Assembly: GCA_918797485.1 (NCBI GenBank) | Contig: CAKKNE010000001.1 | Location: 5,332,001 to 5,396,000 of the forward strand | Length of the DNA: 64,000 nt | Direction of reading: 5' to 3' | DNA from: Pelagomonas calceolata | Taxonomy: Eukaryota | In this document: positions 1 through 64,000 of the stretch, one piece after another | How the letters are laid out: every line of letters begins with the position of its first letter | How positions within the stretch are numbered: position 1 is the stretch's first letter | Program-made: the position numbers and the translations under genes | Notes under the pieces: model-generated | What the model saw: only the letters and a program-made list of their open reading frames with translations | The model's database searches: none | What the model was told of the DNA's origin: nothing

Positions 1-396
1 GGCTGCGTCGACGCGCGGCGCTTATTCTGCATCACGTGCGGCCAGGGGTCCCTCGCGAAGAACGCGACGTTCGGCGCCTCAGAAAAATCGCAGGACTCCT
101 GGCCCGGCCGCGTCGTGCACCCGCCTCTCAAATACTGGCGGAAGGGCGCGCGGGCGTGTAGTAGGGCCGAGAAAATGGCAATCGCGGCCTTCTGGGTCGC
201 GTACCACTACGCGGTCCAGGCCGGGCACGCTCTATTGCATTATGGTAGAGAGGGCCTCGGCTGGGCGCGCGACTACTTCCGAGATGATGGAGGGCGCTGG
301 CGGCGGGTCCCCTCCAACGCCTTCCCGGCGGCGTTCTCGCCCGAGCGCCCGCCGCGCCACGACCCCGGCCTCGAGGGCGTCGTCGAACTTGTGTAA
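1..396 (+). CDS. 3' part of an unknown protein (runs off the window start; may splice onward at GTAAGT ~393)
   Basis: Frame 1 is open from base 1 (GCVDARRLFCITCGQG…LEGVVELV*) with coding-like codon usage; no recognisable domain. Confidence 0.45.
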   Translation, partial: GCVDARRLFCITCGQGSLAKNATFGASEKSQDSWPGRVVHPPLKYWRKGARACSRAEKMAIAAFWVAYHYAVQAGHALLHYGREGLGWARDYFRDDGGRWRRVPSNAFPAAFSPERPPRHDPGLEGVVELV

Positions 397-646
397 GTAT
401 CTTAACTTTTTTTGTCCTTCTCCCCTGGTCCCGGTGAGCGTGTGAGCCAAATGTCCAACCGCGCCGGGAGCGTGCGCGTGAGTCTGAAGTGTGTTCAGGC
501 CGGTGCCCGACTTTGTCTCGGCACCGCGACGGCAGCCCAAGCGCGCTATGCGTGGACCGGCGGAACGACTCAAAACAACCCGCGTGAAAAACCTGTGTGC
601 CGCTCGCGCGTGCCCTACAAGCTCGTACGGCCGAGTTTTTATGTTT

Positions 647-670
647 GCTAGTGTGTTACTGGCTGCTAGC
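647..670. promoter_or_regulatory. Recurrent intergenic CTAG motif copy
   Basis: GCTAGTGTGTTACTGGCTGCTAGC, ~300 bp upstream of the CDF gene. Confidence 0.6.
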
Positions 671-967
671 TCGATTATTTTTTCAGCTGCCGCGTGCCTG
701 GAGGATAACGCGGCTACCACTAACCCATCGCTGGGACGACGGCCAATAAGCACTCGCCGCAGCCAACAGGTGGTCCGGCAGAGTGAGCCTGACAACAAGC
801 AGGCAGTGAGCCAACAAGCAGGCCGCTGACTGCTGCGCCGCCGCGCACACAACTGCGCGCGCAAGCTGCCGCCCGCGCCCCGCGCAATCCACCGCGCCCC
901 CCGGCGCAAATCAGCGTTCAACATTGAGTCGACGGCCGCCGACCGCGCGCGGCCGCTGCTCGGCGCG

Positions 968-1750
968 ATGGCCGACCCACCACCGCCACAACCGGACCCG
1001 TCCCTGAAGCTGACCAAGCGCGAGGAGTACACGTTGGGGTTCACGACCATCGCCTTCATGGCCTTTTCGGTGATTGAGATGATCTACGCGTTTTCCAGTA
1101 ATTCGATGGCCTTGTTGGGCGACGCCGTCGCGATGATGGTCGACGCCTGCACCTACATGTTCAACGGCTGTGCCATAAGAAGAGCACGGCAGCAGGGCAA
1201 GGAGGACAAGTGGGCCGTGCTAGGACCGGTCATTTCGACGTCCGTACTCATAGGGGCTATGATCTACATTTTCTACGACGCCGTCTCCACACTAGCCTCG
1301 GGGGCGTCGGGCGACGGCGTGAACCTGGTCGTGGTCCTGGCCTTCGGCCTCGCGAACCTCGTGATTGACATCGCGTCCGGCGTGCTCTTCTGCGCCTACC
1401 CGGACGCCTACAAGGCGGTCCTCGTCTTCGCCGAGCCCGAGTCCTTGGAAGCCGACGGCGGCATGAACATCCGGTCCGCACTCACGCACGTCGTCGCCGA
1501 TACTTATAGAACGATCGCTGTGCTTGTAACGGCGAGCGCCGCGATGGCCGACGACGCCATCTCCTCGACGGCCGCGGACGCCTGGGGCGCCATCGCCGTC
1601 GAGATCCCGGTCCTGGTCATGGCCTTCGGCCTCGGGCGGGCGGCGTGGAACCGGTACGTCGCGCGGCGGTCCGGCCCGCCGGCGCCGGCGCCGCGGCCGT
1701 CGCAGCCGCCGCCTGCGACCCCGGAGGCGCGGGACAGCGGGCTCGTCTAA
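968..1750 (+). CDS. Cation diffusion facilitator (CDF/ZnT-like) metal transporter
   Basis: ~6 TM helices; SNSMALLGDAVAMMVD and NIRSALTHVVAD motifs typical of the Cation_efflux family. Confidence 0.85.
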   Translation: MADPPPPQPDPSLKLTKREEYTLGFTTIAFMAFSVIEMIYAFSSNSMALLGDAVAMMVDACTYMFNGCAIRRARQQGKEDKWAVLGPVISTSVLIGAMIYIFYDAVSTLASGASGDGVNLVVVLAFGLANLVIDIASGVLFCAYPDAYKAVLVFAEPESLEADGGMNIRSALTHVVADTYRTIAVLVTASAAMADDAISSTAADAWGAIAVEIPVLVMAFGLGRAAWNRYVARRSGPPAPAPRPSQPPPATPEARDSGLV

Positions 1751-2133
1751 GTTTTCTTAGGAATCGTCGGGAGCTCCCCTCGCATCTGCCCGCGCGGGGT
1801 GCAACTCGCGCTGCTGCTCCGGACTTGTGCTGCTCTCTTATTGCTCCGTACGCTTAAGAATTGCCGATCTCTCCGCGCGTCGCGGCCTCCAGCTGGCTGC
1901 ATGTTGCCCTCCCTCAGCTGCAGTCCTTTTGCGAGGCTGTACATACGCGTCTGCTGCAGCTCAGACGATCGCCAGGCCTTGTGTGGCTCTTTAGACAGCC
2001 AAACAACTCGCCTCTCGCTTGACGCTGCCGCCGCGGCGCTGCAACCCAGGCGTTTTGCCGCTGTGCTCTCGCTCGCCATAGCACAGCCCTGCGCGGCGGC
2101 GGACGAACCACCGCAACAAACACCGCCGCAGCC

Positions 2134-3165
2134 ATGCCGACGGCGTGGCGGCCACCGCTGCTCGCGCGGCTGGCCCTGTGCTACGCCGCGGCCGCGGGCG
2201 CCGCCGGTCGCAAGCGCGGCCACGACGCCTTCTGGATCATGGACCCGTCCGACCAGTTATGTCTGACGACGCACGGCACGCTGGGCCCCTGCGACGGCGA
2301 CGCCATGTGGGTCTACGTCCCGCGCAAGGGCAAGGACAAGTGGTCTCTAGCTTCTGTACTTGAGCCTGTTACCAGACAAATGTGCTTGACCAGAGTCAAA
2401 GCTTCGGCGCGGGGCGGCGCCTGCGGCGGCAAGGCGGCCCAGCGCTGGGAGGTCGTCCGCGACGGCCAGCAGTTCGCGGTCACGGAGGATCGGCAAAAGC
2501 ACTGTGTGGTGAGAGACGCGCACCTGTGGAGCCATCGGGCCCAGCTCCAGCAGGCCGTCAAGGCGGGCAAGTCCATCCAAAGGGGGCACGACGCGGCTAC
2601 TTTAGTGAAGAAAGTGCCTACTCATGTAGCACATAACACCGTCAGTTTGCACAAGTGCGCGAAGGGCCACACGTCCTTCGAGCTGCACACCTCGAACGTC
2701 CACGAGCACGGCTTCATGTTGGCTTCCGCCGACACGCACTGCTTCGACGGCGTGCAGTTCCGGCCTTGCTCGGATGAGGATGCTCATCTGCGCTGGGGCT
2801 TTGGCGTGTCCTTCGACTGGTTAAGTGGGGCGCCCAAAAGTCAACTGTACAAGTTCTACAACTCTACTGCCTGCTTAGTTGCTGGTTCGGATGGCGGGGC
2901 GACCTTAGGTGCCTGCGACAGCCCGAAGGCGTCGGGCTGGGGTTTGCGCGCCGGCCGTCTCTCAAGGGGCGGCGACGGCCACAAGTCCGGTAGCTGTTTA
3001 GTGCGCACGTTGGACGGCACGGGCGCGCTGGCCAAGTGCAAAGATGGGATGTTCGAGCACCTCACATTAACTCTGGACTCGGACGGCTCGGATATATTAC
3101 AAGCGGCCATGGACAAGGTCGCCGAGATCGACAAGAAGAAGGCTGCCCAAGCGGCGCGGGCGTGA
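2134..3165 (+). CDS. Secreted Cys-rich ricin-B/beta-trefoil lectin-like protein
   Basis: Signal peptide; repeated CL…C…QxW-like units (QLCLT…LGPC…MW; MCLT…AC…QRW; ACLV…LGAC…GW). Confidence 0.6.
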   Translation: MPTAWRPPLLARLALCYAAAAGAAGRKRGHDAFWIMDPSDQLCLTTHGTLGPCDGDAMWVYVPRKGKDKWSLASVLEPVTRQMCLTRVKASARGGACGGKAAQRWEVVRDGQQFAVTEDRQKHCVVRDAHLWSHRAQLQQAVKAGKSIQRGHDAATLVKKVPTHVAHNTVSLHKCAKGHTSFELHTSNVHEHGFMLASADTHCFDGVQFRPCSDEDAHLRWGFGVSFDWLSGAPKSQLYKFYNSTACLVAGSDGGATLGACDSPKASGWGLRAGRLSRGGDGHKSGSCLVRTLDGTGALAKCKDGMFEHLTLTLDSDGSDILQAAMDKVAEIDKKKAAQAARA

Positions 3166-3384
3166 TGTGGTGGGGGCCTAAGCGTGGAAAGTAGTCTCTG
3201 TGCACTGCGTCGAGTCGATGTTACGGTGCTAGGACTAGTGGGCGGCGCCCCGGGGGAGACACCGCGCGTCGCCGATTCATCGGCGGCGGGCGCGTCGGCT
3301 CCAGACACTATCCCGCGAAAGATCGAGAGAGAGTCGCTTATTGAACCCACCCCCAGGTAGTACGGGCCCGAACGCTGATCGAAT

Positions 3385-3404
3385 CTAGCGTTGTAACACA
3401 CTAG
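3385..3404. promoter_or_regulatory. Recurrent intergenic CTAG motif copy (reverse orientation)
   Basis: CTAGCGTTGTAACACACTAG, ~140 bp upstream of ATG 3544. Confidence 0.6.
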
Positions 3405-3543
3405 AGGCGAAAACTTTGGAGGCCTCAAACGCGCGTAGCTTTGCGTGCAGCGTGGACAGCTTGGTTTGGTCTGGCAAAGCCGCTGCGTCTCGCCACAGCC
3501 ATCACGCTTGCTGCGCCGCCGGATACGCGGCGAAGCGGGCACC

Positions 3544-4968
3544 ATGCGCGCCACAGCATGGCTCATAGTCGCTTTGTGTGCCCTCGGCGCGCTTGCCGAC
3601 GAGCCCAAGAAGAAGAAGAATGCTAAACCGAAGAAGGAAAAGAAAGACGCCAAGAAGGAGCAAAAACAAAAGGACTGCCCGGCGTGCCCCGCGGACCTCT
3701 CGGATGAATTAGCAGCAGCCACGGCACGCGCCGAGAAGGCCGAGGCGAAGACCTGCCCCGAGGATTTGAGTGAGGCGCTCGCCGCCGCCGAGACGCGCGC
3801 CTCCATAGCCGAGGAGAAGGCCGTGGAATTGCAGAAGAACGTCGACGACGAGATCGCCAAGGTCGTCGAGGCGAAAAAAGACGCCAAGCACTGGAAGGCC
3901 CAGGTCGACGGCCTCGAGGAGGCCCTCCAATCGACGAAGGCGGCCCTCGCCACGTCCCATGCCGAGCCCGTCGTGCCTGGGGTATCTATCTCAAATGATG
4001 GTACCGTGGCGTTCAACGCCACGGATGGACTCATAGCGGCCCAGAACGGCGCCGGGGCCGCGCTGGCCATGGCCGGCGAGGCCGCGAAGACGGGCTACCA
4101 GGCGCTCGTCGACGCCATTCCGACAGAGGAGGCCAAGAAGCTCGGCGAGGATGCGGTGGATGCGATGTACGGTGCCGTCGACAAGGGCAAGGCCAAGACG
4201 GCGGAAGCGTATGGTAATGCCTGGGGCTACGCCGTGGCCAATGAATATGTTGCGCCGGCGACGCAGTCTCAGGTCGAAGAGAAAGTATCCGTCGCGTACA
4301 GCAAGGCCGCCTCGATCACTTCGGATGTGTGCTACGACAAGATTCCTTCATTATATGAAAAGCACGCGAAAAAATACGTCGACGCCGCTTTGATTGAAAT
4401 CGGCGAGCGGAAGGCGCTGGCCACGGTCGAATTAAGGGAGCTCTTTGCCCACGCCCAGCAGGCCTTGCATGATCGCGTCCAGCAGCTGAAGGAGAAGCTG
4501 CCGACGTCGGCGGATCTGAAGAGTAGGGCGGACTCGGCGCGGGAAGTGGTGGCCCTCCGCTTCCACGCCTTGTTAGTGGCCGCGGGCGCCTGCGACGAGA
4601 CGAGCGATGTGCCGTGCGCGCCGGCGAAGCGCCTCGCGTCCGCGTGCGTCGCCTGCTGGGCGGTGGCCGCGTGCGTTTTACTATTAATCGCGGCCTACCA
4701 TTTGGTGGGGATGTTATTGGGTCTGGCGAAGAAATTGGTCGTCGCCGTGGGCAAGCGCGCCGTGCGCCTGCCGCTCATGCTGATTAAGCTGGCCATCGCG
4801 TTGGTGGTCCTCGCGGTGTCGCTTGCTCTCAAACTCGCGCTGCTGCCCCTCCGCATCGTGCTGCTGCCCGTGACGCTGCCGCTCGCCTTGCTCGCGCGGA
4901 AGAAGGGGCCCGCGAAGGCGTCGGCGCGGCCGCCGCGCAAGAATTCTCCTGCCCGCGGGCGGCGCTAG
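3544..4968 (+). CDS. Secretory-pathway coiled-coil membrane protein of unknown function
   Basis: MRATAWLIVALCALGALA signal peptide, Lys/Glu/Ala-rich coiled coil, C-terminal hydrophobic helices. Confidence 0.7.
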   Translation: MRATAWLIVALCALGALADEPKKKKNAKPKKEKKDAKKEQKQKDCPACPADLSDELAAATARAEKAEAKTCPEDLSEALAAAETRASIAEEKAVELQKNVDDEIAKVVEAKKDAKHWKAQVDGLEEALQSTKAALATSHAEPVVPGVSISNDGTVAFNATDGLIAAQNGAGAALAMAGEAAKTGYQALVDAIPTEEAKKLGEDAVDAMYGAVDKGKAKTAEAYGNAWGYAVANEYVAPATQSQVEEKVSVAYSKAASITSDVCYDKIPSLYEKHAKKYVDAALIEIGERKALATVELRELFAHAQQALHDRVQQLKEKLPTSADLKSRADSAREVVALRFHALLVAAGACDETSDVPCAPAKRLASACVACWAVAACVLLLIAAYHLVGMLLGLAKKLVVAVGKRAVRLPLMLIKLAIALVVLAVSLALKLALLPLRIVLLPVTLPLALLARKKGPAKASARPPRKNSPARGRR

Positions 4969-5056
4969 AGATCTGCCCCCCTCCCGCACGCGCGGGAATA
5001 ACTTCACAAACTTATATAAATATGCACACGATATGTCGAACGAGCATCGAGATAAG

Positions 5057-6523
5057 CTATCCGGGCGTGCCCACGGCGATCACAAACGCGACCGTACCGA
5101 ACGCGGCGACCGCGTACTTCGGCCACGTCCTCCCACCATCGGGTGTATAACGCGTCGTATCCAACCGCCCGTCGCCGAAGGCCGCGCGACATTTTCGCTG
5201 GCCGAGCACCGACAACAGCGGGGGGAACCCGCAACAAATCAGAAACACGAGGATGCCCGCCGTGTCGATCATGGCCGTCAGATTCGCCATGCAGCCCGCG
5301 CCGATTATCGGCGGCAGCGCCACGCAGGCGCGCATGGCCCGTCGGTAGCCGACCTGTCTTTGTGCGCGGTCCGCACGATCACCGGCAAACAGCGTCACGA
5401 GCGTGTCGGCGGCGATCGAGACATTGAGAGGATAAACCGAAAACACGTCGACCGCGGGGAAGAGCACGACGAGCCACCGTATGCCATCGAGCAACACAGA
5501 ATACGGAATGCCAACGCCGAACGCGTCCCACTGGCAGTTCGCCGCCTTGGCTATGGAGCCAAACGAGTAGGCTACCGAAACTGCTAGGATCGAGTAGAGC
5601 ACAAAACTTCCTGCTAAACCGGCACACAGCGCTTTGTTCAGGTCGTCCCTGTCTCGCATCTCCCTTGCTACGAGTGGTACCTGGCCGCCCATGTTCTGCG
5701 CGAAGACAGTTGCCGGTAGCAATCTTCCTAAACCAGCGAAGCGTACGAAGGGCGCGGTGCTCGTGGCCGCGCCGGGGCCGAAGCCCGGCCCGAAGTCGAC
5801 CCCATACGCCGACAGTAATGCTGTAGAAGCCATCAGCACGACAATGACAACGCGCATCACCGACATGACCATCTGGAAGCTTATTTGTTCGCCCGGCTCC
5901 AGTATTGATAAAGGTACGGCTAATATACCAAAAATGAAGGTGCACTTCCGGTACGTAACACACGCGACGTCGTGCTTGCAGGCCTCGTGGCCGAACAATG
6001 GGGAGAACGTCGAGAGCGCTTCGGCGAAGACGAACGCGTAGGCCCAGAGCGTCGCGAGGTAGTACAACAGAAACGTCCCCGCGTAGGCCATCTCCAGCTT
6101 TTTCCCGCAGAAGATGCGGCACAATTCGCACACTTCAAAAGTGCGGTCTGACAGTGATGGTCGTCTGACTCGTGAGAGCAGCGACGGCGACGACGATTGG
6201 CCTCGTAGCGCGCGCGCCTCCAAGGCTTCGGCGCGCGCCATGGCTTCCGCCTCCCAGGCGAGCGACGTGAGCATAACCAGACAAACGACGCCCATCGTTA
6301 TTGGGCTGAGGATTAGCCCGCACCGCGCCACGGCCGCCGGCAAGGCCAGGAAGCCCGAACCCATGACGAGGTTAAAGGCGATGCAGCACGCGGCTATTAA
6401 TGAAACGCCCTCGTTGCGCCGTTTGCGGTGGTAGAGCTCGTAGCGCTGCGGCAGCGGCGTCGTGTTGATGGTGCGCCGCTCTCCCCGCGAGCCGCCGCGC
6501 CACCAGCGGAGGAATGAGTCCAT
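5057..6523 (-). CDS. Amino acid transporter (Aa_trans/AAAP family)
   Basis: FNLVMGSGFLALP motif and ~11 TM segments; start taken at MDSFLRWW. Confidence 0.85.
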   Translation of the reverse strand: MDSFLRWWRGGSRGERRTINTTPLPQRYELYHRKRRNEGVSLIAACCIAFNLVMGSGFLALPAAVARCGLILSPITMGVVCLVMLTSLAWEAEAMARAEALEARALRGQSSSPSLLSRVRRPSLSDRTFEVCELCRIFCGKKLEMAYAGTFLLYYLATLWAYAFVFAEALSTFSPLFGHEACKHDVACVTYRKCTFIFGILAVPLSILEPGEQISFQMVMSVMRVVIVVLMASTALLSAYGVDFGPGFGPGAATSTAPFVRFAGLGRLLPATVFAQNMGGQVPLVAREMRDRDDLNKALCAGLAGSFVLYSILAVSVAYSFGSIAKAANCQWDAFGVGIPYSVLLDGIRWLVVLFPAVDVFSVYPLNVSIAADTLVTLFAGDRADRAQRQVGYRRAMRACVALPPIIGAGCMANLTAMIDTAGILVFLICCGFPPLLSVLGQRKCRAAFGDGRLDTTRYTPDGGRTWPKYAVAAFGTVAFVIAVGTPG

Positions 6524-6900
6524 AGTTTGTACGGCTTGGTGGCGTCGCGCGACCTCGAATGGCTGCAGAGCACTGGTGGTGCACAAGCTCTGTGTGCTTG
6601 GACGCTACGCGTTGCAGCTGATACGCAGCGTGCGGTTTCAATGGCTGCTCGAATGTGTCCAAACACGTCTTAATCTTGTGTTAGCAGCGCGCCGCGTTAA
6701 ATGAAAGAGGCTGAGGAGCCCGCACGCAGGCGCTTTGCGTCGAGTGTTGAGCCAGCCTATACGAGCGTAGTAACCCTTACCGATTCCCAAACGCTGCGCC
6801 AGGGTAGCGTCAGACCCACGCCGACGCCGTCGACGCAAGCCACGCGCACCGGAGCCCGCTGCACACCAAGCTCTCCCTGTGTGCCAGAGAGAGCTACACG

Positions 6901-7803
6901 ATGGCCGAAGTCCCGGCGGACCTCTCCGCCTTCGCGGACGAGCTCGCCGACGCCGCCGGCGCGGTCATCCGCAAGTACTGGAGAACAAGGGTAGAAGTCA
7001 TCTCCAAGGACGCGCGCCTCGACGTGTTCGCCGACGAGCCCGTGACGATCGCCGACCGCGAGTCCGAGCGTGTGATGAGAGATATGATCGAGCAGCGCTA
7101 CCCGGCCCACGCTATCCTAGGCGAGGAGCACGGCGCGAAGGGCGACGGCCGAACGAGCGAGTGGGCGTGGGTGCTCGATCCTGTGGATGGCACGAAGTCG
7201 TTCATCACGGGCAAGCCGCTGTTTGGGACACTCATTGCTTTGTTGAACTACGGCAAACCGGTATTGGGGGTCATCGACCAGTGCGTGCTCAAGGAGCGCT
7301 GGAAGGGCACTAGTACCAAGACGACGTTCAACGGGCGGCCCTGTTCGACGGATGACTGTACGTCGTTACAAGAAGCGATGGTCTACGCGACGACGCCAGA
7401 GATGTTCGCGCCTGGGTTGGAGACGCGAGCATGGAACTACTTGAGCTCGCGATGCAAGCGCGCTTTATATGGGTGCGACTGCTACGCGTATGGGCTGTGT
7501 GCTTCTGGGAGTGTGCAGCTCGTGTGTGAGGCGGACCTGATGCCTTATGATTACCTGGCCGTCGTGCCCGTGGTCTTGGGCGCCGGCGGCGTGATGACTG
7601 ACTGGGAGGGCCGGCCCTTGACGCTGCCGAACCACGACCTATCGAAGGGGCGGGTCCTCTGTGCCGCTAATTCCAAGCTGCATTCTGAGGCGCTCGCGGC
7701 GCTTAGGAAGGCGCCTCCCTTCTCGCGCGCGGCGCGGGACGCGTTTCTTCTTGGTGTGGCGTGCGGCGTCGCGGCGATGGCGTTCTTGCGGGGGCGTAAG
7801 TGA
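6901..7803 (+). CDS. hisN: Histidinol-phosphatase of the inositol monophosphatase family (HisN/IMPL2-like)
   Basis: PVTIADRESE, ILGEE, WVLDPVDGTKSFITGKPLFGTLIAL, GCDCYAY, YDYLAVVPVV motifs. Confidence 0.85.
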   Translation: MAEVPADLSAFADELADAAGAVIRKYWRTRVEVISKDARLDVFADEPVTIADRESERVMRDMIEQRYPAHAILGEEHGAKGDGRTSEWAWVLDPVDGTKSFITGKPLFGTLIALLNYGKPVLGVIDQCVLKERWKGTSTKTTFNGRPCSTDDCTSLQEAMVYATTPEMFAPGLETRAWNYLSSRCKRALYGCDCYAYGLCASGSVQLVCEADLMPYDYLAVVPVVLGAGGVMTDWEGRPLTLPNHDLSKGRVLCAANSKLHSEALAALRKAPPFSRAARDAFLLGVACGVAAMAFLRGRK

Positions 7804-8083
7804 TCGTGTCGTGTTTTATATATGCACTTTACGAAACCCGAATTGATAGTGCAAAGAGTCTTCCTCCGCATCCAGTTTTGCATCGATTTGTGGACGCTGC
7901 GACCTTACCGGTGATTCGAGGCGGTGTATATAGTGCATCTGTACTCAGTCCGTCACGTCGCAGCTTGTCCTGTGCGAAAACGCGGCCGCGTCGCTGCGCT
8001 AGACGCAAAACATCTTTGCTGCTCTCACAGCGCTTGCGGGCGACAGAGAGCCCGGTCGCGACGAAACTACACTAAGCGACCTC

Positions 8084-9532
8084 ATGCGGACCCTCCTTCT
8101 CCTAGCGCTGGCGCCGGGCGCCGCGGCCGTCGGCTGGAGTCAATTCCGCGGCGGTCCGTACAGAGACGGCACCACAACCACGGTCGGCCCGAAGGCGAAC
8201 AATTTGTTGTGGCGCTTTTTGCTGCGCGGCACGTCGCAGGGCGCGCCGACGGTGCACCCCGACGAGTCCATGGTTTATGTCGGAGGCACGGACGGCTTTT
8301 ACGGCGTGAACAGCGACGGCACGTTCGGATGGTACCTTCGCATCGATAAAGGTGTGGTGAACAGCGCCGCGGCGGTGTCAACCAAGCACAACTTGGTGGT
8401 CTTCGGCGGCATGAACGGCGGCATCTACGGTGTCGACGCGAGGACCGGCCTCACGAAGTGGACTGTGTGGACGAAAGCGCAAACAAAAAGTACTTACGGT
8501 AGAAACGAACCATACATATACTCCTCGCCTGTTATTAGTAATGACGACATTGCGTTCGTGGGCGCCGCCGACGGCTTATATGCGGTGGAACTAGCCTCGG
8601 GACGGGTCAAGTGGATCTTCGACGCGAAGGGCGAGCCCGTCTGGAGCTCGCCAGCTTTGAGCGCGGACCAGAAGACGGTCTACGTGGGCGGCATCGACAA
8701 CTTCGTCCACGCCGTCGATAGTGAGACGGGCACGAGCAAGTGGGAGTGGGAGACGGGCGGCTTCCCCGACGACCCAGATGATCCTGATGTTGATTCATCG
8801 CCAGCTGTCAGTCGGAGGGACGGGACCGTGTATGTAGGTTCGTTTGACAATAGGTTGCACGCCATCGACGGTTCAACAGGTCAAGTGAAGTGGTCCTACC
8901 GGACGAATGATGATGTTATTAGTAGTCCGGCCGTCGCGAGAGACGGGAAGACCGTCTACATCCCGTCGACGTCTGGCGTCGTGCACGCTGTCTCAGATAA
9001 AGGTGAGAAGCGCTGGTCCACCGATCTCGGGCACCCGGTCATGGCCGAGCCCGTGTTAGACGGTGAAGGTACCTTGTATGTTGGTAATGACGACGGCAAG
9101 GTCTACGCCTTGGACGCGAGGAAGGGCAAGATCCTCTGGTCGCACGACTTCGGGGATAAAGTGAGAGGCGAGCCCGCCGTCGCGAGCGGCCGCCTGTACG
9201 TGGCGACGATCAACGCGGACACGTTCCTCCACTGCATCGGTGGTGAAGGAAGCTCGCACCACTCGTCCTCGAAGGACGATAAGGACGAGGGCGGCTCGGC
9301 CTTTGGCACCGTCGTGACTTGGTTGGCTGTTATTATAGGCCTCGGCGTGGTCGCCTACGCCGCTCTGACCATTGGAAAGCCGTATCTGGAGGAGCACGGC
9401 TTCCGCCTGCCGGTCATGCAGCAGCGCGACGGCTTCGACCGCGCGCCGGTCGACGACGGGACGTACGCGGCGCCCTTCGTCGAGCTCCAGGAGTCCATGA
9501 TCGACGACAAGCCTACAGGGGCGGTCATCTAG
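8084..9532 (+). CDS. Type I membrane protein with PQQ-like (BamB-type) beta-propeller repeats
   Basis: Signal peptide; repeated SSPA…VYVG…ALD…G…KW blades; C-terminal TM and short cytoplasmic tail. Confidence 0.85.
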   Translation: MRTLLLLALAPGAAAVGWSQFRGGPYRDGTTTTVGPKANNLLWRFLLRGTSQGAPTVHPDESMVYVGGTDGFYGVNSDGTFGWYLRIDKGVVNSAAAVSTKHNLVVFGGMNGGIYGVDARTGLTKWTVWTKAQTKSTYGRNEPYIYSSPVISNDDIAFVGAADGLYAVELASGRVKWIFDAKGEPVWSSPALSADQKTVYVGGIDNFVHAVDSETGTSKWEWETGGFPDDPDDPDVDSSPAVSRRDGTVYVGSFDNRLHAIDGSTGQVKWSYRTNDDVISSPAVARDGKTVYIPSTSGVVHAVSDKGEKRWSTDLGHPVMAEPVLDGEGTLYVGNDDGKVYALDARKGKILWSHDFGDKVRGEPAVASGRLYVATINADTFLHCIGGEGSSHHSSSKDDKDEGGSAFGTVVTWLAVIIGLGVVAYAALTIGKPYLEEHGFRLPVMQQRDGFDRAPVDDGTYAAPFVELQESMIDDKPTGAVI

Positions 9533-9556
9533 GCCCCCCAAACAATGTGCTAAGAA

Positions 9557-11182
9557 TCACTGTATACATGCCTCGATCAAGAAAGGCCCCGGCGTCCGGA
9601 ACGACTCCGCGAGGGCCATGCGCAGGTCCACCGCCGTCTTCACGGAAACGCCCTGGACGCCGTAGCCGCGCGCGAGCGAGACCCAGTCGACGGCCGGGCC
9701 CGACAAATCCGTGAGGCGCTTCGACTTCGAACCGCCACTTCCGAGCCCCTGCGTCGCGCGCTCGACGTCCAGTATTCTGTACGCATCATTCTTGCAGATG
9801 ATCGTCGTCACGTCCAGGCCCTCGCGGCTCTGGCACCAGAGCGCCGGCGTCGAGTAGAGCGCCGAGCCGTCGGCCTGGAAGTTGACCACTCGTCGATGAG
9901 GGCAGGCGACCGCCGCGCCGACTGCGAGGCACGGGCCGCTGCCGATGGCGCCGCCCGTGAGCGTGAGGTGTGTGAACGGTAGACCCCCAATAAGACTGCA
10001 ATCCCAGTAGGTCGCGCCGGTCGTCAGGGACTCGTCCACGACGATCGCGTCCGCGGGCTGGAGCCAAGCTAACACCTGGCAAAGCACAGGCGCGGTCAGG
10101 GGACCCGTTTCATCCATGTCGCCCCGGGCCATAGGCGGCACTTGAGCGGCCGGCGCGCCCGGGACCACGTGCTTCGCCAGGTAATTTAAAGCTCCGACCA
10201 CGTCCATGGCGTCCAGCTCCAGAGCATTGTCCACGACTCTTGAAATGTTATCCTCGTACCCAAACATGGCGACGGGCGGCTTGCAGCCGACGCAGACGAC
10301 CGCTTTATAGGAGGCGAAGAAGGCCTTCGCGGCCGCCGGGAAGTAGGGGACCCGCCGGAACCGCGGCCGCGTCCCGCCCCGGTCGCACCTACTAAAGTTG
10401 TTCTGCACGACCAGCGCGCAGCCCGTCGCCGCCTCGAGCTGTTGTAATGCTGCAAACGCCTCTTCATCAAACAGGCCGCTGCCTCCTATCACTAACGCGG
10501 CGCCGCCGCGACTCAACGCGGCGGCGCACGCCTTCGCGTGGTCAACATACGGGGGATACTCCCGCAGCGCCGCCTCGAAGCCGCCGTCGTCCTCGGCCAT
10601 CGGGTCTATGCCTCGAAGCCGCGTCAGCGGGTCGCGCTGCGCGTCGTGCGGCAGGAGGACGGTAGTGACGCGCGATTCGCCTCCTTCAAAGTCGCGGATG
10701 CCGAGTAAAGCCTGCTCGACGGTGGGGCCGCACGCGTCCGACCCGACCGCCACGTCGCAGCCGCCGCACCACTCCGCGAGGGCGCGCGCGTCCGACTCCA
10801 GGGGCGCGTCCGCCGCCTCGTGCCACGCGGCCATCGTGCCCACGAGGTTCAGCACGGGGCTGCACGCCCTTTTCGCGTTATGTAAATTAGCTAAAGCATT
10901 GGCGAGGCCCACGCCGAGGTGCAGTATCGTGCACGCGGGCTTCTGCAGCATCCGAGCATACCCGTCGGCGGCGCCGGAACAAACCGTCTCGTGCGCGCAC
11001 AAGATGCACCGCGGCGCGCCGTCGACGTCGTCGAGGGCTGATATTAACGGCATCTCCGTCGTGCCGGGGTTCGCGAAAATAACGTCGACGCCAAAGGCTT
11101 TCAGCGTTTTGACGACGGCGTGGGCGCCCGTGGTTTTGATGACGCCATTGGTGCCCTGCATGTGTTGTGCCAGGCCCGCCAT
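9557..11182 (-). CDS. Thiamine-diphosphate-dependent enzyme (acetolactate synthase large subunit-like / decarboxylase)
   Basis: FANPGTTEM, ADGYARM, LHLGVGLANALANLHNA, TGGAIG, ADGSALY…N ThDP motif; start taken at MAGLAQ. Confidence 0.85.
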   Translation of the reverse strand: MAGLAQHMQGTNGVIKTTGAHAVVKTLKAFGVDVIFANPGTTEMPLISALDDVDGAPRCILCAHETVCSGAADGYARMLQKPACTILHLGVGLANALANLHNAKRACSPVLNLVGTMAAWHEAADAPLESDARALAEWCGGCDVAVGSDACGPTVEQALLGIRDFEGGESRVTTVLLPHDAQRDPLTRLRGIDPMAEDDGGFEAALREYPPYVDHAKACAAALSRGGAALVIGGSGLFDEEAFAALQQLEAATGCALVVQNNFSRCDRGGTRPRFRRVPYFPAAAKAFFASYKAVVCVGCKPPVAMFGYEDNISRVVDNALELDAMDVVGALNYLAKHVVPGAPAAQVPPMARGDMDETGPLTAPVLCQVLAWLQPADAIVVDESLTTGATYWDCSLIGGLPFTHLTLTGGAIGSGPCLAVGAAVACPHRRVVNFQADGSALYSTPALWCQSREGLDVTTIICKNDAYRILDVERATQGLGSGGSKSKRLTDLSGPAVDWVSLARGYGVQGVSVKTAVDLRMALAESFRTPGPFLIEACIQ

Positions 11183-11312
11183 CCTGGGCTGCCCCTCTTC
11201 GCGCAGCCGCCGCACGGATGGACGGTGAGCTTCTGCCTGCAGAGAACGCTTGGATGCAGGGCTCTGCGGCCGCGTATGCGGGTAGGAAACGAGCGTCTCT
11301 GAAATTTGGCTT

Positions 11313-11336
11313 GCTAGTGTCTTACAGGCCGCTAGC
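11313..11336. promoter_or_regulatory. Recurrent intergenic CTAG motif copy (consensus-like)
   Basis: GCTAGTGTCTTACAGGCCGCTAGC in a divergent promoter. Confidence 0.7.
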
Positions 11337-11607
11337 ATTATTGTGTGCTCCCTGTTTTTGCAGGGCTCGCGGCCCGAGGCGGGTGTGGGATCGACAGAGA
11401 TTGTAGACGTGACTCTCGCTGACACACGACTCGTCGAACACTATCGAAACTTCGACGCCGCGATTGTGGCAAAGCCAAAAACTGCTGTTGCCTCTCTGCC
11501 ATCAATTTCACGCGCCGCGAGAGGGTGTCGCGGCAACGCGGGGTACTGTCGCAGTTCCGACGCCGACGCGCCGATACGCATGGTAGTAACCACGTGAAAA
11601 CTCAACG

Positions 11608-13141
11608 ATGCCACGCCAACTCCAACTCACGCAAAACCTGCTGGATAGGGCCGCGACGGCCTGGAACGTCGTCTACTCGACGGTCTCCTTCCTGATCAAT
11701 TTCCCGAGCCACTTCGAGGCCTTCGTGAAGTGGATCGATTCGCTGGATCCGTCGCAAGCGCTCGCCTCGTCCAAAATCGGCGCCTACTTGCTGAACTCGG
11801 CGGCGCGCCAGGCCGACGGTGCTTGGAAGGCGGCGAAGGGCCGCGCCTTGCAGCGGAAGGGCCATACGAACCCCGTCGATGAATCCCCTTCGGAGCATTA
11901 CGTCGAGGTGCACGCGGACAGCCACCATGTACGCGAGGGGCGCGTCGGCTTCGTCTCCGTCGAGGTCCTGCAGGCGGGCGGCTGGACGCGCGCGAACATG
12001 GGCGACGCGTTCTCGGCCGAGGATGTCTTCGTGCTGTTGATTGTGGATGGCGGCGTGGGCCAGACGAATACGAAGGACGACGCCGTCGCGCCGGCCTGGA
12101 AGCGAAACGAACGGCGGGCGTTTCGGTTCCCCGTCGCGGATCCGGCCGCGACGTTGTTCTGTGGGGTTTTTGATCAGTACGGCAAGACGGATTGGCCCAT
12201 CGGGCGGTGTTCCATAGCGTTACGGGCCCTGGCGCCCTCGTCCACCTACGACTGCTGGCTGCCGTTATTGATGCGCGGATCCGACGGCGAGGCACTCGCG
12301 GCGCGGAGCCGCGCGCTCGTCGCCGACGAGCCGCTCGCGACGGCGGCTTCCGCGCACGAGACGCAGGCCGAGAGCCGCGGGGCGGTCCGGTTACGTTTGA
12401 AGGTCGAGTGGATCGACGGCGGCGTGGCCGCATGCCGGTCCGCGCTGACGGACGTCGCCTACGCGCCGACCCGAGCCGTCGTCGCGACACCGGCGACGGC
12501 CTCGGGGCGTAGATTGCGCGAAAACTGTCGCTTCGCCCTCTTCGGCCAAGGGGGCTGCCCGACGGACGATCTGAACGAGCCGTTTCAAACTTCTAGAATC
12601 TCGGGCTACGCCCACGAGGGCATGTCCGACGTCCTCGACGCGGTCGTTTCGGTAGAAACGGGCTTCAAGAAGCTCGTCGCCTACGAGCGGCCGCTGAGAA
12701 GTCTGCTTCAAGGATGTGTCGCTCTACGACGTGCGCCGGCCTGATGTTGTCAGATTCAAGTCGAAGTCGCTCCTGAAACGGTGCGGCTGCGGGCGCCACC
12801 GGAAGTTCGTCTTCAAGTGCGCGGACGAGCGCGACGCGGAGCTGCTGGTGGGGGCCCTGCGGGCGCTGACGGCCTTGCCGCGCGACGCGCGGCGGAACCT
12901 GAGTCGCGACTTCGACCAGGGGGGCGCGTCGCGGAGCGACGGCGTGACGCGCCTGGACGACGAGCTCCTCGTGCCGGCGAAGCCGTTCGGCTTCCTGGCC
13001 GCGGCGCTGAACGAGTACGAGCCCGCGCGGCCGGAGGTGCACCGCTCGCGCGTGCGGCCCGACCCGCGGCGGAGCTTGCTCGCGCGGATGAGCATCCGCG
13101 GCGAGTCGCTCCTCCGCGGCGAACCGGCTCGCGGGGCGTAA
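11608..13141 (+). pseudogene. C2-domain protein with a frame break near 12700-12716 (C2 ORF 11608-12744; PH-like C-terminal ORF ~12698-13141)
   Basis: C2 motifs (VSVEVLQA…DVFVLL…QTNTKDDAVAPAW…GVFDQ…DWPIGRCSI); a downstream frame reads EVCFKDVSLYDVRRPDVVRF…KFVFKCADERDAELLVGALR; no obvious intron joins them. Confidence 0.5.
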
Positions 13142-13150
13142 TAGGATTAT

Positions 13151-14440
13151 TCAACTTAGGCCGGCCACGGTGCAATACAATTGCGCATCGAAAACTCCTG
13201 GGACGAGTTCTACGAAGAGGATGCCCTCCTCGATTCTAGTACCCTCTACCTTGAACGCGGCGCTAGTCTTCACACGGGCCTGGCCTTTCCATTGCACCGA
13301 AGCCACGGGTTCAACGAAAAAGTACGGTGGGGCGAAAGGCTTTGTTGGTTCCTCATCGCCGGGCATTTGCGGAGAAGCCCGTGCGTCTTTTTTAAACCGG
13401 ATGTCGACCGTCCCGATACTGAAACTCGGATAATACTCGCTCGCGTCGTGTGTGAGCTCGATGGTGTCGGGCTTACGTCCGTTATATTGCTCGAGCCCGA
13501 GGCGGATGTCACGGATGCGTGTGACTGGCGGTCGGCTCTCGTCGTGAGCCCATTTCTGAACCCGAGCGCTCTCGAGAGATATCGTCGATCCACAAGCCTC
13601 GCCGCCCCCATTGGCCCAGGCTTGGATCCAATGCTCGGAGCGCAGCGTCTCGGCCCCGAAGAATTGTTCGAGCCGCCGGTCCACCTCGTCGTACGCGGCG
13701 TCGTCCGCGTCGACCAGTTCGTCCCCCTCCGTGGCGCCCCGGTAGACGAGTGAGACGGATGAGACCCGAAGCGTCCACGAATGCTGAGCGAAGTCCATGC
13801 TGAAAAACGTCGCCGTGCGGTCCAAAACATCTAAGAGGACAAGGCGCTCGATGGGTGAGACGCGCTTGACCTCGTCTTGGGACCTGACGCGGATGTGCGC
13901 CCATTTCTCTTCCCTTGGAAGTTTCCGGACAGCAGCTTTCCGCTTCTGAGACCAGCCCTTGGGCATCTGAACGAATAAGTCGCGGGATTCATCACAGGCC
14001 AATGTAAGCCGCTCACACATTTCGACGACGAGGTTAGCTTGCACCGCGATCTTCGCGCGCTCGCGACAATCCTGGAGCACGTCCGCTCGCGACCTCTGCT
14101 TCCGAGCCCCGTAGTTAGGATTGGTAATCCCCCATAATCCTCTGAGCCACGCGGTCGGCGTCGTGATCCTCCGTTCCATGAGCCGTACGACCCTGGCGAT
14201 GGCTTTGCACACGGTTTTGATGTCCCGCGCATGGAAGAGGAGCGTGTCGAGCGACGCCGCGGCGGAGTAGGGCACGTTCTGGGTCTGCCAAGGGTCGTTC
14301 AGATTCGCTTCCGACGCGCTCAGCAGATATTCGAGCGCGCGTCCGCGCATCTCGTCGGGCAGCTTCATGAAAGGGAACACATCGCAGCACAAGGCATCCT
14401 CATCGTCCGCCTTCGCGCTTCTTTGCTCGTCATCCATCAC
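13151..14440 (-). CDS. Hypothetical protein with N-terminal F-box-like motif
   Basis: FPFMKLPDEMRGRALEYL resembles the F-box consensus; 429-aa ORF. Confidence 0.6.
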   Translation of the reverse strand: MMDDEQRSAKADDEDALCCDVFPFMKLPDEMRGRALEYLLSASEANLNDPWQTQNVPYSAAASLDTLLFHARDIKTVCKAIARVVRLMERRITTPTAWLRGLWGITNPNYGARKQRSRADVLQDCRERAKIAVQANLVVEMCERLTLACDESRDLFVQMPKGWSQKRKAAVRKLPREEKWAHIRVRSQDEVKRVSPIERLVLLDVLDRTATFFSMDFAQHSWTLRVSSVSLVYRGATEGDELVDADDAAYDEVDRRLEQFFGAETLRSEHWIQAWANGGGEACGSTISLESARVQKWAHDESRPPVTRIRDIRLGLEQYNGRKPDTIELTHDASEYYPSFSIGTVDIRFKKDARASPQMPGDEEPTKPFAPPYFFVEPVASVQWKGQARVKTSAAFKVEGTRIEEGILFVELVPGVFDAQLYCTVAGLS

Positions 14441-14517
14441 TGCGCAATTGTAGGAGTTTCCTTCAAGGCGAGGCTGCCCAGTCGGCTGTCCCGCTCGTTC
14501 GCGCGGCGCAATTCCGA

Positions 14518-14540
14518 GCTAGCGGGCTGTAAGACACTAG
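14518..14540. promoter_or_regulatory. Recurrent intergenic CTAG motif copy (reverse)
   Basis: GCTAGCGGGCTGTAAGACACTAG in a divergent promoter. Confidence 0.7.
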
Positions 14541-14561
14541 AAACGCTCGACTGACGGCCAA

Positions 14562-14673
14562 ATCGCTGCCCCCCGGCGCCAGCGGCGGTGCGCACGCCGC
14601 GCTTCCATCGCATCGCTGCCCCCCGGCGCCAGCGGCGGCAGCGCACGCCGCGCGTTCATCGCATAGCTGCCCC
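14562..14673. repeat. ~50-bp tandem duplication (about 2.2 copies) upstream of the GT4 gene
   Basis: ATCGCTGCCCCCCGGCGCCAGCGGCGG… at 14562 and 14612, partial third copy at 14663. Confidence 0.85.
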
Positions 14674-14682
14674 AGCGCAGCG

Positions 14683-16899
14683 ATGCGACTCGTAGCGCTC
14701 CTCGCATGCGCAACAGCGCAAAGGCACATCGCTCAGCGTCAATGGGTGCGCGGCGAAGCAAGAACAAATGCGGCAGCGGTCGTCCTCCCGCCCCAATTGC
14801 TGTGGCCCTGGGTCGAGGATGTAGAGATAGAGGGCCTCTGCGCAACCGCCTCAGGATTGGGCGCCGACGCGGCCGCGGCGGCGCCGAATTGTTATAATAT
14901 GAACGAAGGCATCCAGAACACGCATCCGCTGCTGGTAGCGCCGCTGGCCTTCGCCGCGAGACGAGCGAACGAGACGCAGAGCGTCGTGCCGGCCGTGTTG
15001 TCGCTGCAGCCGGTCGACGGCCGCGGCCGAGCCTGCCGCCCGCCGGCCCACGTCGACGTCCTGATCCAGCCGGCGCCGCCCGACGACGCGCCGAGGGTCT
15101 TAATAGCCTACCCGCCCGTGGGCTACTCGCAGGACCACAACGCGTCCGTCGAGATCTTCATTCACGTGGCCGGGACCTTTCCGGAAAACGCGGTCATCAA
15201 GGTCGAGTTCGAGGGCGGGACCCAGGCCCCGGCCCAACTCGGCGTGGACATGATGTCCATGGTGTTGACGAGCGTCGAGCCCGCGACGCACGTCCTCGGT
15301 TTTACGGTCGGGTTGTTCGACGACCACTACCTGCCCGGCAACGCCGAGGGCTGGACGCCGCTCGGGCCCAAAAAGCAGCTGGCTTTCGACGCCGTGCTTA
15401 CAGACGAGGAAATTGTGCGCCATCGCGTGCCGGGACCGCCCTTATCCTCATACATCCCGCAAGTACCCCACAACGAATTCGAAGTAGTCAATATATTGAT
15501 AGTGGGCAGCATGAAGTACGACGGCCAGAAGAACATTTATGTCCAGCAGCTCACACATATGGATAGAACTAGATTCAACTTTACGTATGCTTCGTTCATG
15601 GGCGACGAGGATCGGGCGACGTTCACGAAGCTACCACGCATTTTGACGGAATTGGGTGTGGAGCCGGTCTGGCGGCCGATCCCGCCCATTTCGGGGGACG
15701 AGGCATCAACTAGCCATCCCGACCTCGGAGCCTTGGTCGATCGACTCGATGGCAAGAACAGTGATGGATTGAACAATTACTTGCTGGAGGCGTTGGCCTT
15801 ATCAAATAATGTGCCCGAAAATACGTCACCGCCCTTCGTGCGCCGTACATGGTTACACTTAGTGGAGAACTTGCGGCACCTGCGGCCGGACGTCCTCGTC
15901 TTTGCCAACGCGCGGGATCCGTCGGACCTCATTCTATGTCGGGCCGCGCGGCTCGCGGTACCGTCCGCGAAGCTCGTGATGGAGCTGCCGAATTTGTGGC
16001 CCCAGCTCTGGGATTTGGATTTGATTGTGGCTCCGAGCCACTACGCGGCCTTGCACTTCTCCGTGCAGGACGCTGTACATAGTTTACCGGTGGATCGGCG
16101 TCCACATGTCGCCGTCGTGACTCCCGGTGTTGATGCCACAATCTACGGCAACGTCGAGCGGGCGGCGTGTCCGGTGGAATGTTCACTGGCAAATGCGAGC
16201 TGGCCCGTGAATTGGGAACGTGACGGCGCCAAGGGCTGCGCGGCGTCGTGCGAAATCGTGGGCTTCTTAGCGCGACTCTCTCCCGAAAAGTCTCCCGGAT
16301 TACTCGTGCACGCCGCGGCCATCATCTTAGCTGCAAGACCGTTGGCGCGTATTGTTTTTGTGGGCGACGGTGCAGCCAGAAACATGTGCGAGGAACTCGC
16401 GCGGGCCTACGGCATTGAAAATCGTGTCATTTTCGTGGGCGCGGTGTATGGAGCAGAAAACGTCGCTTCGTATTATGCTTCGTTCGACGTCGTCGTGCAG
16501 CCGGCGCTGCGGGCCTGGTCCGAGACGTTCTGTATTGCGAATCTGGAGGCCATGGCGTCGGCGCGTCCCATCGTGTCCTTTGGCGTGGGAGGTGTGGGCG
16601 AGTATTTTGTGGCCGCGCCGACGCGGGACACGTGCAACGCGTCCCCGGAGTATCGGGGGTGCACGCCGTCCGAACCGCCGACGGGCGTCGCCGTGGACCG
16701 CGCGACGCCCGAGGCTCTGGCCGAGGCCGTGCTCGAGCTCCTCGAGGACGCTGGCGGGCGCGACGCGCTCGGCCGCCAGGCGCGGCGCGCGGCGGCGGAG
16801 GCGTTCTCCATCGAGGGGTTCCTGGCGAAGTACGCCGTGCTGTACTCGCGGCTGCACCGCGGCGAGGACTTGAGCGACCTGCCGTTTGTGATAACTTGA
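14683..16899 (+). CDS. Secreted/Golgi glycosyltransferase, GT4 (GT-B) family
   Basis: Signal peptide; GFLARLSPEK, FVGDG, SETFCIANLEAMASARPIV motifs. Confidence 0.85.
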   Translation: MRLVALLACATAQRHIAQRQWVRGEARTNAAAVVLPPQLLWPWVEDVEIEGLCATASGLGADAAAAAPNCYNMNEGIQNTHPLLVAPLAFAARRANETQSVVPAVLSLQPVDGRGRACRPPAHVDVLIQPAPPDDAPRVLIAYPPVGYSQDHNASVEIFIHVAGTFPENAVIKVEFEGGTQAPAQLGVDMMSMVLTSVEPATHVLGFTVGLFDDHYLPGNAEGWTPLGPKKQLAFDAVLTDEEIVRHRVPGPPLSSYIPQVPHNEFEVVNILIVGSMKYDGQKNIYVQQLTHMDRTRFNFTYASFMGDEDRATFTKLPRILTELGVEPVWRPIPPISGDEASTSHPDLGALVDRLDGKNSDGLNNYLLEALALSNNVPENTSPPFVRRTWLHLVENLRHLRPDVLVFANARDPSDLILCRAARLAVPSAKLVMELPNLWPQLWDLDLIVAPSHYAALHFSVQDAVHSLPVDRRPHVAVVTPGVDATIYGNVERAACPVECSLANASWPVNWERDGAKGCAASCEIVGFLARLSPEKSPGLLVHAAAIILAARPLARIVFVGDGAARNMCEELARAYGIENRVIFVGAVYGAENVASYYASFDVVVQPALRAWSETFCIANLEAMASARPIVSFGVGGVGEYFVAAPTRDTCNASPEYRGCTPSEPPTGVAVDRATPEALAEAVLELLEDAGGRDALGRQARRAAAEAFSIEGFLAKYAVLYSRLHRGEDLSDLPFVIT

Positions 16900-17244
16900 A
16901 GTAACTGTGGTCCCGTCCGTCCTTCGTCGCGCGTTCTCGTGGCACTTTCGTGAGGGTTCTTCATTCGTCCGGGCGGGACCCGCCCGGCGTGGAGCTGTCG
17001 GAATACCTCCCGTTCCACTCGTTTGTCTTGCTTCGTACGGGCTGAGCTGAGCCTTGGGCTCTCGGGCGCCTCGTCCTTGCGAGCACGAAGCGCGCCGCCG
17101 CGCGGTTCTCAGGCAGCTGACTGCGAGACGTCGTCGCCACACCCCAGGGAACCCGCTGTCCATCGCTGCGGGCGAAGGGCTGCGCGCAAGCAAAAAGTAG
17201 CAGAAGTCACGCCCCTCCGAGACGCCATCGACGCGCCACTCGCC

Positions 17245-18081
17245 ATGTCGTACGCAAAGGTCATGGCCAGCCTCAACGCGAGCAGCGCCGCGTCCGGCGT
17301 CGAGGTGGAGGTGAAGAAGCGGACGCCCGACGGTTCATATATCCCCGCCGACGACCGCGACTTCGCCACCGCGGACTTCGACGCCGAGCTCGAGGCCGCC
17401 GTGAAGGCCGTACAAAGGTTACCTAGGGACGAGCGCCTGGCCTACGGGAAAGCCATGCGTGTCGAAGGCAACGCGCAGTTTGAGAGAGGCGACCACGCTG
17501 ATGCGATTCGGACGTACGCCAAGGCCATGGCCGGTCTCGATTTGTCTTGTGACCGAGAGGCGACGCTGCGTAGTGTCGCCCTGCCGCTCTGGACGAACTC
17601 GGCGGCGTCCTACCTGGCGCTGAGGCGGCCGCGGGAGTGTCTCAGGTGCTGCGACGAGGCGCTGAAGATCGACGGCGGACACGTGAAGGCTCGTCTACGC
17701 AAGGGCGCCGCGCTCCTGGCGTTGGATAGGTACGACGAGGCCCTCGCCTGTTTGGAAGCGATCGAATCTAACAGGGAGGCCGCGGCGTTGATGAGGAAGA
17801 CGCGCGCCGCGCAACGCCGCACGACCCGCATGGAGGCCGCCTACGGGAAGTGTCTCAGCGCAGCGTTCAGCGACGGTCTTGGTGATACGCGGTCCGGCGT
17901 CCGGCGGCGGCGGTCGGGCGAGGCGGAGACGGAGCGCGCGCTGCGGCAGGCCGCGCGCGCGGCGGCGGCGCACGACTGGGCGCTGGTGGGTTGGGTGGTC
18001 TTTTGCCTCGTGGTCGTTGGGTCGTACGTGCTGTGGGGCGAGGCGCTCGTGCGGTACTTGCTGGCCGTTGCGCCCGTGTGA
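17245..18081 (+). CDS. Tail-anchored TPR co-chaperone-like protein
   Basis: EGNAQFERGD…A…Y.KA, NSAASYLAL…C…ALKID…HVKARLRKG carboxylate-clamp TPRs; C-terminal TM. Confidence 0.8.
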   Translation: MSYAKVMASLNASSAASGVEVEVKKRTPDGSYIPADDRDFATADFDAELEAAVKAVQRLPRDERLAYGKAMRVEGNAQFERGDHADAIRTYAKAMAGLDLSCDREATLRSVALPLWTNSAASYLALRRPRECLRCCDEALKIDGGHVKARLRKGAALLALDRYDEALACLEAIESNREAAALMRKTRAAQRRTTRMEAAYGKCLSAAFSDGLGDTRSGVRRRRSGEAETERALRQAARAAAAHDWALVGWVVFCLVVVGSYVLWGEALVRYLLAVAPV

Positions 18082-18168
18082 GGTTTTTTTCCCTTTGTAC
18101 TAAGAGTACTAGTATTCTGTTTCCCACGGCGCGTCTCTCGACGCTATGATTGTTACGGTAATTCTGAG

Positions 18169-18240
18169 GGTAATTACCGGTAATGGAAATTACCGGTAAT
18201 TACCGGTAATGGAAATTACCGGTAATTACCGGTAATTACC
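18169..18240. repeat. Palindromic AT-rich array of GGTAATTACC (x4) and GGTAATGGAAATTACC (x2)
   Basis: Units at 18169, 18179, 18195, 18205, 18221, 18231; extra partial copies at ~18157 and ~18257. Confidence 0.9.
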
Positions 18241-18295
18241 CGAGTCCATTTTTGGCTACCGGGTAATGACCCATGGGGTGGAAAGGTAAAACGCG

Positions 18296-18532
18296 TCGCA
18301 GCGCGTCAGCGAGGACGGCGTCCCGGCGTACTATGCCTGCAGAAAAACGTGCGGCAACTGCGACTGCGCCGACAATGACGAGTGGCGCTACGACGCTGGC
18401 GACAAGGGCTCGAAGGGATGCGACCACGTCGCGAGCGAAGAGGACTTGATCGACAAGCGCTGCTCGAAGCGCGTGTCGGACGATGGCGTACTGGCGAAGT
18501 ACGCCTGCAGCAAAACGTGCGGCAGCTGCTAA
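18296..18532 (+). pseudogene. Orphan 3' exon or gene fragment encoding ShK-like Cys-rich repeats
   Basis: SQRVSEDGVPAYYACRKTCGNCDCADNDEWRY…GCDHV…KRCSKRVSDDGVLAKYACSKTCGSC*; no ATG; in-frame TAA at 18287-18289 upstream; absent from the ORF track. Confidence 0.65.
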
Positions 18533-18879
18533 GCGCCGTGGCGACGCCGGCGCCGCGCGCAAACTCCCTACCCGGAGCCAGTACTCCCCTCCCCCGGAGT
18601 CTCCCCATCGTATAACAACTCGAGTCGCCATTCAGAAACATGAAGGGAGGGGGATTACCAAAGCACAAATTACTAAGCTGACGACGCCGCCGCCGCCGCG
18701 GAGGACCTGCGTGTCGGGCCGCGGTCCAGGCGCGGGACGGAAAAAAAAAAGCGAGCCCGCGCCAACTATGTATGCGCGATTCCCCGTGCTCTCGCCTCGC
18801 CATTTGACCCGGGGCGACACGTTCATCGTCGCCGCGGGAGATACCGGAGGCTGCCGTGAAAAAAAGACGCCGCGACGCA

Positions 18880-19368
18880 CTACGGGGCCACGTTCGTGTG
18901 CGGGTGCTCCGGCCCGGGGTAGATCCACAGCCGCCGGATGAAGATCGTCCTTAATTTATTCTTCGGCAGCATGCCGAGGACGGCCCGCCGCAGCACCTCG
19001 CCGGGCTTCCGCCTTTGCAGGTCCGCCGCGGTCCGCTCCTTTAGCCCGCCCATGAAGCCCGTGTGGTGCCTGTATAATTTCTGCTTCCACTTGCGCCCCG
19101 TGAAGACGAGCCGGTCGGCGTTCACGACGACCACATTATCGCCGTGCTCGTGCCGGTGCGGCTCGAACCCGGGCTTATGTTTTCCCCGGAGCACGGGCGC
19201 GATGGCCGCCGCGAGGCGCCCGACGCTGACGCCCTGCGCCGCGTCGACCAGGTGCCAGCGCTGCTTCGGTTGCGCGAGGTAGGTCCGCCTCGCCGCGGCG
19301 GCGGCTGCGGGTGCCGCGCGCTGCAGGGCGTGGCGCGGCGCCGCGCGGTGCAGGGCGTGGCGCAGCAT
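18880..19368 (-). CDS. rplM: Mitochondrial ribosomal protein uL13
   Basis: Presequence then WHLVDA…GRLAAAIA…LRGKHKP…GDNVVVVNA…YRHHTGFMGGLK…RRAVLGMLPKN. Confidence 0.95.
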   Translation of the reverse strand: MLRHALHRAAPRHALQRAAPAAAAAARRTYLAQPKQRWHLVDAAQGVSVGRLAAAIAPVLRGKHKPGFEPHRHEHGDNVVVVNADRLVFTGRKWKQKLYRHHTGFMGGLKERTAADLQRRKPGEVLRRAVLGMLPKNKLRTIFIRRLWIYPGPEHPHTNVAP

Positions 19369-19820
19369 GGCTGGTGCAGCTTTTTGTGCAGCTTTTTTGT
19401 GCGTGATCGATCTGAAAGTGATCGATGCGGCTGTAGGCGAGCTCTTTGGTTTGGGAGGTGCAGTATCGGGGCAAGCGCGCTGGCCGCTGAAGTTGCGCAA
19501 TAATCGTCCTAGCGCATCATACATACTAGCCAACGTCGACGGCAATTCACGCTACCGGCCGCTATCCAACTTTGGCTGCGACCGCCTCGCTCGGGAAGCA
19601 ACTCGTCGCCTCTCGCGCCGAGACGCACCGGCCGGTTCGACGCGCCGCGCCGCTCTCGGTCAAAAACCAGCTCCTGGTCGCTTAGCGCGCGACGAGCCAC
19701 CGGTCAGCCTCGTCGTCGCGCCCGCGCCGACGAGCCACCACCGCAGCCCCAGCCCCAGACTCGTCGCCGCCGCCGCGGCGCCGAGCCCGCGGCCGCGGCC
19801 CGTTCGCAACCCTGGCGGCC

Positions 19821-20276
19821 ATGTCGCTCCCGCGGCGAATAGTGAAGGAGACGCAGCGGCTCACGCAGGAGCCCGTGCCCGGCATCACGGCCATTCCCTT
19901 CGAGGACAACATGCGCTATTTCAACGTGATCATTTCCGGGCCCGACGACTCGCCCTACGAGGCGGGCGTGTTTAGATTGGAGTTATTTCTACCCGCGGAC
20001 TACCCGATGGCGCCGCCGAAGGTCCGGTTTCTCACGAAGATCTACCACCCGAACGTCGATAAATTGGGGCGCATCTGCCTCGACATCCTGAAGGACAAGT
20101 GGTCGCCGGCGTTACAAATAAGGACGGTCCTATTGTCGATCCAGGCGCTGCTGAGCGCGCCGAACCCCGACGACCCATTAGATAACGGCGTCGCGGACGC
20201 GTGGAACCGGGACGAGGCCGCGGCGCAGCGGACGGCGGCGGAGTGGACGCGGATGTACGCGTCCGGCGCGAAGTGA
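19821..20276 (+). CDS. UBC13: Ubiquitin-conjugating enzyme E2 UBC13/UBE2N
   Basis: [12 protein letters not shown]…[60 protein letters not shown]. Confidence 0.97.
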
Positions 20277-20445
20277 GTCGCCCGCGTGTTTTAATTTGTG
20301 CCCTCCCCCGAATCCCGCCCACCACGTCGCTTATCCCTGCGTTCCGCGTGCGAGTAATCTGTACCCGGAACTTGGCAGTCCCCAGCGCCTCGCGGGCGCG
20401 GAGTATTGCCCGCTATCCCTGCGTTGCGTACGAGTGAATTGGACT

Positions 20446-21273
20446 TTAGGCGGTCCCCGGCGACGGCGTCTCGCTTGAAACGCCGCGCGCCGCCTTCTTG
20501 GCAGCTTTCCTCGCGTCGCGCGCTAGGAGCTGCTCGGCGCGCGCGCGATCGTCGGCCGAAAGCGAGGACGGGTCCTCCTTGTACGCCGCGCGCAGCTCCG
20601 CGTTATGGCGGGCACGGAGCGCCGCTCGCATGTTTTGCAAATTGTCCTCAATATCTTCTGTGATTGGGTGCGCACCACCGAGCACGTGCCGCGCGGTCCG
20701 TCCTATCTCTTCGAGCGTCGTCACGGCCTCGCGCAGATCGTCGAGCGTGGCGCCGTCGTCCGCGTAGAGCGCCATCGCGTAAATCTTCTTCATCCTGAGC
20801 GTGAGATCATCATTCTCTCCGAGAACGCGTCGCGCCACGGGCATCACTTTGCACAGCAGCGACTTGGCTTCTTCGAAGCGATCTAGTTGGACAAGGGACG
20901 ACGCGTAGTTGTTGGCTGCTTTGATGGTTTCCGGATGTTCTTCGCCATGTAACTTTAAACGTCCGGAGTAAACGCCTTGCTCCATGCTTCGGGCCTTCTC
21001 AAGGTTTCCAAGATCTCCATACGAGATCGCAAGATTTGTCTGCGCGGTGAGGAAGTCCTTGGCTGGTGCGCCAAGGCGCTGCAGCATAGACAACTCGGCC
21101 TGGAACGCGTTCACCAGAATGTAGCGGGCGCCCTTGGCGTCGCCGGCTTTAATTTTGGCCGTCTCGCGCGCATGTATTGAGGGGTAGCTTTGCAGTTTTT
21201 CGTCGAGGGCGGGCCAGGCGCCGACTGTTGTGGCGATTAGAGCGAGGACGGCGGCGCGGGTCGCACGCGTCAT
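20446..21273 (-). CDS. Signal-peptide protein with kinesin-light-chain-type TPR repeats
   Basis: NLAISY…G…GEEHPETIKAANNYASSL…ARRVLGE…DDLREAVTTLE…VLGGAHP. Confidence 0.75.
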   Translation of the reverse strand: MTRATRAAVLALIATTVGAWPALDEKLQSYPSIHARETAKIKAGDAKGARYILVNAFQAELSMLQRLGAPAKDFLTAQTNLAISYGDLGNLEKARSMEQGVYSGRLKLHGEEHPETIKAANNYASSLVQLDRFEEAKSLLCKVMPVARRVLGENDDLTLRMKKIYAMALYADDGATLDDLREAVTTLEEIGRTARHVLGGAHPITEDIEDNLQNMRAALRARHNAELRAAYKEDPSSLSADDRARAEQLLARDARKAAKKAARGVSSETPSPGTA

Positions 21274-21289
21274 TTGGCGGTTTCGCGCT

Positions 21290-21511
21290 TTAGAGGCCCA
21301 GAGCCATCTTCGTGACCAGGAAGAGCGCTAGAAGGAAGCCGCCGAGCACTAATAGGAGCTTTTTGACGTCCGCTGGGGAGTTGTCCTGCAGAGGCGCTTT
21401 TTTATCTCTCTTCTTCTTCAGCGATCGCCGCAAGTCTCGGGCGTTTTTGCGCAGGCCACAATAATTGAGTCCGGCGCCCTCCCTCGTTGTGTCTAGTCCA
21501 TAGTCCGCCAT
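21290..21511 (-). CDS. Small basic tail-anchored membrane protein
   Basis: 73-aa ORF with a Lys/Arg-rich stretch and a C-terminal TM helix. Confidence 0.55.
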   Translation of the reverse strand: MADYGLDTTREGAGLNYCGLRKNARDLRRSLKKKRDKKAPLQDNSPADVKKLLLVLGGFLLALFLVTKMALGL

Positions 21512-21534
21512 AGGACTAAAGCCGCAAAACTTCA

Positions 21535-21558
21535 GCTAGCGGTTTGTAAGACACTAGC
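21535..21558. promoter_or_regulatory. Recurrent intergenic CTAG motif copy (reverse)
   Basis: GCTAGCGGTTTGTAAGACACTAGC in a divergent promoter. Confidence 0.7.
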
Positions 21559-21798
21559 AACAGCGGCAAGGCGGCAAAAGCGACGCGCGCTTTGCTCCTA
21601 CAGCAGCATTCGTGCATTTCCATTAAGTGATTTCGGTACAAAATAACCGATCGCTGCACGCGCACCTACCGGAGCGCTCCGCACAGCTCTAAATTCAAAT
21701 AAGCTCCGCCTGCACGCCGTCGGTCGCGCGCGTGATACTCAGCTAAGTACGCTCGCCTGCACGCCGTCGCCGCGCGCCACAAACAAACTCACAGCAGC

Positions 21799-23007
21799 AT
21801 GAGCGGCATCCTCTCCACCCTCGCCAACTGCCTGCCGAGCCGCGAGAAGCCCTACTGCGGCGGGCCCTCAGTCCGCATCGGTGTCTTAGGAGGCGGCCAA
21901 TTGGGCCGGATGATGATCCAGGACGCAATCGACCTCGACGCGCGCGTGGAAGTCATGGATCCGTCAGCGGACGCGCCCTGCGCCCACCTGACGCAGCGCT
22001 TCGTCCAGGGCAACTTGCTCGACGCGAAGGCCGTGGAGGCTTTTGGTACTGGTTTAGATTGTATCACGATCGAGATCGAAGGCGTGAGCGTCCCGGGCCT
22101 GGAAGCTCTGGAAAGGAAGGGTGTGAGAGTGGTGCCAAAACCAGCACACATCGCCCTCATCCAGGACAAGGGCTTGCAAAAGCAGTTCTTCCAGAAGCAC
22201 AACATCGCTACTGCTCCGTTCGCCCTCCAGATGGCAAATGGTGATCGAAGCGCATTAGGCTACCCCGTCGTCCAGAAATTAAGAAGGGGCGGCTACGACG
22301 GCAAGGGCGTCGCGGTCCTCAAAGACGCGTCTTCTTCCCACTTCGAAGGCAAAGACGCGCATTGCGTCCTCGAGAAGAAGATTGACATCGAGAAGGAGTT
22401 ATCGGTAGTAGTATGTCGAAGATCTGCGTACGACACGAAGTGCTACGAGCCGACGGAGTGCGTGTTCGATCCTCGCGGGAACGTGGTTCAGCTCATCGTG
22501 AGTCCGGCGTCGATAACTCCCGAACAAAAAGCTACCTGCAACGCCCTCGCGAAGCAAGTAGTGGATGCGATGGACTACATTGGCATTCTGGCCGTGGAGA
22601 TGTTCTTGGAGAAGGGCACTGGTAAAATTATGGTCAACGAATTAGCCCCTCGGGCACACAACTCGGGCCACCACACGATCGAGCAGTGCGCGACGTCCCA
22701 ATTTGGGCAGTTGCTGCGGGTTGTCTTGGATTTGCCGCTCGGTGACGTCTCCCCAACACGGGCGAAGGCTGCCGCGATGGTCAATATCCTCGGGTCGCCC
22801 AGTGTCGCCAAGGGCTCCAAACCGCTATACCGAGGCTTGCGGGAAGCCCTGGGCAAGCCCGGCGTCTACCCCCACCTCTACGGCAAGTCGACGGTCTCGC
22901 CCTTCCGGAAGATGGGTCACATTACGATGGTCGGGGACGATCGGGATGAAGTTGTGGAATTGGCGAAGGAGGTGCTGGCTTCCGTGGCCTGCGAGGCGGC
23001 GCCCTAG
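21799..23007 (+). CDS. purK: N5-carboxyaminoimidazole ribonucleotide synthase (PurK, ATP-grasp), not fused to PurE
   Basis: IGVLGGGQLGRM, GGYDGKG, NELAPRAHNSGHHTIE, HLYGK…RKMGHIT. Confidence 0.93.
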   Translation: MSGILSTLANCLPSREKPYCGGPSVRIGVLGGGQLGRMMIQDAIDLDARVEVMDPSADAPCAHLTQRFVQGNLLDAKAVEAFGTGLDCITIEIEGVSVPGLEALERKGVRVVPKPAHIALIQDKGLQKQFFQKHNIATAPFALQMANGDRSALGYPVVQKLRRGGYDGKGVAVLKDASSSHFEGKDAHCVLEKKIDIEKELSVVVCRRSAYDTKCYEPTECVFDPRGNVVQLIVSPASITPEQKATCNALAKQVVDAMDYIGILAVEMFLEKGTGKIMVNELAPRAHNSGHHTIEQCATSQFGQLLRVVLDLPLGDVSPTRAKAAAMVNILGSPSVAKGSKPLYRGLREALGKPGVYPHLYGKSTVSPFRKMGHITMVGDDRDEVVELAKEVLASVACEAAP

Positions 23008-23081
23008 GTGATGCGCGTTAACTTCTCTTACTTTTCTCGAGGGACTCGCGTCGATGGCGTCCCGGGAGACGAATCGTTTTT

Positions 23082-23105
23082 GCTAGTGTGTTACAGACCG
23101 CTAGC
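23082..23105. promoter_or_regulatory. Recurrent intergenic CTAG motif copy
   Basis: GCTAGTGTGTTACAGACCGCTAGC upstream of the RanBP2-ZnF gene. Confidence 0.7.
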
Positions 23106-23350
23106 TGCGCCTTGGCTTGCCCAAGCTAAATCGGCCTGCATTTGCCGCGCGACGCCTGCCGGGAGCAGGCGACCGGCTAATCGCTGCGCGCCAACCGTGT
23201 AAGCCGCCGCGCATCGCCACGCGTGCGCCCTGAGGCGGCGGGACCCTCCACAAAGCAGGGAGAGCAGGCAGCAGCAATCGCAGCGCGCCGACCGCTGACG
23301 CAGCCGCGCAGAGCACGCGTGCGCCCCGCGGCAGCACACCAAGCAGCACC

Positions 23351-24179
23351 ATGGCCGACTGGAGAGCCACGAGTGACTGGACGGCACGCATGAGAGAAAC
23401 GCCGAACCTCGCGCGGAACACGGTCTTCGTCGAGGAGGCCGCACCGAAGCCCCAAACACAACAACCTTACCGGGGCGGGCGGCCCGGCGCGCCGCCCTCG
23501 GGCATAAGAGACGGCGACTGGCAGTGCCCCGAGTGCCCGAACGTGAATTTCGCGCGGCGCATGGAGTGCCACCGTTGTGGGGCAGCGAGACCCTATGAAC
23601 CCAGAAAACCGCGCGCGCGGCAGCTTCGGGACGACGAGGAGCCGAGATATCGGCGGCCGCGGCCGCGCGACCGGAGCGAGGAGCGCGACCGTCATCGTCG
23701 AAGAAGCCGCAGCCGCAGCAGGGATGGCGGCCGCAAGTTCGAACGCGGAAGACACAAAGGCGAACCCCCGAAAGAAGACAACTGGCGGTGCGGCCACTGC
23801 CAGAACGACAACTGGGGCTGGCGCAAGGTACGTTACAACCTTTGGTCGCTGCGTCGTGATCACCACACACAGGTCTGCAACCGCTGCCAGAAGCCGCGGC
23901 CCGAGAACCTCGCGCCGCGCGAGGGCCGCGGCAGGGGCTTCAACGAGCGCGACGACGCGTCCGATCGACGCGCGCCGCCGCCGGACGAGGACGATGGGTA
24001 CGACGACTTCGGGCGAAGGAAGAAGGCCAAGAAGAGCAAGGCCGAGCGCGAGGCGCGTCGGTAGCGTCGGTGGTGGCTTCAAACTTCGTTCGGCCTTTCT
24101 TGGACCGTCCTTGTACGGTGTGGTTCCTACGCAGGCCGAGGCGCTCGCGCGGCTCCAGGGCGCGCACGGGCCGCACTGA
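23351..24179 (+). CDS. RanBP2-type zinc finger RNA-binding protein (ZRANB2-like); exons 23351-23827, 23873-24052, 24135-24179
   Basis: GDWQCPECPNVNFARRMECHRC and, after splicing, NWRCGHCQNDNWGWRK|VCNRC; GT-AG intron 23828-23872 and GC-AG intron 24053-24134. Confidence 0.85.
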
Positions 24180-24378
24180 TGCGCTGTCGCTGCGACGGCG
24201 TTCTGGTGGGGTAGACGTAGCCCCGACGGCGCCGTCGACGCGAGGCCTGTAACTTGACCAATATTACTATCCATGCCCCGCGCCACGCCTAGACGCGTCG
24301 CCGCCGCAGACCGCCGCAGAGAACGGTCCGCACCGCCACGCCGTCGAGCAGGCGTCGCGTCGATGGCATCGCGAAAAG

Positions 24379-25767
24379 CTACAGACAGACCTCGAAGAGG
24401 CCGGCGGCGCCCATGCCCCCGCCGATGCACATCGTGACCTGTGTAAGTAAAGATAACCAACGAACAACAACAAACAAACAAAAAGCAACCGCGAAAGAAA
24501 AGCCCTCGGAAACGTCCTAGACATCTTTCGACATAGGTCGGGTCAAAAATGGGTTAATAATCCTTCCGTCAAGGGTCGGTTGCGTCATCGGGCTTTCATG
24601 ACTGAAGTAGGGACACTGAAACAATACAACGACGTGCTTCGCCTTCCGCCGCTGCCCCTCCAATAGTATATGACCGACCTGCCGCGCGCCCGTCATCCCG
24701 AAGGGGTGGCCGATGGCGATGCTCCCGCCGTTCACATTCGCTTTTTGTGGATCTATCCCTAACTCGCGCATCGCGTACAGCGGCACGCAGGCGAACGCTT
24801 CATTGATCTCCCACAAATCGATGTCGTCCACAGTCAAACCTGAACGACTCAGTAGCTTGGGCACGGCGTGGACCGGCCCAATACCCATCTCGTCGGGCGC
24901 GCAGCCGGCCACGGCGTAGCCCTTGAAGATTCCTAGAGGAGATACACCTCGTTTCGAAGCCAAATCCCCGTCCATGACCACACACGCCGCCGCGCCATCT
25001 GACAACTGCGACGCGTTGCCCGCCGTCACGGTCGCGTGTGGATCATCTTCGTGGCGGACCGGTTGCAAGCCTTGCAGCGATTCTAGGGTCGTCGAGGGCC
25101 GGTTGCACTCGTCTTTAGATACTGTATATTTGATATCCTCACTGGTACCTTTTTCTTTGTCCTTGACGGTCATAATCGTGTCCATCGGCACTATTTCATG
25201 CTCATAATAACCGGACGACTGGGCATGGGCGGTTCGTTTCTGACATTCTAAGGCATACGCGTCGCAGTCTTCTCTGGAGACATCATACCTCTTCGCGAGG
25301 ATATCCGCCGTCTCGATCATGGGCATCCATAGAGCTGGAAACGTTTTTAACAGTCGTTTCTCGGGCACGGTCGTCTTCGCGACAACCGGCTGGACCATGC
25401 TGATCGACTCGACGCCGGCGCCTATCGCAACATCGGCGAAGCCCGAGGCCACATGTCCTGCCGCGGAGGCGACGGCCTGCAAACCCGACGCGCAGAAGCG
25501 GTTGATGGTCGCGCCCGACGTGGAAGCCGGTAACCCCGCCCACAAAGCAGCATTCCGACCGATGTTCATCCCCGTCGCGCCTTCCCCGAACCCGCAGCCC
25601 GCGATCACATCATCTACTTCGCCCGGCTCGATTTTCGCTCTTTGGACCGCGTGCTCGATGGCATGCCCGAGCATCGCCGCGCCGTGCGTCTTGTTGAAGC
25701 CGCCTCGAAAGGACTTGGCCAGGCCCGTTCGTGCCGTCGAGGCGATGACGACGGTGCGGGCGGCCAT
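24379..25767 (-). CDS. Acetyl-CoA C-acyltransferase (thiolase); exons 25767-24628 and 24438-24379
   Basis: INRFCASGLQ, NEAF, GHPFGMTG; removing intron 24439-24627 restores the catalytic C-terminus KHVV|VTMCIGGGMGAAGLFEV. Confidence 0.93.
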
Positions 25768-26033
25768 TTTGTGGTTCTGGCGTGATTCTGAGGCGACAGC
25801 GAAGGAGATTGAAAGATGCGGCGACCGCTCAGCTATTGCTCGCGGGCGACGGCGTTCTGGATGTGAGGCGACAGCGAGGCGACAGCGAGGGGTTGTTTGA
25901 CCGCGCACAGCACCTGGCGTGAGGGTCAGCTATATCTTTGAAGCGATGCGCGACCCGGAGCGTGTTCTGTGGCGCTTTACAGCGAGCAAGGGCACTTTTT
26001 TGTGGAGGAGGAGGCCTAGGAGGCTGGGATAAC

Positions 26034-26058
26034 GCTAGTATGTCAATGTGGCGCTAGC
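26034..26058. promoter_or_regulatory. Degenerate CTAG motif copy
   Basis: GCTAGTATGTCAATGTGGCGCTAGC in a divergent promoter. Confidence 0.45.
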
Positions 26059-26168
26059 TGGCGCAAGCAAGACAGCGGCTCCGTACTGCCCCTATATATC
26101 CTCATCACTCGCCCACGGTTCCATCAGGGCCCAGTCGTAGCGGCGCGGAGGCGATCTGGACCGATAAT

Positions 26169-26549
26169 ATGCTCCGCTCGGCGCTATCACGCCTCACACT
26201 CACTGCACGGCCAGCAGCGCCCACAACGACGCGCGCCTTCGCGAGCAACCGGAGCAAGCGCGGCATCTACGCGGGCAAGGACATCCGCTTCGGCAACAAC
26301 ATCAGTTTTAGCCACCGCAAGACGCGGCGGACCTTCAAGCCGAACGCGCAGCGCAAGCGCCTCTGGTCCGAGACGCTCGGCTGCTGGCTGCGCTTCAACC
26401 TCACGACGCACGCCTTGCGGTGCATCGATAGGGCGGGCGGCATCGACGCTTATTTGCTGAAAACGCCGGACGCGAAGCTCGGGTCGATCGCGGGCGCGAA
26501 TGCGCGACGCATGATTGAGGCGGCGCGGGCTAGTCGAGACCCGTCGTAA
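26169..26549 (+). CDS. rpmB: Mitochondrial ribosomal protein bL28
   Basis: Presequence; GIYAGKDIRFGNNISFSHRKTRRTFKPN…ALRCIDRAGGIDAYLL. Confidence 0.93.
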   Translation: MLRSALSRLTLTARPAAPTTTRAFASNRSKRGIYAGKDIRFGNNISFSHRKTRRTFKPNAQRKRLWSETLGCWLRFNLTTHALRCIDRAGGIDAYLLKTPDAKLGSIAGANARRMIEAARASRDPS

Positions 26550-26594
26550 GATCATGAGCTATATAGTACGATGTCTTAGAAGGCAACCGACGCC

Positions 26595-28122
26595 TCAGTC
26601 GCCCATCCACGCCGGCGCGCGCCAGTCCTTGCCCGCGTAGCGCGCTTCACTACCGAGCTCCCTTTCAATTCTCAGGAGCTGGTTGTACTTCGCCAGCCGC
26701 TCGCTTCGGCACGGCGCGCCCGTCTTGATCTGGCCCGTGCACAAACCGACCGCGATGTCCGCGATGTACGTATCCTCGGTCTCCCCTGACCGGTGCGAGG
26801 TCATGATGCCCCAGCCCGCCTTTTTGCTCATCTTGACGGCGTCAATGGACTCCGAGAGGGACCCGATCTGGTTCACTTTCAGGAGTAGCCCGTTGCAGGC
26901 TTCCTTGTCGATGGCCTCCGAAATCTTCGCGACGTTCGTCACCGTCAAATCATCCCCGACGGTCTGCACCGTGGCCTTGACTTTGGGCGAGAAGTTCGAC
27001 CAAGCAGCCCAGTCGTCCTGGTCGAAGGCGTCTTCGATGGTCACGATCGGGAACTCCCTGCAGAGGTCGGCGTAGAAATCCGCGAGTTGCGCCGCCGTCA
27101 TCTTGAGAGCCGGATCATCCCTCTCGCCCGGAGGATAGAAGGTCCCCAGGTCGTAGCAGTCCTCGCCCTCGACCTTGAACTCCGACGCGGCCACGTCCAT
27201 GCCAATTTCGCACTTCCCCTCGTAGCCCGCCGTCTTGATGGCCTCCATGACGAGTTCCACACCTTCCCGGGCATCGCACGGGGGGGCGAAGCCGCCCTCG
27301 TCGCCGATGAGCGTCGCGTCGCCGCCGAACTTGTTCTTGATGATCTTGGCCAGCGTGTGGTAGCACTCCGTGCCGATCCGCAGACCTTCGCTGAAGGACG
27401 GCGCGCCCGTCGGTATGATGAAGTACTCCTGGAAGGCGAGCTTGTTGCCCGCGTGGGAGCCTCCATTAATGACGTTGAACGCCGGGACTGGGAGGACGTT
27501 GGCATTTTTTGTGTTTCCTGCCACGTCTGCCACGTGCTGGTAGAGGGGCACGCCCTTGGCCGCGGCGCCGGCCTTGCTCACCGCCAGAGATACGCCTAGG
27601 ATGGCATTTGCACCTAATTTTTGTTTGTTAGGTGTTCCATCTAAGTCGATCATCAACTGGTCGATCTCTCGCTGTTGTGAGGAGTCCTTACCGACGACGG
27701 CCGGGCCGAGGACGTCGTTGACGTTCTTCACGGCTTGCAGGCAGCCCTTGCCCAGGTAGCGGCTCTTGTCGTTGTCGCGGAGCTCACAGGCCTCATAAAT
27801 ACCCGTCGACGCTCCCGAAGGTACACTGGCGCGGAACGTGCCCTGCTTCGTGTCGACTTCCACTTCGACCGTCGGGTTGCCCCGCGAGTCGAGGATCTCG
27901 CACCTGTGCACAAATCAACCAGTGAGACGCGTCGATGGCGTGGATGCCATGATAATAGCAGTGGCGGAGACAATTTGATTCATGCACTGTCTCGCACGCC
28001 CTGACGGCGGTGATCTCGCCGTCACCGCCGGCGCGCAGCTGTGTGGCGGCGCGCGGCTTGACAGCGGGCGCGAAGGCGGCGGCAGTGCTGAGGAGCAGCG
28101 CTAATATGAGGCGGTGCGCCAT
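26595..28122 (-). CDS. ENO: Enolase with bipartite plastid-targeting presequence; exons 28122-27998 and 27903-26595
   Basis: [19 protein letters not shown]…; spliced [52 protein letters not shown]. Confidence 0.96.
27904..27989 (-). mobile_element. Introner element forming the enolase intron (intron 27904-27997)
   Basis: Perfect 8-bp TSD GTGCGAGA (minus strand; 27990-27997 and 27896-27903); imperfect TIRs CAGTGCATGAATCAA / TTGATTTGTGCACAG; core ACGCCATCGACGCG. Confidence 0.9.
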
Positions 28123-28526
28123 TGCAATATCCTCCCTGTGAAGCTGCTATGCTATCTCCTCGCTGCAGAGGCTGTTTTCGTCGTAGTTTGCGGGTGTCAC
28201 TGCGCAAGCTATGCAAGCTAGTCACTTCGCGCGGCGTGTTAACAGTAACAGCTATCTCTGCGGAACCGAGTACGTTTTTGGTCCAAGCACCTTGGCTCTG
28301 CATCGCCGCTAGAGAGATTCAGCCCTGCCTGGGGTGCGCCAATCGTCAGTCGCAGAAGACTCGTGTCCGGAGCTCTCTTCGCAGTGCTGGTCTTGGCACT
28401 CGGCGGCGGCGTGCGCGACAGCCGCGGCGCGCGGGACCGCCCAGGTTCTAGAGAGTAGTATACGTATTAGGCCCCCACCAGCCACGCCGCCGGCGCGCAG
28501 GCCTCACCAACGGCGCCGCCGCCACC

Positions 28527-30425
28527 CTACATCTGGAACGACGTCAGCCCGACATCCCTAGCAGCAGCGAGCTGCGCGACCGCCATCGCGCGCACGGTAG
28601 ACAGCTCCACCAACTCGTCCTTGTCCCTACAATTTTGCATGGCGCCGCCCAACATATCGACCACCGCTTGCGCTTGATCGAAGGAAGCAGCTAATTGGAG
28701 CTTTAATTCCGACAGGCGCATGAGTGCGACCATGCACGTCGGGTCCACGGCCAACGCACTTTCAAAGAGCTTCTGGGCGTTGTGCGCCTCGAACTGGTTC
28801 ATCTGGATGAGCGTCAGACCCTTGTTGTACAACGGTACGGGATTGGATTCGTCGAGCCTAATTGCTTCGTCGAACTGCCTTATAGCGCCTCTGAGATCGG
28901 CCTTGGCCAGCAACACCTCGCCCTTCACTTGGTACACTTCGGACATGGTCGGGGCCAACCGTTCCGCGGCCTCGACCTGCTCTTCGACAGATTGTGCATC
29001 AGCACCTGAATGTATGAGTACGGTAGCCAACCGCAACCTAGCGAGCACATGGCCCGGAGCCACCGCAATACACGCCTCGAGGTCGTTCTTGGCGGCTTCC
29101 AGGTCCCTCCTTATCACCCTCAGTTGCGCGCGGTGCATGTGGACGTCTGAGACCGAAGCACCATCCGCATCTGCCAGAGCCGCATCTAAGGAAGCATCCG
29201 CTGACGCCATGTCCGCGTTGTCCACGTGGACGCCCGCCAACCGTACTCGCGTCTCCACCCGCTTGGCGGGATCCGATTCCAGCGCAAGAGCTCGTTCGTA
29301 GCACTCCGCCGCACCACTCAGATCGTGGACCAAGTGTTTATAGAGCCCCGCCGCCCGTTCCAGCTCCGCGACCAACGCGGGCGGGAACTGCTGGCCGTTC
29401 GCTTCCGCTTTCACTTTCTGAGCGGAGGCCAATTCAACATCTTTTCTCGCGGCCTCGTAGCGTTTCGAGTACGTCGCCGTCTCCGCCCGTTGGAGGAGCA
29501 GTCGGATCGTCTCGGCGTCGTCGCCCGAAGCTCGTGCTGCCTTGATTGATGTGGCGTAATCTGTCGAGTCCGTCGATGCCGCTTGGGCCCTTGAATCGTA
29601 AGCAGCATAGGTCATCAATAATTGCGTGATCGTGTTGGACGAGGGCATGCCGAACTTCGCTCCAGAAGCTCTACGAGCCGCCAACACTTCCTCGGCGGCG
29701 GCCGCGCCGACCGCGCGCATGACGGATTCGACGTTGTCCACCGGCGTCGGCTGGTCCGCCTGCCGGCCCGCCTGCAGCGCCTTCTTGAAGGCCTCCCTCT
29801 GGATGAGTAAATCCGCACAAATTTCGACGAGCGCTTCCTCGTTTCTGCCCAATTTATCAAAAATGCGCGCTCTCCTCCTCCTGACCTTGGCGTGCTGCGG
29901 ATCCGACGCTAACACGACAGCACAGTCCTCGAGCGACGCCTCCAGGTCGTCGCACCGCTCCCGACACGCACTTCTATTGTTATAAAGTGCTTTCCGCTGC
30001 GGCGCGAGCGTTTCGTGCGCAATGCTTAAATCGATGGCCTTCGAGAACCACTCGGCGGCTTCGGCATACCTCGGCGGACTCGCCTTGAACAGCTCGAAGG
30101 CCTTCTGCTTGCAACTGTTGAACTCGGCCTTGACTGCTTCGCCCGACGCCGCGTCCTTCGGCGCTTCCTCCGTGCGCGGCGGCGGCGGCGCGTCGGCCTC
30201 ATCGTCGAGCTCGCTGTCCTTCTTCTGCTGGCGCGCCCACCAGACGAGCGCGGCGATGCCGACGCCGGCGGCGGCCGCGACGGCGAGGGCCTGCGAGGCG
30301 CGCGCGTGAGCGGTCGCGTTGCGCGCGCGTGCGCGGCGTTGGCCGCGCGGAACGAGAGCCGCGCATAAATGTTGCGTGGGCGCGCGGACGTCGCCGCGCG
30401 GTTTTGAAAGAGTTAGTCCTGTCAT
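28527..30425 (-). CDS. TOM70: Mitochondrial import receptor Tom70-like TPR protein; probable in-frame intron 30291-30389
   Basis: N-terminal signal-anchor TM, clamp-type TPRs (YNNRSAC…HAKVRRRRA), further C-terminal TPR array. Confidence 0.75.
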   Translation of the reverse strand: MTGLTLSKPRGDVRAPTQHLCAALVPRGQRRARARNATAHARASQALAVAAAAGVGIAALVWWARQQKKDSELDDEADAPPPPRTEEAPKDAASGEAVKAEFNSCKQKAFELFKASPPRYAEAAEWFSKAIDLSIAHETLAPQRKALYNNRSACRERCDDLEASLEDCAVVLASDPQHAKVRRRRARIFDKLGRNEEALVEICADLLIQREAFKKALQAGRQADQPTPVDNVESVMRAVGAAAAEEVLAARRASGAKFGMPSSNTITQLLMTYAAYDSRAQAASTDSTDYATSIKAARASGDDAETIRLLLQRAETATYSKRYEAARKDVELASAQKVKAEANGQQFPPALVAELERAAGLYKHLVHDLSGAAECYERALALESDPAKRVETRVRLAGVHVDNADMASADASLDAALADADGASVSDVHMHRAQLRVIRRDLEAAKNDLEACIAVAPGHVLARLRLATVLIHSGADAQSVEEQVEAAERLAPTMSEVYQVKGEVLLAKADLRGAIRQFDEAIRLDESNPVPLYNKGLTLIQMNQFEAHNAQKLFESALAVDPTCMVALMRLSELKLQLAASFDQAQAVVDMLGGAMQNCRDKDELVELSTVRAMAVAQLAAARDVGLTSFQM

Positions 30426-30666
30426 CTCCTACTCGGTCGGCGCACCTTTGTCGCTGGCCTGGGCATCTGGGAGCAGTGTCGTCGCAGCGATGCCCACTGA
30501 ACCGGCAAACGAGCGCGCGCGCCGGCCGCGTCGCCCGCGTCTCCTCTCCCGCGGCTGGCTTTGTGAGGACCGCGAGGCCCTCCACGGATGAGTCCAGGGA
30601 CCGCCGAGCGAATTCCCGGAGCCTCGCAGTGTTGATCACGCGTCTTTGGGCCTGTTTTCCGTGCTT

Positions 30667-30691
30667 GCTAGTGTCTTTACAGACCGCTAGC
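30667..30691. promoter_or_regulatory. Recurrent intergenic CTAG motif copy
   Basis: GCTAGTGTCTTTACAGACCGCTAGC in a divergent promoter. Confidence 0.7.
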
Positions 30692-30891
30692 CGCCGAACT
30701 GCAGTTGAGAGCAGGCCTCCATTTGCGGCCGCACCCGGGCTAGAGACTGCCGTGATAGGCTTCGCGGGTCGCCATCATCATACCCGTCGCACAGCGGTAC
30801 TTTTTTTACGTGGTTTGAACGCATACGAAGAGCTCCCAAGCCGAAAACTCCCGGCTGCAGAAGAAGTCTGTGCACGGAGTAGCATTGAAAA

Positions 30892-32343
30892 ATGAGCCGC
30901 ACCAGCTGCCTCGTCCTACGACCAACCCTCGCCGAGTTCAACGACATCGAGACCCTGATGCGCCGGGCCGAAATGGAGTCCGAGGGCGCCGGGATCGTCA
31001 AAATCGTGCCTCCATCTGGATGGTGGGACGGCGCCGCCGAGGCTTCACAAGCATTCAACGGCGATACGATACCGGGGAAGACGAGCGGCGGCCGGCGCGC
31101 CAAGAATCTGCTGGATACGCTGAAGTTGAGGCCCATCCGGCAAGCGGTGAGCCGCCCACCAGGCACGCCCAAGGGCGCCTTCGAAGTTGCGATCCTGCCA
31201 CAACCACAGACAACAGCTAAACAATTCCGCAAGACGGCCCTGAAACTACAAGAAGAAGCAGAAAGGAAAGCTCGAGAAGCTAGAGAACGGTTCGAGAGGA
31301 GAGGCTGCGAAGCGCGAGGCTCTGAAGATGTGAGTGATGACGCGGGCGTCGAGGCGGCCTTCTGGAAGGCGCTGACGCCGTTAAATGAAGCGCCGCTCTA
31401 CGGCGCCGACGTCGACGCGACTTGTTTTACGGATAATGACAAGACGAGTGAGGGAGAAGTACCAGGCTGGCACCTCGACGCGATACCCTCGTGCCGCCTG
31501 AGACCCTTCCTCAAGCGCCTGAAAGCGCGAATCCCGGGCGTGACGAACGGCATGCTGTATTTTGGGGCGCCGCGGGCCTTCTTCGCGTGGCACGTGGAAG
31601 ACGCGAACCTGTACAGCGTCAACTACCTGCACTGCGGCGCGCCCAAGTCCTGGTACGCGCTGGACCCGCGGGCCGCGCCGAAGTTCGAGGAAAAATGTAG
31701 GGAGGCCTTCCCCGACTTGGCGCGAGAATGTAAAGATTTTCTAAGGCACAAGACCGTCGTCGTGAGTCCGGACTTGCTCGTGAAGTGGGATTTAGATCAA
31801 TATCTGGTCGAGTGTGTCCAAAGACCGGGCGAGATGGTCGTCACGTTTCCTGCTGGGTATCATTGCGGCTTCAACCACGGCTACAACGTCGCCGAGTCTA
31901 CGAATTTTGCCACTGATACTTGGAGTGAGATTGGTCGCCAGGCGTCGCACTGCAAGTGCCAAGCGGACACGGTGCGCATCGACGTGCCGCTGTTCGAGCG
32001 GTGGCGCGTCGAGGGCGAGAATGCTTTCGTCTGTAAGCCCGTGGTGGTCGAGGCGCCGCCACCTGCTCCGCCGCCGAAGAAGAAGGCCAAGAAAGCCTCA
32101 TCGAACAGCGCGCCGCGGAAACGGCGGTGCCGCACGTGCGCCGCGTGCAAGGCCGCGGACTGCGGCGAGTGCAAGTTCTGCAAGGACTCGCCGAAGTTCG
32201 GCGGCCCGGGCAAGATGAAGCAGTGCTGCGTCAAGCGCGTGTGTCTGCAGCCGAGACTGCCCCCTTCCGCTATGGTGAGCGGGGCGCCCTGTTCATCCGG
32301 CACGCGGCACATCGACAAGCGCATTCCCCCCATCATGACCTAA
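30892..32343 (+). CDS. KDM4/JMJD2-type JmjN-JmjC histone demethylase with C-terminal CXXC zinc finger
   Basis: LRPTLAEF…GIVKIVPPSGW (JmjN); FAWHVED…YSVNYLH…KSWY…YHCGFNHGYNVAESTNFA; RRCRTCAAC…DCGECKFCKDSPKFGG…KQCCVKRVC. Confidence 0.92.
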   Translation: MSRTSCLVLRPTLAEFNDIETLMRRAEMESEGAGIVKIVPPSGWWDGAAEASQAFNGDTIPGKTSGGRRAKNLLDTLKLRPIRQAVSRPPGTPKGAFEVAILPQPQTTAKQFRKTALKLQEEAERKAREARERFERRGCEARGSEDVSDDAGVEAAFWKALTPLNEAPLYGADVDATCFTDNDKTSEGEVPGWHLDAIPSCRLRPFLKRLKARIPGVTNGMLYFGAPRAFFAWHVEDANLYSVNYLHCGAPKSWYALDPRAAPKFEEKCREAFPDLARECKDFLRHKTVVVSPDLLVKWDLDQYLVECVQRPGEMVVTFPAGYHCGFNHGYNVAESTNFATDTWSEIGRQASHCKCQADTVRIDVPLFERWRVEGENAFVCKPVVVEAPPPAPPPKKKAKKASSNSAPRKRRCRTCAACKAADCGECKFCKDSPKFGGPGKMKQCCVKRVCLQPRLPPSAMVSGAPCSSGTRHIDKRIPPIMT

Positions 32344-32772
32344 GTTTGAAGCCTCTCAACCTGGGCGCTTCGATGGCTTCGGGGTGGAGTCGCGGCGCCG
32401 TCGACGGAAAATCACCGCAGTTTCGTCGGCGGCGGCGTCAGGGCGGGGCCGAAGCGTACAAGGGGTAATCGTACCTCTCAATTGGACCACGTAGCGTTCG
32501 ATCGCGATCGTACGGGTCATCTCCAAACTTCGGGAGAGCTGCCTGCCAAATCAGCCTGGGAGCGAGGCCAGCCACGAAAAGGGCAGCCGCAAATTGGGCA
32601 AGAACGTGTTGATCCGGCACCCAGCATTGCCCGCACACGTGATCGCAGCACAGCAGCTGTGAGCGAGAGTCAACTCCCAAATCCATACCTAGGTGGTATC
32701 AGGCTGGGAGGCTGGGAGGGCAGCCCGACGCCGTCGCCGCGACACCGACGACCGACGCAGCACACCGTAGTG

Positions 32773-33492
32773 ATGATGGAGTGCTTCGGCATCTCCTGCT
32801 TCGAGGAGCCACAGGAGGAGGAGGAGCTCGTCGCCGCACCAAACGAACCAAAGAAGAAGTCGCCCCCTCCAAAAAAACTCAGGAAGAAGCGCTCCGTCAA
32901 GTTCGCCGCGCCGTCGGAGAAGTCCTCGAAGAAGCTCATTCCGGCCCCACCGCCCTCACCACGACCCGTGTGCTCCCTACCGGCGCCGACGGACGTGGTC
33001 TGGGGGCCCCTGGTGGACATGATGCCCCTCACGCCGGACAAGGAGCTGGCCTTTTTTGAGTTGCTGCACTCCCACCCGTCGCAAAAACTTCTAGAACCAT
33101 CATCGACGGACGGTAGCACAGTAATGATGTTCGCCGCGGAGTATCATGCGCATCTGGCCGGAAAGATGATTTTTGTCCACTGCCAGCGCTATGGGCAGCG
33201 GTACGAGTTATTGACTCTTAGGAATAATGCGGGCAAGAACGCGGCGTGCTACGTGCATGAATTGGATCCGGAATTACCAGTCATGAAGCTCTTCGAGGAG
33301 GAGATGCGGAAGAACGGTGTTGATAGAGACAGCGAGCACGCTCGAATTCTGGTGCCGAAGAAGAAGAAGAAGAGTCTAGGGGTGAAACGGGCGATGGGGC
33401 TCAAGAAGGACAAGCCCGACCCGCGCGCCGGCCGGCCGGGGCTCGTCGCGCAGCAGTCCGTGCGCTTCCAGAACATGAACGTTCGGTCATAA
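32773..33492 (+). CDS. Hypothetical protein with ankyrin-like segment and possible N-terminal acylation Cys
   Basis: MMECFGISCF; DGSTVMMFAA…RNNAGKNA ankyrin-like pattern. Confidence 0.55.
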   Translation: MMECFGISCFEEPQEEEELVAAPNEPKKKSPPPKKLRKKRSVKFAAPSEKSSKKLIPAPPPSPRPVCSLPAPTDVVWGPLVDMMPLTPDKELAFFELLHSHPSQKLLEPSSTDGSTVMMFAAEYHAHLAGKMIFVHCQRYGQRYELLTLRNNAGKNAACYVHELDPELPVMKLFEEEMRKNGVDRDSEHARILVPKKKKKSLGVKRAMGLKKDKPDPRAGRPGLVAQQSVRFQNMNVRS

Positions 33493-33498
33493 CAACAA

Positions 33499-34581
33499 TT
33501 ACTCGACGTACCCCGCGCTCCGCGCGAGGTTACCACCCGACGCGCGCTCCCACCTTCTCACTCCGCGGTACGCCCGGGCCGCGGGAGTCTTCCCGCCGGC
33601 CCAGCCGTACCTCGCCGGGATGGAGCAGTTTCCTGTCTGAGACGGGTACGCACTACAAAGCGTGTCGCGGAGCCCTTGGCGTAGTTCGTCGGCGACGGCG
33701 CAGCCCCCCGCGCCCTGACCAAACAGCTTGTCGACCTTCAGGCGCTGCGCATCGAGTTTCACGACGGCCCGCGCGTACAACCGGATGTCCCGCGGCACGA
33801 GCTTCGCCAGCAGCTGGAGCTCCTCCTGATCTAAATCGTTGAGGTTCGCCGAGGGCACCTTGTGGCGCTCGTGGGTTAAGCGAGGACCTAGTTCCGTACT
33901 GCCGCAGCGACAGTACTCCAAAGGTGAATGTGTCGTGAGCATCCTTAGCAAACACGCCGACTGGGGATACGCCTCGGCCAATCCAACAAAATAGGCTTTA
34001 CCCAACGAAGCTAATGCTTTTGACAACATAGGCGGATGCTTGGGCACGGTCCAGGCCGACTGGGCCGTCGCTAAATATCTCGTTTGTATATCCCTCGAGT
34101 GATAACAAGCAAAAGCATAAGTAGCGTTCCGGTTCAAGAGTCGCTGGGCCCACAACTTTAAACCACTCTTCACGCCGGTACCTTCCCGCGGGAAGCCCTT
34201 GTCCTGAACTCGTATCGAGTACTTGCACATGAGGAATTGACTATAAGCCATTTTTATCGGATGCCGTAACATCAATACTAAACGTGTCCGCGGGTAGGAA
34301 TTTATCAAGTGTTGGGTGTACCCGTGCCACAGCGCCTTCTCGTGCGAGCCTCTGAGGATCGCGCCCCTCGGTAGGTGTCGGGGCGAGTCTTTCATAAATG
34401 AGGCGCCGGCGTTCTTCGGGATGTGGACGAAGACGTAGAGGTACTGGTTCACTATTGCTGAGCTATTTAGCGTGCCGCGCCACTTGACGCCGTCGCTCCG
34501 CGAGAGGCGGCGGCGGACGTCTAGGGGTGGCTGCCCCATTGTTGCTGCCGCGGCGGCAGCGATGGCCCAGAGTGTGCGCAT
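33499..34581 (-). CDS. Golgi/secreted sulfotransferase-family protein
   Basis: Signal peptide; FVHIPKNAGAS (5'-PSB) and LRHPIKMAYS (3'-PB) motifs. Confidence 0.8.
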   Translation of the reverse strand: MRTLWAIAAAAAATMGQPPLDVRRRLSRSDGVKWRGTLNSSAIVNQYLYVFVHIPKNAGASFMKDSPRHLPRGAILRGSHEKALWHGYTQHLINSYPRTRLVLMLRHPIKMAYSQFLMCKYSIRVQDKGFPREGTGVKSGLKLWAQRLLNRNATYAFACYHSRDIQTRYLATAQSAWTVPKHPPMLSKALASLGKAYFVGLAEAYPQSACLLRMLTTHSPLEYCRCGSTELGPRLTHERHKVPSANLNDLDQEELQLLAKLVPRDIRLYARAVVKLDAQRLKVDKLFGQGAGGCAVADELRQGLRDTLCSAYPSQTGNCSIPARYGWAGGKTPAARAYRGVRRWERASGGNLARSAGYVE

Positions 34582-34668
34582 GGCCTTAGCTATGCGACCA
34601 TGGTGTGGCAGCGCATCGGTACGCGTTCTTTTGCGCCGATCCGGCCGATTGATTGGCCAAAATTTGGT

Positions 34669-34691
34669 GCTAGTGTCTTACAGCCGCTAGC
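34669..34691. promoter_or_regulatory. Recurrent intergenic CTAG motif copy
   Basis: GCTAGTGTCTTACAGCCGCTAGC in a divergent promoter. Confidence 0.7.
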
Positions 34692-34863
34692 TAGCTCAGC
34701 ACTTCAATTGCAGCTACGACGCGACGCGCAGCTGTTGTGCTGTCGATAGCTGGTCGAATCGTTCAGTGGAAGCACTCCTTGCTCGCCAGCCGCTCAGCAC
34801 TGCGGGAAGCTTCCTAGGTGTGCAGCTAGGGCACCACCTCAATTAGCGCTGCAGCCGCAGTAG

Positions 34864-36667
<1,804 letters not shown>

Positions 36668-36710
36668 TTCTTGTTCTTAGCCTTCGTGCTACTAGTAGGG
36701 GGTTCGGGGT

Positions 36711-37136
36711 TTAGCGCTTGCGGATGCCGAGCGGTCTTTTGGTCGAGACGGCCTTGATGCCCTGCGCGTTGGCGTAGGACTTGGTCTTCTTGCGCACCAT
36801 GAGCATCTTCGCGCGGCGGCGGTTCCGGCCGGCCGCGGCGGCGGGCGCGAGCGCCGGCGGCGGCTGAAACGCGCCGGGCGCCGGGTTCCTTAACAACGCC
36901 TGCTGGAAGGCGAGCACTAACGCGTCGGGCTTCTTGGCCTTGTGGGCGTGCTTGACGTGGCGCGGCGCGCCGTCGCCGTCGCCTCTAGCTGCGGGTCGTA
37001 ATGTCTTCACCATCTCGCCGGACAGGGCGCGGTCGATCGCCCGCGCGACCTGTGTAGTAACCACAATGACGCCTCGACGTCGTGGAGGGGCCGTGACACC
37101 GCGCGCGACGTGGACGGAGGGGCGCTTCAGGCGCAT
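36711..37136 (-). CDS. Small basic hypothetical protein; 5' structure uncertain (probable intron 37050-37115 and further upstream exons)
   Basis: Lys/Arg-rich ORF with coding-like codons; GT…ACACAG segment containing a degenerate introner core. Confidence 0.45.
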   Translation of the reverse strand: MRLKRPSVHVARGVTAPPRRRGVIVVTTQVARAIDRALSGEMVKTLRPAARGDGDGAPRHVKHAHKAKKPDALVLAFQQALLRNPAPGAFQPPPALAPAAAAGRNRRRAKMLMVRKKTKSYANAQGIKAVSTKRPLGIRKR

Positions 37137-37686
37137 GAACTTGTGCCTGTGAGTAGTTGGTCAACGCGCGGCGCGCGCGGCGATGGCGCATCTCGTAAAG
37201 CACGGCGGTCGAAACTCCGCGAGCCGCTCCACGTAATACGAGGTGCCTTTCTCGTTGGGCACGGGGGGCGGAGGGCCCCGGACGGCGCCGCCGCGCAGCC
37301 AAAAGCACCCCTGGGCTTGTAGGTATCTGCAGCGCGCGCCAGCGTCGAGCTGTCGAACGGCCGTCGGCCAGGCGAGCACTGCTGTCAAAACGAAGCTCTG
37401 CGACGAGTATGAGACACTGACAGCGGACAGCAGCTGTGTGCTGGACGCAGAGCTACAGCAGAATCAGCAGATCAGCTCCGCTTCGCGAGCCGGACGAACG
37501 AAACAAGACTCGCCGCATACACTCACCAGTCCCACCAGGCGACGACTCTTCCCTCATCGGGCGCGGCGGTCGCCTCCGACTCGGGCTCGGCGCGTGTCCG
37601 CGGCAGGCTCGGACTCCTTCTGGATCGGACTCCTCGGGATCACAAACCAACACGCCATCGACGCGACAAAGAAACAACACAGGTAC

Positions 37687-39399
37687 TTAGAACACCTCCA
37701 CGCCGCTCTCGACGTTCGGCATCGTAACAACCTCGGAGATCTCGATGTAGCGCGGCGCTCGCAACCTTCTCCTTTTAGGAAGAAATCGCGACACGACCAT
37801 CACGCAAAGGAGAAACAGCAACACCGCAGAAACGGCCCGCACCATCTTCAGGTCCCGTCCCGGCGCCACATCGTCTACCAACAGCAAAGATGAGGAAGCG
37901 TGCGCATGTATAAGACGCGCATACCACGCGAAGGACCGCTTCGGTGTTCTCGTTAACGTATTATAGTCGACGAAGACCAGCCCGAAGCGCTTCGAGTAGC
38001 CGTCCGCCCACTCGAAATTGTCGAGCAAAGACCAAGCGTAGTAGGCCTGCACGTCGGCGCCCCGTTGTATGGCTGTAGCGACGCCGTCGATGTGGCTCCT
38101 CAAGTAGTCGATCCTCCAGACATCGTCGCGCTCGTCTTCGCCGGAAGGCTGGTCGCACCCATTCTCGGTGACGGCCATTGGTAGATGATACCGGTCTTGG
38201 AGCCACAGGAGGACATCCGTGAGACCATCAGGAGCGACGTAGAGCCAGGGCGAACCACCGACGACGCCAATTCTTGGATCGCCTTCTGATAACGATCGTG
38301 TCGTCGCGAGGTGGTACTCGCCGTTGAGCGCGGGAATGCCCGCCGCGTCTCCCACGGATGCCGCGGGGTAGACGGCGTCGGCCGCGGCGACATAGCGACT
38401 GGTGTAGTAGTTCACCCCTAACATATCCACAGAACCCTTGAGTAGTGTTTGTTCCTCGATGGTAAACTGGGGCAGTGCCGGTGCCCGAGCTTTCAATGAT
38501 GGCGGGTAATCCCCTCGCACCAACGGGTCGAGGAACCAGGCCCACTGCGCCTCCATGAAGCTCGAAGCCGCGTTCATATCATCTACCGACCCGTCCCGGA
38601 GCGGCCAGGCCATCCAGCCGCAGTTCACCATGTCTATGCTGTATCCTTTCGAAAATCGTGCCCTAAACCTAGAAGCAGCGTGCGCATGTGCTAGTAACAC
38701 ATTATGAGCCGCTAGTAGCGGTTCGGTCTCCGAGTCTCCAGCAATACATCGTGATCGATCGGAACACCGACCCGGCGCCATGACGCCCGTGCCGTAGCCG
38801 CCCCCCACGAACGTCAGGGGCTCGTTGAACGTCGTCCAGGTTTTTACGTGATGACCAAACAGCTCAAAACATTTTTCAGCATATGCAGCAAAGTCCTCCA
38901 CTATTGATGGAGAGAGCCAGCCGTTATACTCATCTTCGAGAGCTTGTGGAAGGTCCCAGTGGTACAGTGTCACTCGCGGTTCGATATTTTTTTCTACCAG
39001 TAGGTCCAGCAACGCCGAGTAGAACGCGACGCCCTCGTCATTCAAAGTCCTACCGTCCGGCATTAACCGGCTCCACGATATTGATAGACGGTAGTGTTTG
39101 ATGCCCGCCTTGGCCAGCAAATCAATATCTTCTGGGTAGCGATGGTAGTGGTCGTCGGCGACGTCGCCGCTATCGCCATCGTGGGTCTTGCCTTTTTCAT
39201 GGGAGAAGGCATCCCATATAGAAGGGCCGCGGCCTCCTTCTGAAGCGGCGCCTTCGATCTGGTAGGCCGCGGTCGCGGCGCCGAAGGCGAAACCATCGGG
39301 TAACGCTAATAAGTTGGGCGGGAGCGCGTCGACGGCGACGGTTTTGGTTGCGGTTGCTTGTGCGAGGCAGAGGAGCGCCGTCACCGCGCCCAGCGCCAT
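37687..39399 (-). CDS. GH1 beta-glucosidase with signal peptide and C-terminal TM anchor
   Basis: FGAATAAYQIEG, TFNEP (acid/base), VTENG (nucleophile), WSLLDNFEWADGYSKRFG. Confidence 0.95.
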   Translation of the reverse strand: MALGAVTALLCLAQATATKTVAVDALPPNLLALPDGFAFGAATAAYQIEGAASEGGRGPSIWDAFSHEKGKTHDGDSGDVADDHYHRYPEDIDLLAKAGIKHYRLSISWSRLMPDGRTLNDEGVAFYSALLDLLVEKNIEPRVTLYHWDLPQALEDEYNGWLSPSIVEDFAAYAEKCFELFGHHVKTWTTFNEPLTFVGGGYGTGVMAPGRCSDRSRCIAGDSETEPLLAAHNVLLAHAHAASRFRARFSKGYSIDMVNCGWMAWPLRDGSVDDMNAASSFMEAQWAWFLDPLVRGDYPPSLKARAPALPQFTIEEQTLLKGSVDMLGVNYYTSRYVAAADAVYPAASVGDAAGIPALNGEYHLATTRSLSEGDPRIGVVGGSPWLYVAPDGLTDVLLWLQDRYHLPMAVTENGCDQPSGEDERDDVWRIDYLRSHIDGVATAIQRGADVQAYYAWSLLDNFEWADGYSKRFGLVFVDYNTLTRTPKRSFAWYARLIHAHASSSLLLVDDVAPGRDLKMVRAVSAVLLFLLCVMVVSRFLPKRRRLRAPRYIEISEVVTMPNVESGVEVF

Positions 39400-39573
39400 T
39401 GCGCGCAGCGGTTTTGGCTGCTGCAAGGGTGAGGGCCAAGGTCAAAGTGGGAGCGGCGGCGGCGTCGTGTCCACCAAGTCACTTAGCGTGGTCAGCACTA
39501 CTGTAAGTGTGCCCGCACGCCGGCCAGCGCGTGTTGCAGCTATTGCGGCGCGATTGCAGCGCTTTGCTTTTGC

Positions 39574-39595
39574 GCTAGTGTCCTTATGACGCTAG
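39574..39595. promoter_or_regulatory. CTAG motif copy (variant)
   Basis: GCTAGTGTCCTTATGACGCTAG in a divergent promoter. Confidence 0.55.
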
Positions 39596-39746
39596 TAAAA
39601 CTCGGAGAGCTCGCCGCTTTTTGGCCAGCGTAGCGGCCTCTGTGGTCAAGTGCCAATTGCACGGCTCGCGTATATTAACTAACATACCTGCCGGAGCATC
39701 GCTGCGGCGGCGAAATTCGTATTTAGGCAGTAGCGAGCATCGTGAC

Positions 39747-41948
39747 ATGGCGTGGCGTGTGCTCGCCACCGTCAGCCGCGGCTCCGCCGGCGCGAGGACG
39801 CCGCAGGGAGCACTACGCGCGTTGTCCGCGGCCCCCGCGTCCGCCGATCTAACAAGGAACATTGGTATAAGCGCACACATCGACAGCGGCAAAACCACGT
39901 TAACGGAGCGCATCCTGTACTACACCGGCCGCATCAACAACATCCATGATGTCCGAGGGAAAGATGGAGTGGGCGCAAAGATGGACTCCATGGACTTGGA
40001 GAGGGAGAAGGGCATCACCATACAGTCAGCAGCGACCCATTGCTCTTGGAACGAGAACCATATCAACATCATTGACACGCCGGGGCACGTCGACTTTACG
40101 ATTGAGGTGGAACGAGCTTTGAGGGTTTTGGACGGCGGCGTTCTCGTGTTATGTGGTGTCTCGGGCGTCCAATCGCAATCGTTAACTGTGGATCGGCAGA
40201 TGAAGCGGTATGACGTTCCGAGAGTGGCCTTCGTCAATAAGCTCGATCGAGCCGGGGCGAATCCGGACAAAGTCGTGGACCAGTTACGAGAGCAGATGGC
40301 TTTACATGCTTGTGCCGTCCAGATGCCGATTGGTCTGTCAGAAAACCATGAGGGCGTCGTGGACTTGGTTAAAAGGGTAGCGTACACCTTCAAAGGTGTG
40401 AAAGGTGAGGAGGTCGAGGAGACGGATGTACCTGCTTCATTGGTAGATGAAGTGGAAGAAAGGAGAAATACGTTGATAGAAGCGGTAGCTGATGTCGACG
40501 ATGCGCTCGCGGAGCTGTACCTCGAAGGTGACGAGATCGATGCTTCAGTGCTGACGGATGCCATCGGGCGCGCGACGAAAGCTAGAGAGTTTGTGCCGGT
40601 GTTTATGGGTTCGGCGTTCAAGAACAAGGGCGTCCAGCCCTTGCTCGATGGCGTCGTGTCGTACCTGCCGGCGCCGACGGCTCGCGAAGGGGTGTGTGCA
40701 TTGGACTTGGAGAACGATGAAGCTCCAGTACCGATCGAGTGCGATAGTGATGCACCACTCCTTGCATTAGCGTTCAAGCTGGAAGAATCTAGGTTTGGGC
40801 AATTGACGTATGTCAGGATCTACCAGGGCACGTTGAAGAAGGGCGACTACATCCAGAACGTACGAACTAGGTCAAGGACGAAAGTACCGCGCGTGGTACG
40901 GATGCACGCCGACGACATGGAGGAGATCGACGAGGCGTCGGCCGGTGATGTGGTGGCCATTTTTGGCGTGGAATGTGCTTCCATGGACTCGTTCGTTTCG
41001 GGCGAGAAGCGAGGTGAATCATCACGATTAGCTATGGCGTCGATGTACGTGCCGAGGCCTGTGATCAGTTTAGCGGTAGCGCCGAAGAAGGGCGCGCCGC
41101 CCAATGTGGTCGACGCCTTCGGCAACGCCTTGCAACGTTTTACAAGGGAGGACCCTACTCTCAGAGTACATGTCGACAATGAGTCCAAACAAACGATCAT
41201 CAGTGGCATGGGCGAGCTGCACCTAGATGTCTACGTCGAGCGGATGAAGCGCGAGTACAAGGTTGAGGTGGAGGTAGGTGAGCCCCAGGTGAATTATCGG
41301 GAGGCGATCACGCGCAAAGCTACCTTTGACTACTTACATAAAAAACAAACTGGAGGTTCGGGCCAGTATGCCAAAATCATAGGATACATCGAGCCCATTG
41401 AGGAAGAGACTTTCGAGTTTGTGAATGAGTGTGTGGGCACGAATGTACCCTCGGAATTTATACCTTCTGTCGAGAAAGGGTGTCGAGACGCGATCGCGAA
41501 GGGCGATCTCGTCGGGTTTCCCGTCGAGGGTTTGAGGGTTGTGTTGCAGGACGGGGCCGCACACGCTGTGGACAGTTCAGATCAGGCCTTCCGGGCCGCG
41601 GCGTTGTACGCCGTGAAAAGAGCCATTGGCGAGGCGGGCGCGAAAGTATTAGAACCGGTCATGGCGCTCGAAGTGAGCGCCCCGACGGAGTTCCAGGGCG
41701 ACATCATGGGCTCCATCAATCAGCGGCGGGGCATGATCACGAACAACAGTACTGATGGGGCCCAGTCGGTCATCAACGCCGACGTACCTCTGGCGCAATT
41801 ATTTGGCTATTCGACGGATATTCGTTCACAAACCCAAGGCAAGGGCGAGTTCACGATGGAGTACAAGACGCACACTTCAGTGATGCCCGACCAGCAGGCC
41901 GAGTTGGTCAAGGAGTTCCAAGCTCGACGGGCTGAGGAGAGTAAATAG
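39747..41948 (+). CDS. GFM1: Mitochondrial elongation factor G1
   Basis: Presequence; [48 protein letters not shown]. Confidence 0.96.
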
Positions 41949-42180
41949 TTTCACGTTAGTGTCTTCTGGTTGCGTTTCTGGGCCGCGTCGATGGCGTGTC
42001 AACTAGGGGTCGGCGGCCGGTCTCGGAGCCGGCGCCGGGCCCGCTACGGAAGGCGCCGCCCCCCCGCGCGCGTCGCGATCGAGCACGACGCCGACGACGA
42101 GTCCGAGGCCGCGGCACGCCATCGCCGCGCCATCCACCGAAGGTCTATTGGAGGCACATGGTTTAGACGGGGGACAGGAT

Positions 42181-43290
42181 CTATAGGGGGCCGGCGAGGT
42201 AGGGCAACACAACACCCGGGGGCAGAGCGGCGACGCGCGACGCCGCCGGCGCCCGCTGCGGCGCCTGGGGGCACTCGCGCGCTTTCCGCACCCGCACCTC
42301 GTTTAGCTTCGCAAGCGCGCGGACGACGGCGCGGTTCTGAGAAGGTAATGAACGACGCATGTCCACGCACGTCTCCAGATGACGTTCCGCCTCCACGTAG
42401 TCGCCGCGGTGGCCTAAAGCAACCCCAAGGTTCTCGTGCGAGTTCGCGACGTCACTAGTAACGGCGTCGCGGCCGAAGACCGCGCGCTGCATATTTAAAG
42501 CCCGCTTGTGGTAATCGATAGCTTCGTCGTACGCTCCATTGTAATCCGAGACCACGCCCAGGTTGCCGAGAGCCTTCGCGACGTCCGCGTCATTACCAGG
42601 GTGCATCTGGGTCAAAACCGAGAGGGCCCGTTCGTACTCATGCTTCGCCTCGCGGTAGCGGCCTCTTCTACAAAGCGCGTTGCCTAAATTGAGGCGCGCG
42701 CAGGCCGCGTCCTTGGTCTCCAACATGTTCCGATGGGCATAAATCTCGAGGGCCTCGCGGAAGCGCTCCTCCTCGCCACTCGCGATGCCTAAATCATTCA
42801 AGACCGCGGCAACATTTGGGCCGTCTTCTCCATACGATCGCTTCTCCCGTAAGGCTCGCTCCAACGTCGCCGCGGCCCTCGAATCACCACAGTTCAGCAG
42901 CGCCGCTCCCAGCGCGTGGCGCGCCGCCGGAATATAATGAGACTCCTTCCGCAGGCTCCTTTCCAAAAACTCCTCGGCGAGCGCCACGGCGCCCGCTCCT
43001 CCATAAGTTGTGAGGCAGACGCCGCAGCGCCGCCACGCGTCCACGCGCGGTTCCACAGAACGCGCCCAGCGCGCTAAACAATGAACGTGGACGTGGGCCG
43101 AGTCGCCCCTACACGCGCAGGGTGTGATTAATTCACCTTCGTCACTCAAGCAGATGCGGCAGGCCGCTCCTTGTACTGTTGGGGCTTGGGGGCTGCCTTT
43201 CTTCGGCGGCGCGGCGTCGAGCGGCCGGTAGCTCGCCTGCGGCGATGTCTTGGGGCTGCCGTAGCTGCGCCGGCGGCCGAAGATGCCCAT
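42181..43290 (-). CDS. RING-CH (MARCH-type) zinc finger plus KLC-like TPR repeat protein
   Basis: CRICL…LITPCACRG…HVHCLARW…CGVC followed by TPRs (VAKALGNLG…AIDYHKRAL). Confidence 0.85.
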   Translation of the reverse strand: MGIFGRRRSYGSPKTSPQASYRPLDAAPPKKGSPQAPTVQGAACRICLSDEGELITPCACRGDSAHVHVHCLARWARSVEPRVDAWRRCGVCLTTYGGAGAVALAEEFLERSLRKESHYIPAARHALGAALLNCGDSRAAATLERALREKRSYGEDGPNVAAVLNDLGIASGEEERFREALEIYAHRNMLETKDAACARLNLGNALCRRGRYREAKHEYERALSVLTQMHPGNDADVAKALGNLGVVSDYNGAYDEAIDYHKRALNMQRAVFGRDAVTSDVANSHENLGVALGHRGDYVEAERHLETCVDMRRSLPSQNRAVVRALAKLNEVRVRKARECPQAPQRAPAASRVAALPPGVVLPYLAGPL

Positions 43291-43679
43291 TTTGGTGCGC
43301 GTTTAGGGGAATTTGCGGAAGGCACAGCCCCTCTCGATTTGGCCAGGAGAGAGCGGTTCAAGGAGCCAGGTTTTGCTATAGGCGTACTCGCGTAGAGCTC
43401 TGTGACTGAGGTTTTATGCTTTGTTGGGCTTTGCTGACATCTGAGTCTAGTGTGTCTATCATCTAAGGCTGTCTCGTTTTTGGCGGTGATTTTGCGGCTG
43501 TACGTGTGGTGCTATCCACGATAGCATCGTGTGTGAGGCCCTACGCATAGCTGTGATTCGTTTTTCGATCGCTTGCCGACTCTGCTGCCCCAGAGAGCAG
43601 CATCTCACAGGGAGCTCTCCCAGTCAGCTCAGCTGCGCGCGCCCCCGGTGCGCATCGAGACTCCCAGGAAGAAGCACAG

Positions 43680-44654
43680 ATGGCCCAGGACCGCTGGTAC
43701 GCGCCGGCCGTGCCCTTCGTCGCCGGCGCCGTCGCGGGCGGCACCGTCAAGACCTTCACGGCACCACTCTCTCGATCTACTATTTTACTACAGACGGCGG
43801 GCCGCAACCAACTCCAAACGAACGGTTCCGGCGCCCTGGTCCAGGCGTCGCAGTATTTGAGGCACGTGTCGACGACCGAAGGGCTGCGGAGCTTCTGGAA
43901 AGGCAATGGAGTGTCGATCCTCCAAAAGATGGCGACGACGGGCTCGAACTACTTTGTGTACGAAAGGTTGAAGGAAGCGTTGCGGTTCTGCTGGTCGTCT
44001 TCTGATGATGTGGGCTTCAAGGCGCGACTCCTGTGCGGCACGCTCGCCGGCGCCATCAACGTGACCGTGGCCTACCCTCTGGATTTAATCAGAACAAATA
44101 TCGCCTCGTCCCACGAGGCGGCGGCGCGCGGCTCGGAGTGGGCGGGCATCGTGGAGACGGCTTCATTGTTATACAAAGCGCACGGCCTTTCTGGATTCGC
44201 GCGCGGCCTGCCCGCGACGCAGCTCTGCCAGGGCGTCAATATCGGCCTCCACTTCGGCATCTACGAGACGCTGAACACGAACCCATACTATAGATCCGCC
44301 TTCGAGCGTGCGATGCCGCGGTCCTGGCGCACCGTCGACGACGACGGACGACCACGGACGTCCTTCGCCTACTCCATGGTCTGCGGCCAGTGTGCGGGGT
44401 TGGTGGCGTCTACTTTAGTGCAGCCGCTGGACCTCGTGAGAAGGCGGCAGCAGCTCCTAGGCTCGGGCGAGGGCCGCGTGAGCTTCTGGCGCGTGGCGTC
44501 GGACCTGGTGAGGATAGGCGGGGTCAAGGAGCTGTACCGGGGCCTCGCGCCGGAGCTCTGCAAGGTGTGCCTCTTCCCCGCGTCGGGCCTCAACTTCTAC
44601 GTCTACGAGCTCGTGCGCCAGGAGGTCTTTGGTGATAGGAGCGGGCGGCGGTAG
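43680..44654 (+). CDS. Mitochondrial carrier family protein
   Basis: Three repeats with PxSRS / PLDLIRT / PLDLVRRR signatures and FWKGN, LYRGL. Confidence 0.9.
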   Translation: MAQDRWYAPAVPFVAGAVAGGTVKTFTAPLSRSTILLQTAGRNQLQTNGSGALVQASQYLRHVSTTEGLRSFWKGNGVSILQKMATTGSNYFVYERLKEALRFCWSSSDDVGFKARLLCGTLAGAINVTVAYPLDLIRTNIASSHEAAARGSEWAGIVETASLLYKAHGLSGFARGLPATQLCQGVNIGLHFGIYETLNTNPYYRSAFERAMPRSWRTVDDDGRPRTSFAYSMVCGQCAGLVASTLVQPLDLVRRRQQLLGSGEGRVSFWRVASDLVRIGGVKELYRGLAPELCKVCLFPASGLNFYVYELVRQEVFGDRSGRR

Positions 44655-45002
44655 CTTTTTTGGCTTGTTAACTGTTTTTGTTTTTGCATATAGCGTCGAC
44701 GGCGTGTGTCCGTTGTCTTCAGCGAGCGCTCGTGACGCCGCTCGCGCTGCCCGGGTGAGCCTGTGGTGCTCCCTGAGCTGCCGCCCCGGCGCGCGTTGAT
44801 GGCTCGTCGATGGTGCGGCCCCCATGCGGTCCGAGGTGCGCGAGAGCCCTCCACGCCTGTCGCCGCGACTCCTTGCCAAGAATGAGCTGCATTAACCCGC
44901 ACCAGGTGGATGGTGAAGTTATTTCCCCGTCCAAGCTCGTCGCGCTCGGGAGGCGCCGGGCTGCCTTTGACGCTGCGAGGGCTGCCTCGGAGCGCCGAAA
45001 GC

Positions 45003-45863
45003 ATGGAGTACGGTGCCATAGATGAGCTGCCGGGCGAGGACGCGCCGCGACAGGCGAAACGGTACGCGGTGGGAGTTGTCACAGCTACCGCCCTGGTCGC
45101 CCTCGGTGCGACGTCCGCCATCCGGACGACGACGTCGCTGCGCGCCACGGCGCAGAACCCGACGGGACGGAGGGTCCAGGTCCACGCGTTCGCGGACGCC
45201 TTGTGACCCGACTGCCGCCGGCACGCGATGTCGCTGCACGACGTGATGTTGAGCAACGACGACCTGCTGGCGGCGATCGACCTGACGGTGGACTTCCACG
45301 GGAACGAAGCCTCGGTCGAGGAGCACGGGATGGTGCTGCTGGACGTGAACCGGAATCACCTCTGCGTCCAGCACGAGGCGGACCTGGACCAGACGGAGTG
45401 GTGGCCCACGGCGCACTGCATGTTCGGGTTGCAGGCCTGCCTGGATAATGATGGGTCGACCACTTGTGATCAAGCGGAGAGTGGTTCGGAGGACGACCTC
45501 ACTTTGAGTGGAGGCGAGACGGACCTCGCGAATTGCGACTGCTCGCTCGACGGCGTCACGTCCTACTGCCTCTCGAAATACACTTCGGTGGAGTGGTCCT
45601 CGCTGGACAAGACCTGCGACGTGTCGCGGCTCGCGAAGAAGTCGTCGGGCCGCGCGGCCCAGGCCGACGACGGGGCCACGCTCTGGGTCACCATCGACGG
45701 CATCAAATACACTTATGCCGAGGGCGCGGCCTACGGCGGCACGAACACGGAGGAAGGGTTCGGGGCTTGGGCCGCTCGAGTGATGGGCGTCGTGTGCCAG
45801 TCTGTGCAAAACGCGGGCCAGGCCGTGCCCGAATCGTGCGCGGGCTACTTCCCCCCGCACTAG
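45003..45863 (+). CDS. Putative GILT-like thioredoxin-fold selenoprotein (Sec TGA at 45204-45206, UxxC)
   Basis: One frame spans ORFs 44910-45206 and 45228-45863: MEYGAI…TM…VQVHAFADAL-U-PDC…WVTIDG; SECIS-like hairpin 16 nt after TAG. Confidence 0.85.
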
Positions 45864-45878
45864 ATCGCTGCGGCGTGA

Positions 45879-45955
45879 CGTCGAGGTCCGATGCTGATGA
45901 CGGAGCGGCACCGATACTGGTGCCGCTCCCGAGATAAACCTTTCGGGCCTTGGCG
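45879..45955 (+). promoter_or_regulatory. SECIS element
   Basis: Helix I 45879-45891 / 45943-45955 (13 bp with G-U pairs); ATGAC core 45897-45901; perfect 11-bp helix II GGAGCGGCACC / GGTGCCGCTCC; loop GATACT; CGAG 45930-45933. Confidence 0.8.
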
Positions 45956-46038
45956 GCGCGCGCGCGGTTTCCCCTCCCCTTTGCTGTTTCTAAGGAGGAT
46001 TTGTTTTCTAATTTGGCTCTCGAACTTGCTTTCGACTC

Positions 46039-46064
46039 GCTAGCGGCCTGTAAGACACACTAGC
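46039..46064. promoter_or_regulatory. Recurrent intergenic CTAG motif copy (reverse)
   Basis: GCTAGCGGCCTGTAAGACACACTAGC. Confidence 0.7.
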
Positions 46065-46299
46065 AAAGCGCCGAGCGCTTTTGCGAGCGCCTTTTTGCCG
46101 CGATCCCTGGACCAGTTGCAGCCGCGACTAGACCAGAGGCGCAGTCCTTGTGTATTTTCGACGCCTGCGACGTCAGCGCCATCATCGGTGCTCGACACGC
46201 CAATTGCTCACTGACCGCGTTTAGAGAAACTCGCGGGTAACTCGCCGGACACCGCGCCGTCTGCATATAGAACTTGCCGTCGCCGTGCCGCTGTACGCC

Positions 46300-47160
46300 A
46301 TGCATCACCTCCTGGCAGTGCTGAGCCTCGCGACCGCGCTCGTCGCGCCGACGCGGCGCCAGACAACTCGCCTCCGCGCCGCGTCGCTCGAGAAGAAGGG
46401 CGACGATTATATTTTTGAGGACATCGCGAAGAACTTGGGAAAAGGAGACCAGGACCGCCTGTACCAGTACCAACTGGAGCTCGCCGAGCGCTACGGCGAG
46501 GACAAGATCGGTCGCGCGGCGCCGCCGCCGAAGCCCAAGAAACCGAAGCAGGGGGGCACCGTAGTCGTCGAGGCCGTGACGACGACGCCGAGGACGAAGG
46601 CCGTCGTCGCACCGCGCAACTCCAAACTCCGCTGGCGAGGCCTCGTGTGCGGCGCCGCGGTGGCGTTGTTTTTGACGCCTGGGTTTTTGGAGTACTTGAT
46701 CAGCGTCCGGACGAAGGCGCTCGCCCTCGAGAAGTCGCTCGAGGCGCTCTTATTAGCAGTGGCGGCGCCGGCGACGGACGCGCTCTCCGCTGCGTGCGGC
46801 GCCGCCGCGCCCATCTGCGCATCGGCCTACGGCTCCGTCGCCGCCACCGCGGCCGGTGCGTATGGTGCGGCCGCGCCCGCCTGCGCCAAGGCTTGTAGTA
46901 GCGTCGGCGCGGCGGCGTCGTCGGCCTGCGGCGGCATCTCGGCGGCGGCCGGATCGGCCTCCGCCTCTCTTGCACCGCTCGCGGCCAAGGTTGGCTCGGC
47001 CGTGGGTTCAGCGTACAGTAGCGTCTCCGCGACCAAGGTCGGCGCTGCGGTGACGAGCGGCGTCGCCAAGGCGAGTGCGCGGGTCGGACCGCCCCTGGCC
47101 CGCGTCTGGAGTTTCTTGGTCAATTGGAAGGGATTGATCTTCTGGCGACCTGGAAATTAA
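46300..47160 (+). CDS. Ala-rich membrane protein, possibly plastid-targeted
   Basis: MHHLLAVLSLATA/LVAP signal plus transit-like segment; one TM; Ala/Ser/Gly repeats. Confidence 0.6.
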   Translation: MHHLLAVLSLATALVAPTRRQTTRLRAASLEKKGDDYIFEDIAKNLGKGDQDRLYQYQLELAERYGEDKIGRAAPPPKPKKPKQGGTVVVEAVTTTPRTKAVVAPRNSKLRWRGLVCGAAVALFLTPGFLEYLISVRTKALALEKSLEALLLAVAAPATDALSAACGAAAPICASAYGSVAATAAGAYGAAAPACAKACSSVGAAASSACGGISAAAGSASASLAPLAAKVGSAVGSAYSSVSATKVGAAVTSGVAKASARVGPPLARVWSFLVNWKGLIFWRPGN

Positions 47161-47306
47161 TGTTATTTAGTTGTATTTAATCACCAACGAGTCATGTTGC
47201 GACCCGTACCAGGAGATTGCTGTGCTTTTGGCACTCCGTTGCTATTCACAGCATTTGTAGAACAGTGAAGCACTGCCATTGCGAAAAAAGCTGCTGCGCT
47301 GTTCAC

Positions 47307-50051
47307 ATGTCCTCACACATCTTGCTGTTCCTCACGCTTGCGGCGCCAGGTGCATCACCCGCGTCACACAGCTCACAATTTGCTTTCGCAGCGCACGCGT
47401 CGTCATTCGTGGCGGGCGCGCGTCGTCGTGGCGCCGCGACATACGCTCACATACCCCACATGGCGCAATTGCGCCAACGCTCCGGGCGAGCGGAGCACGA
47501 GGTCCCGCGCCGGGACGCTCTCGACGCCGCGACGATGAAACTTCCCGAAAATCAATCATACGCCCGCGCTCGTCGGCGCTCGGTCGAAAGCACATCAACC
47601 GGATCGCGCGCAGGCGTTCAAGGCCACGGCTACATGACCGAGCCGCCCTCGCGCCAGTACGAGGCGTACAAGGCGAACGGTTGGCCGAACCAAGTGGCCG
47701 AGTACGATCCGCATGGCGTCGCTGCCGGAGGCATGTATGCCGACTGCGACGGCTGCCGGTCGCGCGACTGGTTCGGCCCGAACCCGTGGTCGGAGCCCGG
47801 TACGGCGAAGCATTTGGACTTCATTATGGGTGGGACCGGCGGCAACATCCTCGGCGTCTGCGGCGCCTCGCCGTCGCGGGACAACGACTACAACACGCCT
47901 CTGGATGGGCACTGGGGCATGAGCGCCAAGACCACCTACAAAGCCGGCGACGTGATTGACGTATCCTGGTGCGTGTCCGCAGACCACGGTGGCATCCCAC
48001 AGTTCCGCTTATGCGATGACGAAGGCCTCGTGTCAGCTGTGACGACGCCCGACAAGCCGCCGAGCCTCGCGGACCTCGAGGCGCTCGAGCAGTGCTTCCA
48101 ACGCGGTCTTCTGCGGTGCGACGACGTCCCCGGTCAGGACTGCTCCCAGGTCGAGGTCTGCGACACCTACGCTAAAGACTGGGGCGCCTGCTCCGATCCC
48201 GGCCAATTCCTGCACTGCCGGGACGAGAAATCGACCGAGGGCAAGTACTGGGCGTGCGTCAACACGCAGGAGACGTGCGACCACGGGTTCATGGCCCGCT
48301 ACAAGCTCAAGATCCCCGAGTCCTTCCCGGCCTCGCAGCACACCATTCTCTCGTACCGGTGGGACACGTACGAGAACAACGAGGTCTTCGTCGGGTGCGC
48401 CGACGTCGCGATCACGCCGGACGGCGACGCGGCGCCCGTGACGCCTAGGCCGACGCCGCGGCCCACGAAGGGCGACGTCGCCACGCCCAAGCCGACGCCG
48501 CGCCCGACGATCAAAGACGAGGTGCCCGCCACGCCCCGCCCGACCTCCAAGCCGACGGCCGCCTCCGGTGGTGAAGACGACGACGCCGACGCCTACTGCT
48601 GCCAGAACGACGGCAAGTCGTGTGACGGGTGCTCGTGGATCGCGCCGCCAGGCAACTACTGCGCCCAGAGCGAGAGCAACTGCGGTAACTGCGGCGAGCA
48701 GTTCGCCTGGTGCGGCGATGGTGCCGTGACGGACGACGAGCCCGCGCCGGCGACGCCCCGGCCGACCGTCAAGCCCACGGCCGCGGCGCCTCAGACGCCC
48801 CGGCCGACGCCCAGACCCCAAGCCAACAACGATGACGGCTCGTCTGGCGGCGAGGGCTACTGCTGCTTCTGGCCCGAGGGCCCCGGTGGCTGCGGCCAGT
48901 GCACGTCGCCGGCGGGCCCCGAGAACTGGTGCGCCAAGGGCCGCAAGGAGCAGTGTCTCGTGCATCGCGTCGATGGCGTGTATCGCGTGAACCTTATATT
49001 CCACACAGGCAAAGAGTGCGTCGAGGACTGCGGCCACACGTGGTGCGACGGCGGCTCGCCCGTGACCGACGACGGCGACACTGATGACCGTGCGACGTGC
49101 GACCTTCCCGAGGCCGGCGCGCCGGTGGACGCCAGTGGCTTCGTAGAGAAGCACGGCAAGCTCCGCCTCGACGGCGTCCAGCTCGTCGATGAAAACGGCG
49201 CCCCGGTGCAGCTCCTGGGCATGTCGAGTCACGGCCTCCACTGGTTCCCCGACTGCTACACCTTCGAGGCGGTCGAACACCTGGTCAAAACCTGGGGCAC
49301 TACTGTTTTCCGGGCGGCGATGTACGTCGGCGAGGGCGGCTACGCGTCGGACCCGTCGGTCAAGCAGAAGGTCAAGGACATCGTCGCGTGGACGAAGCAG
49401 CTCGGCATCTACTGCATCATCGACTGGCACGTCCTCACGCCGGGCGACCCCAACGCTAACACCTACTCGGGCGCCGTCGACTTCTGGACCGAGATGGCGA
49501 CGCTCTACAAGGACGAAGACCACGTTATCTACGAGATCGCGAACGAGCCGAACGGCGTGGCCTGGTCTCGCGTGAAAGAGTACCACAATCGTATTATTGG
49601 GGCGATCCGAGCCATCGACGCGGAATCGATCATCATCGCGGGCACGACGACGTGGTCCCAGGACATTCATCTCGCTGCGGACGAGCCAGTCGCCGAGTCG
49701 TACAACGTCATGTACGCGTTCCACTTCTACGCCTGTTCCCACGGCTCGCTGCTGCAGCGCGTCAAGGACTACCGAACGAAGATACCTATCTTCGTCTCAG
49801 AGTGGGGCACGTCGTCGTATAGCGGCGACGGAGGGGTGTGCGCGTGTGAGGCCAAGGAGTTCCTCGACGTGTTCTCGGACAAGGACGGCTCGGGCGGCGG
49901 CATCAAGCTGTCGATGGCGCAGTGGTCCTGGGCCGACAAGAGCGAGTCCTCCGCCGCGCTCGCGCCGGGCGCGTGCCGCAGCGACTGGGACTCGCTCTCG
50001 GAGTCGGGCGAGTTCCTTCGGGCCTACGTCCGCGACGCGACGCGTGCCTGA
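47307..50051 (+). CDS. Secreted AA13-like LPMO - PT linker - 2x Cys-rich module - GH5 endoglucanase fusion; introns 47350-47613 (GT-AG) and 48943-49008 (GC-AG)
   Basis: Spliced 18-aa signal MSSHILLFLTLAAPGVQG then His1 HGYMTEPPSR; WCVSADHGG; EVFVGCADVAI; GH5 GMSSHGLHW, IIDWH, IANEP, FHFY, VSEWG. Confidence 0.85.
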   Translation: MSSHILLFLTLAAPGASPASHSSQFAFAAHASSFVAGARRRGAATYAHIPHMAQLRQRSGRAEHEVPRRDALDAATMKLPENQSYARARRRSVESTSTGSRAGVQGHGYMTEPPSRQYEAYKANGWPNQVAEYDPHGVAAGGMYADCDGCRSRDWFGPNPWSEPGTAKHLDFIMGGTGGNILGVCGASPSRDNDYNTPLDGHWGMSAKTTYKAGDVIDVSWCVSADHGGIPQFRLCDDEGLVSAVTTPDKPPSLADLEALEQCFQRGLLRCDDVPGQDCSQVEVCDTYAKDWGACSDPGQFLHCRDEKSTEGKYWACVNTQETCDHGFMARYKLKIPESFPASQHTILSYRWDTYENNEVFVGCADVAITPDGDAAPVTPRPTPRPTKGDVATPKPTPRPTIKDEVPATPRPTSKPTAASGGEDDDADAYCCQNDGKSCDGCSWIAPPGNYCAQSESNCGNCGEQFAWCGDGAVTDDEPAPATPRPTVKPTAAAPQTPRPTPRPQANNDDGSSGGEGYCCFWPEGPGGCGQCTSPAGPENWCAKGRKEQCLVHRVDGVYRVNLIFHTGKECVEDCGHTWCDGGSPVTDDGDTDDRATCDLPEAGAPVDASGFVEKHGKLRLDGVQLVDENGAPVQLLGMSSHGLHWFPDCYTFEAVEHLVKTWGTTVFRAAMYVGEGGYASDPSVKQKVKDIVAWTKQLGIYCIIDWHVLTPGDPNANTYSGAVDFWTEMATLYKDEDHVIYEIANEPNGVAWSRVKEYHNRIIGAIRAIDAESIIIAGTTTWSQDIHLAADEPVAESYNVMYAFHFYACSHGSLLQRVKDYRTKIPIFVSEWGTSSYSGDGGVCACEAKEFLDVFSDKDGSGGGIKLSMAQWSWADKSESSAALAPGACRSDWDSLSESGEFLRAYVRDATRA
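48951..49008 (+). mobile_element. Short introner element in the LPMO-GH5 gene
   Basis: TSD GCAAGGAG (48943-48950) / GCAAAGAG (49009-49016); ends CAGTGT…TTCCACACAG; core CGCGTCGATGGCGTG. Confidence 0.8.
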
Positions 50052-50221
50052 AACGGCGCGTGACCGCTTCCTCTTCTCCCGGTCCCTCCTCTTCCCTTCC
50101 CGCGTGTTCCTCTTCCCCAAGTCATGATGTTGTGTCAGCGCTTGCGCTGTCCTGTCTATGTCTCTTCTACGTAAAAACGCTTTTCTCACGATGCGTTCGA
50201 GGAGTGAGTGAGGGGCATTAT

Positions 50222-50241
50222 GCCAGTATGTAACACACTAG
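50222..50241. promoter_or_regulatory. CTAG motif copy (reverse, partial)
   Basis: GCCAGTATGTAACACACTAG ~80 bp upstream of VPS2. Confidence 0.5.
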
Positions 50242-50317
50242 AAGCTCTCAGGACAGCAAAACTCTCCGTTTTTTTTGGCATTACTCGTACCTGCTAGCAC
50301 GAAATTGGCAGTGTACA

Positions 50318-50941
50318 ATGTCGAACTTCTCCAACCCCTTCAAGAAGCAACCAACAGCGAAAGAAGCGGCCAAGGGCGTAAAAAAAGAGGTTCGCAGCAG
50401 CCAGCGCGAGCTGGACCGAGAACTGCGAGACATTGATCGACGCGAGGCGCAGCTAATAGCTGACATCAAGAAGCAAGCAAGGGATGGGCGCGAGACCAGT
50501 GTGCGAGTCCTCGCGAGGAACTTGGTCCAGTTACGTAGCTCGCGGGAGCGGCTCCTGAAGGCGCGCGGCACAGTGGGAAGCATGTCTGCACAAGCCAGTG
50601 CGATGGCGGCGTCGATAACCGTGGCCGACTCGCTCCAAAAGACCAGCAAGGTCATGAATAAAATGAATGCGTCGGTGCAGAAGTCGGCGATGTCCGTGGC
50701 CGCCTTCCAGAAGGAAGCCGAGCGCATGAATATGACGGAGGAAGCCATGGGCGACATGCTCTCGGAGGCGTTCGACGACGACGAGGATGAGGCTGACGCC
50801 GTCGTCGACCAGGTCTTGGCCGAGGTCGGCCTGAACACGACGAAGGACCTCCACGATGCGCCGACGGCGGCGCTGCCCGAGCCCGAAGCCGCTGAGGCCG
50901 ACGACACGGACCAGTTGCTGAGACAATTGAACGCGCTGTAG
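50318..50941 (+). CDS. VPS2: ESCRT-III subunit VPS2/CHMP2 (Snf7 family)
   Basis: RELDRE…IKKQA…VRVLARNLV…FQKEAERMNMTEEAMGD…VVDQVLAEVG; C-terminal MIM-like LLRQLNAL. Confidence 0.88.
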   Translation: MSNFSNPFKKQPTAKEAAKGVKKEVRSSQRELDRELRDIDRREAQLIADIKKQARDGRETSVRVLARNLVQLRSSRERLLKARGTVGSMSAQASAMAASITVADSLQKTSKVMNKMNASVQKSAMSVAAFQKEAERMNMTEEAMGDMLSEAFDDDEDEADAVVDQVLAEVGLNTTKDLHDAPTAALPEPEAAEADDTDQLLRQLNAL

Positions 50942-50997
50942 GAGATGAGAGTAAAAATTGTTGTTGTACCGGTCGAACGATTACTTCACACTAGAAA

Positions 50998-52716
50998 CTA
51001 AAGCTCATCGCCGCGAGGCAGCGTCGGCGCTTCGACCTCCGGCTTCTTCTCGCAGATCAGCGCGCCGTGGCGGTTGCCCACATGCTCGTCGTCGGCACAC
51101 GCCGACGGCTCGATGGACGCCTCCTCGACCTGGCCCCGAAAGCCCGTCTGGCACTTTTGACAGAGAAGGACCCCGCCTGGCTCCATGTCGCAGCCCTCGC
51201 AGGACCCTAAATAAGATCCGGGCGGAATCGTCGCGCCGTTCGGCCGCGCCGGCGTTTTCCGCCGCTTTTCGCGCTCGTAGTCCCGCTTGCGCTCAAAGGG
51301 ATCACCAAACGGTTCGTACTTGAAATCCTCTGGAAAGTAGCGCCGCAACACCCTTTCGGAAAAGGGCATGCCTTGCGTCGTCCCGTCCCGTTCGAACCCT
51401 CGGTCCAAGTCATCGCCGCGGTCGTACGCCTTGCGCTTCTCCGGATCGCCCAGGCAGTCGTGCGCCGCCGACACGCGCTCGAAGGCCGCCGTCGAGCCAT
51501 CATTTTTGTCGGGGTGCGCGCTCCGAGATGCGGCCCGAAAAGCCTTCCGTAATTCATCGCTCCCGAAGTCGCGAGTCACGCCCAGCACGAGGTAGTGGTT
51601 GTGCGACTCGTTGCCACCCGCGAGGCGCCTTCGTTCGACGTCGACGGCGGCGAAGACGACAGCGTCGCGCACGCCGTCGCGCGTCCGGTCGGTCCACGCT
51701 AATCTTTCAGCGTTGCGCAGCGCGTCGGAGGCGCGCCCTGAATCTAATGCAAGGGCCGCGTCGGCGACGAGCGCCGCGCCGTACGTCGGGAATAATGCAA
51801 GCGCCTCCCTCAACGAATCTCGCGCCTCGTCGAAGCGCCTTGATCTTCTACAGCACTCGCCCCGCCTTAATGAAGCCAGGGCCGACGCCCACTTGACGAC
51901 TTCCGCGTCCTCGGCGCGGTTCCAGAAGGGCTGGATCGCGTACTTGCCTGCCTTCCACGCGTCGGCACACTTGCCGTAGTCGCCGCTCGCCGCGAACCGC
52001 GCCGCCTCGCTCGCGTCGGCCTTGGCCACGAGGTCGGCCGGCGGCGCCAGGGGCTCTCGACTGTCTTGCGCAGTAGCGCCGTCGGGCGCCGCGAGGGCCT
52101 GGAGCGAGCCGAACTCGGACACGGCGTTTCCCGCGAGGGCGTTGCGGATCACCGCGTTGTGGTGCCGCCGCTGGTTGACCAAGTTCCAGACCATGTTCCG
52201 GTCGCCGATGTAGATGACCTGCCAGGGCAGCTCATCCACATTATCGTCGTCGCCCGACGCCATGTCCTCCGCGGCCGTGCGCTCGTAGGGTGAGGGTCTA
52301 TGACTATGACTCCACGAATCGCCGGCGCCCGGGATCACCGTGTCGCCCGCGTGCTCGAACCTATCTTTGCCGCTCTGATCTATAAAAACCCACTCCGTCT
52401 CCTTGCCGCTTTTGGTTTTGAGACCCACGGGCGGGCCCGCGAACGCTAAGATCCAGTCCGACTCCTCGTTGCGGTACGCGACCTTGCAGCGCCGCGTTCG
52501 ACACGCGCGCCGCAGCGTGTTCGGATCGACGAGCGCGTAGACGCCGTTCAGGTCATCTAACGTCGAGCCGGCGACGAAAAAGCCCTGGGCCCAATCCCTG
52601 ACGGTCCCGACGCGCCGCGGGCCGCCGCCGCCGCCGCCGTAGGGCACGACGCCGCCCGGTCCCACGAGCTGCGCGCCGACGCCGCTGAACAGGAGTGCCA
52701 GTGCTTGCAGTTGCAT
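50998..52716 (-). CDS. ER-lumenal TPR + DnaJ protein with C-terminal cyanovirin-N-like (CVNH) segment
   Basis: Signal peptide; TPRs; J-domain HYLVLGV…HPDK…AF…KRKAYD; IPPGSYLGSCEGC…VGNRHGALIC; ends GDEL. Confidence 0.8.
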   Translation of the reverse strand: MQLQALALLFSGVGAQLVGPGGVVPYGGGGGGPRRVGTVRDWAQGFFVAGSTLDDLNGVYALVDPNTLRRACRTRRCKVAYRNEESDWILAFAGPPVGLKTKSGKETEWVFIDQSGKDRFEHAGDTVIPGAGDSWSHSHRPSPYERTAAEDMASGDDDNVDELPWQVIYIGDRNMVWNLVNQRRHHNAVIRNALAGNAVSEFGSLQALAAPDGATAQDSREPLAPPADLVAKADASEAARFAASGDYGKCADAWKAGKYAIQPFWNRAEDAEVVKWASALASLRRGECCRRSRRFDEARDSLREALALFPTYGAALVADAALALDSGRASDALRNAERLAWTDRTRDGVRDAVVFAAVDVERRRLAGGNESHNHYLVLGVTRDFGSDELRKAFRAASRSAHPDKNDGSTAAFERVSAAHDCLGDPEKRKAYDRGDDLDRGFERDGTTQGMPFSERVLRRYFPEDFKYEPFGDPFERKRDYEREKRRKTPARPNGATIPPGSYLGSCEGCDMEPGGVLLCQKCQTGFRGQVEEASIEPSACADDEHVGNRHGALICEKKPEVEAPTLPRGDEL

Positions 52717-52971
52717 TGTTTAGTTCTCGGTTCCGCCGTCGGCTTGCTTGTTTATTTCGTGATTCCGCCGTCGGCTTGCGAGCTAATGCATTTCTCGCGA
52801 CTGCTGGGGGCAGGTAGGCAGCCTGCTGGTGGAGTGTAGTATTGCTTGCCGCGTGCAATTGATGTGCCTTTGGGTGCGGCAGCGCGGCAGTGTCTCAAAT
52901 CGATAATGCGACAGCTGGCTCGAACCGATACGGGCAGGAGCGCGCTAAAAAGCTGCCGACATGCGCTACTG

Positions 52972-52993
52972 GCTAGAGGCTGTAAGACACTAG
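52972..52993. promoter_or_regulatory. Recurrent intergenic CTAG motif copy (reverse)
   Basis: GCTAGAGGCTGTAAGACACTAG upstream of the DnaJ gene. Confidence 0.7.
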
Positions 52994-53085
52994 GCAGCAG
53001 AATTATCATGCGTCTTACGTGCACAGGGCAGGCTATTGGGGGGAGGGGAAATGTGTCGATGAGTCTACCCAGAGAAGAGAGAGGC

Positions 53086-55209
53086 TCACGCGCCGCTCGG
53101 CCCCATCGTGCGGAGCTTGACGTCCTCGGGCGTCTTGTCGAGGATGTCGTGCGCGTACTTGAGGAGCATCTTGTCGAGCTTGGCCTCGGGGTCGAAGAAG
53201 GGATTGATCTGGCCCGGTTTCATACCAGCAGCTAAATGGTTGACGTCGCGGTGGTTCGCCTCATCGGCGCGGATCGCGAGCATCAGGTCGAGCACGGTAC
53301 CCTCCTCGCCTGCGTGAACCGGTGAGTGGCGTGAGAAAGGTCTACCATCATCGTGGACGCCGGATCCGAACCCAGGTGCCAGTAGGCCCGCCCGATGGCC
53401 GGCGCGATCTGCGTGCGCCACGCGGCCAATTCACTCCCTTCCGGCGCCGCCTCGATGCCGCCGATGATCTTCGTGTACGTGCTACAGGCCTCTTCTTCCA
53501 CGTAGCCGACCAGGCGGTGGCAGTACGTCGGGTTGATGACGTACATCGTCCCGAAGAACGTCGCGAAGACGCACTGGCCGCCGATGACCGCGAGCCGGAA
53601 CATCGTGCCCGGCTGGTACATCTTGATGAACGCTAACAAGTGCATCTTCTCGTTCTCCGCCTGTGCATAAATCAAAATTTCAAGGCGCGTTCCACGCCAT
53701 CGAGCACCCGACGCACTGGTAGATTTCCACACAGCTCTCGACCTCCTCCAACAACAAGTTCGTCCAGCCGCCGTCGCGCTCCATGGTCCTCAAAGCCTTG
53801 AAGTGGCGGAACATGGCCCCCACAAACCCGGGCACGGCAGCGATCGTCTCCAGGAAGATCGCCCTTAACATAATCTTCTTCTGCGTGAGCTCGCCGATGT
53901 TCCAGAGCGTGGCCGCGTCGAAGCCCTTGCGCAATAACCTGCGTGGAAATCAACCAGTGAGTTGGTATGTCGAACGGTGAGGAACCGGCATCGCCACGCC
54001 ATTGAGCAAAGTGTCGCGTCGATGGCGTGGAGGTCGTCGCGACGATTCAGCACGAAGGCGCCGTGAAATCTTGATTTCCACACAGGTAGTAACCAGGTCG
54101 AGTAGTAGGCCGCCTTGTCCGTCGTCGTCTTCGGTGGAGTATGCGTCAATTTCACATCTAGTTCCTCGGGCGAGTAGACGGAGTGGCCGCCGGCCTGTGT
54201 GGAAATCAACCAGTGCGTTGGGTGCGGTTCACTAAGTCATTTCTCGGCGATGACACGCCCGTGCTGGCTCCGTCGAGCGGTGAGGGACCGGCACTGCCAC
54301 GCCATCGAGCAGGCATCACGTCGATGGCGTGGAAGTCATGATTCAGCCGGTGGGCGGAAGGCGCTGGAAGTACTACGAAATTTTGATTTCCACACAGCCG
54401 CCCGCGAGGTACTCGACGCTACATTTGCCCACACCGAGCGGGTGCTTCGTGCCCGTGGTCCTACGTGGTCGACGACGTCGCGTCGATGTCGTGGGGGTCG
54501 GACGACGGCGTCGCGTCGATGGCGTGGGTTCGGACGACGGCGTCGCGTCGATGGCGTGGGGTTCGGACTCGGACGGCGCGTCGATGGCGTGGGGTTCGGA
54601 CTCGGACGGCGCGCTTGAAGTGGTTGCCCATATCCAATCCAACCTCGCCCTCGTCGCCGAGCTTGACGTCCAAGGCATGAATGAAGCGGTCGTAGGACAC
54701 GCTACCGCCGGCCTTGGCCGCGTAGAACCTGAGCGGAAATCAAACTTCGGGCGCCCCACGCCATCGACGCGACGTTGTCCCAAGGACCGCGTCGTCTACC
54801 TAACTCACTGGTTGATTTCCACACAGCGTAGAACATCTCGCCCAAATCTTCCACTTCTTTGTCGGTGAACGTGCCGCGGTGCTTCTTTAGTAAAGCTCTA
54901 AGCTCCTCGGCGTCGAGGCGGCCGTCGCCGTTCTTGTCGGCGGCCATGAGCTCGGACCTGCGCGGTGTGGCGCGTCGGCGGGCGTAACGCTGTGGAAAAG
55001 TCTGACGCGGCGGCGCGCTTGATCACGCGGACCTGCTGCTCGCCTAAAAACTTGAGAGTGTGCGGTCCATCGCTGTCCGTAACCGTCACGCGGGGCGAGG
55101 TCGACGGGTCGATGGGCTGAGCCGGCGCCGACAGGCATCTTAGAGGCGCGCGGCGCACGATTGGTTGGGTGGCCCTGGCAGTTGCACGAGCAATGTGGGC
55201 GAGACGCAT
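53086..55209 (-). CDS. AOX: Mitochondrial alternative oxidase with N-terminal EF-hand; 8 exons (55209-55019, 54957-54835, 54728-54615, 54460-54406, 54194-54094, 53938-53743, 53660-53372, 53309-53086), 430 aa
   Basis: Splicing gives one 1293-nt frame with DKNGDGRLDAEE, FLETIAAVPG, LLEEAENEKMHL, GYVEEEA, IRADEANHRDVNH. Confidence 0.92.
53661..53734 (-). mobile_element. Introner element (AOX intron 6, 53661-53742)
   Basis: TIRs CTGTGTGGAAATC / GATTTATGCACAG; decayed TSD GTCGAGAG / GCGGAGAA. Confidence 0.8.
53939..54085 (-). mobile_element. Introner element (AOX intron 5, 53939-54093)
   Basis: TIRs CTGTGTGGAAATCAA / TTGATTTCCACGCAG; TSD GTTACTAC / GTTATTGC. Confidence 0.88.
54195..54397 (-). 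mobile_element. Introner element (AOX intron 4, 54195-54405, GC-AG)
   Basis: Perfect 15-bp TIR CTGTGTGGAAATCAA; TSD GCGGGCGG / GCCGGCGG. Confidence 0.92.
54461..54614. repeat. AOX intron 3 made of ~4 tandem copies of the introner core motif
   Basis: CGCGTCGATG(G/T)CGTGGG(G)(T)TCGGAC… repeated with ~32-33-bp period. Confidence 0.85.
54729..54826 (-). mobile_element. Introner element (AOX intron 2, 54729-54834)
   Basis: Perfect TSD GTTCTACG (54827-54834 and 54721-54728); TIRs CTGTGTGGAAATCAA / TTGATTTCCGCTCAG. Confidence 0.92.
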
Positions 55210-55317
55210 GACGAGTGACTTGTTGTGGTATTCGGCGACGTAAGGAGAGGCCCCGACGTCCGGATATCAAACGATAACCGTGAGATCTCGCGTCGAGCTG
55301 GCGTCTTTTTCTATGGC

Positions 55318-55339
55318 CCAGCGGCTGTAAGACACTAGC
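55318..55339. promoter_or_regulatory. Recurrent intergenic CTAG motif copy (reverse)
   Basis: CCAGCGGCTGTAAGACACTAGC ~110 bp upstream of AOX. Confidence 0.65.
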
Positions 55340-55419
55340 CCGTGGCCGCGTCCTCTCGCAGAGACGCATCTCCGCCCCCATGCACGACTACGACACGAGG
55401 AAAAAACAACAGAGATAGA

Positions 55420-56748
55420 TTAGGCTGGCACCGGAGTCCGCGCCGGAGCGACCGGAGGCGACGCGGGCGCGGGGGGCTCCGCCAGCGACAGCCCCGCGAG
55501 CGACAACTCCTCGACGGGCACCGACGGAAAGTCGGGCAGTTCCGGAGCCGGCGGATCGAGCAGGGCCTCGAGCTCCCGCTCGAGGTCCGCGTCCTCCGGC
55601 GAGACGAAGGTCTCGTGCAGCGCGTCGTCGACGGCCGCAACTTCCGCGGTTTCTGTCTGCAGGGCCTCCGACGCCGCCGCGACGTCTTCAACAGTCACAC
55701 CGTCCAAGCGCGCCTGCTTTAAAGCGTCGGCGGCGAGCGTCATCGCCTGCACGGTCTCGCCGTCGTCCCAGAGGCCGCACAACGCGTCGTGGGGCGCCTC
55801 GAGGTGCTGGGCGTGGACGGTCCGACGCTTGCGCACGTCGTCCCTTGACAGTTTCCACCGGCGCGCGTTGAAGGCGGTCTTGGCGCCGCGGCACGCTTGC
55901 AAGGCGGACGCTTCCCGCGCCTCGGCTCGCTTCAAAGCGAGCGCCGATCGTAATAAAGCGGCTCGTAGCGCGACGGCCGCCGCGTCGGAAGGCGCCACGG
56001 CGCCGCGGATCCGGACCGTGCCCTCGCCGAGCGTCTCGAGGTCCGCGGCGTCGTCCACGCTCGCGACGCCCTTTATTACACCGCGACCCAGCAACGCGCG
56101 CCGCGTCCGCACGCAGCGCGCGCACCGCGCGAGCGCGAGCGACGCCGGCGGTTTCGTCGCTAGGGCCGCGCGCGCGCACGCCGCCGCGAGCGACGCCGGC
56201 GCGGCGTCGACGCGCAGCTCGTCGTCGACGTGGGCGCTCCGCAACGCAAAGCAGCGCTCGGCGCCCCGCAGTGACGACACATAGTCGACAAATGCGTCGA
56301 GGGCGGCGTCCAGCGCGGCGTCCGCCACGACGTACACGCCGCGGGCCGCCACCCTCCAAGCCTGGAGGTAGGACACGACGGCGGCGACGGGTCGGCCCTG
56401 GCGCCGCCGCCGCGCGGTCTCGGCCGCGCGCGTGAGTGCGGCGGCCGGCCGAAACCGCGCTTCTAAGCACCGCGCGAGCCCCGGCGGCGCGCCGTACTCG
56501 TCCGAGGCGAGCGCTTTTGCGAGTTCATCCGCGTCGAGCACGAGCCAGCCCCGGGCGGCCGCGGCCTTTGTCACAGCTCGCTGCCATTCGTCCGCGAAGT
56601 CCTCGTCTAGCGGTTCATTATCGTCCGGGATGCTGTAGAGGTACTCGACACGCTCCGCGTCGGTCGTGTCGAGGTATGGTGTTGTTGTGGCGGCGGTTGA
56701 AGCGGTCGGCTCCTCGTCGTCGACTTCCGGCGCCGCAAACTTGGTCAT
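55420..56748 (-). CDS. CHMP7: CHMP7-like protein (N-terminal extension plus C-terminal Snf7/ESCRT-III domain)
   Basis: C-terminal TVQAMTLAADALK…VTVEDV…DLERELEAL…LPDFPSVP; N-terminal W…L…PPGL segment resembling the CHMP7 winged-helix region. Confidence 0.6.
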   Translation of the reverse strand: MTKFAAPEVDDEEPTASTAATTTPYLDTTDAERVEYLYSIPDDNEPLDEDFADEWQRAVTKAAAARGWLVLDADELAKALASDEYGAPPGLARCLEARFRPAAALTRAAETARRRRQGRPVAAVVSYLQAWRVAARGVYVVADAALDAALDAFVDYVSSLRGAERCFALRSAHVDDELRVDAAPASLAAACARAALATKPPASLALARCARCVRTRRALLGRGVIKGVASVDDAADLETLGEGTVRIRGAVAPSDAAAVALRAALLRSALALKRAEAREASALQACRGAKTAFNARRWKLSRDDVRKRRTVHAQHLEAPHDALCGLWDDGETVQAMTLAADALKQARLDGVTVEDVAAASEALQTETAEVAAVDDALHETFVSPEDADLERELEALLDPPAPELPDFPSVPVEELSLAGLSLAEPPAPASPPVAPARTPVPA

Positions 56749-56938
56749 GCTTGAGCGGCCTCCACGGGCGCGGCAGCGCGTCGGCTACGTCACAGGTGTC
56801 GTCACGCGCGCGGCACGACTACTTTTGATGCTCTGCCGATTCGCGCGCGCAGTTGTAGGAGCCGTGTGGCCCAAAAAATGCAAAGCGCGGCACAGCCAAG
56901 CTAGCGACCTGAAAGGCACTAGAAAAATTGTGATCTTG

Positions 56939-57019
56939 ACGTCTGCGCTCTCCGCGAGCGCACGACGTCACAAGGGGAATAACGTCTGCGCTCTCCGCGC
57001 ACGACGTCACAGGGGGGAA
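56939..57019. repeat. 43-bp tandem duplication
   Basis: ACGTCTGCGCTCTCCGCG…CACGACGTCACA(A/G)GGGG at 56939 and 56982. Confidence 0.85.
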
Positions 57020-57032
57020 GAAGGAAGGAAGC

Positions 57033-58568
57033 TCAGCCGTGCATGGGCGCCCGCCACCGCGGCGGCCGCCGCGAGTAGGACCGCCGTGCGTGGCCACCGC
57101 CACATTCTCGCGTAGCATCGTCGCGCCGCGTCCCGGCCATCAGGCACGCCGTCAGGTCCGGCGCATTGCGGGTAGTGGCGTCGATGCGCGCCCAGCGCGC
57201 GCGCGAGACCTCGGACATGGCGCACGCGCCCTGCAAACAGTCGCGCGCGACCGCGGGCAGCAGGTTGACGCGCTTCTCGCGCCGCTCGATATCGTCGACG
57301 TCCGCGCCGGCCGCCGCACACAAGGGTGTGGGGACCTCGCCCTCGCGCGACGCCGTCGTGTTCGACAGGATATACCTCCTCCGGATCCCGTCCGCATATA
57401 ACTTGCGCACGAACAACGACTCGAAGAACATGTCGTCGACCACGCGCTTCTGGGGGATGGCTCGAGAATGCGTGGCCCAGAGCCTATGCTCTTCAGAAAC
57501 TTGATGCGGCACGTGCACCGCAAACGCTCTAGGGACGGTATAAAAGTGGAAGCCCGCCGCTCGTAATGACGTGATCCACGCGAGCTTGTTCTTGCCGTAG
57601 CCCACGTACCTCTCGTCGAAGCGCGGCGTCACGGCGCAGTTGCGCACCACCACAAAGGGCTCGTAAAAATTCCCCAGAAAGCAGGACAGCTTCTCCGGCG
57701 CCGTCGCGGCGAGCCACGCGTCGAAGCGCGTCGAGCCGTGGTGGTGGAAGGGCTCGCAGCGGATGCGCGACGGGGGCAGCTTGATGACAGTGTTGGACCG
57801 GCCCGCGTCCCAATACAAATTGCCTTTCGTTTGCCAGTCGTGCTTGAACGAGTCGTTCTTCGCCGCGAGGCACCGTAGCAGTCCGTCGCGCGTCCGCGGC
57901 ACGAGCGCACTCAAACTGTCATGATCCGTGGCCCGCAACTTCTTGCCCGCGCGCGCGCGCGCGCCGTCCTTGCCCTCCAACGCAAAAGTCGGCACGACCA
58001 GCGCCAGGTCCGCCTCCGTGAGAACATGTAAGGCGTCGGCGATCATTTTGTACGTGCCTGCTCCTGGCCAGAAGTCCGCATCCAATAAAAAGACGTGCGT
58101 CGTCCTCGCGCGCATCCAGGCCCGGTTCCGCATCTGGTTCACGGGGAACTGCGTCCCCTTCGGCACGCGCACGACGCCCACGTGAGACAGCGCTTCGTCG
58201 CAGCCGTCGATGTAGTTCGACGTCACCGCCTCGGCATCGAGGTCCGTGTCCGCGGCGACGACGGTGATGGAGACGGGGCCCCGCCAGCGCTCGCACATGC
58301 TCCGCACGTTCCACAGCCGATCCTCCGTCGCCGTCGTCACGATGGTCACGCCCTTTGTTAATCCACTAAGGTCGCAGCGCGCGTTCGGCGACGGCAACGG
58401 CGGCGGCGGCAGGCTTGCGCGTTTCTTGCGGCGGTCCCACTCGGCCTGGCTGTAGGGGTTGTCCGGGCGCTGCGGTGGTGGGCGCCTCCTTCTATAGTTG
58501 TAGATGATTCGTGGCGTTGCCAGGGGCAGCACCATGACAAGCCATGCCAGCCTGGCTTTGGTGTGCAT
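57033..58568 (-). CDS. GT49 (LARGE/B4GAT1-like) glycosyltransferase
   Basis: TEDRL…WRGPVS, FPVNQMRN…THVFLLDADF, YEPFVV…FDERYVGYGKNK, FAVHVPH. Confidence 0.88.
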   Translation of the reverse strand: MHTKARLAWLVMVLPLATPRIIYNYRRRRPPPQRPDNPYSQAEWDRRKKRASLPPPPLPSPNARCDLSGLTKGVTIVTTATEDRLWNVRSMCERWRGPVSITVVAADTDLDAEAVTSNYIDGCDEALSHVGVVRVPKGTQFPVNQMRNRAWMRARTTHVFLLDADFWPGAGTYKMIADALHVLTEADLALVVPTFALEGKDGARARAGKKLRATDHDSLSALVPRTRDGLLRCLAAKNDSFKHDWQTKGNLYWDAGRSNTVIKLPPSRIRCEPFHHHGSTRFDAWLAATAPEKLSCFLGNFYEPFVVVRNCAVTPRFDERYVGYGKNKLAWITSLRAAGFHFYTVPRAFAVHVPHQVSEEHRLWATHSRAIPQKRVVDDMFFESLFVRKLYADGIRRRYILSNTTASREGEVPTPLCAAAGADVDDIERREKRVNLLPAVARDCLQGACAMSEVSRARWARIDATTRNAPDLTACLMAGTRRDDATRECGGGHARRSYSRRPPRWRAPMHG

Positions 58569-58795
58569 CGTACCGCAGCCCTTCACCGCGTCACGCTCTC
58601 AGCCGGCTCTCTGCGGCCATTGCGAGCCTGCAGACGTGCCATGCGCGTATGTTTGCATTCCTCTGATGCTTCACCAAATATTATTCCTCTCATGTGCAAA
58701 CCATGAAGCTCAGTCTAGGCAGCCACAGCCTCGTAGCGCCGCCGAGGAATGCCGCGCGAGAGGAAGTAGTCCGGTTCGCACTACACGTGTGGCTT

Positions 58796-58819
58796 GCTAG
58801 TGTCTTTCATGCCGCTAGC
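58796..58819. promoter_or_regulatory. CTAG motif copy
   Basis: GCTAGTGTCTTTCATGCCGCTAGC in a divergent promoter. Confidence 0.65.
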
Positions 58820-58904
58820 CGGATTAACTTTTGGGCTCTGCCTCTCGCCGCGGCGCTACGACAGCCGGTCAAGACCCTCGTTTGCACACAGCACCTTACT
58901 GATC

Positions 58905-60019
58905 ATGGGCGATTACGGAGGCTCGTACGGTGGGGGAGGTGGCGATCGCTACGGTATACTCCCAGCGCCTGTTTCTCAATCGCTCCCAGCGCAATCCCAG
59001 CGCGGGGCGCGTCGCGCGCGTCGAGACACAGCAGCATTATAACACTCTCTTCCCTCGCAGGCGGCGGCGGCGGTGGTTATGGCGGCGGCCAGTACGGCGG
59101 CGGCGGCGGCAACTACGGAGGAGGAGGCAACTACGGCGGCGGCGGCTATGGCGGCGGCGGCGGCTACGGCGGCGGCGGGGGCGGCTACGCGGTGCCCTAC
59201 GGCGGCGGCCAGCGCTACGGCGAGGGCCAGGGCGGCGGTGGGTATGGTGGCGGCGGCTACGGCGGCGGCGGAGGCTTCGGCGGCCCGCCGCGCGGCGGCG
59301 GCGGCGGCTTCGAGATCTGCCGCGACTTCCAGCGCGGCATGTGCAACCGCGGCGACAACTGCCGCTACTCGCACGACGGGAACGCCCCGGCGGGCCCGCC
59401 GCGCGGCGGCGGCGGCTTCGGCTCGAACGCCTGCTACGAGTGCGGCGAGATCGGCCACTTTGGTCGAGAGTGCCCCGTGCGGCTCCGCAACGGCGGCGTC
59501 CGCGGGCCGACGGTCTTCGGCCCGCGCGGCGGCGGCGGCGGCGGCGGCGGCTACCAGGGCCCGGGCCCGTCCTACGGCGGCTACGGCGGCGGTGGCGGCG
59601 GCGGCCGCGACCAGAAGCGGTCGCGCTCGCGGTCCCGCTCCCGCTCGCGCAGCCGCTCCCGTTCGCGAGGGCGCCGCCGCGACCGCTCCGCATCTTCTAG
59701 ATCGTCCTCACGCTCGCGCTCGAAGTCGCGCTCGAAGTCGCGCAGCAAGTCGCGCAGCAAGTCGAAGTCTCCCGAGCCGGCGGCAGACAAGAAGGAGGAC
59801 GAGAAGCCCTACGAGCCCGAGGAGGCCGCCGCCGCCGAGCCTGAGCCGGCCGCCGCGCCGGCTGAGGCCGCGGACGAGGCCAAGAAGACCTGGACGGCCG
59901 ACGAGATCGGGAAAATGACGGTCGCGAAGCTCAAGGAGGCGCTCACCACGCTCGGCCTCGACACGAGCGGCCTCAAGGCCGCGCTCAAGGACCGCCTCAC
60001 CGACGCCATGGGCCTCTAG
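58905..60019 (+). CDS. Gly-rich RNA-binding protein with CCCH and CCHC zinc fingers, RS region and SAP domain; intron 58954-59060
   Basis: CRDFQRGMCNRGDNCRYSH; CYECGEIGHFGREC; (RS)n; KMTVAKLKEALTTLGLDTSGLKAALKDRL. Confidence 0.88.
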
Positions 60020-60387
60020 AGGCTCGATCATCCCCCTTCCCTTCCCCGTGTGCGCGCCTGCGACAGTAACGTTGTCACACGACGCCGGCCGGCCGGCCGC
60101 CGAGCATTCTTCGGCCGGGCGCTAACTAACGAGGGGGTCGACAGAGCTATATGATAACACTATCGAGGTCAGGCGTGCGGTCTAGGCGTGCGGCAGGAGG
60201 ACTACTTGGAGGACTCGCTTCGCAAAGTTCGGGTTGCGCTGCTGTGCGGCCTGTGCTGTGCCGAGCGCACAGCGTGCTTTTGCTGCCGCTTTGCGCGTCG
60301 TCAGCCCACGGGCCGCCGCACGCATTGTCGGGCAGCCTCAAGAAGCCGCGGAGAGCAGCCATGCGACGCGTAAACCCCATCTAGACC

Positions 60388-61545
60388 ATGAAGCACTGCC
60401 TGCTCCTCGCGGCGGCGGCGTACGCCTACAACGCGTCGACGCCGCCGACGAAGATTATAAAATCGAACTGCACGCTCCAGCGCTTCCCGCCGATCTACGC
60501 GAATCGCGTGCACTTTTTTTCCTTTGTGGCGGCGGACCTGTACCACCTGCTCGGGCATGCGTTAAGGTACTACCGCCACCTCGGTCTAGATCTGAAGAAC
60601 CAGGGGCGAATATTTGTACACAACGCGAGCGGCCCGGTAGCGCTCGAGAAGACGTTGGTGTATTTGCGGCGGTACGAGATAACCTACCGTGTCTCGAACG
60701 AGTGGTCCAGTCAGACGAAGCGCGAGGCAGCCAACCAATTCCTCCTGAGCCTGCCGAACGACGCCTGGCTCGTCTACCCCGATCTGGACGAGTTCTTCGC
60801 CTTTCCCTGCGAAGTGTTGAATATTATGGACCAGGGAGGGCTCCTGAGCGGCCAGATGGTCGACCGCGTCGCATACGATTGGCACCTCAACAGTCTGAGG
60901 CCGCTTCCAAGAGCAGCAAAGATGAACAATCGCTCATCCATAGACTACCAGTTCCCGCGGTCGTGTCGACTCACTGGCGGTTTGCTCGATACGAACGTTA
61001 ATAAATACACGCTCGTGCCGGCCGTCGACGCGGCAGGAAAGAGGTTGCGGTACATCAACGCCCACTCCGTCGCCTGTGGCACGCAACGACGTAACCTACG
61101 CCACGTCCACGCGCAGCGCGCCAACGATTGTCATGGGGTTACGATCTACCGGGGACCCGCCGTCGCGCACTACGGCTTCACGAAGATCACGATCCCCGTC
61201 CTGGAACGGAAGCTCGCCACATATAAAGCTTTGGCGCGTACTTCCGGCGAACTCCGCCACCGCGACGCCGTCGAGCACTACCGGAAGCTCCGGGACTCGT
61301 TCGAGTACTGTCCTTTGACGAAGTCGTTCCAGTTCACTCGAAAAGCGCGGCGGCTCCTTCAACGAAGGCGGTACTGCGACCCGCTTCCACCCCATCTTGA
61401 GCGGGACTACGCGCCGTCTCGATTTTGTTTCGAGCCGACGAAGGCGCCCCGGCCGCGGCCGACGCCGCGGCCCTCTGTCATGCGGAAGGCGAAGGCGCCT
61501 CGAGTCTTGGGGCGTCCGGACGACGACGACCCGCCCGACGACTAA
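60388..61545 (+). CDS. Secreted GT-A-fold (GT2-like) putative glycosyltransferase
   Basis: Signal peptide; HALRYYRHLG…WLVYPDLDEF (DxDE) pattern. Confidence 0.65.
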   Translation: MKHCLLLAAAAYAYNASTPPTKIIKSNCTLQRFPPIYANRVHFFSFVAADLYHLLGHALRYYRHLGLDLKNQGRIFVHNASGPVALEKTLVYLRRYEITYRVSNEWSSQTKREAANQFLLSLPNDAWLVYPDLDEFFAFPCEVLNIMDQGGLLSGQMVDRVAYDWHLNSLRPLPRAAKMNNRSSIDYQFPRSCRLTGGLLDTNVNKYTLVPAVDAAGKRLRYINAHSVACGTQRRNLRHVHAQRANDCHGVTIYRGPAVAHYGFTKITIPVLERKLATYKALARTSGELRHRDAVEHYRKLRDSFEYCPLTKSFQFTRKARRLLQRRRYCDPLPPHLERDYAPSRFCFEPTKAPRPRPTPRPSVMRKAKAPRVLGRPDDDDPPDD

Positions 61546-61629
61546 CGTTTTGTGTTGACTCTAGATCGTTGTTCATCTTAGTAGAGAGAGAGTCGCTTGG
61601 CGCGCCGGAGATATTGCTCCGATAATGAC

Positions 61630-61648
61630 CTAGCTGTAAGACACTAGC
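61630..61648. promoter_or_regulatory. CTAG motif copy (reverse, short spacer)
   Basis: CTAGCTGTAAGACACTAGC upstream of ATG 61774. Confidence 0.65.
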
Positions 61649-61773
61649 AAGCTCTCTGCCAAATTTGATTTTTGCAGCGCTCGTTTGAGACACGGTAAAC
61701 GTTTTTGCGCAGCGCTTTTGCATTTGCGTCGTAAGCTGCCCTGCGTGGCATAGCAATCGAAACGGTGCTAAAA

Positions 61774-62277
61774 ATGGCCGCCTGTGTAGAGAACGCGATG
61801 CAAGACCTGGCTCTGGACGCAGTTGACGCCTGTGCCGCGCCGGAGACAGCCAAAGCAGTCGTTCCGGAGCAGCCCGGCACTCCTGATGCTGCGCAGAAGG
61901 GCTCAGAAGAGCCGAATGGCACCGCCGACAAAGTCAAGAAGCAGCGCCGCCGCCGAGGCAAGAAGCCAGCCGCCGCTGCCGACAAAGTGACGGACGAGAA
62001 CGCCGCGCCGGCGGCGGACGGCATGCAATCGGCCGCGGCCGCGGAGGACGGCAAGCCGTCGGCTGCGCCCGTCGATGTGGCCGCGATACTCAAGGCGCGT
62101 GCCGCGGCCAAGAAGGGCGGCCGCAAGGGCAAGCCCGCCTCCGCGGCGGCGCAGGCAGCCCTCGCGAACGCCAAGGCGCGGCCGCAGAAGAAGAGCGGCG
62201 CCAAGGGCGGCCGGTCGGAGGGGGGCCCGCGTGCGGCGAAGACCGGCAAGAGCCAGAACGACAAGTGCCTGCCGTGA
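61774..62277 (+). CDS. Low-complexity Lys/Ala-rich hypothetical protein
   Basis: ORF with coding-like codon usage and basic clusters (KKQRRRRGKK). Confidence 0.55.
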   Translation: MAACVENAMQDLALDAVDACAAPETAKAVVPEQPGTPDAAQKGSEEPNGTADKVKKQRRRRGKKPAAAADKVTDENAAPAADGMQSAAAAEDGKPSAAPVDVAAILKARAAAKKGGRKGKPASAAAQAALANAKARPQKKSGAKGGRSEGGPRAAKTGKSQNDKCLP

Positions 62278-62674
62278 GAGTCGCGCAGGAGGCTCGGAGT
62301 AATGATAGTGTGACATGACCCGGCGTAGTATCGAGCTGTTGGTTTCAAGAGATCTCGGGATCTCAGGCTCACGGCCGCCGCGACGGCGCCGTCGCACACT
62401 GGTCTCGAGATGTCACTCGACGCTTGCGAGTCGACGCCGCGGGCTGGGAGTCGCCACTTCCAAGGCTTTAGAGCTGCAAGCGGCTCGAATATGCCGAAGC
62501 TACAGGTAGTTAGCGTAGCCCTCTCTGAAGGCGCTGCACTCGACGACGGGGCTTTTGGGCGCCGGCGACGGTGGACGCGTCCCGAGCGGCTGCCCCGACG
62601 TTACTGACGTGACAGGCGACGCATCGCTCGCAGCCCTCCCGCGAAAACAGGCACGCCGGCCGTACACAAGCAAC

Positions 62675-64000
62675 ATGGCCCAGCAGATCTGCGAGGAGGA
62701 CGCCGTCATCCAGCAATTACGGGAGAGCCGGACGGAAGACGAGCAGTATTTTGATGTGCACTTCGGGGGCTTACCTGCGGCTCTGTACAGGGATGAGGAG
62801 GACGTGCCGCCGTACGACAGCAACCTGGACGAGCCGATCGTCTGGTTGAGGCCCGGTGAGTTATGTAGGGACCCGCAGTACTTTGTGGATGGGGCCATTG
62901 GTGTCTCTGGATGCGTGGTCGAAGGTCGCAATGGAGATGGGTGGCTGTTAGGGGCCATGGCTGCTTTATGGGGCCATCCCGAGTACTTGATCGAAAACTT
63001 GTTCGGTTCTGATCCAGACGACTTCCAGGAGTGGGGCGTCTACACGTGTCGGTTTTACAGGGAAGGCTCGTGGGTGGAGGTCTGTGCGGACACGCGGATG
63101 CCGGCGCTGTCTGGATTTACGGCAGCAGAGGGCGAGGAGCCGACGGGGCCCCAGTGCCTGTACGGGAGATGTGTGGACCCGCGGGAGCAGTGGGTTCAAT
63201 TATTAGAGAAGGCCTACGCCAAGGTTCTGGGGAGTTACGAGGCCCTGTCCAAAGGTAGTGTGACGGAAGCCCTAGTGGATCTCACGGGAGGCTCTGGAGA
63301 AGAAATTCTACTGAATGAAGACTCCGCGAAGAAAACTAGTACATTATTCGAGGAATGTCAAGATTATCTCGAGAACAAGCACGTCCTCTGCGTCACGGCC
63401 GACCCAGCAAACAACGGCCAGGGCGGCGTGCCCTCGCCGGATTTGAAACAGACGGCTTTAGGACTATTACCGGGCCACGCGTACGGTGTGATGCAGTGCA
63501 TCCAGGTGGAGGACAAGAAACTCGTGAGGTTGCGGAACCCGTGGAGCGGGAGGGGCGGCACGTGGAAGGGCCCCTGGGCCGACTCGTCGTCGCAATGGGA
63601 GGACTTCCCGGAGGTGCTCGATGAGTGCCTGAAGCAGGCAAGCGGCTGGACGCGCGAGGAGGACGGCATCGACCAGACCGATGGTTCATTCTTCATGGAG
63701 TTCTCCGACTTCTGCAGCAAGTTCGACACGCTGCATTTATGCCGCTTGTTCGACGACAAACAGTACAAGCAGTATAAAGTTTTAAGTAGTTGGGCAGGCA
63801 AGACCGCCGCGGGGCCCGACGAGGGCGTCCCCGTGAGTACTGATACGGGCTTCGCTAAGCTCATCGCGGCGAAGGCGAAGCCGCGCACGGACAAGGACGC
63901 GTGCTGGTTCAACAACCCCCAGTTTCGGGTGGAAGTGAAGCACAAGTCTACAACTCATATTTCGCTGCTCCAGGGCCCGCCGAAGTCGGGCGAGCGCTTC
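62675..64000 (+). CDS. Calpain-like CysPc protein, partial (runs off the window end), catalytic Cys replaced by Gly
   Basis: WLRP…VVEGRNGDGWLLGAMAAL…LLEKAYAK…ALVDLTGG…GHAYGV…LRNPW…DGSFFMEFSDF…WFNNPQF; absent from the ORF track because no stop falls in the window. Confidence 0.9.
   Translation, partial: MAQQICEEDAVIQQLRESRTEDEQYFDVHFGGLPAALYRDEEDVPPYDSNLDEPIVWLRPGELCRDPQYFVDGAIGVSGCVVEGRNGDGWLLGAMAALWGHPEYLIENLFGSDPDDFQEWGVYTCRFYREGSWVEVCADTRMPALSGFTAAEGEEPTGPQCLYGRCVDPREQWVQLLEKAYAKVLGSYEALSKGSVTEALVDLTGGSGEEILLNEDSAKKTSTLFEECQDYLENKHVLCVTADPANNGQGGVPSPDLKQTALGLLPGHAYGVMQCIQVEDKKLVRLRNPWSGRGGTWKGPWADSSSQWEDFPEVLDECLKQASGWTREEDGIDQTDGSFFMEFSDFCSKFDTLHLCRLFDDKQYKQYKVLSSWAGKTAAGPDEGVPVSTDTGFAKLIAAKAKPRTDKDACWFNNPQFRVEVKHKSTTHISLLQGPPKSGERF

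What the first reader, a model, noticed from the sequence alone, without database searches (positions are those of the whole stretch)
647..61648. A ~24-bp CTAG-bounded motif occurs about once in most promoter regions
Seen: consensus GCTAGTGT(C/G)TTACAG-N1-2-CGCTAGC in either orientation at 647, 3385, 11313, 14518, 21535, 23082, 30667, 34669, 39574, 46039, 50222, 52972, 55318, 58796 and 61630, with degenerate copies at 19509, 26034, 43447 and 56900. Every copy is intergenic and 5' of at least one gene, typically ~25-300 bp from an ATG, and nearly every divergent gene pair has exactly one. I noticed none inside CDS or between convergent 3' ends. The flanks are unrelated, so it is not part of a longer repeat. 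The two CTAG half-sites lie roughly 1.5-2 helical turns apart. Inference: a lineage-wide, orientation-independent promoter element or the site of a general regulatory factor that organises the nucleosome-free region (functionally like yeast Abf1/Reb1 sites), or a replication-origin mark. I am not aware of a description.
Basis: partly seen in the sequence, partly recalled or inferred. Interest (0 to 1): 0.78.

Follow-up and report, generated by a model that had tools for sequence, protein, structure and literature searches.

The report
Two-way promoter element of Pelagomonas
A 22-letter DNA signal sits just before the start of many genes in the ocean alga Pelagomonas, pointing either way, and is likely the landing site of an unknown protein that would tell the cell where to begin reading genes on both sides.

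Summary
The motif is real. Refined consensus: (TTG)CTAGTGT[C/G]TTACA-N1-4-CGCTAG(C), 22 bp in most copies. It lies in 9 of 11 divergent, 9 of 19 tandem and 0 of 11 convergent intergenic regions. A metagenome scan gave 127 further copies at 121 loci with unrelated flanks; named neighbouring proteins are Pelagomonas calceolata or close kin. None of 89 copies with gene calls lay in predicted coding sequence. New evidence: RNA 5' ends pile up 23-46 nt from the motif edge (8 of 9 piles beside a motif), on either side and in either orientation, while start codons lie 82-292 nt away. Two pairs of homologous genes carry it at the same distance in opposite orientation. No target-site duplication, shared body or base-pair covariation was found. 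Best reading: a bidirectional promoter element bound by a general regulatory factor, working like the human CGCG element or yeast Reb1/Abf1 sites but unrelated in sequence, longer, and probably present in thousands of copies. The factor and any footprint are untested. No paper in the searched library holds the sequence.

The parts
647..670 (+). motif copy, tandem region, 60 nt after an upstream stop read by eye, 5' of a cation-efflux gene
   Evidence: 29.9 bits
3385..3404 (-). motif copy, short spacer, tandem region
   Evidence: 25.9 bits
11313..11336 (+). consensus copy, divergent region; minus-strand RNA 5' pile at 11282 (32 nt)
14518..14541 (-). motif copy, divergent region; minus-strand 5' pile at 14496 (23 nt), plus-strand RNA contig begins 14573 (33 nt)
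19509..19529 (-). degenerate copy between ribosomal L13 and ubiquitin-conjugating genes; plus-strand 5' pile at 19565 (36 nt)
   Evidence: 11.8 bits
21535..21558 (-). motif copy, divergent region; plus-strand 5' piles at 21596 and 21603 (39, 46 nt)
23082..23105 (+). motif copy, tandem region; RNA contig of the next gene begins 23141 (37 nt)
26034..26058 (+). degenerate copy between thiolase and ribosomal L28 genes; minus-strand 5' pile at 26000 (35 nt)
   Evidence: 11.4 bits
30667..30691 (+). motif copy with one extra base, divergent region
   Evidence: 35.3 bits
34669..34691 (+). motif copy, divergent region
   Evidence: 35.5 bits
39574..39595 (+). degenerate copy, divergent region (glycoside hydrolase 1 / elongation factor G)
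   Evidence: 14.4 bits
   Evidence: not among the top 32 hits
46039..46064 (-). motif copy with two extra bases, tandem region, 28 nt after the poly(A) site at 46011
   Evidence: 34.7 bits
50223..50241 (-). degenerate short copy, 5' of a Snf7 gene
   Evidence: 14.6 bits
52972..52993 (-). motif copy, tandem region, 5' of a DnaJ/TPR gene
   Evidence: 28.7 bits
55318..55338 (-). motif copy, tandem region, on the 5' side of the alternative oxidase gene
   Evidence: 24.1 bits
56900..56922 (-). motif copy, tandem region; one RNA contig runs across it
   Evidence: 27.8 bits
58796..58819 (+). motif copy, divergent region; plus-strand 5' piles at 58845 and 58854 (27, 36 nt), minus-strand pile at 58666 (131 nt)
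61630..61648 (-). shortened copy (CTAG starts 14 bp apart), tandem region
   Evidence: 27.0 bits

Best explanation
The motif is a two-way promoter element of Pelagomonas that lies a few dozen bases from RNA 5' ends on either side, and it is likely the binding site of an abundant sequence-specific factor that would open the chromatin and place transcription starts. Shown: a fixed 13-bp block (CTAGTGT[C/G]TTACA), a spacer of 1-4 bases and a second block (CGCTAG); placement in promoter-containing intergenic DNA; no dependence on orientation; RNA 5' ends 23-46 nt from its edges. Inferred: two flexibly linked DNA-binding units (or two proteins) read the two blocks; the bound factor and the short T-tracts beside it keep nucleosomes away and let polymerase II start outward on both sides, so one site serves two head-to-head genes; in tandem regions it likely also marks the border with the upstream gene's 3' end. 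Whether it recruits the initiation machinery directly or only sets the nucleosome border is open.
For: Placement: window 9/11 divergent, 9/19 tandem, 0/11 convergent. Metagenome regions other than the one that fetched each locus: 9/21, 8/31, 0/43; pooled chance of no convergent hit after length correction 0.004. 0 of 89 strict copies in predicted coding sequence. RNA 5' piles 23-46 nt from the edge in 8 of 9 piles beside a motif, at 6 motifs, while their start codons are 82-292 nt away. Symmetry: 61 versus 63 gene starts on the two sides, median distances 174 and 175 nt. Kept in place between diverged lineages while flanks decay: L012/L029 (20 of 22 bases; neighbouring protein 95% identical) and L038/L074. 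Opposite orientation at about the same distance from homologous genes: L027/L061 and L042/L104. TTT enriched 3.25-fold 6-26 nt outside the motif, p about 1e-42. CG frequency rises near 100 and 285 nt and dips near 140 nt from the motif; the 100-versus-140 contrast held in three separate sets (p 9e-5, 0.012, 0.008) and persisted after allowing for start-codon position.
Against: No protein, footprint or reporter data. The 5' piles come from poly(A) RNA-seq of one sample, not cap sequencing, and the tool showed only part of its rows (9 and 14 hidden). One pile beside a motif is 131 nt away, and a minus-strand pile at 26339 implies RNA that reads across the copy at 26034; an RNA contig also spans the copy at 56900. 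12 of 30 promoter-containing regions lack it, including the most highly expressed gene (5' end near 44954), so it is not needed for strong transcription. 2 of 47 copies with gene calls on both sides fell between predicted 3' ends. The CG wave dies out beyond 300 nt, its windows were chosen after seeing the profile, it is weak on 3'-facing sides (n=34, p 0.04-0.4) and there is no genome-wide CG periodicity. The homologous pairs were all fetched because they hold the motif, so they cannot show whether it is ever lost. A 22-bp site kept this uniform is unusual for a transcription factor.
Confidence: 0.72

Rival explanations
1. The motif is the remnant or footprint of a small transposon that targeted CTAG in open promoter DNA and spread to thousands of sites; it may be neutral or only later put to use.
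For: Very uniform sequence (33 of 127 copies identical); CTAG at both ends could be read as a duplicated target; either orientation occurs, also at homologous genes; other small repeats lie close to it.
Against: No duplication outside the motif beyond chance (mean 1.89 versus 2.06 bases in permutations, n=148) and no shared body in the flanks; only 14 bases lie between the two CTAG; about one copy per region and a tight distance to RNA 5' ends; kept while flanks diverge. A transposon origin followed by selection is not excluded.
Confidence: 0.12
2. The motif mainly serves a chromosome function other than transcription, such as licensing replication origins, loading cohesin or directing recombination, and lies in promoters because they are the open DNA.
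For: Regular spacing of about one per 3.5 kb (18 in 64 kb); anatomy of two inverted ends around an asymmetric core; many active promoters lack it.
Against: RNA 5' ends keep a narrow distance from it on both sides; density is far above that of known eukaryotic origins (recalled); the variable spacer does not fit recombinase sites (recalled). None of these functions could be tested here.
Confidence: 0.1
3. The motif acts as a DNA hairpin or cruciform extruded from its inverted ends, with no need for base-specific reading.
For: Ends are inverted repeats of 5-7 bases and an inner 3-base stem can be drawn.
Against: Folding energies of -1.2 to -3.9 kcal/mol, z from +0.4 to -2.1 in 7 folds; 0 of 20 copies with a change in the inner stem keep pairing; the outermost pair matches no more than chance (93 versus 91.6 of 152); the unpaired core is as conserved as the arms.
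Confidence: 0.04

Closest known systems
Vertebrate CGCG element (TCTCGCGAGA; called the Banp motif in the listing of PMC9363121)
   Same: Promoter element with starts on both strands within 20-70 nt and lying in nucleosome-depleted DNA (PMC6192621, passages read); the motif here shows 5' ends 23-46 nt away on both sides and also holds a conserved CG.
   Different: No sequence likeness; 22 bp in two blocks with a variable spacer instead of a 10-bp palindrome; found in about 60% of promoter-containing regions of the window; an alga; activity and methylation sensitivity untested.
Yeast general regulatory factor sites (Reb1, Abf1, Rap1)
   Same: About one per promoter, either orientation; Reb1 sites align nucleosome arrays symmetrically regardless of orientation (10.1101/2020.02.28.969618, passages read). 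T-tracts beside the site and a two-part site (Abf1) are recalled parallels.
   Different: Different sequence (recalled consensus, compared by eye); longer and more uniform; spacer varies by several bases; no factor known; phasing seen only as a weak composition wave.
Oomycete Inr/FPR and CCAAT elements (nearest described stramenopile promoter motifs found)
   Same: Abundant upstream elements in a stramenopile; CCAAT occurs in both orientations, a median of about 192 nt before the start codon (PMC3520976, passages read).
   Different: Inr/FPR lies at the start site, a median of 81 nt before the start codon, in 37% of genes; the motif here lies upstream of the RNA 5' ends on both strands and holds no CCAAT.
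Pelagophyte introner elements and MITE-like repeats
   Same: Short dispersed repeats with inverted ends in the same genome (956 putative introners, 10.1101/2021.10.25.465678, section 17 read).
   Different: Introners are about 210 bp and lie in introns; introner-like ends were never within 270 nt of the motif (0 of 17); the motif has no body and no flanking duplication.

Membership tests
CGCG element | consensus TCTCGCGAGA | tested here: not met
   consensus from 103 aligned copies is unrelated
CGCG element | transcription starts within about 20-70 nt on either strand | tested here: met
   8 of 9 RNA 5' piles beside a motif at 23-46 nt; RNA-seq proxy, one sample
CGCG element | drives two-way reporter activity, abolished by methylation | not testable with these tools
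   needs reporters
Yeast-type general regulatory factor site | about one copy per promoter, orientation-independent | tested here: met
   18 of 30 promoter-containing regions; 61 versus 63 starts on the two sides
Yeast-type general regulatory factor site | matches the Reb1, Abf1 or Rap1 recognition sequence | tested here: not met
   compared by eye with recalled consensus sequences; no motif library was available
Yeast-type general regulatory factor site | nucleosome depletion and phased arrays on both sides | tested here: inconclusive
   T-tracts and a damped CG wave; no chromatin data
Yeast-type general regulatory factor site | bound by an abundant sequence-specific protein | not testable with these tools
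   needs footprinting and pull-down
MITE or DNA transposon remnant | target-site duplication outside the element | tested here: not met
   no excess over permuted flanks; CTAG itself as a fixed target cannot be excluded
MITE or DNA transposon remnant | shared internal body or longer parent element | tested here: not met
   flank-to-flank BLAST of 155 sites found only homologous genes and separate repeats
MITE or DNA transposon remnant | empty sites at orthologous loci | tested here: inconclusive
   4 of 4 homologous pairs hold it, but were selected for holding it
Hairpin or cruciform element | compensatory base changes and stable fold | tested here: not met
Oomycete Inr/FPR | lies at the transcription start | tested here: not met
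   RNA 5' ends fall outside the motif, on both strands
Known structured RNA family | Rfam match | tested here: not met
   0 matches in the 64-kb window at gathering scores
Replication origin element | ORC binding and initiation of replication | not testable with these tools
   no data

The most novel reading that the evidence does not exclude
Pelagomonas marks more than half of its promoters with one long, nearly invariant address that is itself the core promoter: a lineage-specific factor, possibly recruited from a transposon, binds it, loads two initiation complexes back to back and sets the nucleosome register, and the address can flip in place between its inverted ends without loss of function.
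Probability: 0.2. Interest if true: 0.88.

Novelty: new variant of a known kind. Interest (0 to 1): 0.68.

Why it matters
[quoted passage not shown] A 22-bp signal in probably 4,000-9,000 promoter regions (extrapolated, not counted) would give a precise handle for start-site annotation, a minimal two-way promoter for genetic tools, and bait to find a master promoter factor in a stramenopile. Its length, uniformity and flexible spacer raise a general question: how such a site reaches and stays in thousands of promoters.

Tried and rejected
No whole genome was held for the window, so no genome-wide count was made. Viral contigs: 0 matches with two patterns. Prokaryotic species genomes: 6 matches in 596 billion bases; five records examined had one strict match each, four of them within about 2.2 kb of a contig end; two of these lie beside eukaryote-type genes (nucleotide-sugar transporter, HAD-ankyrin) while the rest of the contig is prokaryotic. 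I read these as mis-joined algal DNA (not proven) and the cyanobacterial one as chance, so the motif is not a prokaryotic repeat. Plasmids: chance-level hits only, E=6. Hairpin and target-duplication readings failed. Genome-wide CG periodicity was absent and an ApT wave was not seen. NCBIfam confirmed the reading frame for only 11 of 67 neighbouring proteins scanned, out of 138 predicted; 18 of 20 predicted proteins looked up by exact sequence were in the protein collection, which supports the gene calls in part. The 43 bits of information from 103 copies is inflated by the search pattern and was not used as evidence. A likeness of the left end to animal and fungal RFX half-sites is recalled and was not tested. 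The paper on linker methylation in Aureococcus was not held; I saw only its citation in PMC9998398. Earlier findings of this scan: 3 look-ups, none returned anything.
Full report
Organism. The window is compact, intron-poor eukaryotic DNA of 62.7% G+C. Its elongation factor G is 77% identical to that of Aureococcus anophagefferens and lies on a 6.28-Mb contig. Proteins next to the motif in metagenome loci are identical to or cluster with Pelagomonas calceolata entries: L032 is an exact match on a 5.39-Mb contig, L078 is 99% and L012 93% identical to theirs; 4 of 20 proteins looked up had a named P. calceolata member among those listed, and none listed another named species. I therefore take the window to be P. 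calceolata, and the motif to occur on other chromosomes and in sister lineages. No whole genome was available.

All 19 strings are present. A scan for CTAGTGT-N0-3-TTACA-N0-4-CGCTAG gave 14 hits with at most 2 mismatches against 0 in 30 shuffles. The left 13 bases form a rigid block; the spacer before the right block is 3 bases in 95, 2 in 25, 1 in 7 and 4 in 6 of the strict copies.

Placement. In the window the motif occupies 9 of 11 divergent, 9 of 19 tandem and 0 of 11 convergent regions. In metagenome loci of 900 bases or more (and the six prokaryote-labelled records), 0 of 89 strict copies overlap a predicted gene; of 47 with calls on both sides 27 are divergent, 18 tandem and 2 convergent. 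Leaving out the region that fetched each locus, occupancy is 9 of 21, 8 of 31 and 0 of 43; pooled with the window and corrected for length, the chance of no convergent copy is 0.004. Gene calls come from a codon model trained on 23 window genes and are only partly validated. Scaling these rates to 16,667 genes and 32.4 Mb suggests about 4,000-9,000 copies; this is an extrapolation.

Link to transcription starts. Stranded poly(A) reads from one sample were laid on 40 of the 64 kb. Among the 5'-end piles shown, nine lie beside a motif: eight are 23-46 nt from its edge and one is 131 nt away; the start codons of the same genes are 82-292 nt away. Piles occur on both sides and for both orientations; at 14518 a minus-strand pile and a plus-strand RNA contig begin only 77 nt apart around the motif. 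Five other places shown were two motif-less promoters (17083; 44934-44955) and three sites inside genes (19842, 26339, 49451). RNA-seq ends usually fall a little short of the cap (general knowledge), so true starts may be slightly closer. Over 124 gene starts the two sides of the motif are used equally (61 and 63; medians 174 and 175 nt). In tandem regions the upstream stop codon is a median 99 nt away (n=35), and one poly(A) site lies 28 nt before a copy, but an RNA contig spans the copy at 56900, so it is no absolute stop.

Evolution. Four pairs of homologous regions turned up. In L012/L029 (coding DNA 82-87% alike) and L038/L074 the motif stays in place while the sequence around it decays. 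In L027/L061 and L042/L104 it lies at about the same distance from the homologous gene start but in the opposite orientation; these may be paralogues, since no homology was found on the far side. All four pairs were selected for holding the motif and cannot show loss.

Chromatin hints. TTT is 3.25-fold enriched 6-26 nt outside the motif. CG frequency, read outward, rises near 100, 185 and 285 nt and dips near 140 nt; the 100-versus-140 contrast repeats in three independent sets and survives correction for start-codon position, but it fades beyond 300 nt and the windows were chosen after inspection. Linker CG methylation is reported for Aureococcus (cited in PMC9998398, passage; the original paper was not held). 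This fits a positioned first nucleosome but does not prove it or tell linker from core.

Rivals. There is no target duplication beyond chance and no shared body, which argues against a plain transposon remnant, though a transposon origin followed by selection remains possible. Folding is weak and no compensatory change was found (0 of 20 inner stems; outer pair 93 versus 91.6 expected). Rfam has no match. Viruses have none, and the six hits in prokaryotic genomes look like mis-joined algal DNA or chance.

Comparison and novelty. The motif works most like the vertebrate CGCG element, whose starts lie 20-70 nt away on either strand (PMC6192621, passages), and like yeast Reb1 sites, which phase nucleosomes symmetrically whatever their orientation (10.1101/2020.02.28.969618, passages). 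It is a member of neither: the sequence is unrelated, longer and has a flexible spacer. It differs from the oomycete Inr/FPR and CCAAT elements (PMC3520976, passages). Four 13-base strings of the motif occur in 0 papers of the searched library; searches joining Pelagomonas, pelagophyte, Aureococcus or stramenopile with promoter and motif terms listed nothing on it (listings and abstracts only); the P. calceolata genome preprint has 0 occurrences of 'motif' and of 'promoter' in its main text. Subscription journals and that preprint's supplements were not searched.

Verdict. A real, apparently undescribed, two-way promoter element of Pelagomonas; mechanism by a general regulatory factor 0.72; new variant of a known kind; interest 0.68.

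Noticed in passing
window 3217-3370; L052, L101, L096, L048, L065, L021, L012, L028, L114, L004, L026, L056: Four families of small dispersed repeats lie mostly within 10-175 nt of the motif at varying distances. They may be mobile elements that favour open promoter borders, but the loci were fetched around the motif, so the closeness is biased.
   Followed up: partly
L122-L125, L127 (G001:C13, G003:C32, G002:C54, G005:C24): Contigs in marine prokaryotic species-representative genomes carry a perfect motif near a contig end, in two cases beside eukaryote-type genes; probably algal DNA mis-joined into these assemblies.
   Followed up: partly
window 53900-54830: The alternative oxidase gene region holds several introner-like repeats, some in short tandem runs; many reads from elsewhere match them.
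   Followed up: no
window 18150-18260: A short array of palindromic A/T-rich units in a convergent region, next to a small cysteine-rich reading frame.
   Followed up: no
window 30892-32343: A JmjN-JmjC protein with a C-terminal CXXC zinc finger: a histone demethylase-like protein that could read unmethylated CG; no link to the motif was tested.
   Followed up: no
window 47181-50051: One gene joins a lytic polysaccharide mono-oxygenase domain to a family 5 cellulase and has a GC-AG intron at 48942-49009.
   Followed up: no
L021:3980-4060: Telomere-like TTAGGG units inside an intergenic repeat next to the motif.
   Followed up: no
L114; L051: Two strict copies in one short region: about 65 bases apart in L114, and about 460 bases apart between the same two predicted genes in L051.
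   Followed up: no
window 26339: A minus-strand RNA 5' pile inside the ribosomal L28 gene implies an upstream start for the thiolase gene or an antisense RNA that crosses the motif.
   Followed up: no

Follow-up and report, generated by a model that had tools for sequence, protein, structure and literature searches.

The 64,000-nucleotide stretch of Pelagomonas calceolata DNA analysed here (the window) contains a gene with an in-frame TGA at its 68th codon, raising the question of whether this codon ends translation or is read as selenocysteine (Sec), and what protein would result. The evidence presented below describes a transcribed gene in which the conserved UGA is, with good confidence, read as Sec. 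The product would be a protein of 286 residues, predicted to be anchored in a membrane and to act as a GILT-like thiol-disulfide oxidoreductase through its U-P-D-C site. The coordinates of the gene and its features are listed in Table 1.

Table 1. Features of the candidate selenoprotein gene; positions are those of the window.
Feature	Position	Strand	Description and basis
mRNA	44944..46011	+	No intron seen; 5′ ends at ~44944–44955, poly(A) at 46011, first ATG at 45003
Coding sequence	45003..45863	+	286 aa, GILT-like thioredoxin/DsbA-fold protein; translation, Pfam, conservation, predicted structure
YG[A/S]I, possible tyrosine sorting motif	45009..45020	+	MEYGxID kept in 8/8 close sequences; putative function
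Hydrophobic segment, predicted signal-anchor	45066..45122	+	Residues 22–40, hydropathy 1.89, after RQAKR
In-frame TGA and U-P-D-C motif	45204..45215	+	Translation, RNA reads, related loci; model strand 58–64 then helix 69–83
Predicted SRE-like hairpin	45213..45275	+	Starts 6 nt after UGA; 11-bp basal stem, 45213–45223 with 45265–45275
GILT signature remnant	45318..45365	+	H108-G109, N116 and C121 at signature spacing; E106 and L113 in place of its first two cysteines
SECIS-shaped element	45886..45948	+	Helix I 45886–45891/45943–45948; helix II 45902–45913/45918–45929
SECIS-shaped element, core	AUGAC 45897–45901/CGAG 45930–45933	+	Tetraloop AUAC, no apical AA

Reading Frame and Annotation

Translation of positions 45003 to 45863 on the positive strand yields one frame that ends in TAG and contains a single TGA, codon 68 (45204–45206), in the context HAFADAL-U-PDC. 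An earlier sequence-only reading of this DNA had proposed such a hidden frame, with the TGA at codon 68 forming a U-P-D-C motif and about 220 codons beyond it; the translation confirms the frame, the stop-free run counts 218 codons, and the MEYGAI start, the hydrophobic stretch and the LWVTIDG segment named in that reading are all present. As that reading had noticed, the gene is split in the standard ORF list: one entry stops at the TGA, and a second, of 211 aa, starts at M76. The truncation that it expected from standard annotation is likewise found in public collections, which contain the 211-aa product only; the window's own fragment is recorded in NCBI and UniRef, in a cluster of 269 members.

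Over the 40 codons 3′ of the codon-68 TGA, GC3 is 0.97, compared with 0.27–0.75 over the equivalent stretch beyond 10 other long, high-GC3 ORFs of the window (GC content 62.7%) that end in TGA. By this comparison, the coding signal downstream of the TGA exceeds chance. Global reassignment of TGA was considered and ruled out, as TGA terminates 10 of the 27 long, high-GC3 ORFs in the window and GC3 is lower beyond these stops; the genetic code is therefore standard.

Transcript

RNA evidence came from a single sample sequenced in two stranded poly(A) runs (X21 and X22), together with assembled contigs; some 6% of each run was used, yielding 6248 and 7415 placed reads. The raw reads define one transcript, the limits of which were placed from read ends and from poly(A) loose ends (Table 1), with a depth of 500–770 over the gene and of 506 (X21) and 631 (X22) in the bin containing the TGA. 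These reads contain no splice joint across the TGA and, at a 3% threshold, no alternative base within it, so that neither an intron removing the codon nor a sequence error for TGC or TGT, the two outcomes named beforehand as contrary to a Sec codon, was seen. A full-length contig (44938–46011) has no differences from the window, and contigs from two further studies also span the TGA with no differences. An ATG scan places the first ATG of the transcript at 45003; an in-frame ATG further upstream, at 44910, was rejected as the start, being located 5′ of the transcript start. The sole listed joint skips 45888–45922 in eight reads, has non-splice ends and lies within the 3′UTR hairpin described below, and is read as a reverse-transcriptase jump.

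Two other observations concern this transcript. Both raw runs have a cluster of minor read differences (3–9%) at 45586–45657, accompanied by loose ends close to 45657; in predicted fold stability this region ranks second within the gene, and the cluster is probably a library artefact. The sequence immediately 5′ of the ATG (44950–45002) is about 40 nt shorter than, and otherwise different from, that of the related metagenomic loci L001–L004 and L007 (1348–1500), although the coding sequence is 91–92% identical to these close alleles, among which synonymous divergence is high (dS 0.2–0.7).

Predicted Fold and Relationship to GILT

The only family match of the protein is Pfam GILT (PF03227), over residues 60–142 with an E-value of 7.6e-4 and 20.2 bits, below the gathering cut-off of 22.4. 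The same family is matched at E ≤ 1 by 10 of 12 aligned members; among nine relatives, seven score 15.6–17.3 bits and two have no match. Sequence searches of the PDB with the protein and two profiles returned chance matches only, none of them GILT. An AlphaFold2 model built from 23 sequences (pLDDT 71; residues 1–52 below 50) places a strand at residues 58–64, after which the U-P-D-C site would open a helix spanning residues 69–83. Foldseek returns mouse GILT (6NWX) as the top match for this model (E 2e-4), and the same structure ranks first in a VIA-align search of 48,161 chains (Z 16.4, rmsd 2.6, 171 residues aligned), followed by DsbA (Z 13.4) and VSR1 (Z 12.9). A GILT/thioredoxin fold is supported for the modelled protein by these structure comparisons.

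The GILT of mammals and plants (IFI30/OSH1; PF03227; 6NWX) provides the best fold match, over residues 53–284 of the query, at 14–18% identity. Features shared with it are an xxC that opens the first helix and the H-G...N...C residues at exact spacing. The protein has 11 cysteines, 10 of them invariant across the subfamily, which may correspond to the 10–11 conserved in GILT. The GILT active site is of the CxxC or CxxS type and follows the first strand, an arrangement that UxxC would fit if the UGA encodes Sec, with Sec then presumably in the place of the first Cys. The late strand of GILT is preceded by Pro (VPW); this Pro is absent from the 286-aa protein (GATLW). There is no N-x-S/T sequon for N-glycosylation in the protein, which also has an extra acidic, Cys-containing segment at approximately residues 147–180, and its predicted anchor follows a charged 21-residue tail, whereas GILT has an N-terminal signal peptide. 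Where the GILT signature is CQHGx2ECx2Nx4C, as printed with other GILT features in PMC7017176, the query reads EEHGMVLLDVNRNHLC; H, G, N and the final C are retained here, but C, Q, E and C are replaced, and both leading signature cysteines are thereby lost. Because the Pfam score is below the cut-off, both of these cysteines are lost and sequons are lacking, the protein is filed as GILT-like and not as a canonical GILT. The earlier proposal of a divergent, Sec-containing GILT oxidoreductase is supported in its fold and its UGA; it needs qualifying in that a Sec-GILT family had already been reported and in that the protein is GILT-like rather than canonical.

The N-terminal region contains the single hydrophobic segment of the protein, with a Kyte-Doolittle value of 1.89 for residues 22–40 compared to 0.8 for the best later segment. 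Because residues 1–52 have a pLDDT below 50, the topology rests on hydropathy; a type II arrangement that places the catalytic domain in the lumen is reasonably likely. Ahead of this segment, MEYGxID is conserved in all eight close sequences whereas residues 8–14 vary, suggesting that YGAI may have a sorting role; the YG[A/S]I motif is absent from the Ser-form relatives described below. The odds of a lysosome-type location are about even.

Sec insertion would also be compatible with a different role, in which the protein is an oxidase, isomerase or client-binding domain of the ER or Golgi, like DsbA or the thioredoxin domain of vacuolar sorting receptors (VSR), and not a lysosome-type reductase. 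This is possible, although on balance unlikely. Such a role would suit the missing signature cysteines, sequons and late-strand Pro, the position of DsbA and VSR1 directly after GILT in the fold search, and the persistence of relatives with SxxC or SxxS, which suggests function without a full redox pair; however, GILT is 3 Z units above the next row and is the sole Pfam match, H-G...N...C is found at signature spacing, and YG[A/S]I is kept in 8/8 close sequences.

SECIS-Shaped Element in the 3′UTR

A GILT-like selenoprotein would depend on a Sec insertion element, and a candidate is predicted in the 148-nt 3′UTR. The first 97 nt fold at −53 kcal/mol (z −4.49), with none of 200 shuffles as low, into a SECIS-shaped stem comprising helix I, an internal loop, the AUGAC/CGAG core and a 12-bp helix II. 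The ATGAC/CGA core is kept in 8/8 sequences, and 95.1% of cells in the stem are paired, compared with 31–49% when the partners are slid. Covariation, computed for this stem and for the coding-sequence hairpin on close sequences only, is not significant here (97 of 500 shuffles as high). A loose stability filter lets through five other sites of the 64 kb besides the candidate, or six of the 109 that fit the pattern. A second RUGA...GA site in the 3′UTR, at 45875, was rejected; its helix reaches −3.7 kcal/mol and it was not found in L002, L005 or L006. A search of Rfam over 44600–46400 gave four weak matches, none to SECIS.

With eukaryotic type I SECIS elements the candidate shares helix I, the internal loop, the AUGA/GA core, the 12-bp helix II and a location in the 3′UTR, about 690 nt past the UGA, and it has the two helices and the AUGA/GA of the simpler SECIS definition. 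It differs from the canonical definition, which includes apical AA/CC and a KGAW 3′ core: there is no conserved apical AA, the tetraloop is AUAC or ACUU, a CC located 10 nt past the core is base-paired and lacks conservation, and the 3′ core, CGAG or CGAA, does not fit the KGAW consensus given in PMC3753652. Lineage-specific SECIS forms have been described for Ostreococcus and Toxoplasma.

Predicted Hairpin Downstream of the UGA

The 75 nt that follow the UGA have a predicted folding energy of −39.0 kcal/mol, compared with −23.4 ± 3.9 kcal/mol for within-gene synonymous codon shuffles, none of which (0/1000) is as stable, and the pair probabilities in the basal stem are 0.91–1.0. When scanned in codon steps, 6 of the 262 windows of the gene reach z ≤ −3.5, all of them at the hairpin, as opposed to none of 852 in three neighbouring control genes, where the nearest value is −3.48. 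A codon-usage null shifts z-scores downwards, and the within-gene shuffles and the codon-step scan constitute the fairer test.

When eight sequences are compared, the longest stretches of the coding sequence without any change are 45202–45227 and 45253–45274, in which the two arms of the hairpin sit, and 10 of the 11 basal pairs are kept in 8/8, through invariance and not covariation. The chance of synonymous invariance over three codons per arm is approximately 0.04 and 0.03, values that assume independent sites, which is untrue of related alleles. Among the matches listed, marine RNA from three of four runs has unbroken, identical contigs over 45202–45310 or 45202–45328. No compensatory change was found in the stem among these close sequences, and the structure is for this reason predicted, not proven; the stem also overlaps the conserved active-site helix.

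This predicted hairpin resembles a Sec redefinition element (SRE). The spacer between the UGA and the SRE of SELENON is 6 nt, equal to the spacer found here. SREs have been described for SELENON, SELENOT and SPS2 (PMC8704476, PMC4561486, PMC2248747, PMC3541580), and the arrangement of a coding-sequence stem-loop just 3′ of the Sec UGA combined with a 3′UTR SECIS is shared; here, the hairpin is 63 nt in length with an 11-bp basal stem, is found in an ochrophyte alga and has no covariation, and it is likened to these elements by structure. No paper on an algal SRE was found in literature searches; according to PMC4561486, however, every eukaryotic SPS gene with a UGA has an SRE, and algal genes may be among them. 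The sequence-only reading is supported in its assignment of Sec and had overlooked both the SECIS-shaped element and the post-UGA hairpin.

The same two elements could be explained by programmed readthrough that is independent of selenium, with a near-cognate tRNA inserting Cys, Trp or Arg and the 3′UTR stem not acting as a working SECIS. The C that follows the UGA, the very stable hairpin after it, the reported capacity of SREs to yield Sec-independent readthrough without a SECIS (PMC4561486) and the non-canonical form of the candidate SECIS, with no Rfam match, agree with such decoding, but the diverged loci L005 and L006 preserve AUGAC...CGA and helix I while differing in the flanking loops, the UGA occupies the predicted nucleophile position, and pelagophytes have the largest reported eukaryotic selenoproteomes (PMC7539508). 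Selenium-free decoding is highly unlikely, and the UGA is very likely translated by Sec insertion that the SECIS candidate directs and the downstream hairpin assists.

Conservation of the UGA and Distribution of Relatives

A metagenome scan led from 67 pattern matches to eight related loci, one of which (L008) stops short of codon 68. The TGA is present at codon 68 in all seven loci covering it, down to 83% protein identity (two loci at 83%), and the outcome named beforehand as contrary to the Sec reading, homologues with neither Cys nor Sec at this position, is not seen in these close homologues. In L005, dN and dS are 0.114 and 0.622 before the TGA and 0.126 and 0.637 after it, with lower values in close alleles; a dN/dS of about 0.2 or lower on either side indicates purifying selection on both halves. 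The transcript, in which no intron was seen, the conserved UGA and the selection on both sides of it are the established part of this account.

These loci also bear on the UGA as a true stop, whereby a 67-aa membrane peptide would be an upstream ORF and a protein of 205–211 aa would arise by reinitiation at M76 or M82. Public collections contain the 211-aa product as well as separately called upstream ORFs, as this would predict; however, M76, the annotated start, is CTG (Leu) in L005 and L006, the DNA encoding P69–A75, between the TGA and M76, is invariant in 8/8 sequences, the Ser-form relatives encode both halves as a single chain, the model puts strand 58–64 inside the domain, and the short product would have neither targeting signal nor active site. 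Termination at codon 68 is most improbable on these grounds. A pseudogene, an assembly error or a hidden intron, for which no supporting point was found, is already refuted by reads and contigs that show the TGA and no splice, by the TGA in 7/7 independent contigs and by dN far below dS on both sides.

Word-seeded searches, a full HMMER search and a cluster look-up yielded 126 proteins, of which 17 terminate immediately ahead of codon 68. A further 73 fit a loose pattern for starts at the equivalents of M76 or M82, many of the latter being near-identical cluster members. Seven besides the query span the site, and all seven have Ser (SPDC, SADC, STDS). No Cys-form homologue was found among the 126 proteins by the word-seeded and full HMMER searches, and the homologues with Cys at the TGA position on which the sequence-only reading had counted did not appear. 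Because the full-length relatives carry Ser, the putative equivalence of codon 68 to the first Cys of the GILT CxxC rests on its position in the fold and on the Pfam match. These Ser-form relatives (P0017, P0053, P0059, P0113, P0114, P0115 and P0028) have 31–39% identity, most share the kind of N-terminal hydrophobic segment together with an acidic tail, and they are possibly non-catalytic or monothiol paralogues.

The closest named relative, from Aureococcus anophagefferens (Pelagophyceae), is a hypothetical protein with 54% identity that starts after the site (KAH8096416.1). Taken with the GC content of the window, this relative points to a pelagophyte host. A relative with approximately 39% identity, in a truncated record, is found in Octactis speculum, and the subfamily therefore extends to Dictyochophyceae. 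The position at which the records of distant relatives are truncated suggests that they may also have the TGA. Searches of viral contigs gave 16 pattern matches and no relatives, and no tRNA was found in any of the eight loci.

Proposed Mechanism

Translation would initiate at 45003 and proceed to codon 68, where the 3′UTR element would recruit SBP2, eEFSec and Sec-tRNA, and where the UGA-C context and the downstream hairpin would disfavour termination, perhaps offsetting the absent apical AA. Residues 22–40 would anchor the product with its cysteine-rich domain in an endomembrane lumen. In this compartment, substrate disulfides would be attacked by Sec68, and the mixed selenylsulfide so formed would be resolved by Cys71. 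The selenol of Sec remains reactive at acidic pH. The YG[A/S]I motif in the cytosolic tail may direct the protein to the vacuole or lysosome, the protein having no N-glycan sites for a glycan-based route. We give this disulfide-reducing cycle of Sec68 and Cys71, in an acidic compartment reached via YG[A/S]I, an equal chance of being right or wrong.

Neighbouring Genes

A mitochondrial carrier gene (PF00153; 43680–44654, positive strand) is located directly upstream, in an order kept in 7/7 loci that reach it; no functional link is evident. Downstream, a gene of 286 aa (46300–47160, positive strand) with an Ala/Ser-rich middle and no Pfam match is syntenic in seven loci and has a read depth of approximately 1% of that over the selenoprotein candidate. 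Further genes include one on the negative strand (42181–43290) encoding a RINGv and TPR-repeat protein, with a stable predicted fold in its coding sequence near nucleotides 240–330 (z about −3.4), and a 914-aa ORF on the positive strand (47307–50051) with Pro/Thr-rich linkers, the C-terminal region of which resembles a glycoside hydrolase family 5 cellulase.

Relationship to Known Sec-GILT Proteins and Significance

Because proteins of the Sec-GILT kind were already reported in 2008, the finding is less surprising than it would otherwise be. PMC2398784 describes three such GOS sequences, one with a SECIS; a "GILT superfamily protein" is named among Aureococcus selenoproteins in the Fig. 6 legend of PMC5917014, two supplements of which have no GILT entry; and GILT is listed among the least widespread algal selenoproteins in PMC7539508. 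With the Sec-GILT of marine eukaryotes the gene has in common a GILT-type domain with putative Sec, a marine eukaryotic host and a 3′UTR SECIS candidate, and an Aureococcus homologue exists (KAH8096416.1). The GOS set was aligned to Cys homologues and its SECIS found by SECISearch (PMC2398784), whereas here there is no detectable Cys homologue and the stem lacks AA. The gene is a divergent variant of this kind, likened to the published Sec-GILTs by description and not by sequence. No literature on a Pelagomonas calceolata selenoprotein was found, although this subfamily and its SECIS form may already have been published.

The selenoprotein candidate is well supported, and its most interesting feature is the pairing of a SECIS without apical AA with a strong post-UGA hairpin, both of them predicted. 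A broader proposal is that pelagophytes and dictyochophytes have an unreported group of membrane-anchored GILT-like selenoenzymes, with Sec or Ser and never Cys, encoded by an abundant mRNA that is recoded by an AA-less SECIS dependent on a long coding-sequence hairpin. This is rather doubtful in its entirety; if true, recoding outside animals would here depend on a signal of two elements, one overlooked by standard SECIS models, and algal selenoproteomes would be undercounted.

The public records of the subfamily, hypothetical proteins without anchor and active site, represent a systematic mis-annotation that the reading proposed here would correct. The locus also offers a natural test of SECIS function without apical adenines and of the relevance of SRE-type hairpins outside animals, and the Sec/Ser pair permits a test of catalytic versus non-catalytic GILT-like function. 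For the open-ocean picoalgae themselves, the gene adds an abundantly transcribed candidate to their selenium demand.

What the first reader, a model, noticed from the sequence alone, without database searches (positions are those of the whole stretch)
47307..50051. AA13-like LPMO with an E-x-F active site fused to a GH5 cellulase in an alga
Seen: removing a 264-nt in-frame intron gives an 18-aa signal peptide ending right before His1 (HGYMTEPPSR, codon 47625-47627), as a histidine-brace LPMO requires. The domain (47625-~48415) reads VCG…DYNTP…WG…Y.AGDVIDVSWCVSADHGG..QFRLCDD..LV….PD..P…..LEQCF..GLL.CDDV.GQDC…KLKIP….S.HTILSYRWDTYENNEVFVGCADVAI. It is followed by PTPRPT linkers, two Cys-rich modules and a complete GH5 domain with both catalytic Glu (NEP, SEWG). 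Established, from my recall of family motifs: this pattern and Cys spacing match fungal starch-active AA13 (WCVD.NGDHGG.F.YRICQD…HTL.SFKWNSFQTGQIYLSCAD), which has Q-x-Y and usually travels with CBM20; E-x-F is the signature of chitin/C1-cellulose AA10 enzymes; the GH5 motifs resemble the bacterial-type GH5_2 endoglucanases. Inference: a non-fungal AA13-related LPMO redirected to beta-glucan or cellulose, acting oxidatively and hydrolytically in one chain, for wall/theca remodelling or mixotrophy. I do not know of this architecture being described.
Basis: partly seen in the sequence, partly recalled or inferred. Interest (0 to 1): 0.88.

Follow-up and report, generated by a model that had tools for sequence, protein, structure and literature searches.

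The report
Algal starch-LPMO relative fused to cellulase
A tiny ocean alga transcribes one gene that joins a relative of the fungal starch-cutting copper enzymes (AA13) to a bacterial-type cellulase domain; the protein is predicted to be secreted and likely attacks cellulose-like or chitin-like fibres rather than starch, which would show that this enzyme family is neither fungus-only nor starch-only.

Summary
Observation confirmed. RNA reads prove both introns (47350-47613 GT-AG; 48943-49008 GC-AG), and one RNA contig carries signal exon, LPMO and GH5 together. The spliced 804-aa protein has His right after an 18-residue signal-like leader. Sequence and fold point to AA13 (AoAA13 E 9e-29; Z 24.6, next AA15 14.5), at about 33% identity and with Glu-x-Phe where AA13 has Gln-x-Tyr. 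The organism is Pelagomonas calceolata (100% match to a named NCBI protein, whose gene model misses the leader). The domain belongs to a protist radiation: a Glu branch holding the named pelagophytes splits 100/97 from a Gln branch holding fungal AA13, Lithocolla and Triparma. Glu-branch members lack CBM20, carry an unannotated 8-Cys module (18 of 20) and are fused to GH5, GH18 or both. Best reading: a secreted oxidative-plus-hydrolytic enzyme for beta-1,4-glucan, not starch (0.6); no activity is shown, and 'redirected from starch' is not established. LPMO-GH5 fusion has a bacterial AA10 precedent, and the Pfam pair sits uncommented in the genome table; ten literature searches found no AA13-like algal enzyme.

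The parts
47247..47306 (+). 5' UTR (approximate start)
   Evidence: RNA contig begins at 47247; 5 molecules end at 47270
47307..47349 (+). Exon 1 coding part: residues 1-14 of the predicted signal peptide
   Evidence: hydrophobic core, 7-residue mean up to 3.1
47350..47613 (+). Intron 1, 264 nt, GT-AG, in frame and stop-free; partly retained
   Evidence: 20 junction reads in 4 of 4 runs; spliced in contig of X7, retained in contig of X4
47614..47624 (+). End of leader (..G-V-Q-G), V at -3 and G at -1 before His1
   Evidence: G at -1 in 19 of 27 and V at -3 in 18 of 27 full-length relatives
47625..48416 (+). AA13-like LPMO catalytic domain, 264 aa, 14 Cys
   Evidence: Pfam LPMO_10 E 1.1e-12; AoAA13 E 9.1e-29; Foldseek E 2e-16, TM 0.68/0.76; Z 24.6, rmsd 2.7 over 223
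47625..47627 (+). His1 of the predicted histidine brace
   Evidence: Aligned to His1 of fungal AA13
47985..47987 (+). His121, second brace histidine (SADHGG), equivalent of AoAA13 His91
   Evidence: His91 from PMC5094447 table
48381..48389 (+). Glu253-Val-Phe255 second sphere and axial position (AA13: Gln-x-Tyr224)
48417..48596 (+). Pro/Thr-rich linker (PTPRPT repeats)
   Evidence: Sequence
48597..48713 (+). 8-Cys module 1, candidate new carbohydrate-binding module
   Evidence: 8 invariant Cys in 13 aligned copies; pLDDT 87; no Pfam, PDB-sequence or fold match
48714..48860 (+). Second Pro/Thr-rich linker
   Evidence: Sequence
48861..49046 (+). 8-Cys module 2, interrupted by intron 2
48943..49008 (+). 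Intron 2, 66 nt, GC-AG
   Evidence: 22 junction reads in 3 of 4 runs; contigs of 4 of 4 further runs
49140..50048 (+). GH5 domain of the bacterial Cel5A endoglucanase type; catalytic E637 (49545-47) and E722 (49800-02)
   Evidence: Pfam E 2.7e-55; best PDB matches are endoglucanases, E 8e-85 to 8e-80; bacterial relatives up to 49%
50049..50191 (+). Stop codon and 3' UTR; main 3' ends near 50117 and 50170

Best explanation
The gene encodes one spliced, transcribed 804-aa chain that is predicted to be secreted and likely acts as a two-enzyme tool on insoluble beta-1,4-glucan (cellulose-like fibre) rather than on starch. Shown: gene structure, single transcript, AA13-type sequence and predicted fold, both brace histidines, Glu-x-Phe, an intact GH5, and partners GH5/GH18 but never CBM20 in this branch. 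Inferred: signal peptidase frees His1; His1 and His121 bind one copper; after reduction the site uses H2O2 or O2, steered by Glu253, to oxidise C1 of a chain on the crystalline surface; the two 8-Cys modules hold the enzyme on the fibre; the GH5 hydrolyses the loosened chains and opens fresh surface, which also protects the LPMO from self-oxidation, as shown for bacterial bicatalytic LPMOs. The paralogue with GH18 would do the same on chitin. Least certain is the biological target: I favour foreign particulate glycan (detritus, walls of other plankton) slightly over the alga's own theca.
For: Splicing and one transcript. AA13-type fold well above all other LPMO families (Atlas agrees for a homologue, TM 0.75). 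His1, His121 and 11 of 14 Cys columns shared with fungal AA13. Fusion with GH5 in Pelagomonas, Aureococcus and an MMETSP transcript that adds GH18; the 4 GH5 domains tested form one clade, 100/100. A 68% paralogue lies in tandem with the same GH18, catalytic DxDxE intact, and the published P. calceolata table lists one LPMO+GH5 and one LPMO+GH18 gene. No CBM20 in 17 of 17 Glu-branch rows scanned. No alpha-amylase (PF00128) or glucoamylase (PF00723) in the stored 88% of that table. Gln-to-Glu raised chitin activity in an AA10 and Glu+Phe marks cellulose-active AA10 (PMC11137697). Intramolecular synergy precedents: PMC11705215, PMC10154629.
Against: No activity, copper binding, N-terminus or localisation was measured. 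The only characterised relatives of this fold oxidise starch. The second sphere does not fix the substrate. The model is moderate (pLDDT 70, pTM 0.74) and worst in residues 22-74, the region that likely shapes the binding face. Most Glu-branch members have no hydrolase (GH5 in 4 of 20 tree rows). GH5 subfamily and substrate were not tested with subfamily HMMs. No Pfam cellulose or chitin synthase was found in the stored part of the table, so an own substrate is unproven, and a roughly 2-micron alga (size recalled) secreting enzyme into open water is ecologically puzzling. Intron 1 is sometimes retained. The GH18 paralogue in L078 has two frame shifts in its linker, and some metagenome contigs show internal deletions.
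Confidence: 0.6

Rival explanations
1. A true AA13: the LPMO still oxidises starch or another alpha-glucan (from prey or detritus of green algae and dinoflagellates), and the GH5 strips the cellulose wall around it.
For: All characterised members of the closest family are starch-active (PMC7405360, PMC5094447); core fold and Cys pattern are kept; CcLPMO10-Man5 shows the two domains can target different polymers.
Against: No CBM20; Gln-x-Tyr and the adjacent N-x-F motif of AA13 (PMC10782670) are replaced by E-x-F and D-T-Y; about 33% identity; separate branch 100/97; no amylolytic partner in 88% of the table; partners are GH5 and GH18.
Confidence: 0.15
2. Same chemistry as the best reading, but the substrate is the alga's own theca or matrix glycan, possibly a polymer that is neither cellulose nor chitin, remodelled at cell division.
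For: Transcribed in culture RNA of several studies; pelagophytes have organic thecae or walls (PMC6492006), said to contain cellulose and alginate (PMC9133084, a secondary statement); the family is expanded in colonial Chrysophaeum; two GT2-like genes exist.
Against: No PF03552, PF03142 or PF01644 synthase in the stored 88% of the table; theca chemistry was not found in the papers read.
Confidence: 0.2
3. An LPMO-like copper protein without glycosidic-bond cleavage (binding, adhesion, H2O2 supply or copper handling); the GH5 is the only working enzyme.
For: LPMO-like proteins without proven cleavage exist (X325, AA16-like; seen in fold lists); the branch tolerates Phe, Tyr and Trp at the axial site.
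Against: Brace, Glu/Gln and axial aromatic are all kept across 30-60% divergent members, and His1 follows a signal-like leader in 27 of 27 full-length rows examined.
Confidence: 0.07

Closest known systems
Fungal AA13 starch-active LPMOs (AoAA13, PDB 4OPB; AnAA13A/B)
   Same: Fold (Z 24.6, rmsd 2.7 over 223), His brace positions, 14 Cys with 11 columns shared, WCV..DHGG and HT(I/L) motifs, secretion leader.
   Different: 33-34% identity; Glu-x-Phe for Gln-x-Tyr; D-T-Y for N-x-F; lacks the CPEC pair and has its own CxxC at 41/44 in an insertion of about 30 residues; no CBM20; fused to 8-Cys modules and GH5; host is a stramenopile alga. Published range: mainly Ascomycota, over 90% fungi.
CcLPMO10-Man5 (Caldibacillus cellulovorans) and JdLPMO10A-CBM5-GH18
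   Same: N-terminal LPMO, binding modules and a C-terminal hydrolase in one chain; intramolecular synergy shown there.
   Different: Those are bacterial AA10 domains with CBM3/CBM5 and a GH5 mannanase or GH18; here an AA13-type domain, unknown modules and a Cel5A-type GH5 in a eukaryote.
AA15 LPMOs, including algal AA15-GH18/GH19 fusions (PMC5823890)
   Same: Sister family of AA13 in a profile tree (PMC6950343); Glu two residues before the axial aromatic; algal members fused to chitinases; active on cellulose and chitin.
   Different: Much weaker match (profile E 6e-5 against 1e-43; Z 14.5 against 24.6); no GH5 fusion named in the passages read.
C1 cellulose-active AA10 (ScAA10C, Arg-Glu-Phe)
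   Same: Glu-x-Phe in the last strand.
   Different: Different family (Z 11.7, 17% identity); the Arg position maps to Thr248 by residue offset.
Bacterial Cel5A-type GH5 endoglucanases (6GJF, 1LF1, Bacillus Cel5A; subfamily label GH5_2 recalled)
   Same: Full-length match, both catalytic Glu and the SSHG, RxAMY, IDWH, NEP, FHFY, SEWG and WSW motifs.
   Different: Eukaryotic, fused behind an LPMO; up to 49% identity to bacterial genome hits; donor lineage unresolved.

Membership tests
LPMO superfamily | His at mature position 1 after a signal peptide | tested here: met
   Splicing shown by RNA; hydrophobic leader with V-x-G before His, same pattern in 27 relatives. Cleavage itself is predicted; no SignalP or proteomics.
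LPMO superfamily | Second brace His and N/Q/E-x-F/Y motif | tested here: met
   His121 and E253-x-F255 align with AoAA13 His91 and Q-x-Y224.
LPMO superfamily | Immunoglobulin-like beta-sandwich fold | tested here: met
   The 22 best VIA matches are LPMOs or LPMO-like proteins; predicted model only.
LPMO superfamily | Copper binding and oxidative cleavage of polysaccharide | not testable with these tools
   Needs expression and assay.
AA13 | Closest sequence and structure match among LPMO families | tested here: met
   E 9e-29 against 0.0045 for the next; profile 1e-43 against 1.5e-5; Z 24.6 against 14.5.
AA13 | Gln-x-Tyr second sphere and axial Tyr | tested here: not met
   Glu253-x-Phe255; feature from PMC5094447 and PMC10782670.
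AA13 | Adjacent N-x-F/Y motif and third conserved His (PMC10782670) | tested here: inconclusive
   Third His present (H239, HTI); N-S-F is D-T-Y here.
AA13 | Falls inside the fungal AA13 clade | tested here: not met
   Fungal rows form their own branch 100/100; the window lies across a 100/97 split (33 rows, unrooted, LG+G4, only 3 fungal rows).
AA13 | CBM20 association (65% of AA13 carry a CBM, PMC8615602; typical, not obligatory) | tested here: not met
   0 of 17 Glu-branch rows scanned; CBM20 only in 3 fungal-type rows.
AA13 | Passes the CAZy/dbCAN AA13 family HMM | not testable with these tools
   No CAZy or dbCAN library on hand; CAZy curators may still file it as AA13.
AA13 | C1 oxidation of starch; grooved binding face | not testable with these tools
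AA15 or AA10 | Best match to these families | tested here: not met
   Far below AA13 in all three comparisons; Pfam LPMO_10 also hits fungal AA13, so it does not mean AA10.
GH5 | Full domain with acid/base Glu (NEP) and nucleophile Glu (SEWG) | tested here: met
GH5_2 endo-beta-1,4-glucanases | Subfamily HMM assignment and activity | tested here: inconclusive
   Best PDB matches are Cel5A-type endoglucanases; subfamily label is recalled, no subfamily HMM available.
Known CBM families | 8-Cys module matches a described CBM | tested here: inconclusive
   No Pfam, PDB-sequence or fold match; a 43-residue model is a weak query and CAZy X modules could not be searched.

The most novel reading that the evidence does not exclude
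AA13 is the fungal, starch-specialised twig of a wider eukaryotic LPMO lineage. Pelagophyte algae expanded a Glu-type sister branch that oxidises cellulose and chitin, pairs it with horizontally acquired GH5 and GH18 hydrolases (up to all three catalytic domains in one chain), and anchors it with a new 8-cysteine carbohydrate-binding module of undescribed fold. One of the ocean's most abundant picoalgae would then be an active oxidative degrader of particulate cellulose and chitin.
Probability: 0.4. Interest if true: 0.87.

Novelty: new variant of a known kind. Interest (0 to 1): 0.71.

Why it matters
AA13 is the only LPMO family known to cut alpha-glucan, with one solved structure and no explanation for its specificity. 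A natural set of the same fold with Gln-Tyr, Glu-Phe, Glu-Tyr and Gln-Trp sites and with cellulase, chitinase or CBM20 partners makes the starch-versus-cellulose question directly testable by comparison. It also supplies a eukaryotic LPMO-endoglucanase (and LPMO-GH5-GH18) fusion and a candidate new binding module, and suggests that bloom-forming and open-ocean pelagophytes process insoluble glycans. The public gene model lacks the leader, which hides His1 from LPMO-mining pipelines.

Tried and rejected
No whole genome was held, so no genome-wide search. Pattern scans with the LPMO alignment found no relative in viral contigs (0 of 48 pattern hits) or in prokaryote genomes (0 of 60); these scans are insensitive. 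BFVD gave 3 unnamed viral models at E<=0.001 with 15% identity, generic LPMO level. The 8-Cys module gave no Pfam hit under E 0.1 in 13 members, no PDB sequence hit under E 1, no Foldseek hit and one VIA row at Z 2.1: absence of a match, not proof of a new fold. Rooting failed: with 6 remote LPMO-like rows the quick tree placed 5 inside the pelagophyte side and 1 on the other, on long branches, so direction of change is unknown. GH5 donor unresolved (top 26 of 65 full-length loci, pattern-biased sample, bootstrap unsettled). A coding role for intron 1 was rejected: it is spliced, 13% of shuffles are also open, and relatives' read-through peptides differ in frame. Separate transcription of the two domains was rejected. 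The Atlas could not read the window's own domain; a Chrysophaeum homologue was used. No complex prediction was run, as no binding claim is made. One review (10.1111/nph.17921) was not held and Table S1 of PMC6950343, which may list non-fungal AA13, was not readable. Earlier scan notes: none by sequence or place; one unrelated AA11-like note by words.
Full report
Gene structure. The + strand holds one open frame from 47181 to 50051. The ATG at 47307, a GT at 47350 and an AG at 47613 give a 264-nt intron whose removal yields an 18-residue leader ending V-Q-G directly before His at 47625. Poly(A) reads of four runs (one sample) show this joint in 20 reads (4 of 4 runs) and a second joint, 48943-49008, 66 nt, GC-AG, in 22 reads (3 of 4 runs); almost all first mates lie on the minus strand, as expected for a plus-strand RNA. 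Contigs from four other studies confirm intron 2 in 4 of 4. One 2604-nt contig runs from 47247 to 50180 with both introns removed, so leader, LPMO and GH5 are one transcript; another contig retains intron 1 (three of these four runs are only guessed to be RNA). The spliced product has 804 residues and is identical to stored protein P0094. Residues 15-804 are 100% identical to CAH0366520.1 of Pelagomonas calceolata, whose model starts inside intron 1 and so lacks the leader. Neighbours are unrelated housekeeping genes: mitochondrial carrier, Snf7, DnaJ/TPR and two frames without a Pfam match (5 scanned).

The first domain. Pfam gives LPMO_10 (E 1.1e-12), a model that also hits fungal AA13. Against PDB sequences AoAA13 scores E 9.1e-29 and the next chain 0.0045; with an 8-sequence profile, 1.4e-43 against 1.5e-5. 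The AlphaFold model (pLDDT 70, pTM 0.74, loops 22-74 poor) matches 4OPB at Foldseek E 2e-16 and Z 24.6, rmsd 2.7 over 223 residues; AA15 follows at Z 14.5 and AA10 at 11.8. Identity to two named fungal AA13 proteins is 33-34%. All three have 14 Cys, 11 of them in shared columns; His1 and His121 match the brace; Glu253-x-Phe255 replaces Gln-x-Tyr. PMC5094447 (passages) gives His1/His91/Tyr224 and the Gln two residues earlier for AA13; PMC10782670 (passages) adds a third His and an adjacent N-x-F/Y motif. Here the third His is present and the motif reads D-T-Y.

The family. Three homologue searches returned 8, 67 and 103 proteins, and the profile search of 1.84 billion representatives 573 at E<=0.001, 46 at 1e-30. 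Named members are pelagophytes (Pelagomonas, Aureococcus, Chrysophaeum, Pelagophyceae sp. CCMP2135), the bolidophyte Triparma, the nucleariid Lithocolla and Aspergillus/Penicillium AA13; most rows carry no name. From 52 extracted domains I dropped 6 short rows, 6 remote rows and 7 near-duplicate, truncated or long-branch rows. In the 33-row tree (LG+G4, unrooted) one branch, 100/97, separates 20 rows that all have Glu (17 E-x-F, 3 E-x-Y; all named pelagophytes kept) from 13 rows with 8 Q-x-Y, 4 Q-x-W and 1 E-x-Y, including fungal AA13 as its own 100/100 group, Lithocolla and Triparma. One dropped Chrysophaeum row has Q-x-W and fell on the pelagophyte side in the larger quick tree, so the Glu rule has an exception. 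The root could not be placed: the Glu type may be older than the fungal starch type, so 'redirected from starch' is one of two orders.

Partner domains. An 8-Cys module rich in aromatic residues occurs in 18 of 20 Glu-side rows and 0 of 13 Gln-side rows. It folds confidently (pLDDT 87) and has no Pfam, PDB-sequence or fold match; by position between Pro/Thr linkers it is a candidate CBM (inference). CBM20 occurs only in 3 fungal-type rows of the 63 proteins scanned, and in none of the 17 Glu-side tree rows scanned. GH5 is fused in Pelagomonas, Aureococcus and a complete 1268-aa MMETSP transcript that also ends in GH18. In metagenome locus L078 a paralogous domain (68%) is followed 850 nt later by the same GH18 type (65% to the MMETSP one, DGIDFDWE intact), though the linker shifts frame twice in that contig. 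The supplement of the P. calceolata genome paper (PMC9481584, file 4, cut at about row 14,640 of 16,667 genes) lists two PF03067 genes, Pca_1p30160 with GH5 and Pca_4p24180 with GH18; that the latter is this paralogue is inferred. The main text has no hit for cellulose, glycoside or monooxygenase. Two Glu-side rows end in CCSxWGWC repeats that I recall as hevein-like; Pfam did not call them.

The GH5. The best solved relatives are Cel5A-type endoglucanases (E 8e-85 to 8e-80), with both catalytic glutamates and surrounding motifs aligned. Bacterial genome hits reach 49%. Four pelagophyte GH5 domains form one clade, 100/100, among 26 bacterial rows, without a resolved sister; this fits one acquisition from bacteria and one fusion, but no eukaryotic GH5 sample was included.

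Substrate. For beta-1,4 glycans: the partners are a cellulase and a chitinase type; Glu with axial Phe marks C1 cellulose-active AA10, and a Gln-to-Glu change raised chitin activity in MaAA10B (PMC11137697, abstract, introduction and start of methods; PMC12186267, passages); the stored part of the species table has no PF00128 or PF00723 gene; stramenopiles do not store starch (recalled). Against over-reading: the same paper shows the second sphere only modulates specificity; the Arg of Arg-Glu-Phe maps to Thr here; chitin-active JdLPMO10A reads N-A-F at this place; the table also lacks Pfam cellulose and chitin synthases, so the alga's own wall is not an evident substrate, although pelagophytes have organic thecae (PMC6492006, PMC9133084, passages). 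Reads on the 3.4-kb stretch were 41, 31, 39 and 11 per million records in the four runs (my arithmetic, including the start of the next gene), and variants appear in a marine metatranscriptome.

What is known. Bicatalytic LPMOs exist: CcLPMO10-Man5 (PMC11705215, abstract), JdLPMO10A-GH18 (PMC10154629, passages) and algal AA15-GH18/GH19 (PMC5823890, passages). AA13 is described as mainly ascomycete (PMC7405360, PMC10782670, passages), over 90% fungal and sister to AA15 (PMC6950343, passages; its Table S1 could not be read and may list non-fungal members), and CBM-rich (PMC8615602, passages); PMC5320794 (passages) adds nothing on algae. Ten full-text searches gave no paper on a pelagophyte or AA13-like algal LPMO; three of them (pelagophyte + LPMO name, Pelagomonas + LPMO, AA13 + Aureococcus) returned 0 papers. 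Subscription journals and the CAZy/JGI databases were not searchable.

Verdict. The protein works, most likely, like a bicatalytic LPMO-hydrolase on beta-1,4-glucan (0.6). It is the closest known kin of AA13 but fails the Gln-x-Tyr, clade and CBM20 tests, so I file it as an AA13-related pelagophyte branch, a new variant of a known kind. Interest 0.71: the architecture has precedent and no activity is shown, but the branch, its partners and the new module make a standing question on LPMO specificity testable.

Noticed in passing
window 47460-47613; P0090: The public NCBI model CAH0366520.1 (841 aa) starts at an ATG inside intron 1 and so has no signal peptide before His1; many metagenome gene calls make the same error.
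   Followed up: yes
window 47350-47613: Intron 1 is partly retained (depth 1-3 inside it in two raw runs; retained in the contig of X4). The retained form is in frame and would put 88 residues into the leader, a possible off switch for His1 exposure.
   Followed up: partly
P0149, P0152, P0212, P0216, P0213: AA13-related proteins of Triparma, one Chrysophaeum paralogue and unnamed sources have Trp at the axial position (Q-x-W), unusual for LPMOs; some carry trefoil domains. A more remote, large set (P0292-P0326) also ends in Q-x-W where inspected, and the Atlas lists haptophyte clusters nearby.
   Followed up: partly
P0147: Lithocolla globosa, a nucleariid relative of fungi, has a single-domain Q-x-Y member without CBM20; could mark the pre-fungal state or come from prey.
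   Followed up: partly
P0004, P0104, P0107: A complete 1268-aa transcript product joins LPMO, GH5 and GH18 in one chain.
   Followed up: partly
L078 3652-6418: Paralogous LPMO followed by GH18, with an intron near 4380-4486 and two frame shifts in the linker (assembly error or decay).
   Followed up: partly
L074 5889/5890, L080, L081, L086, L087, P0232: Several metagenome contigs join the LPMO part directly to the middle or end of the hydrolase (for example window 48513 to 49592 missing in L074): repeat-collapsed assemblies or natural deletion alleles.
   Followed up: partly
P0136, P0199-P0203, P0213, P0341-P0343: Chrysophaeum taylorii has an expanded set (at least 13 named genes seen), some annotated with a DOMON domain, a possible built-in electron donor.
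   Followed up: no
window 45207-45863 and 46225-47160: Two upstream open frames without a Pfam match, conserved in position in L074 and L082 (97% and 80-90%).
   Followed up: partly
window 53244-54236 (minus strand): Fragments that look like an alternative oxidase gene split by short introns (recalled motif resemblance only).
   Followed up: no
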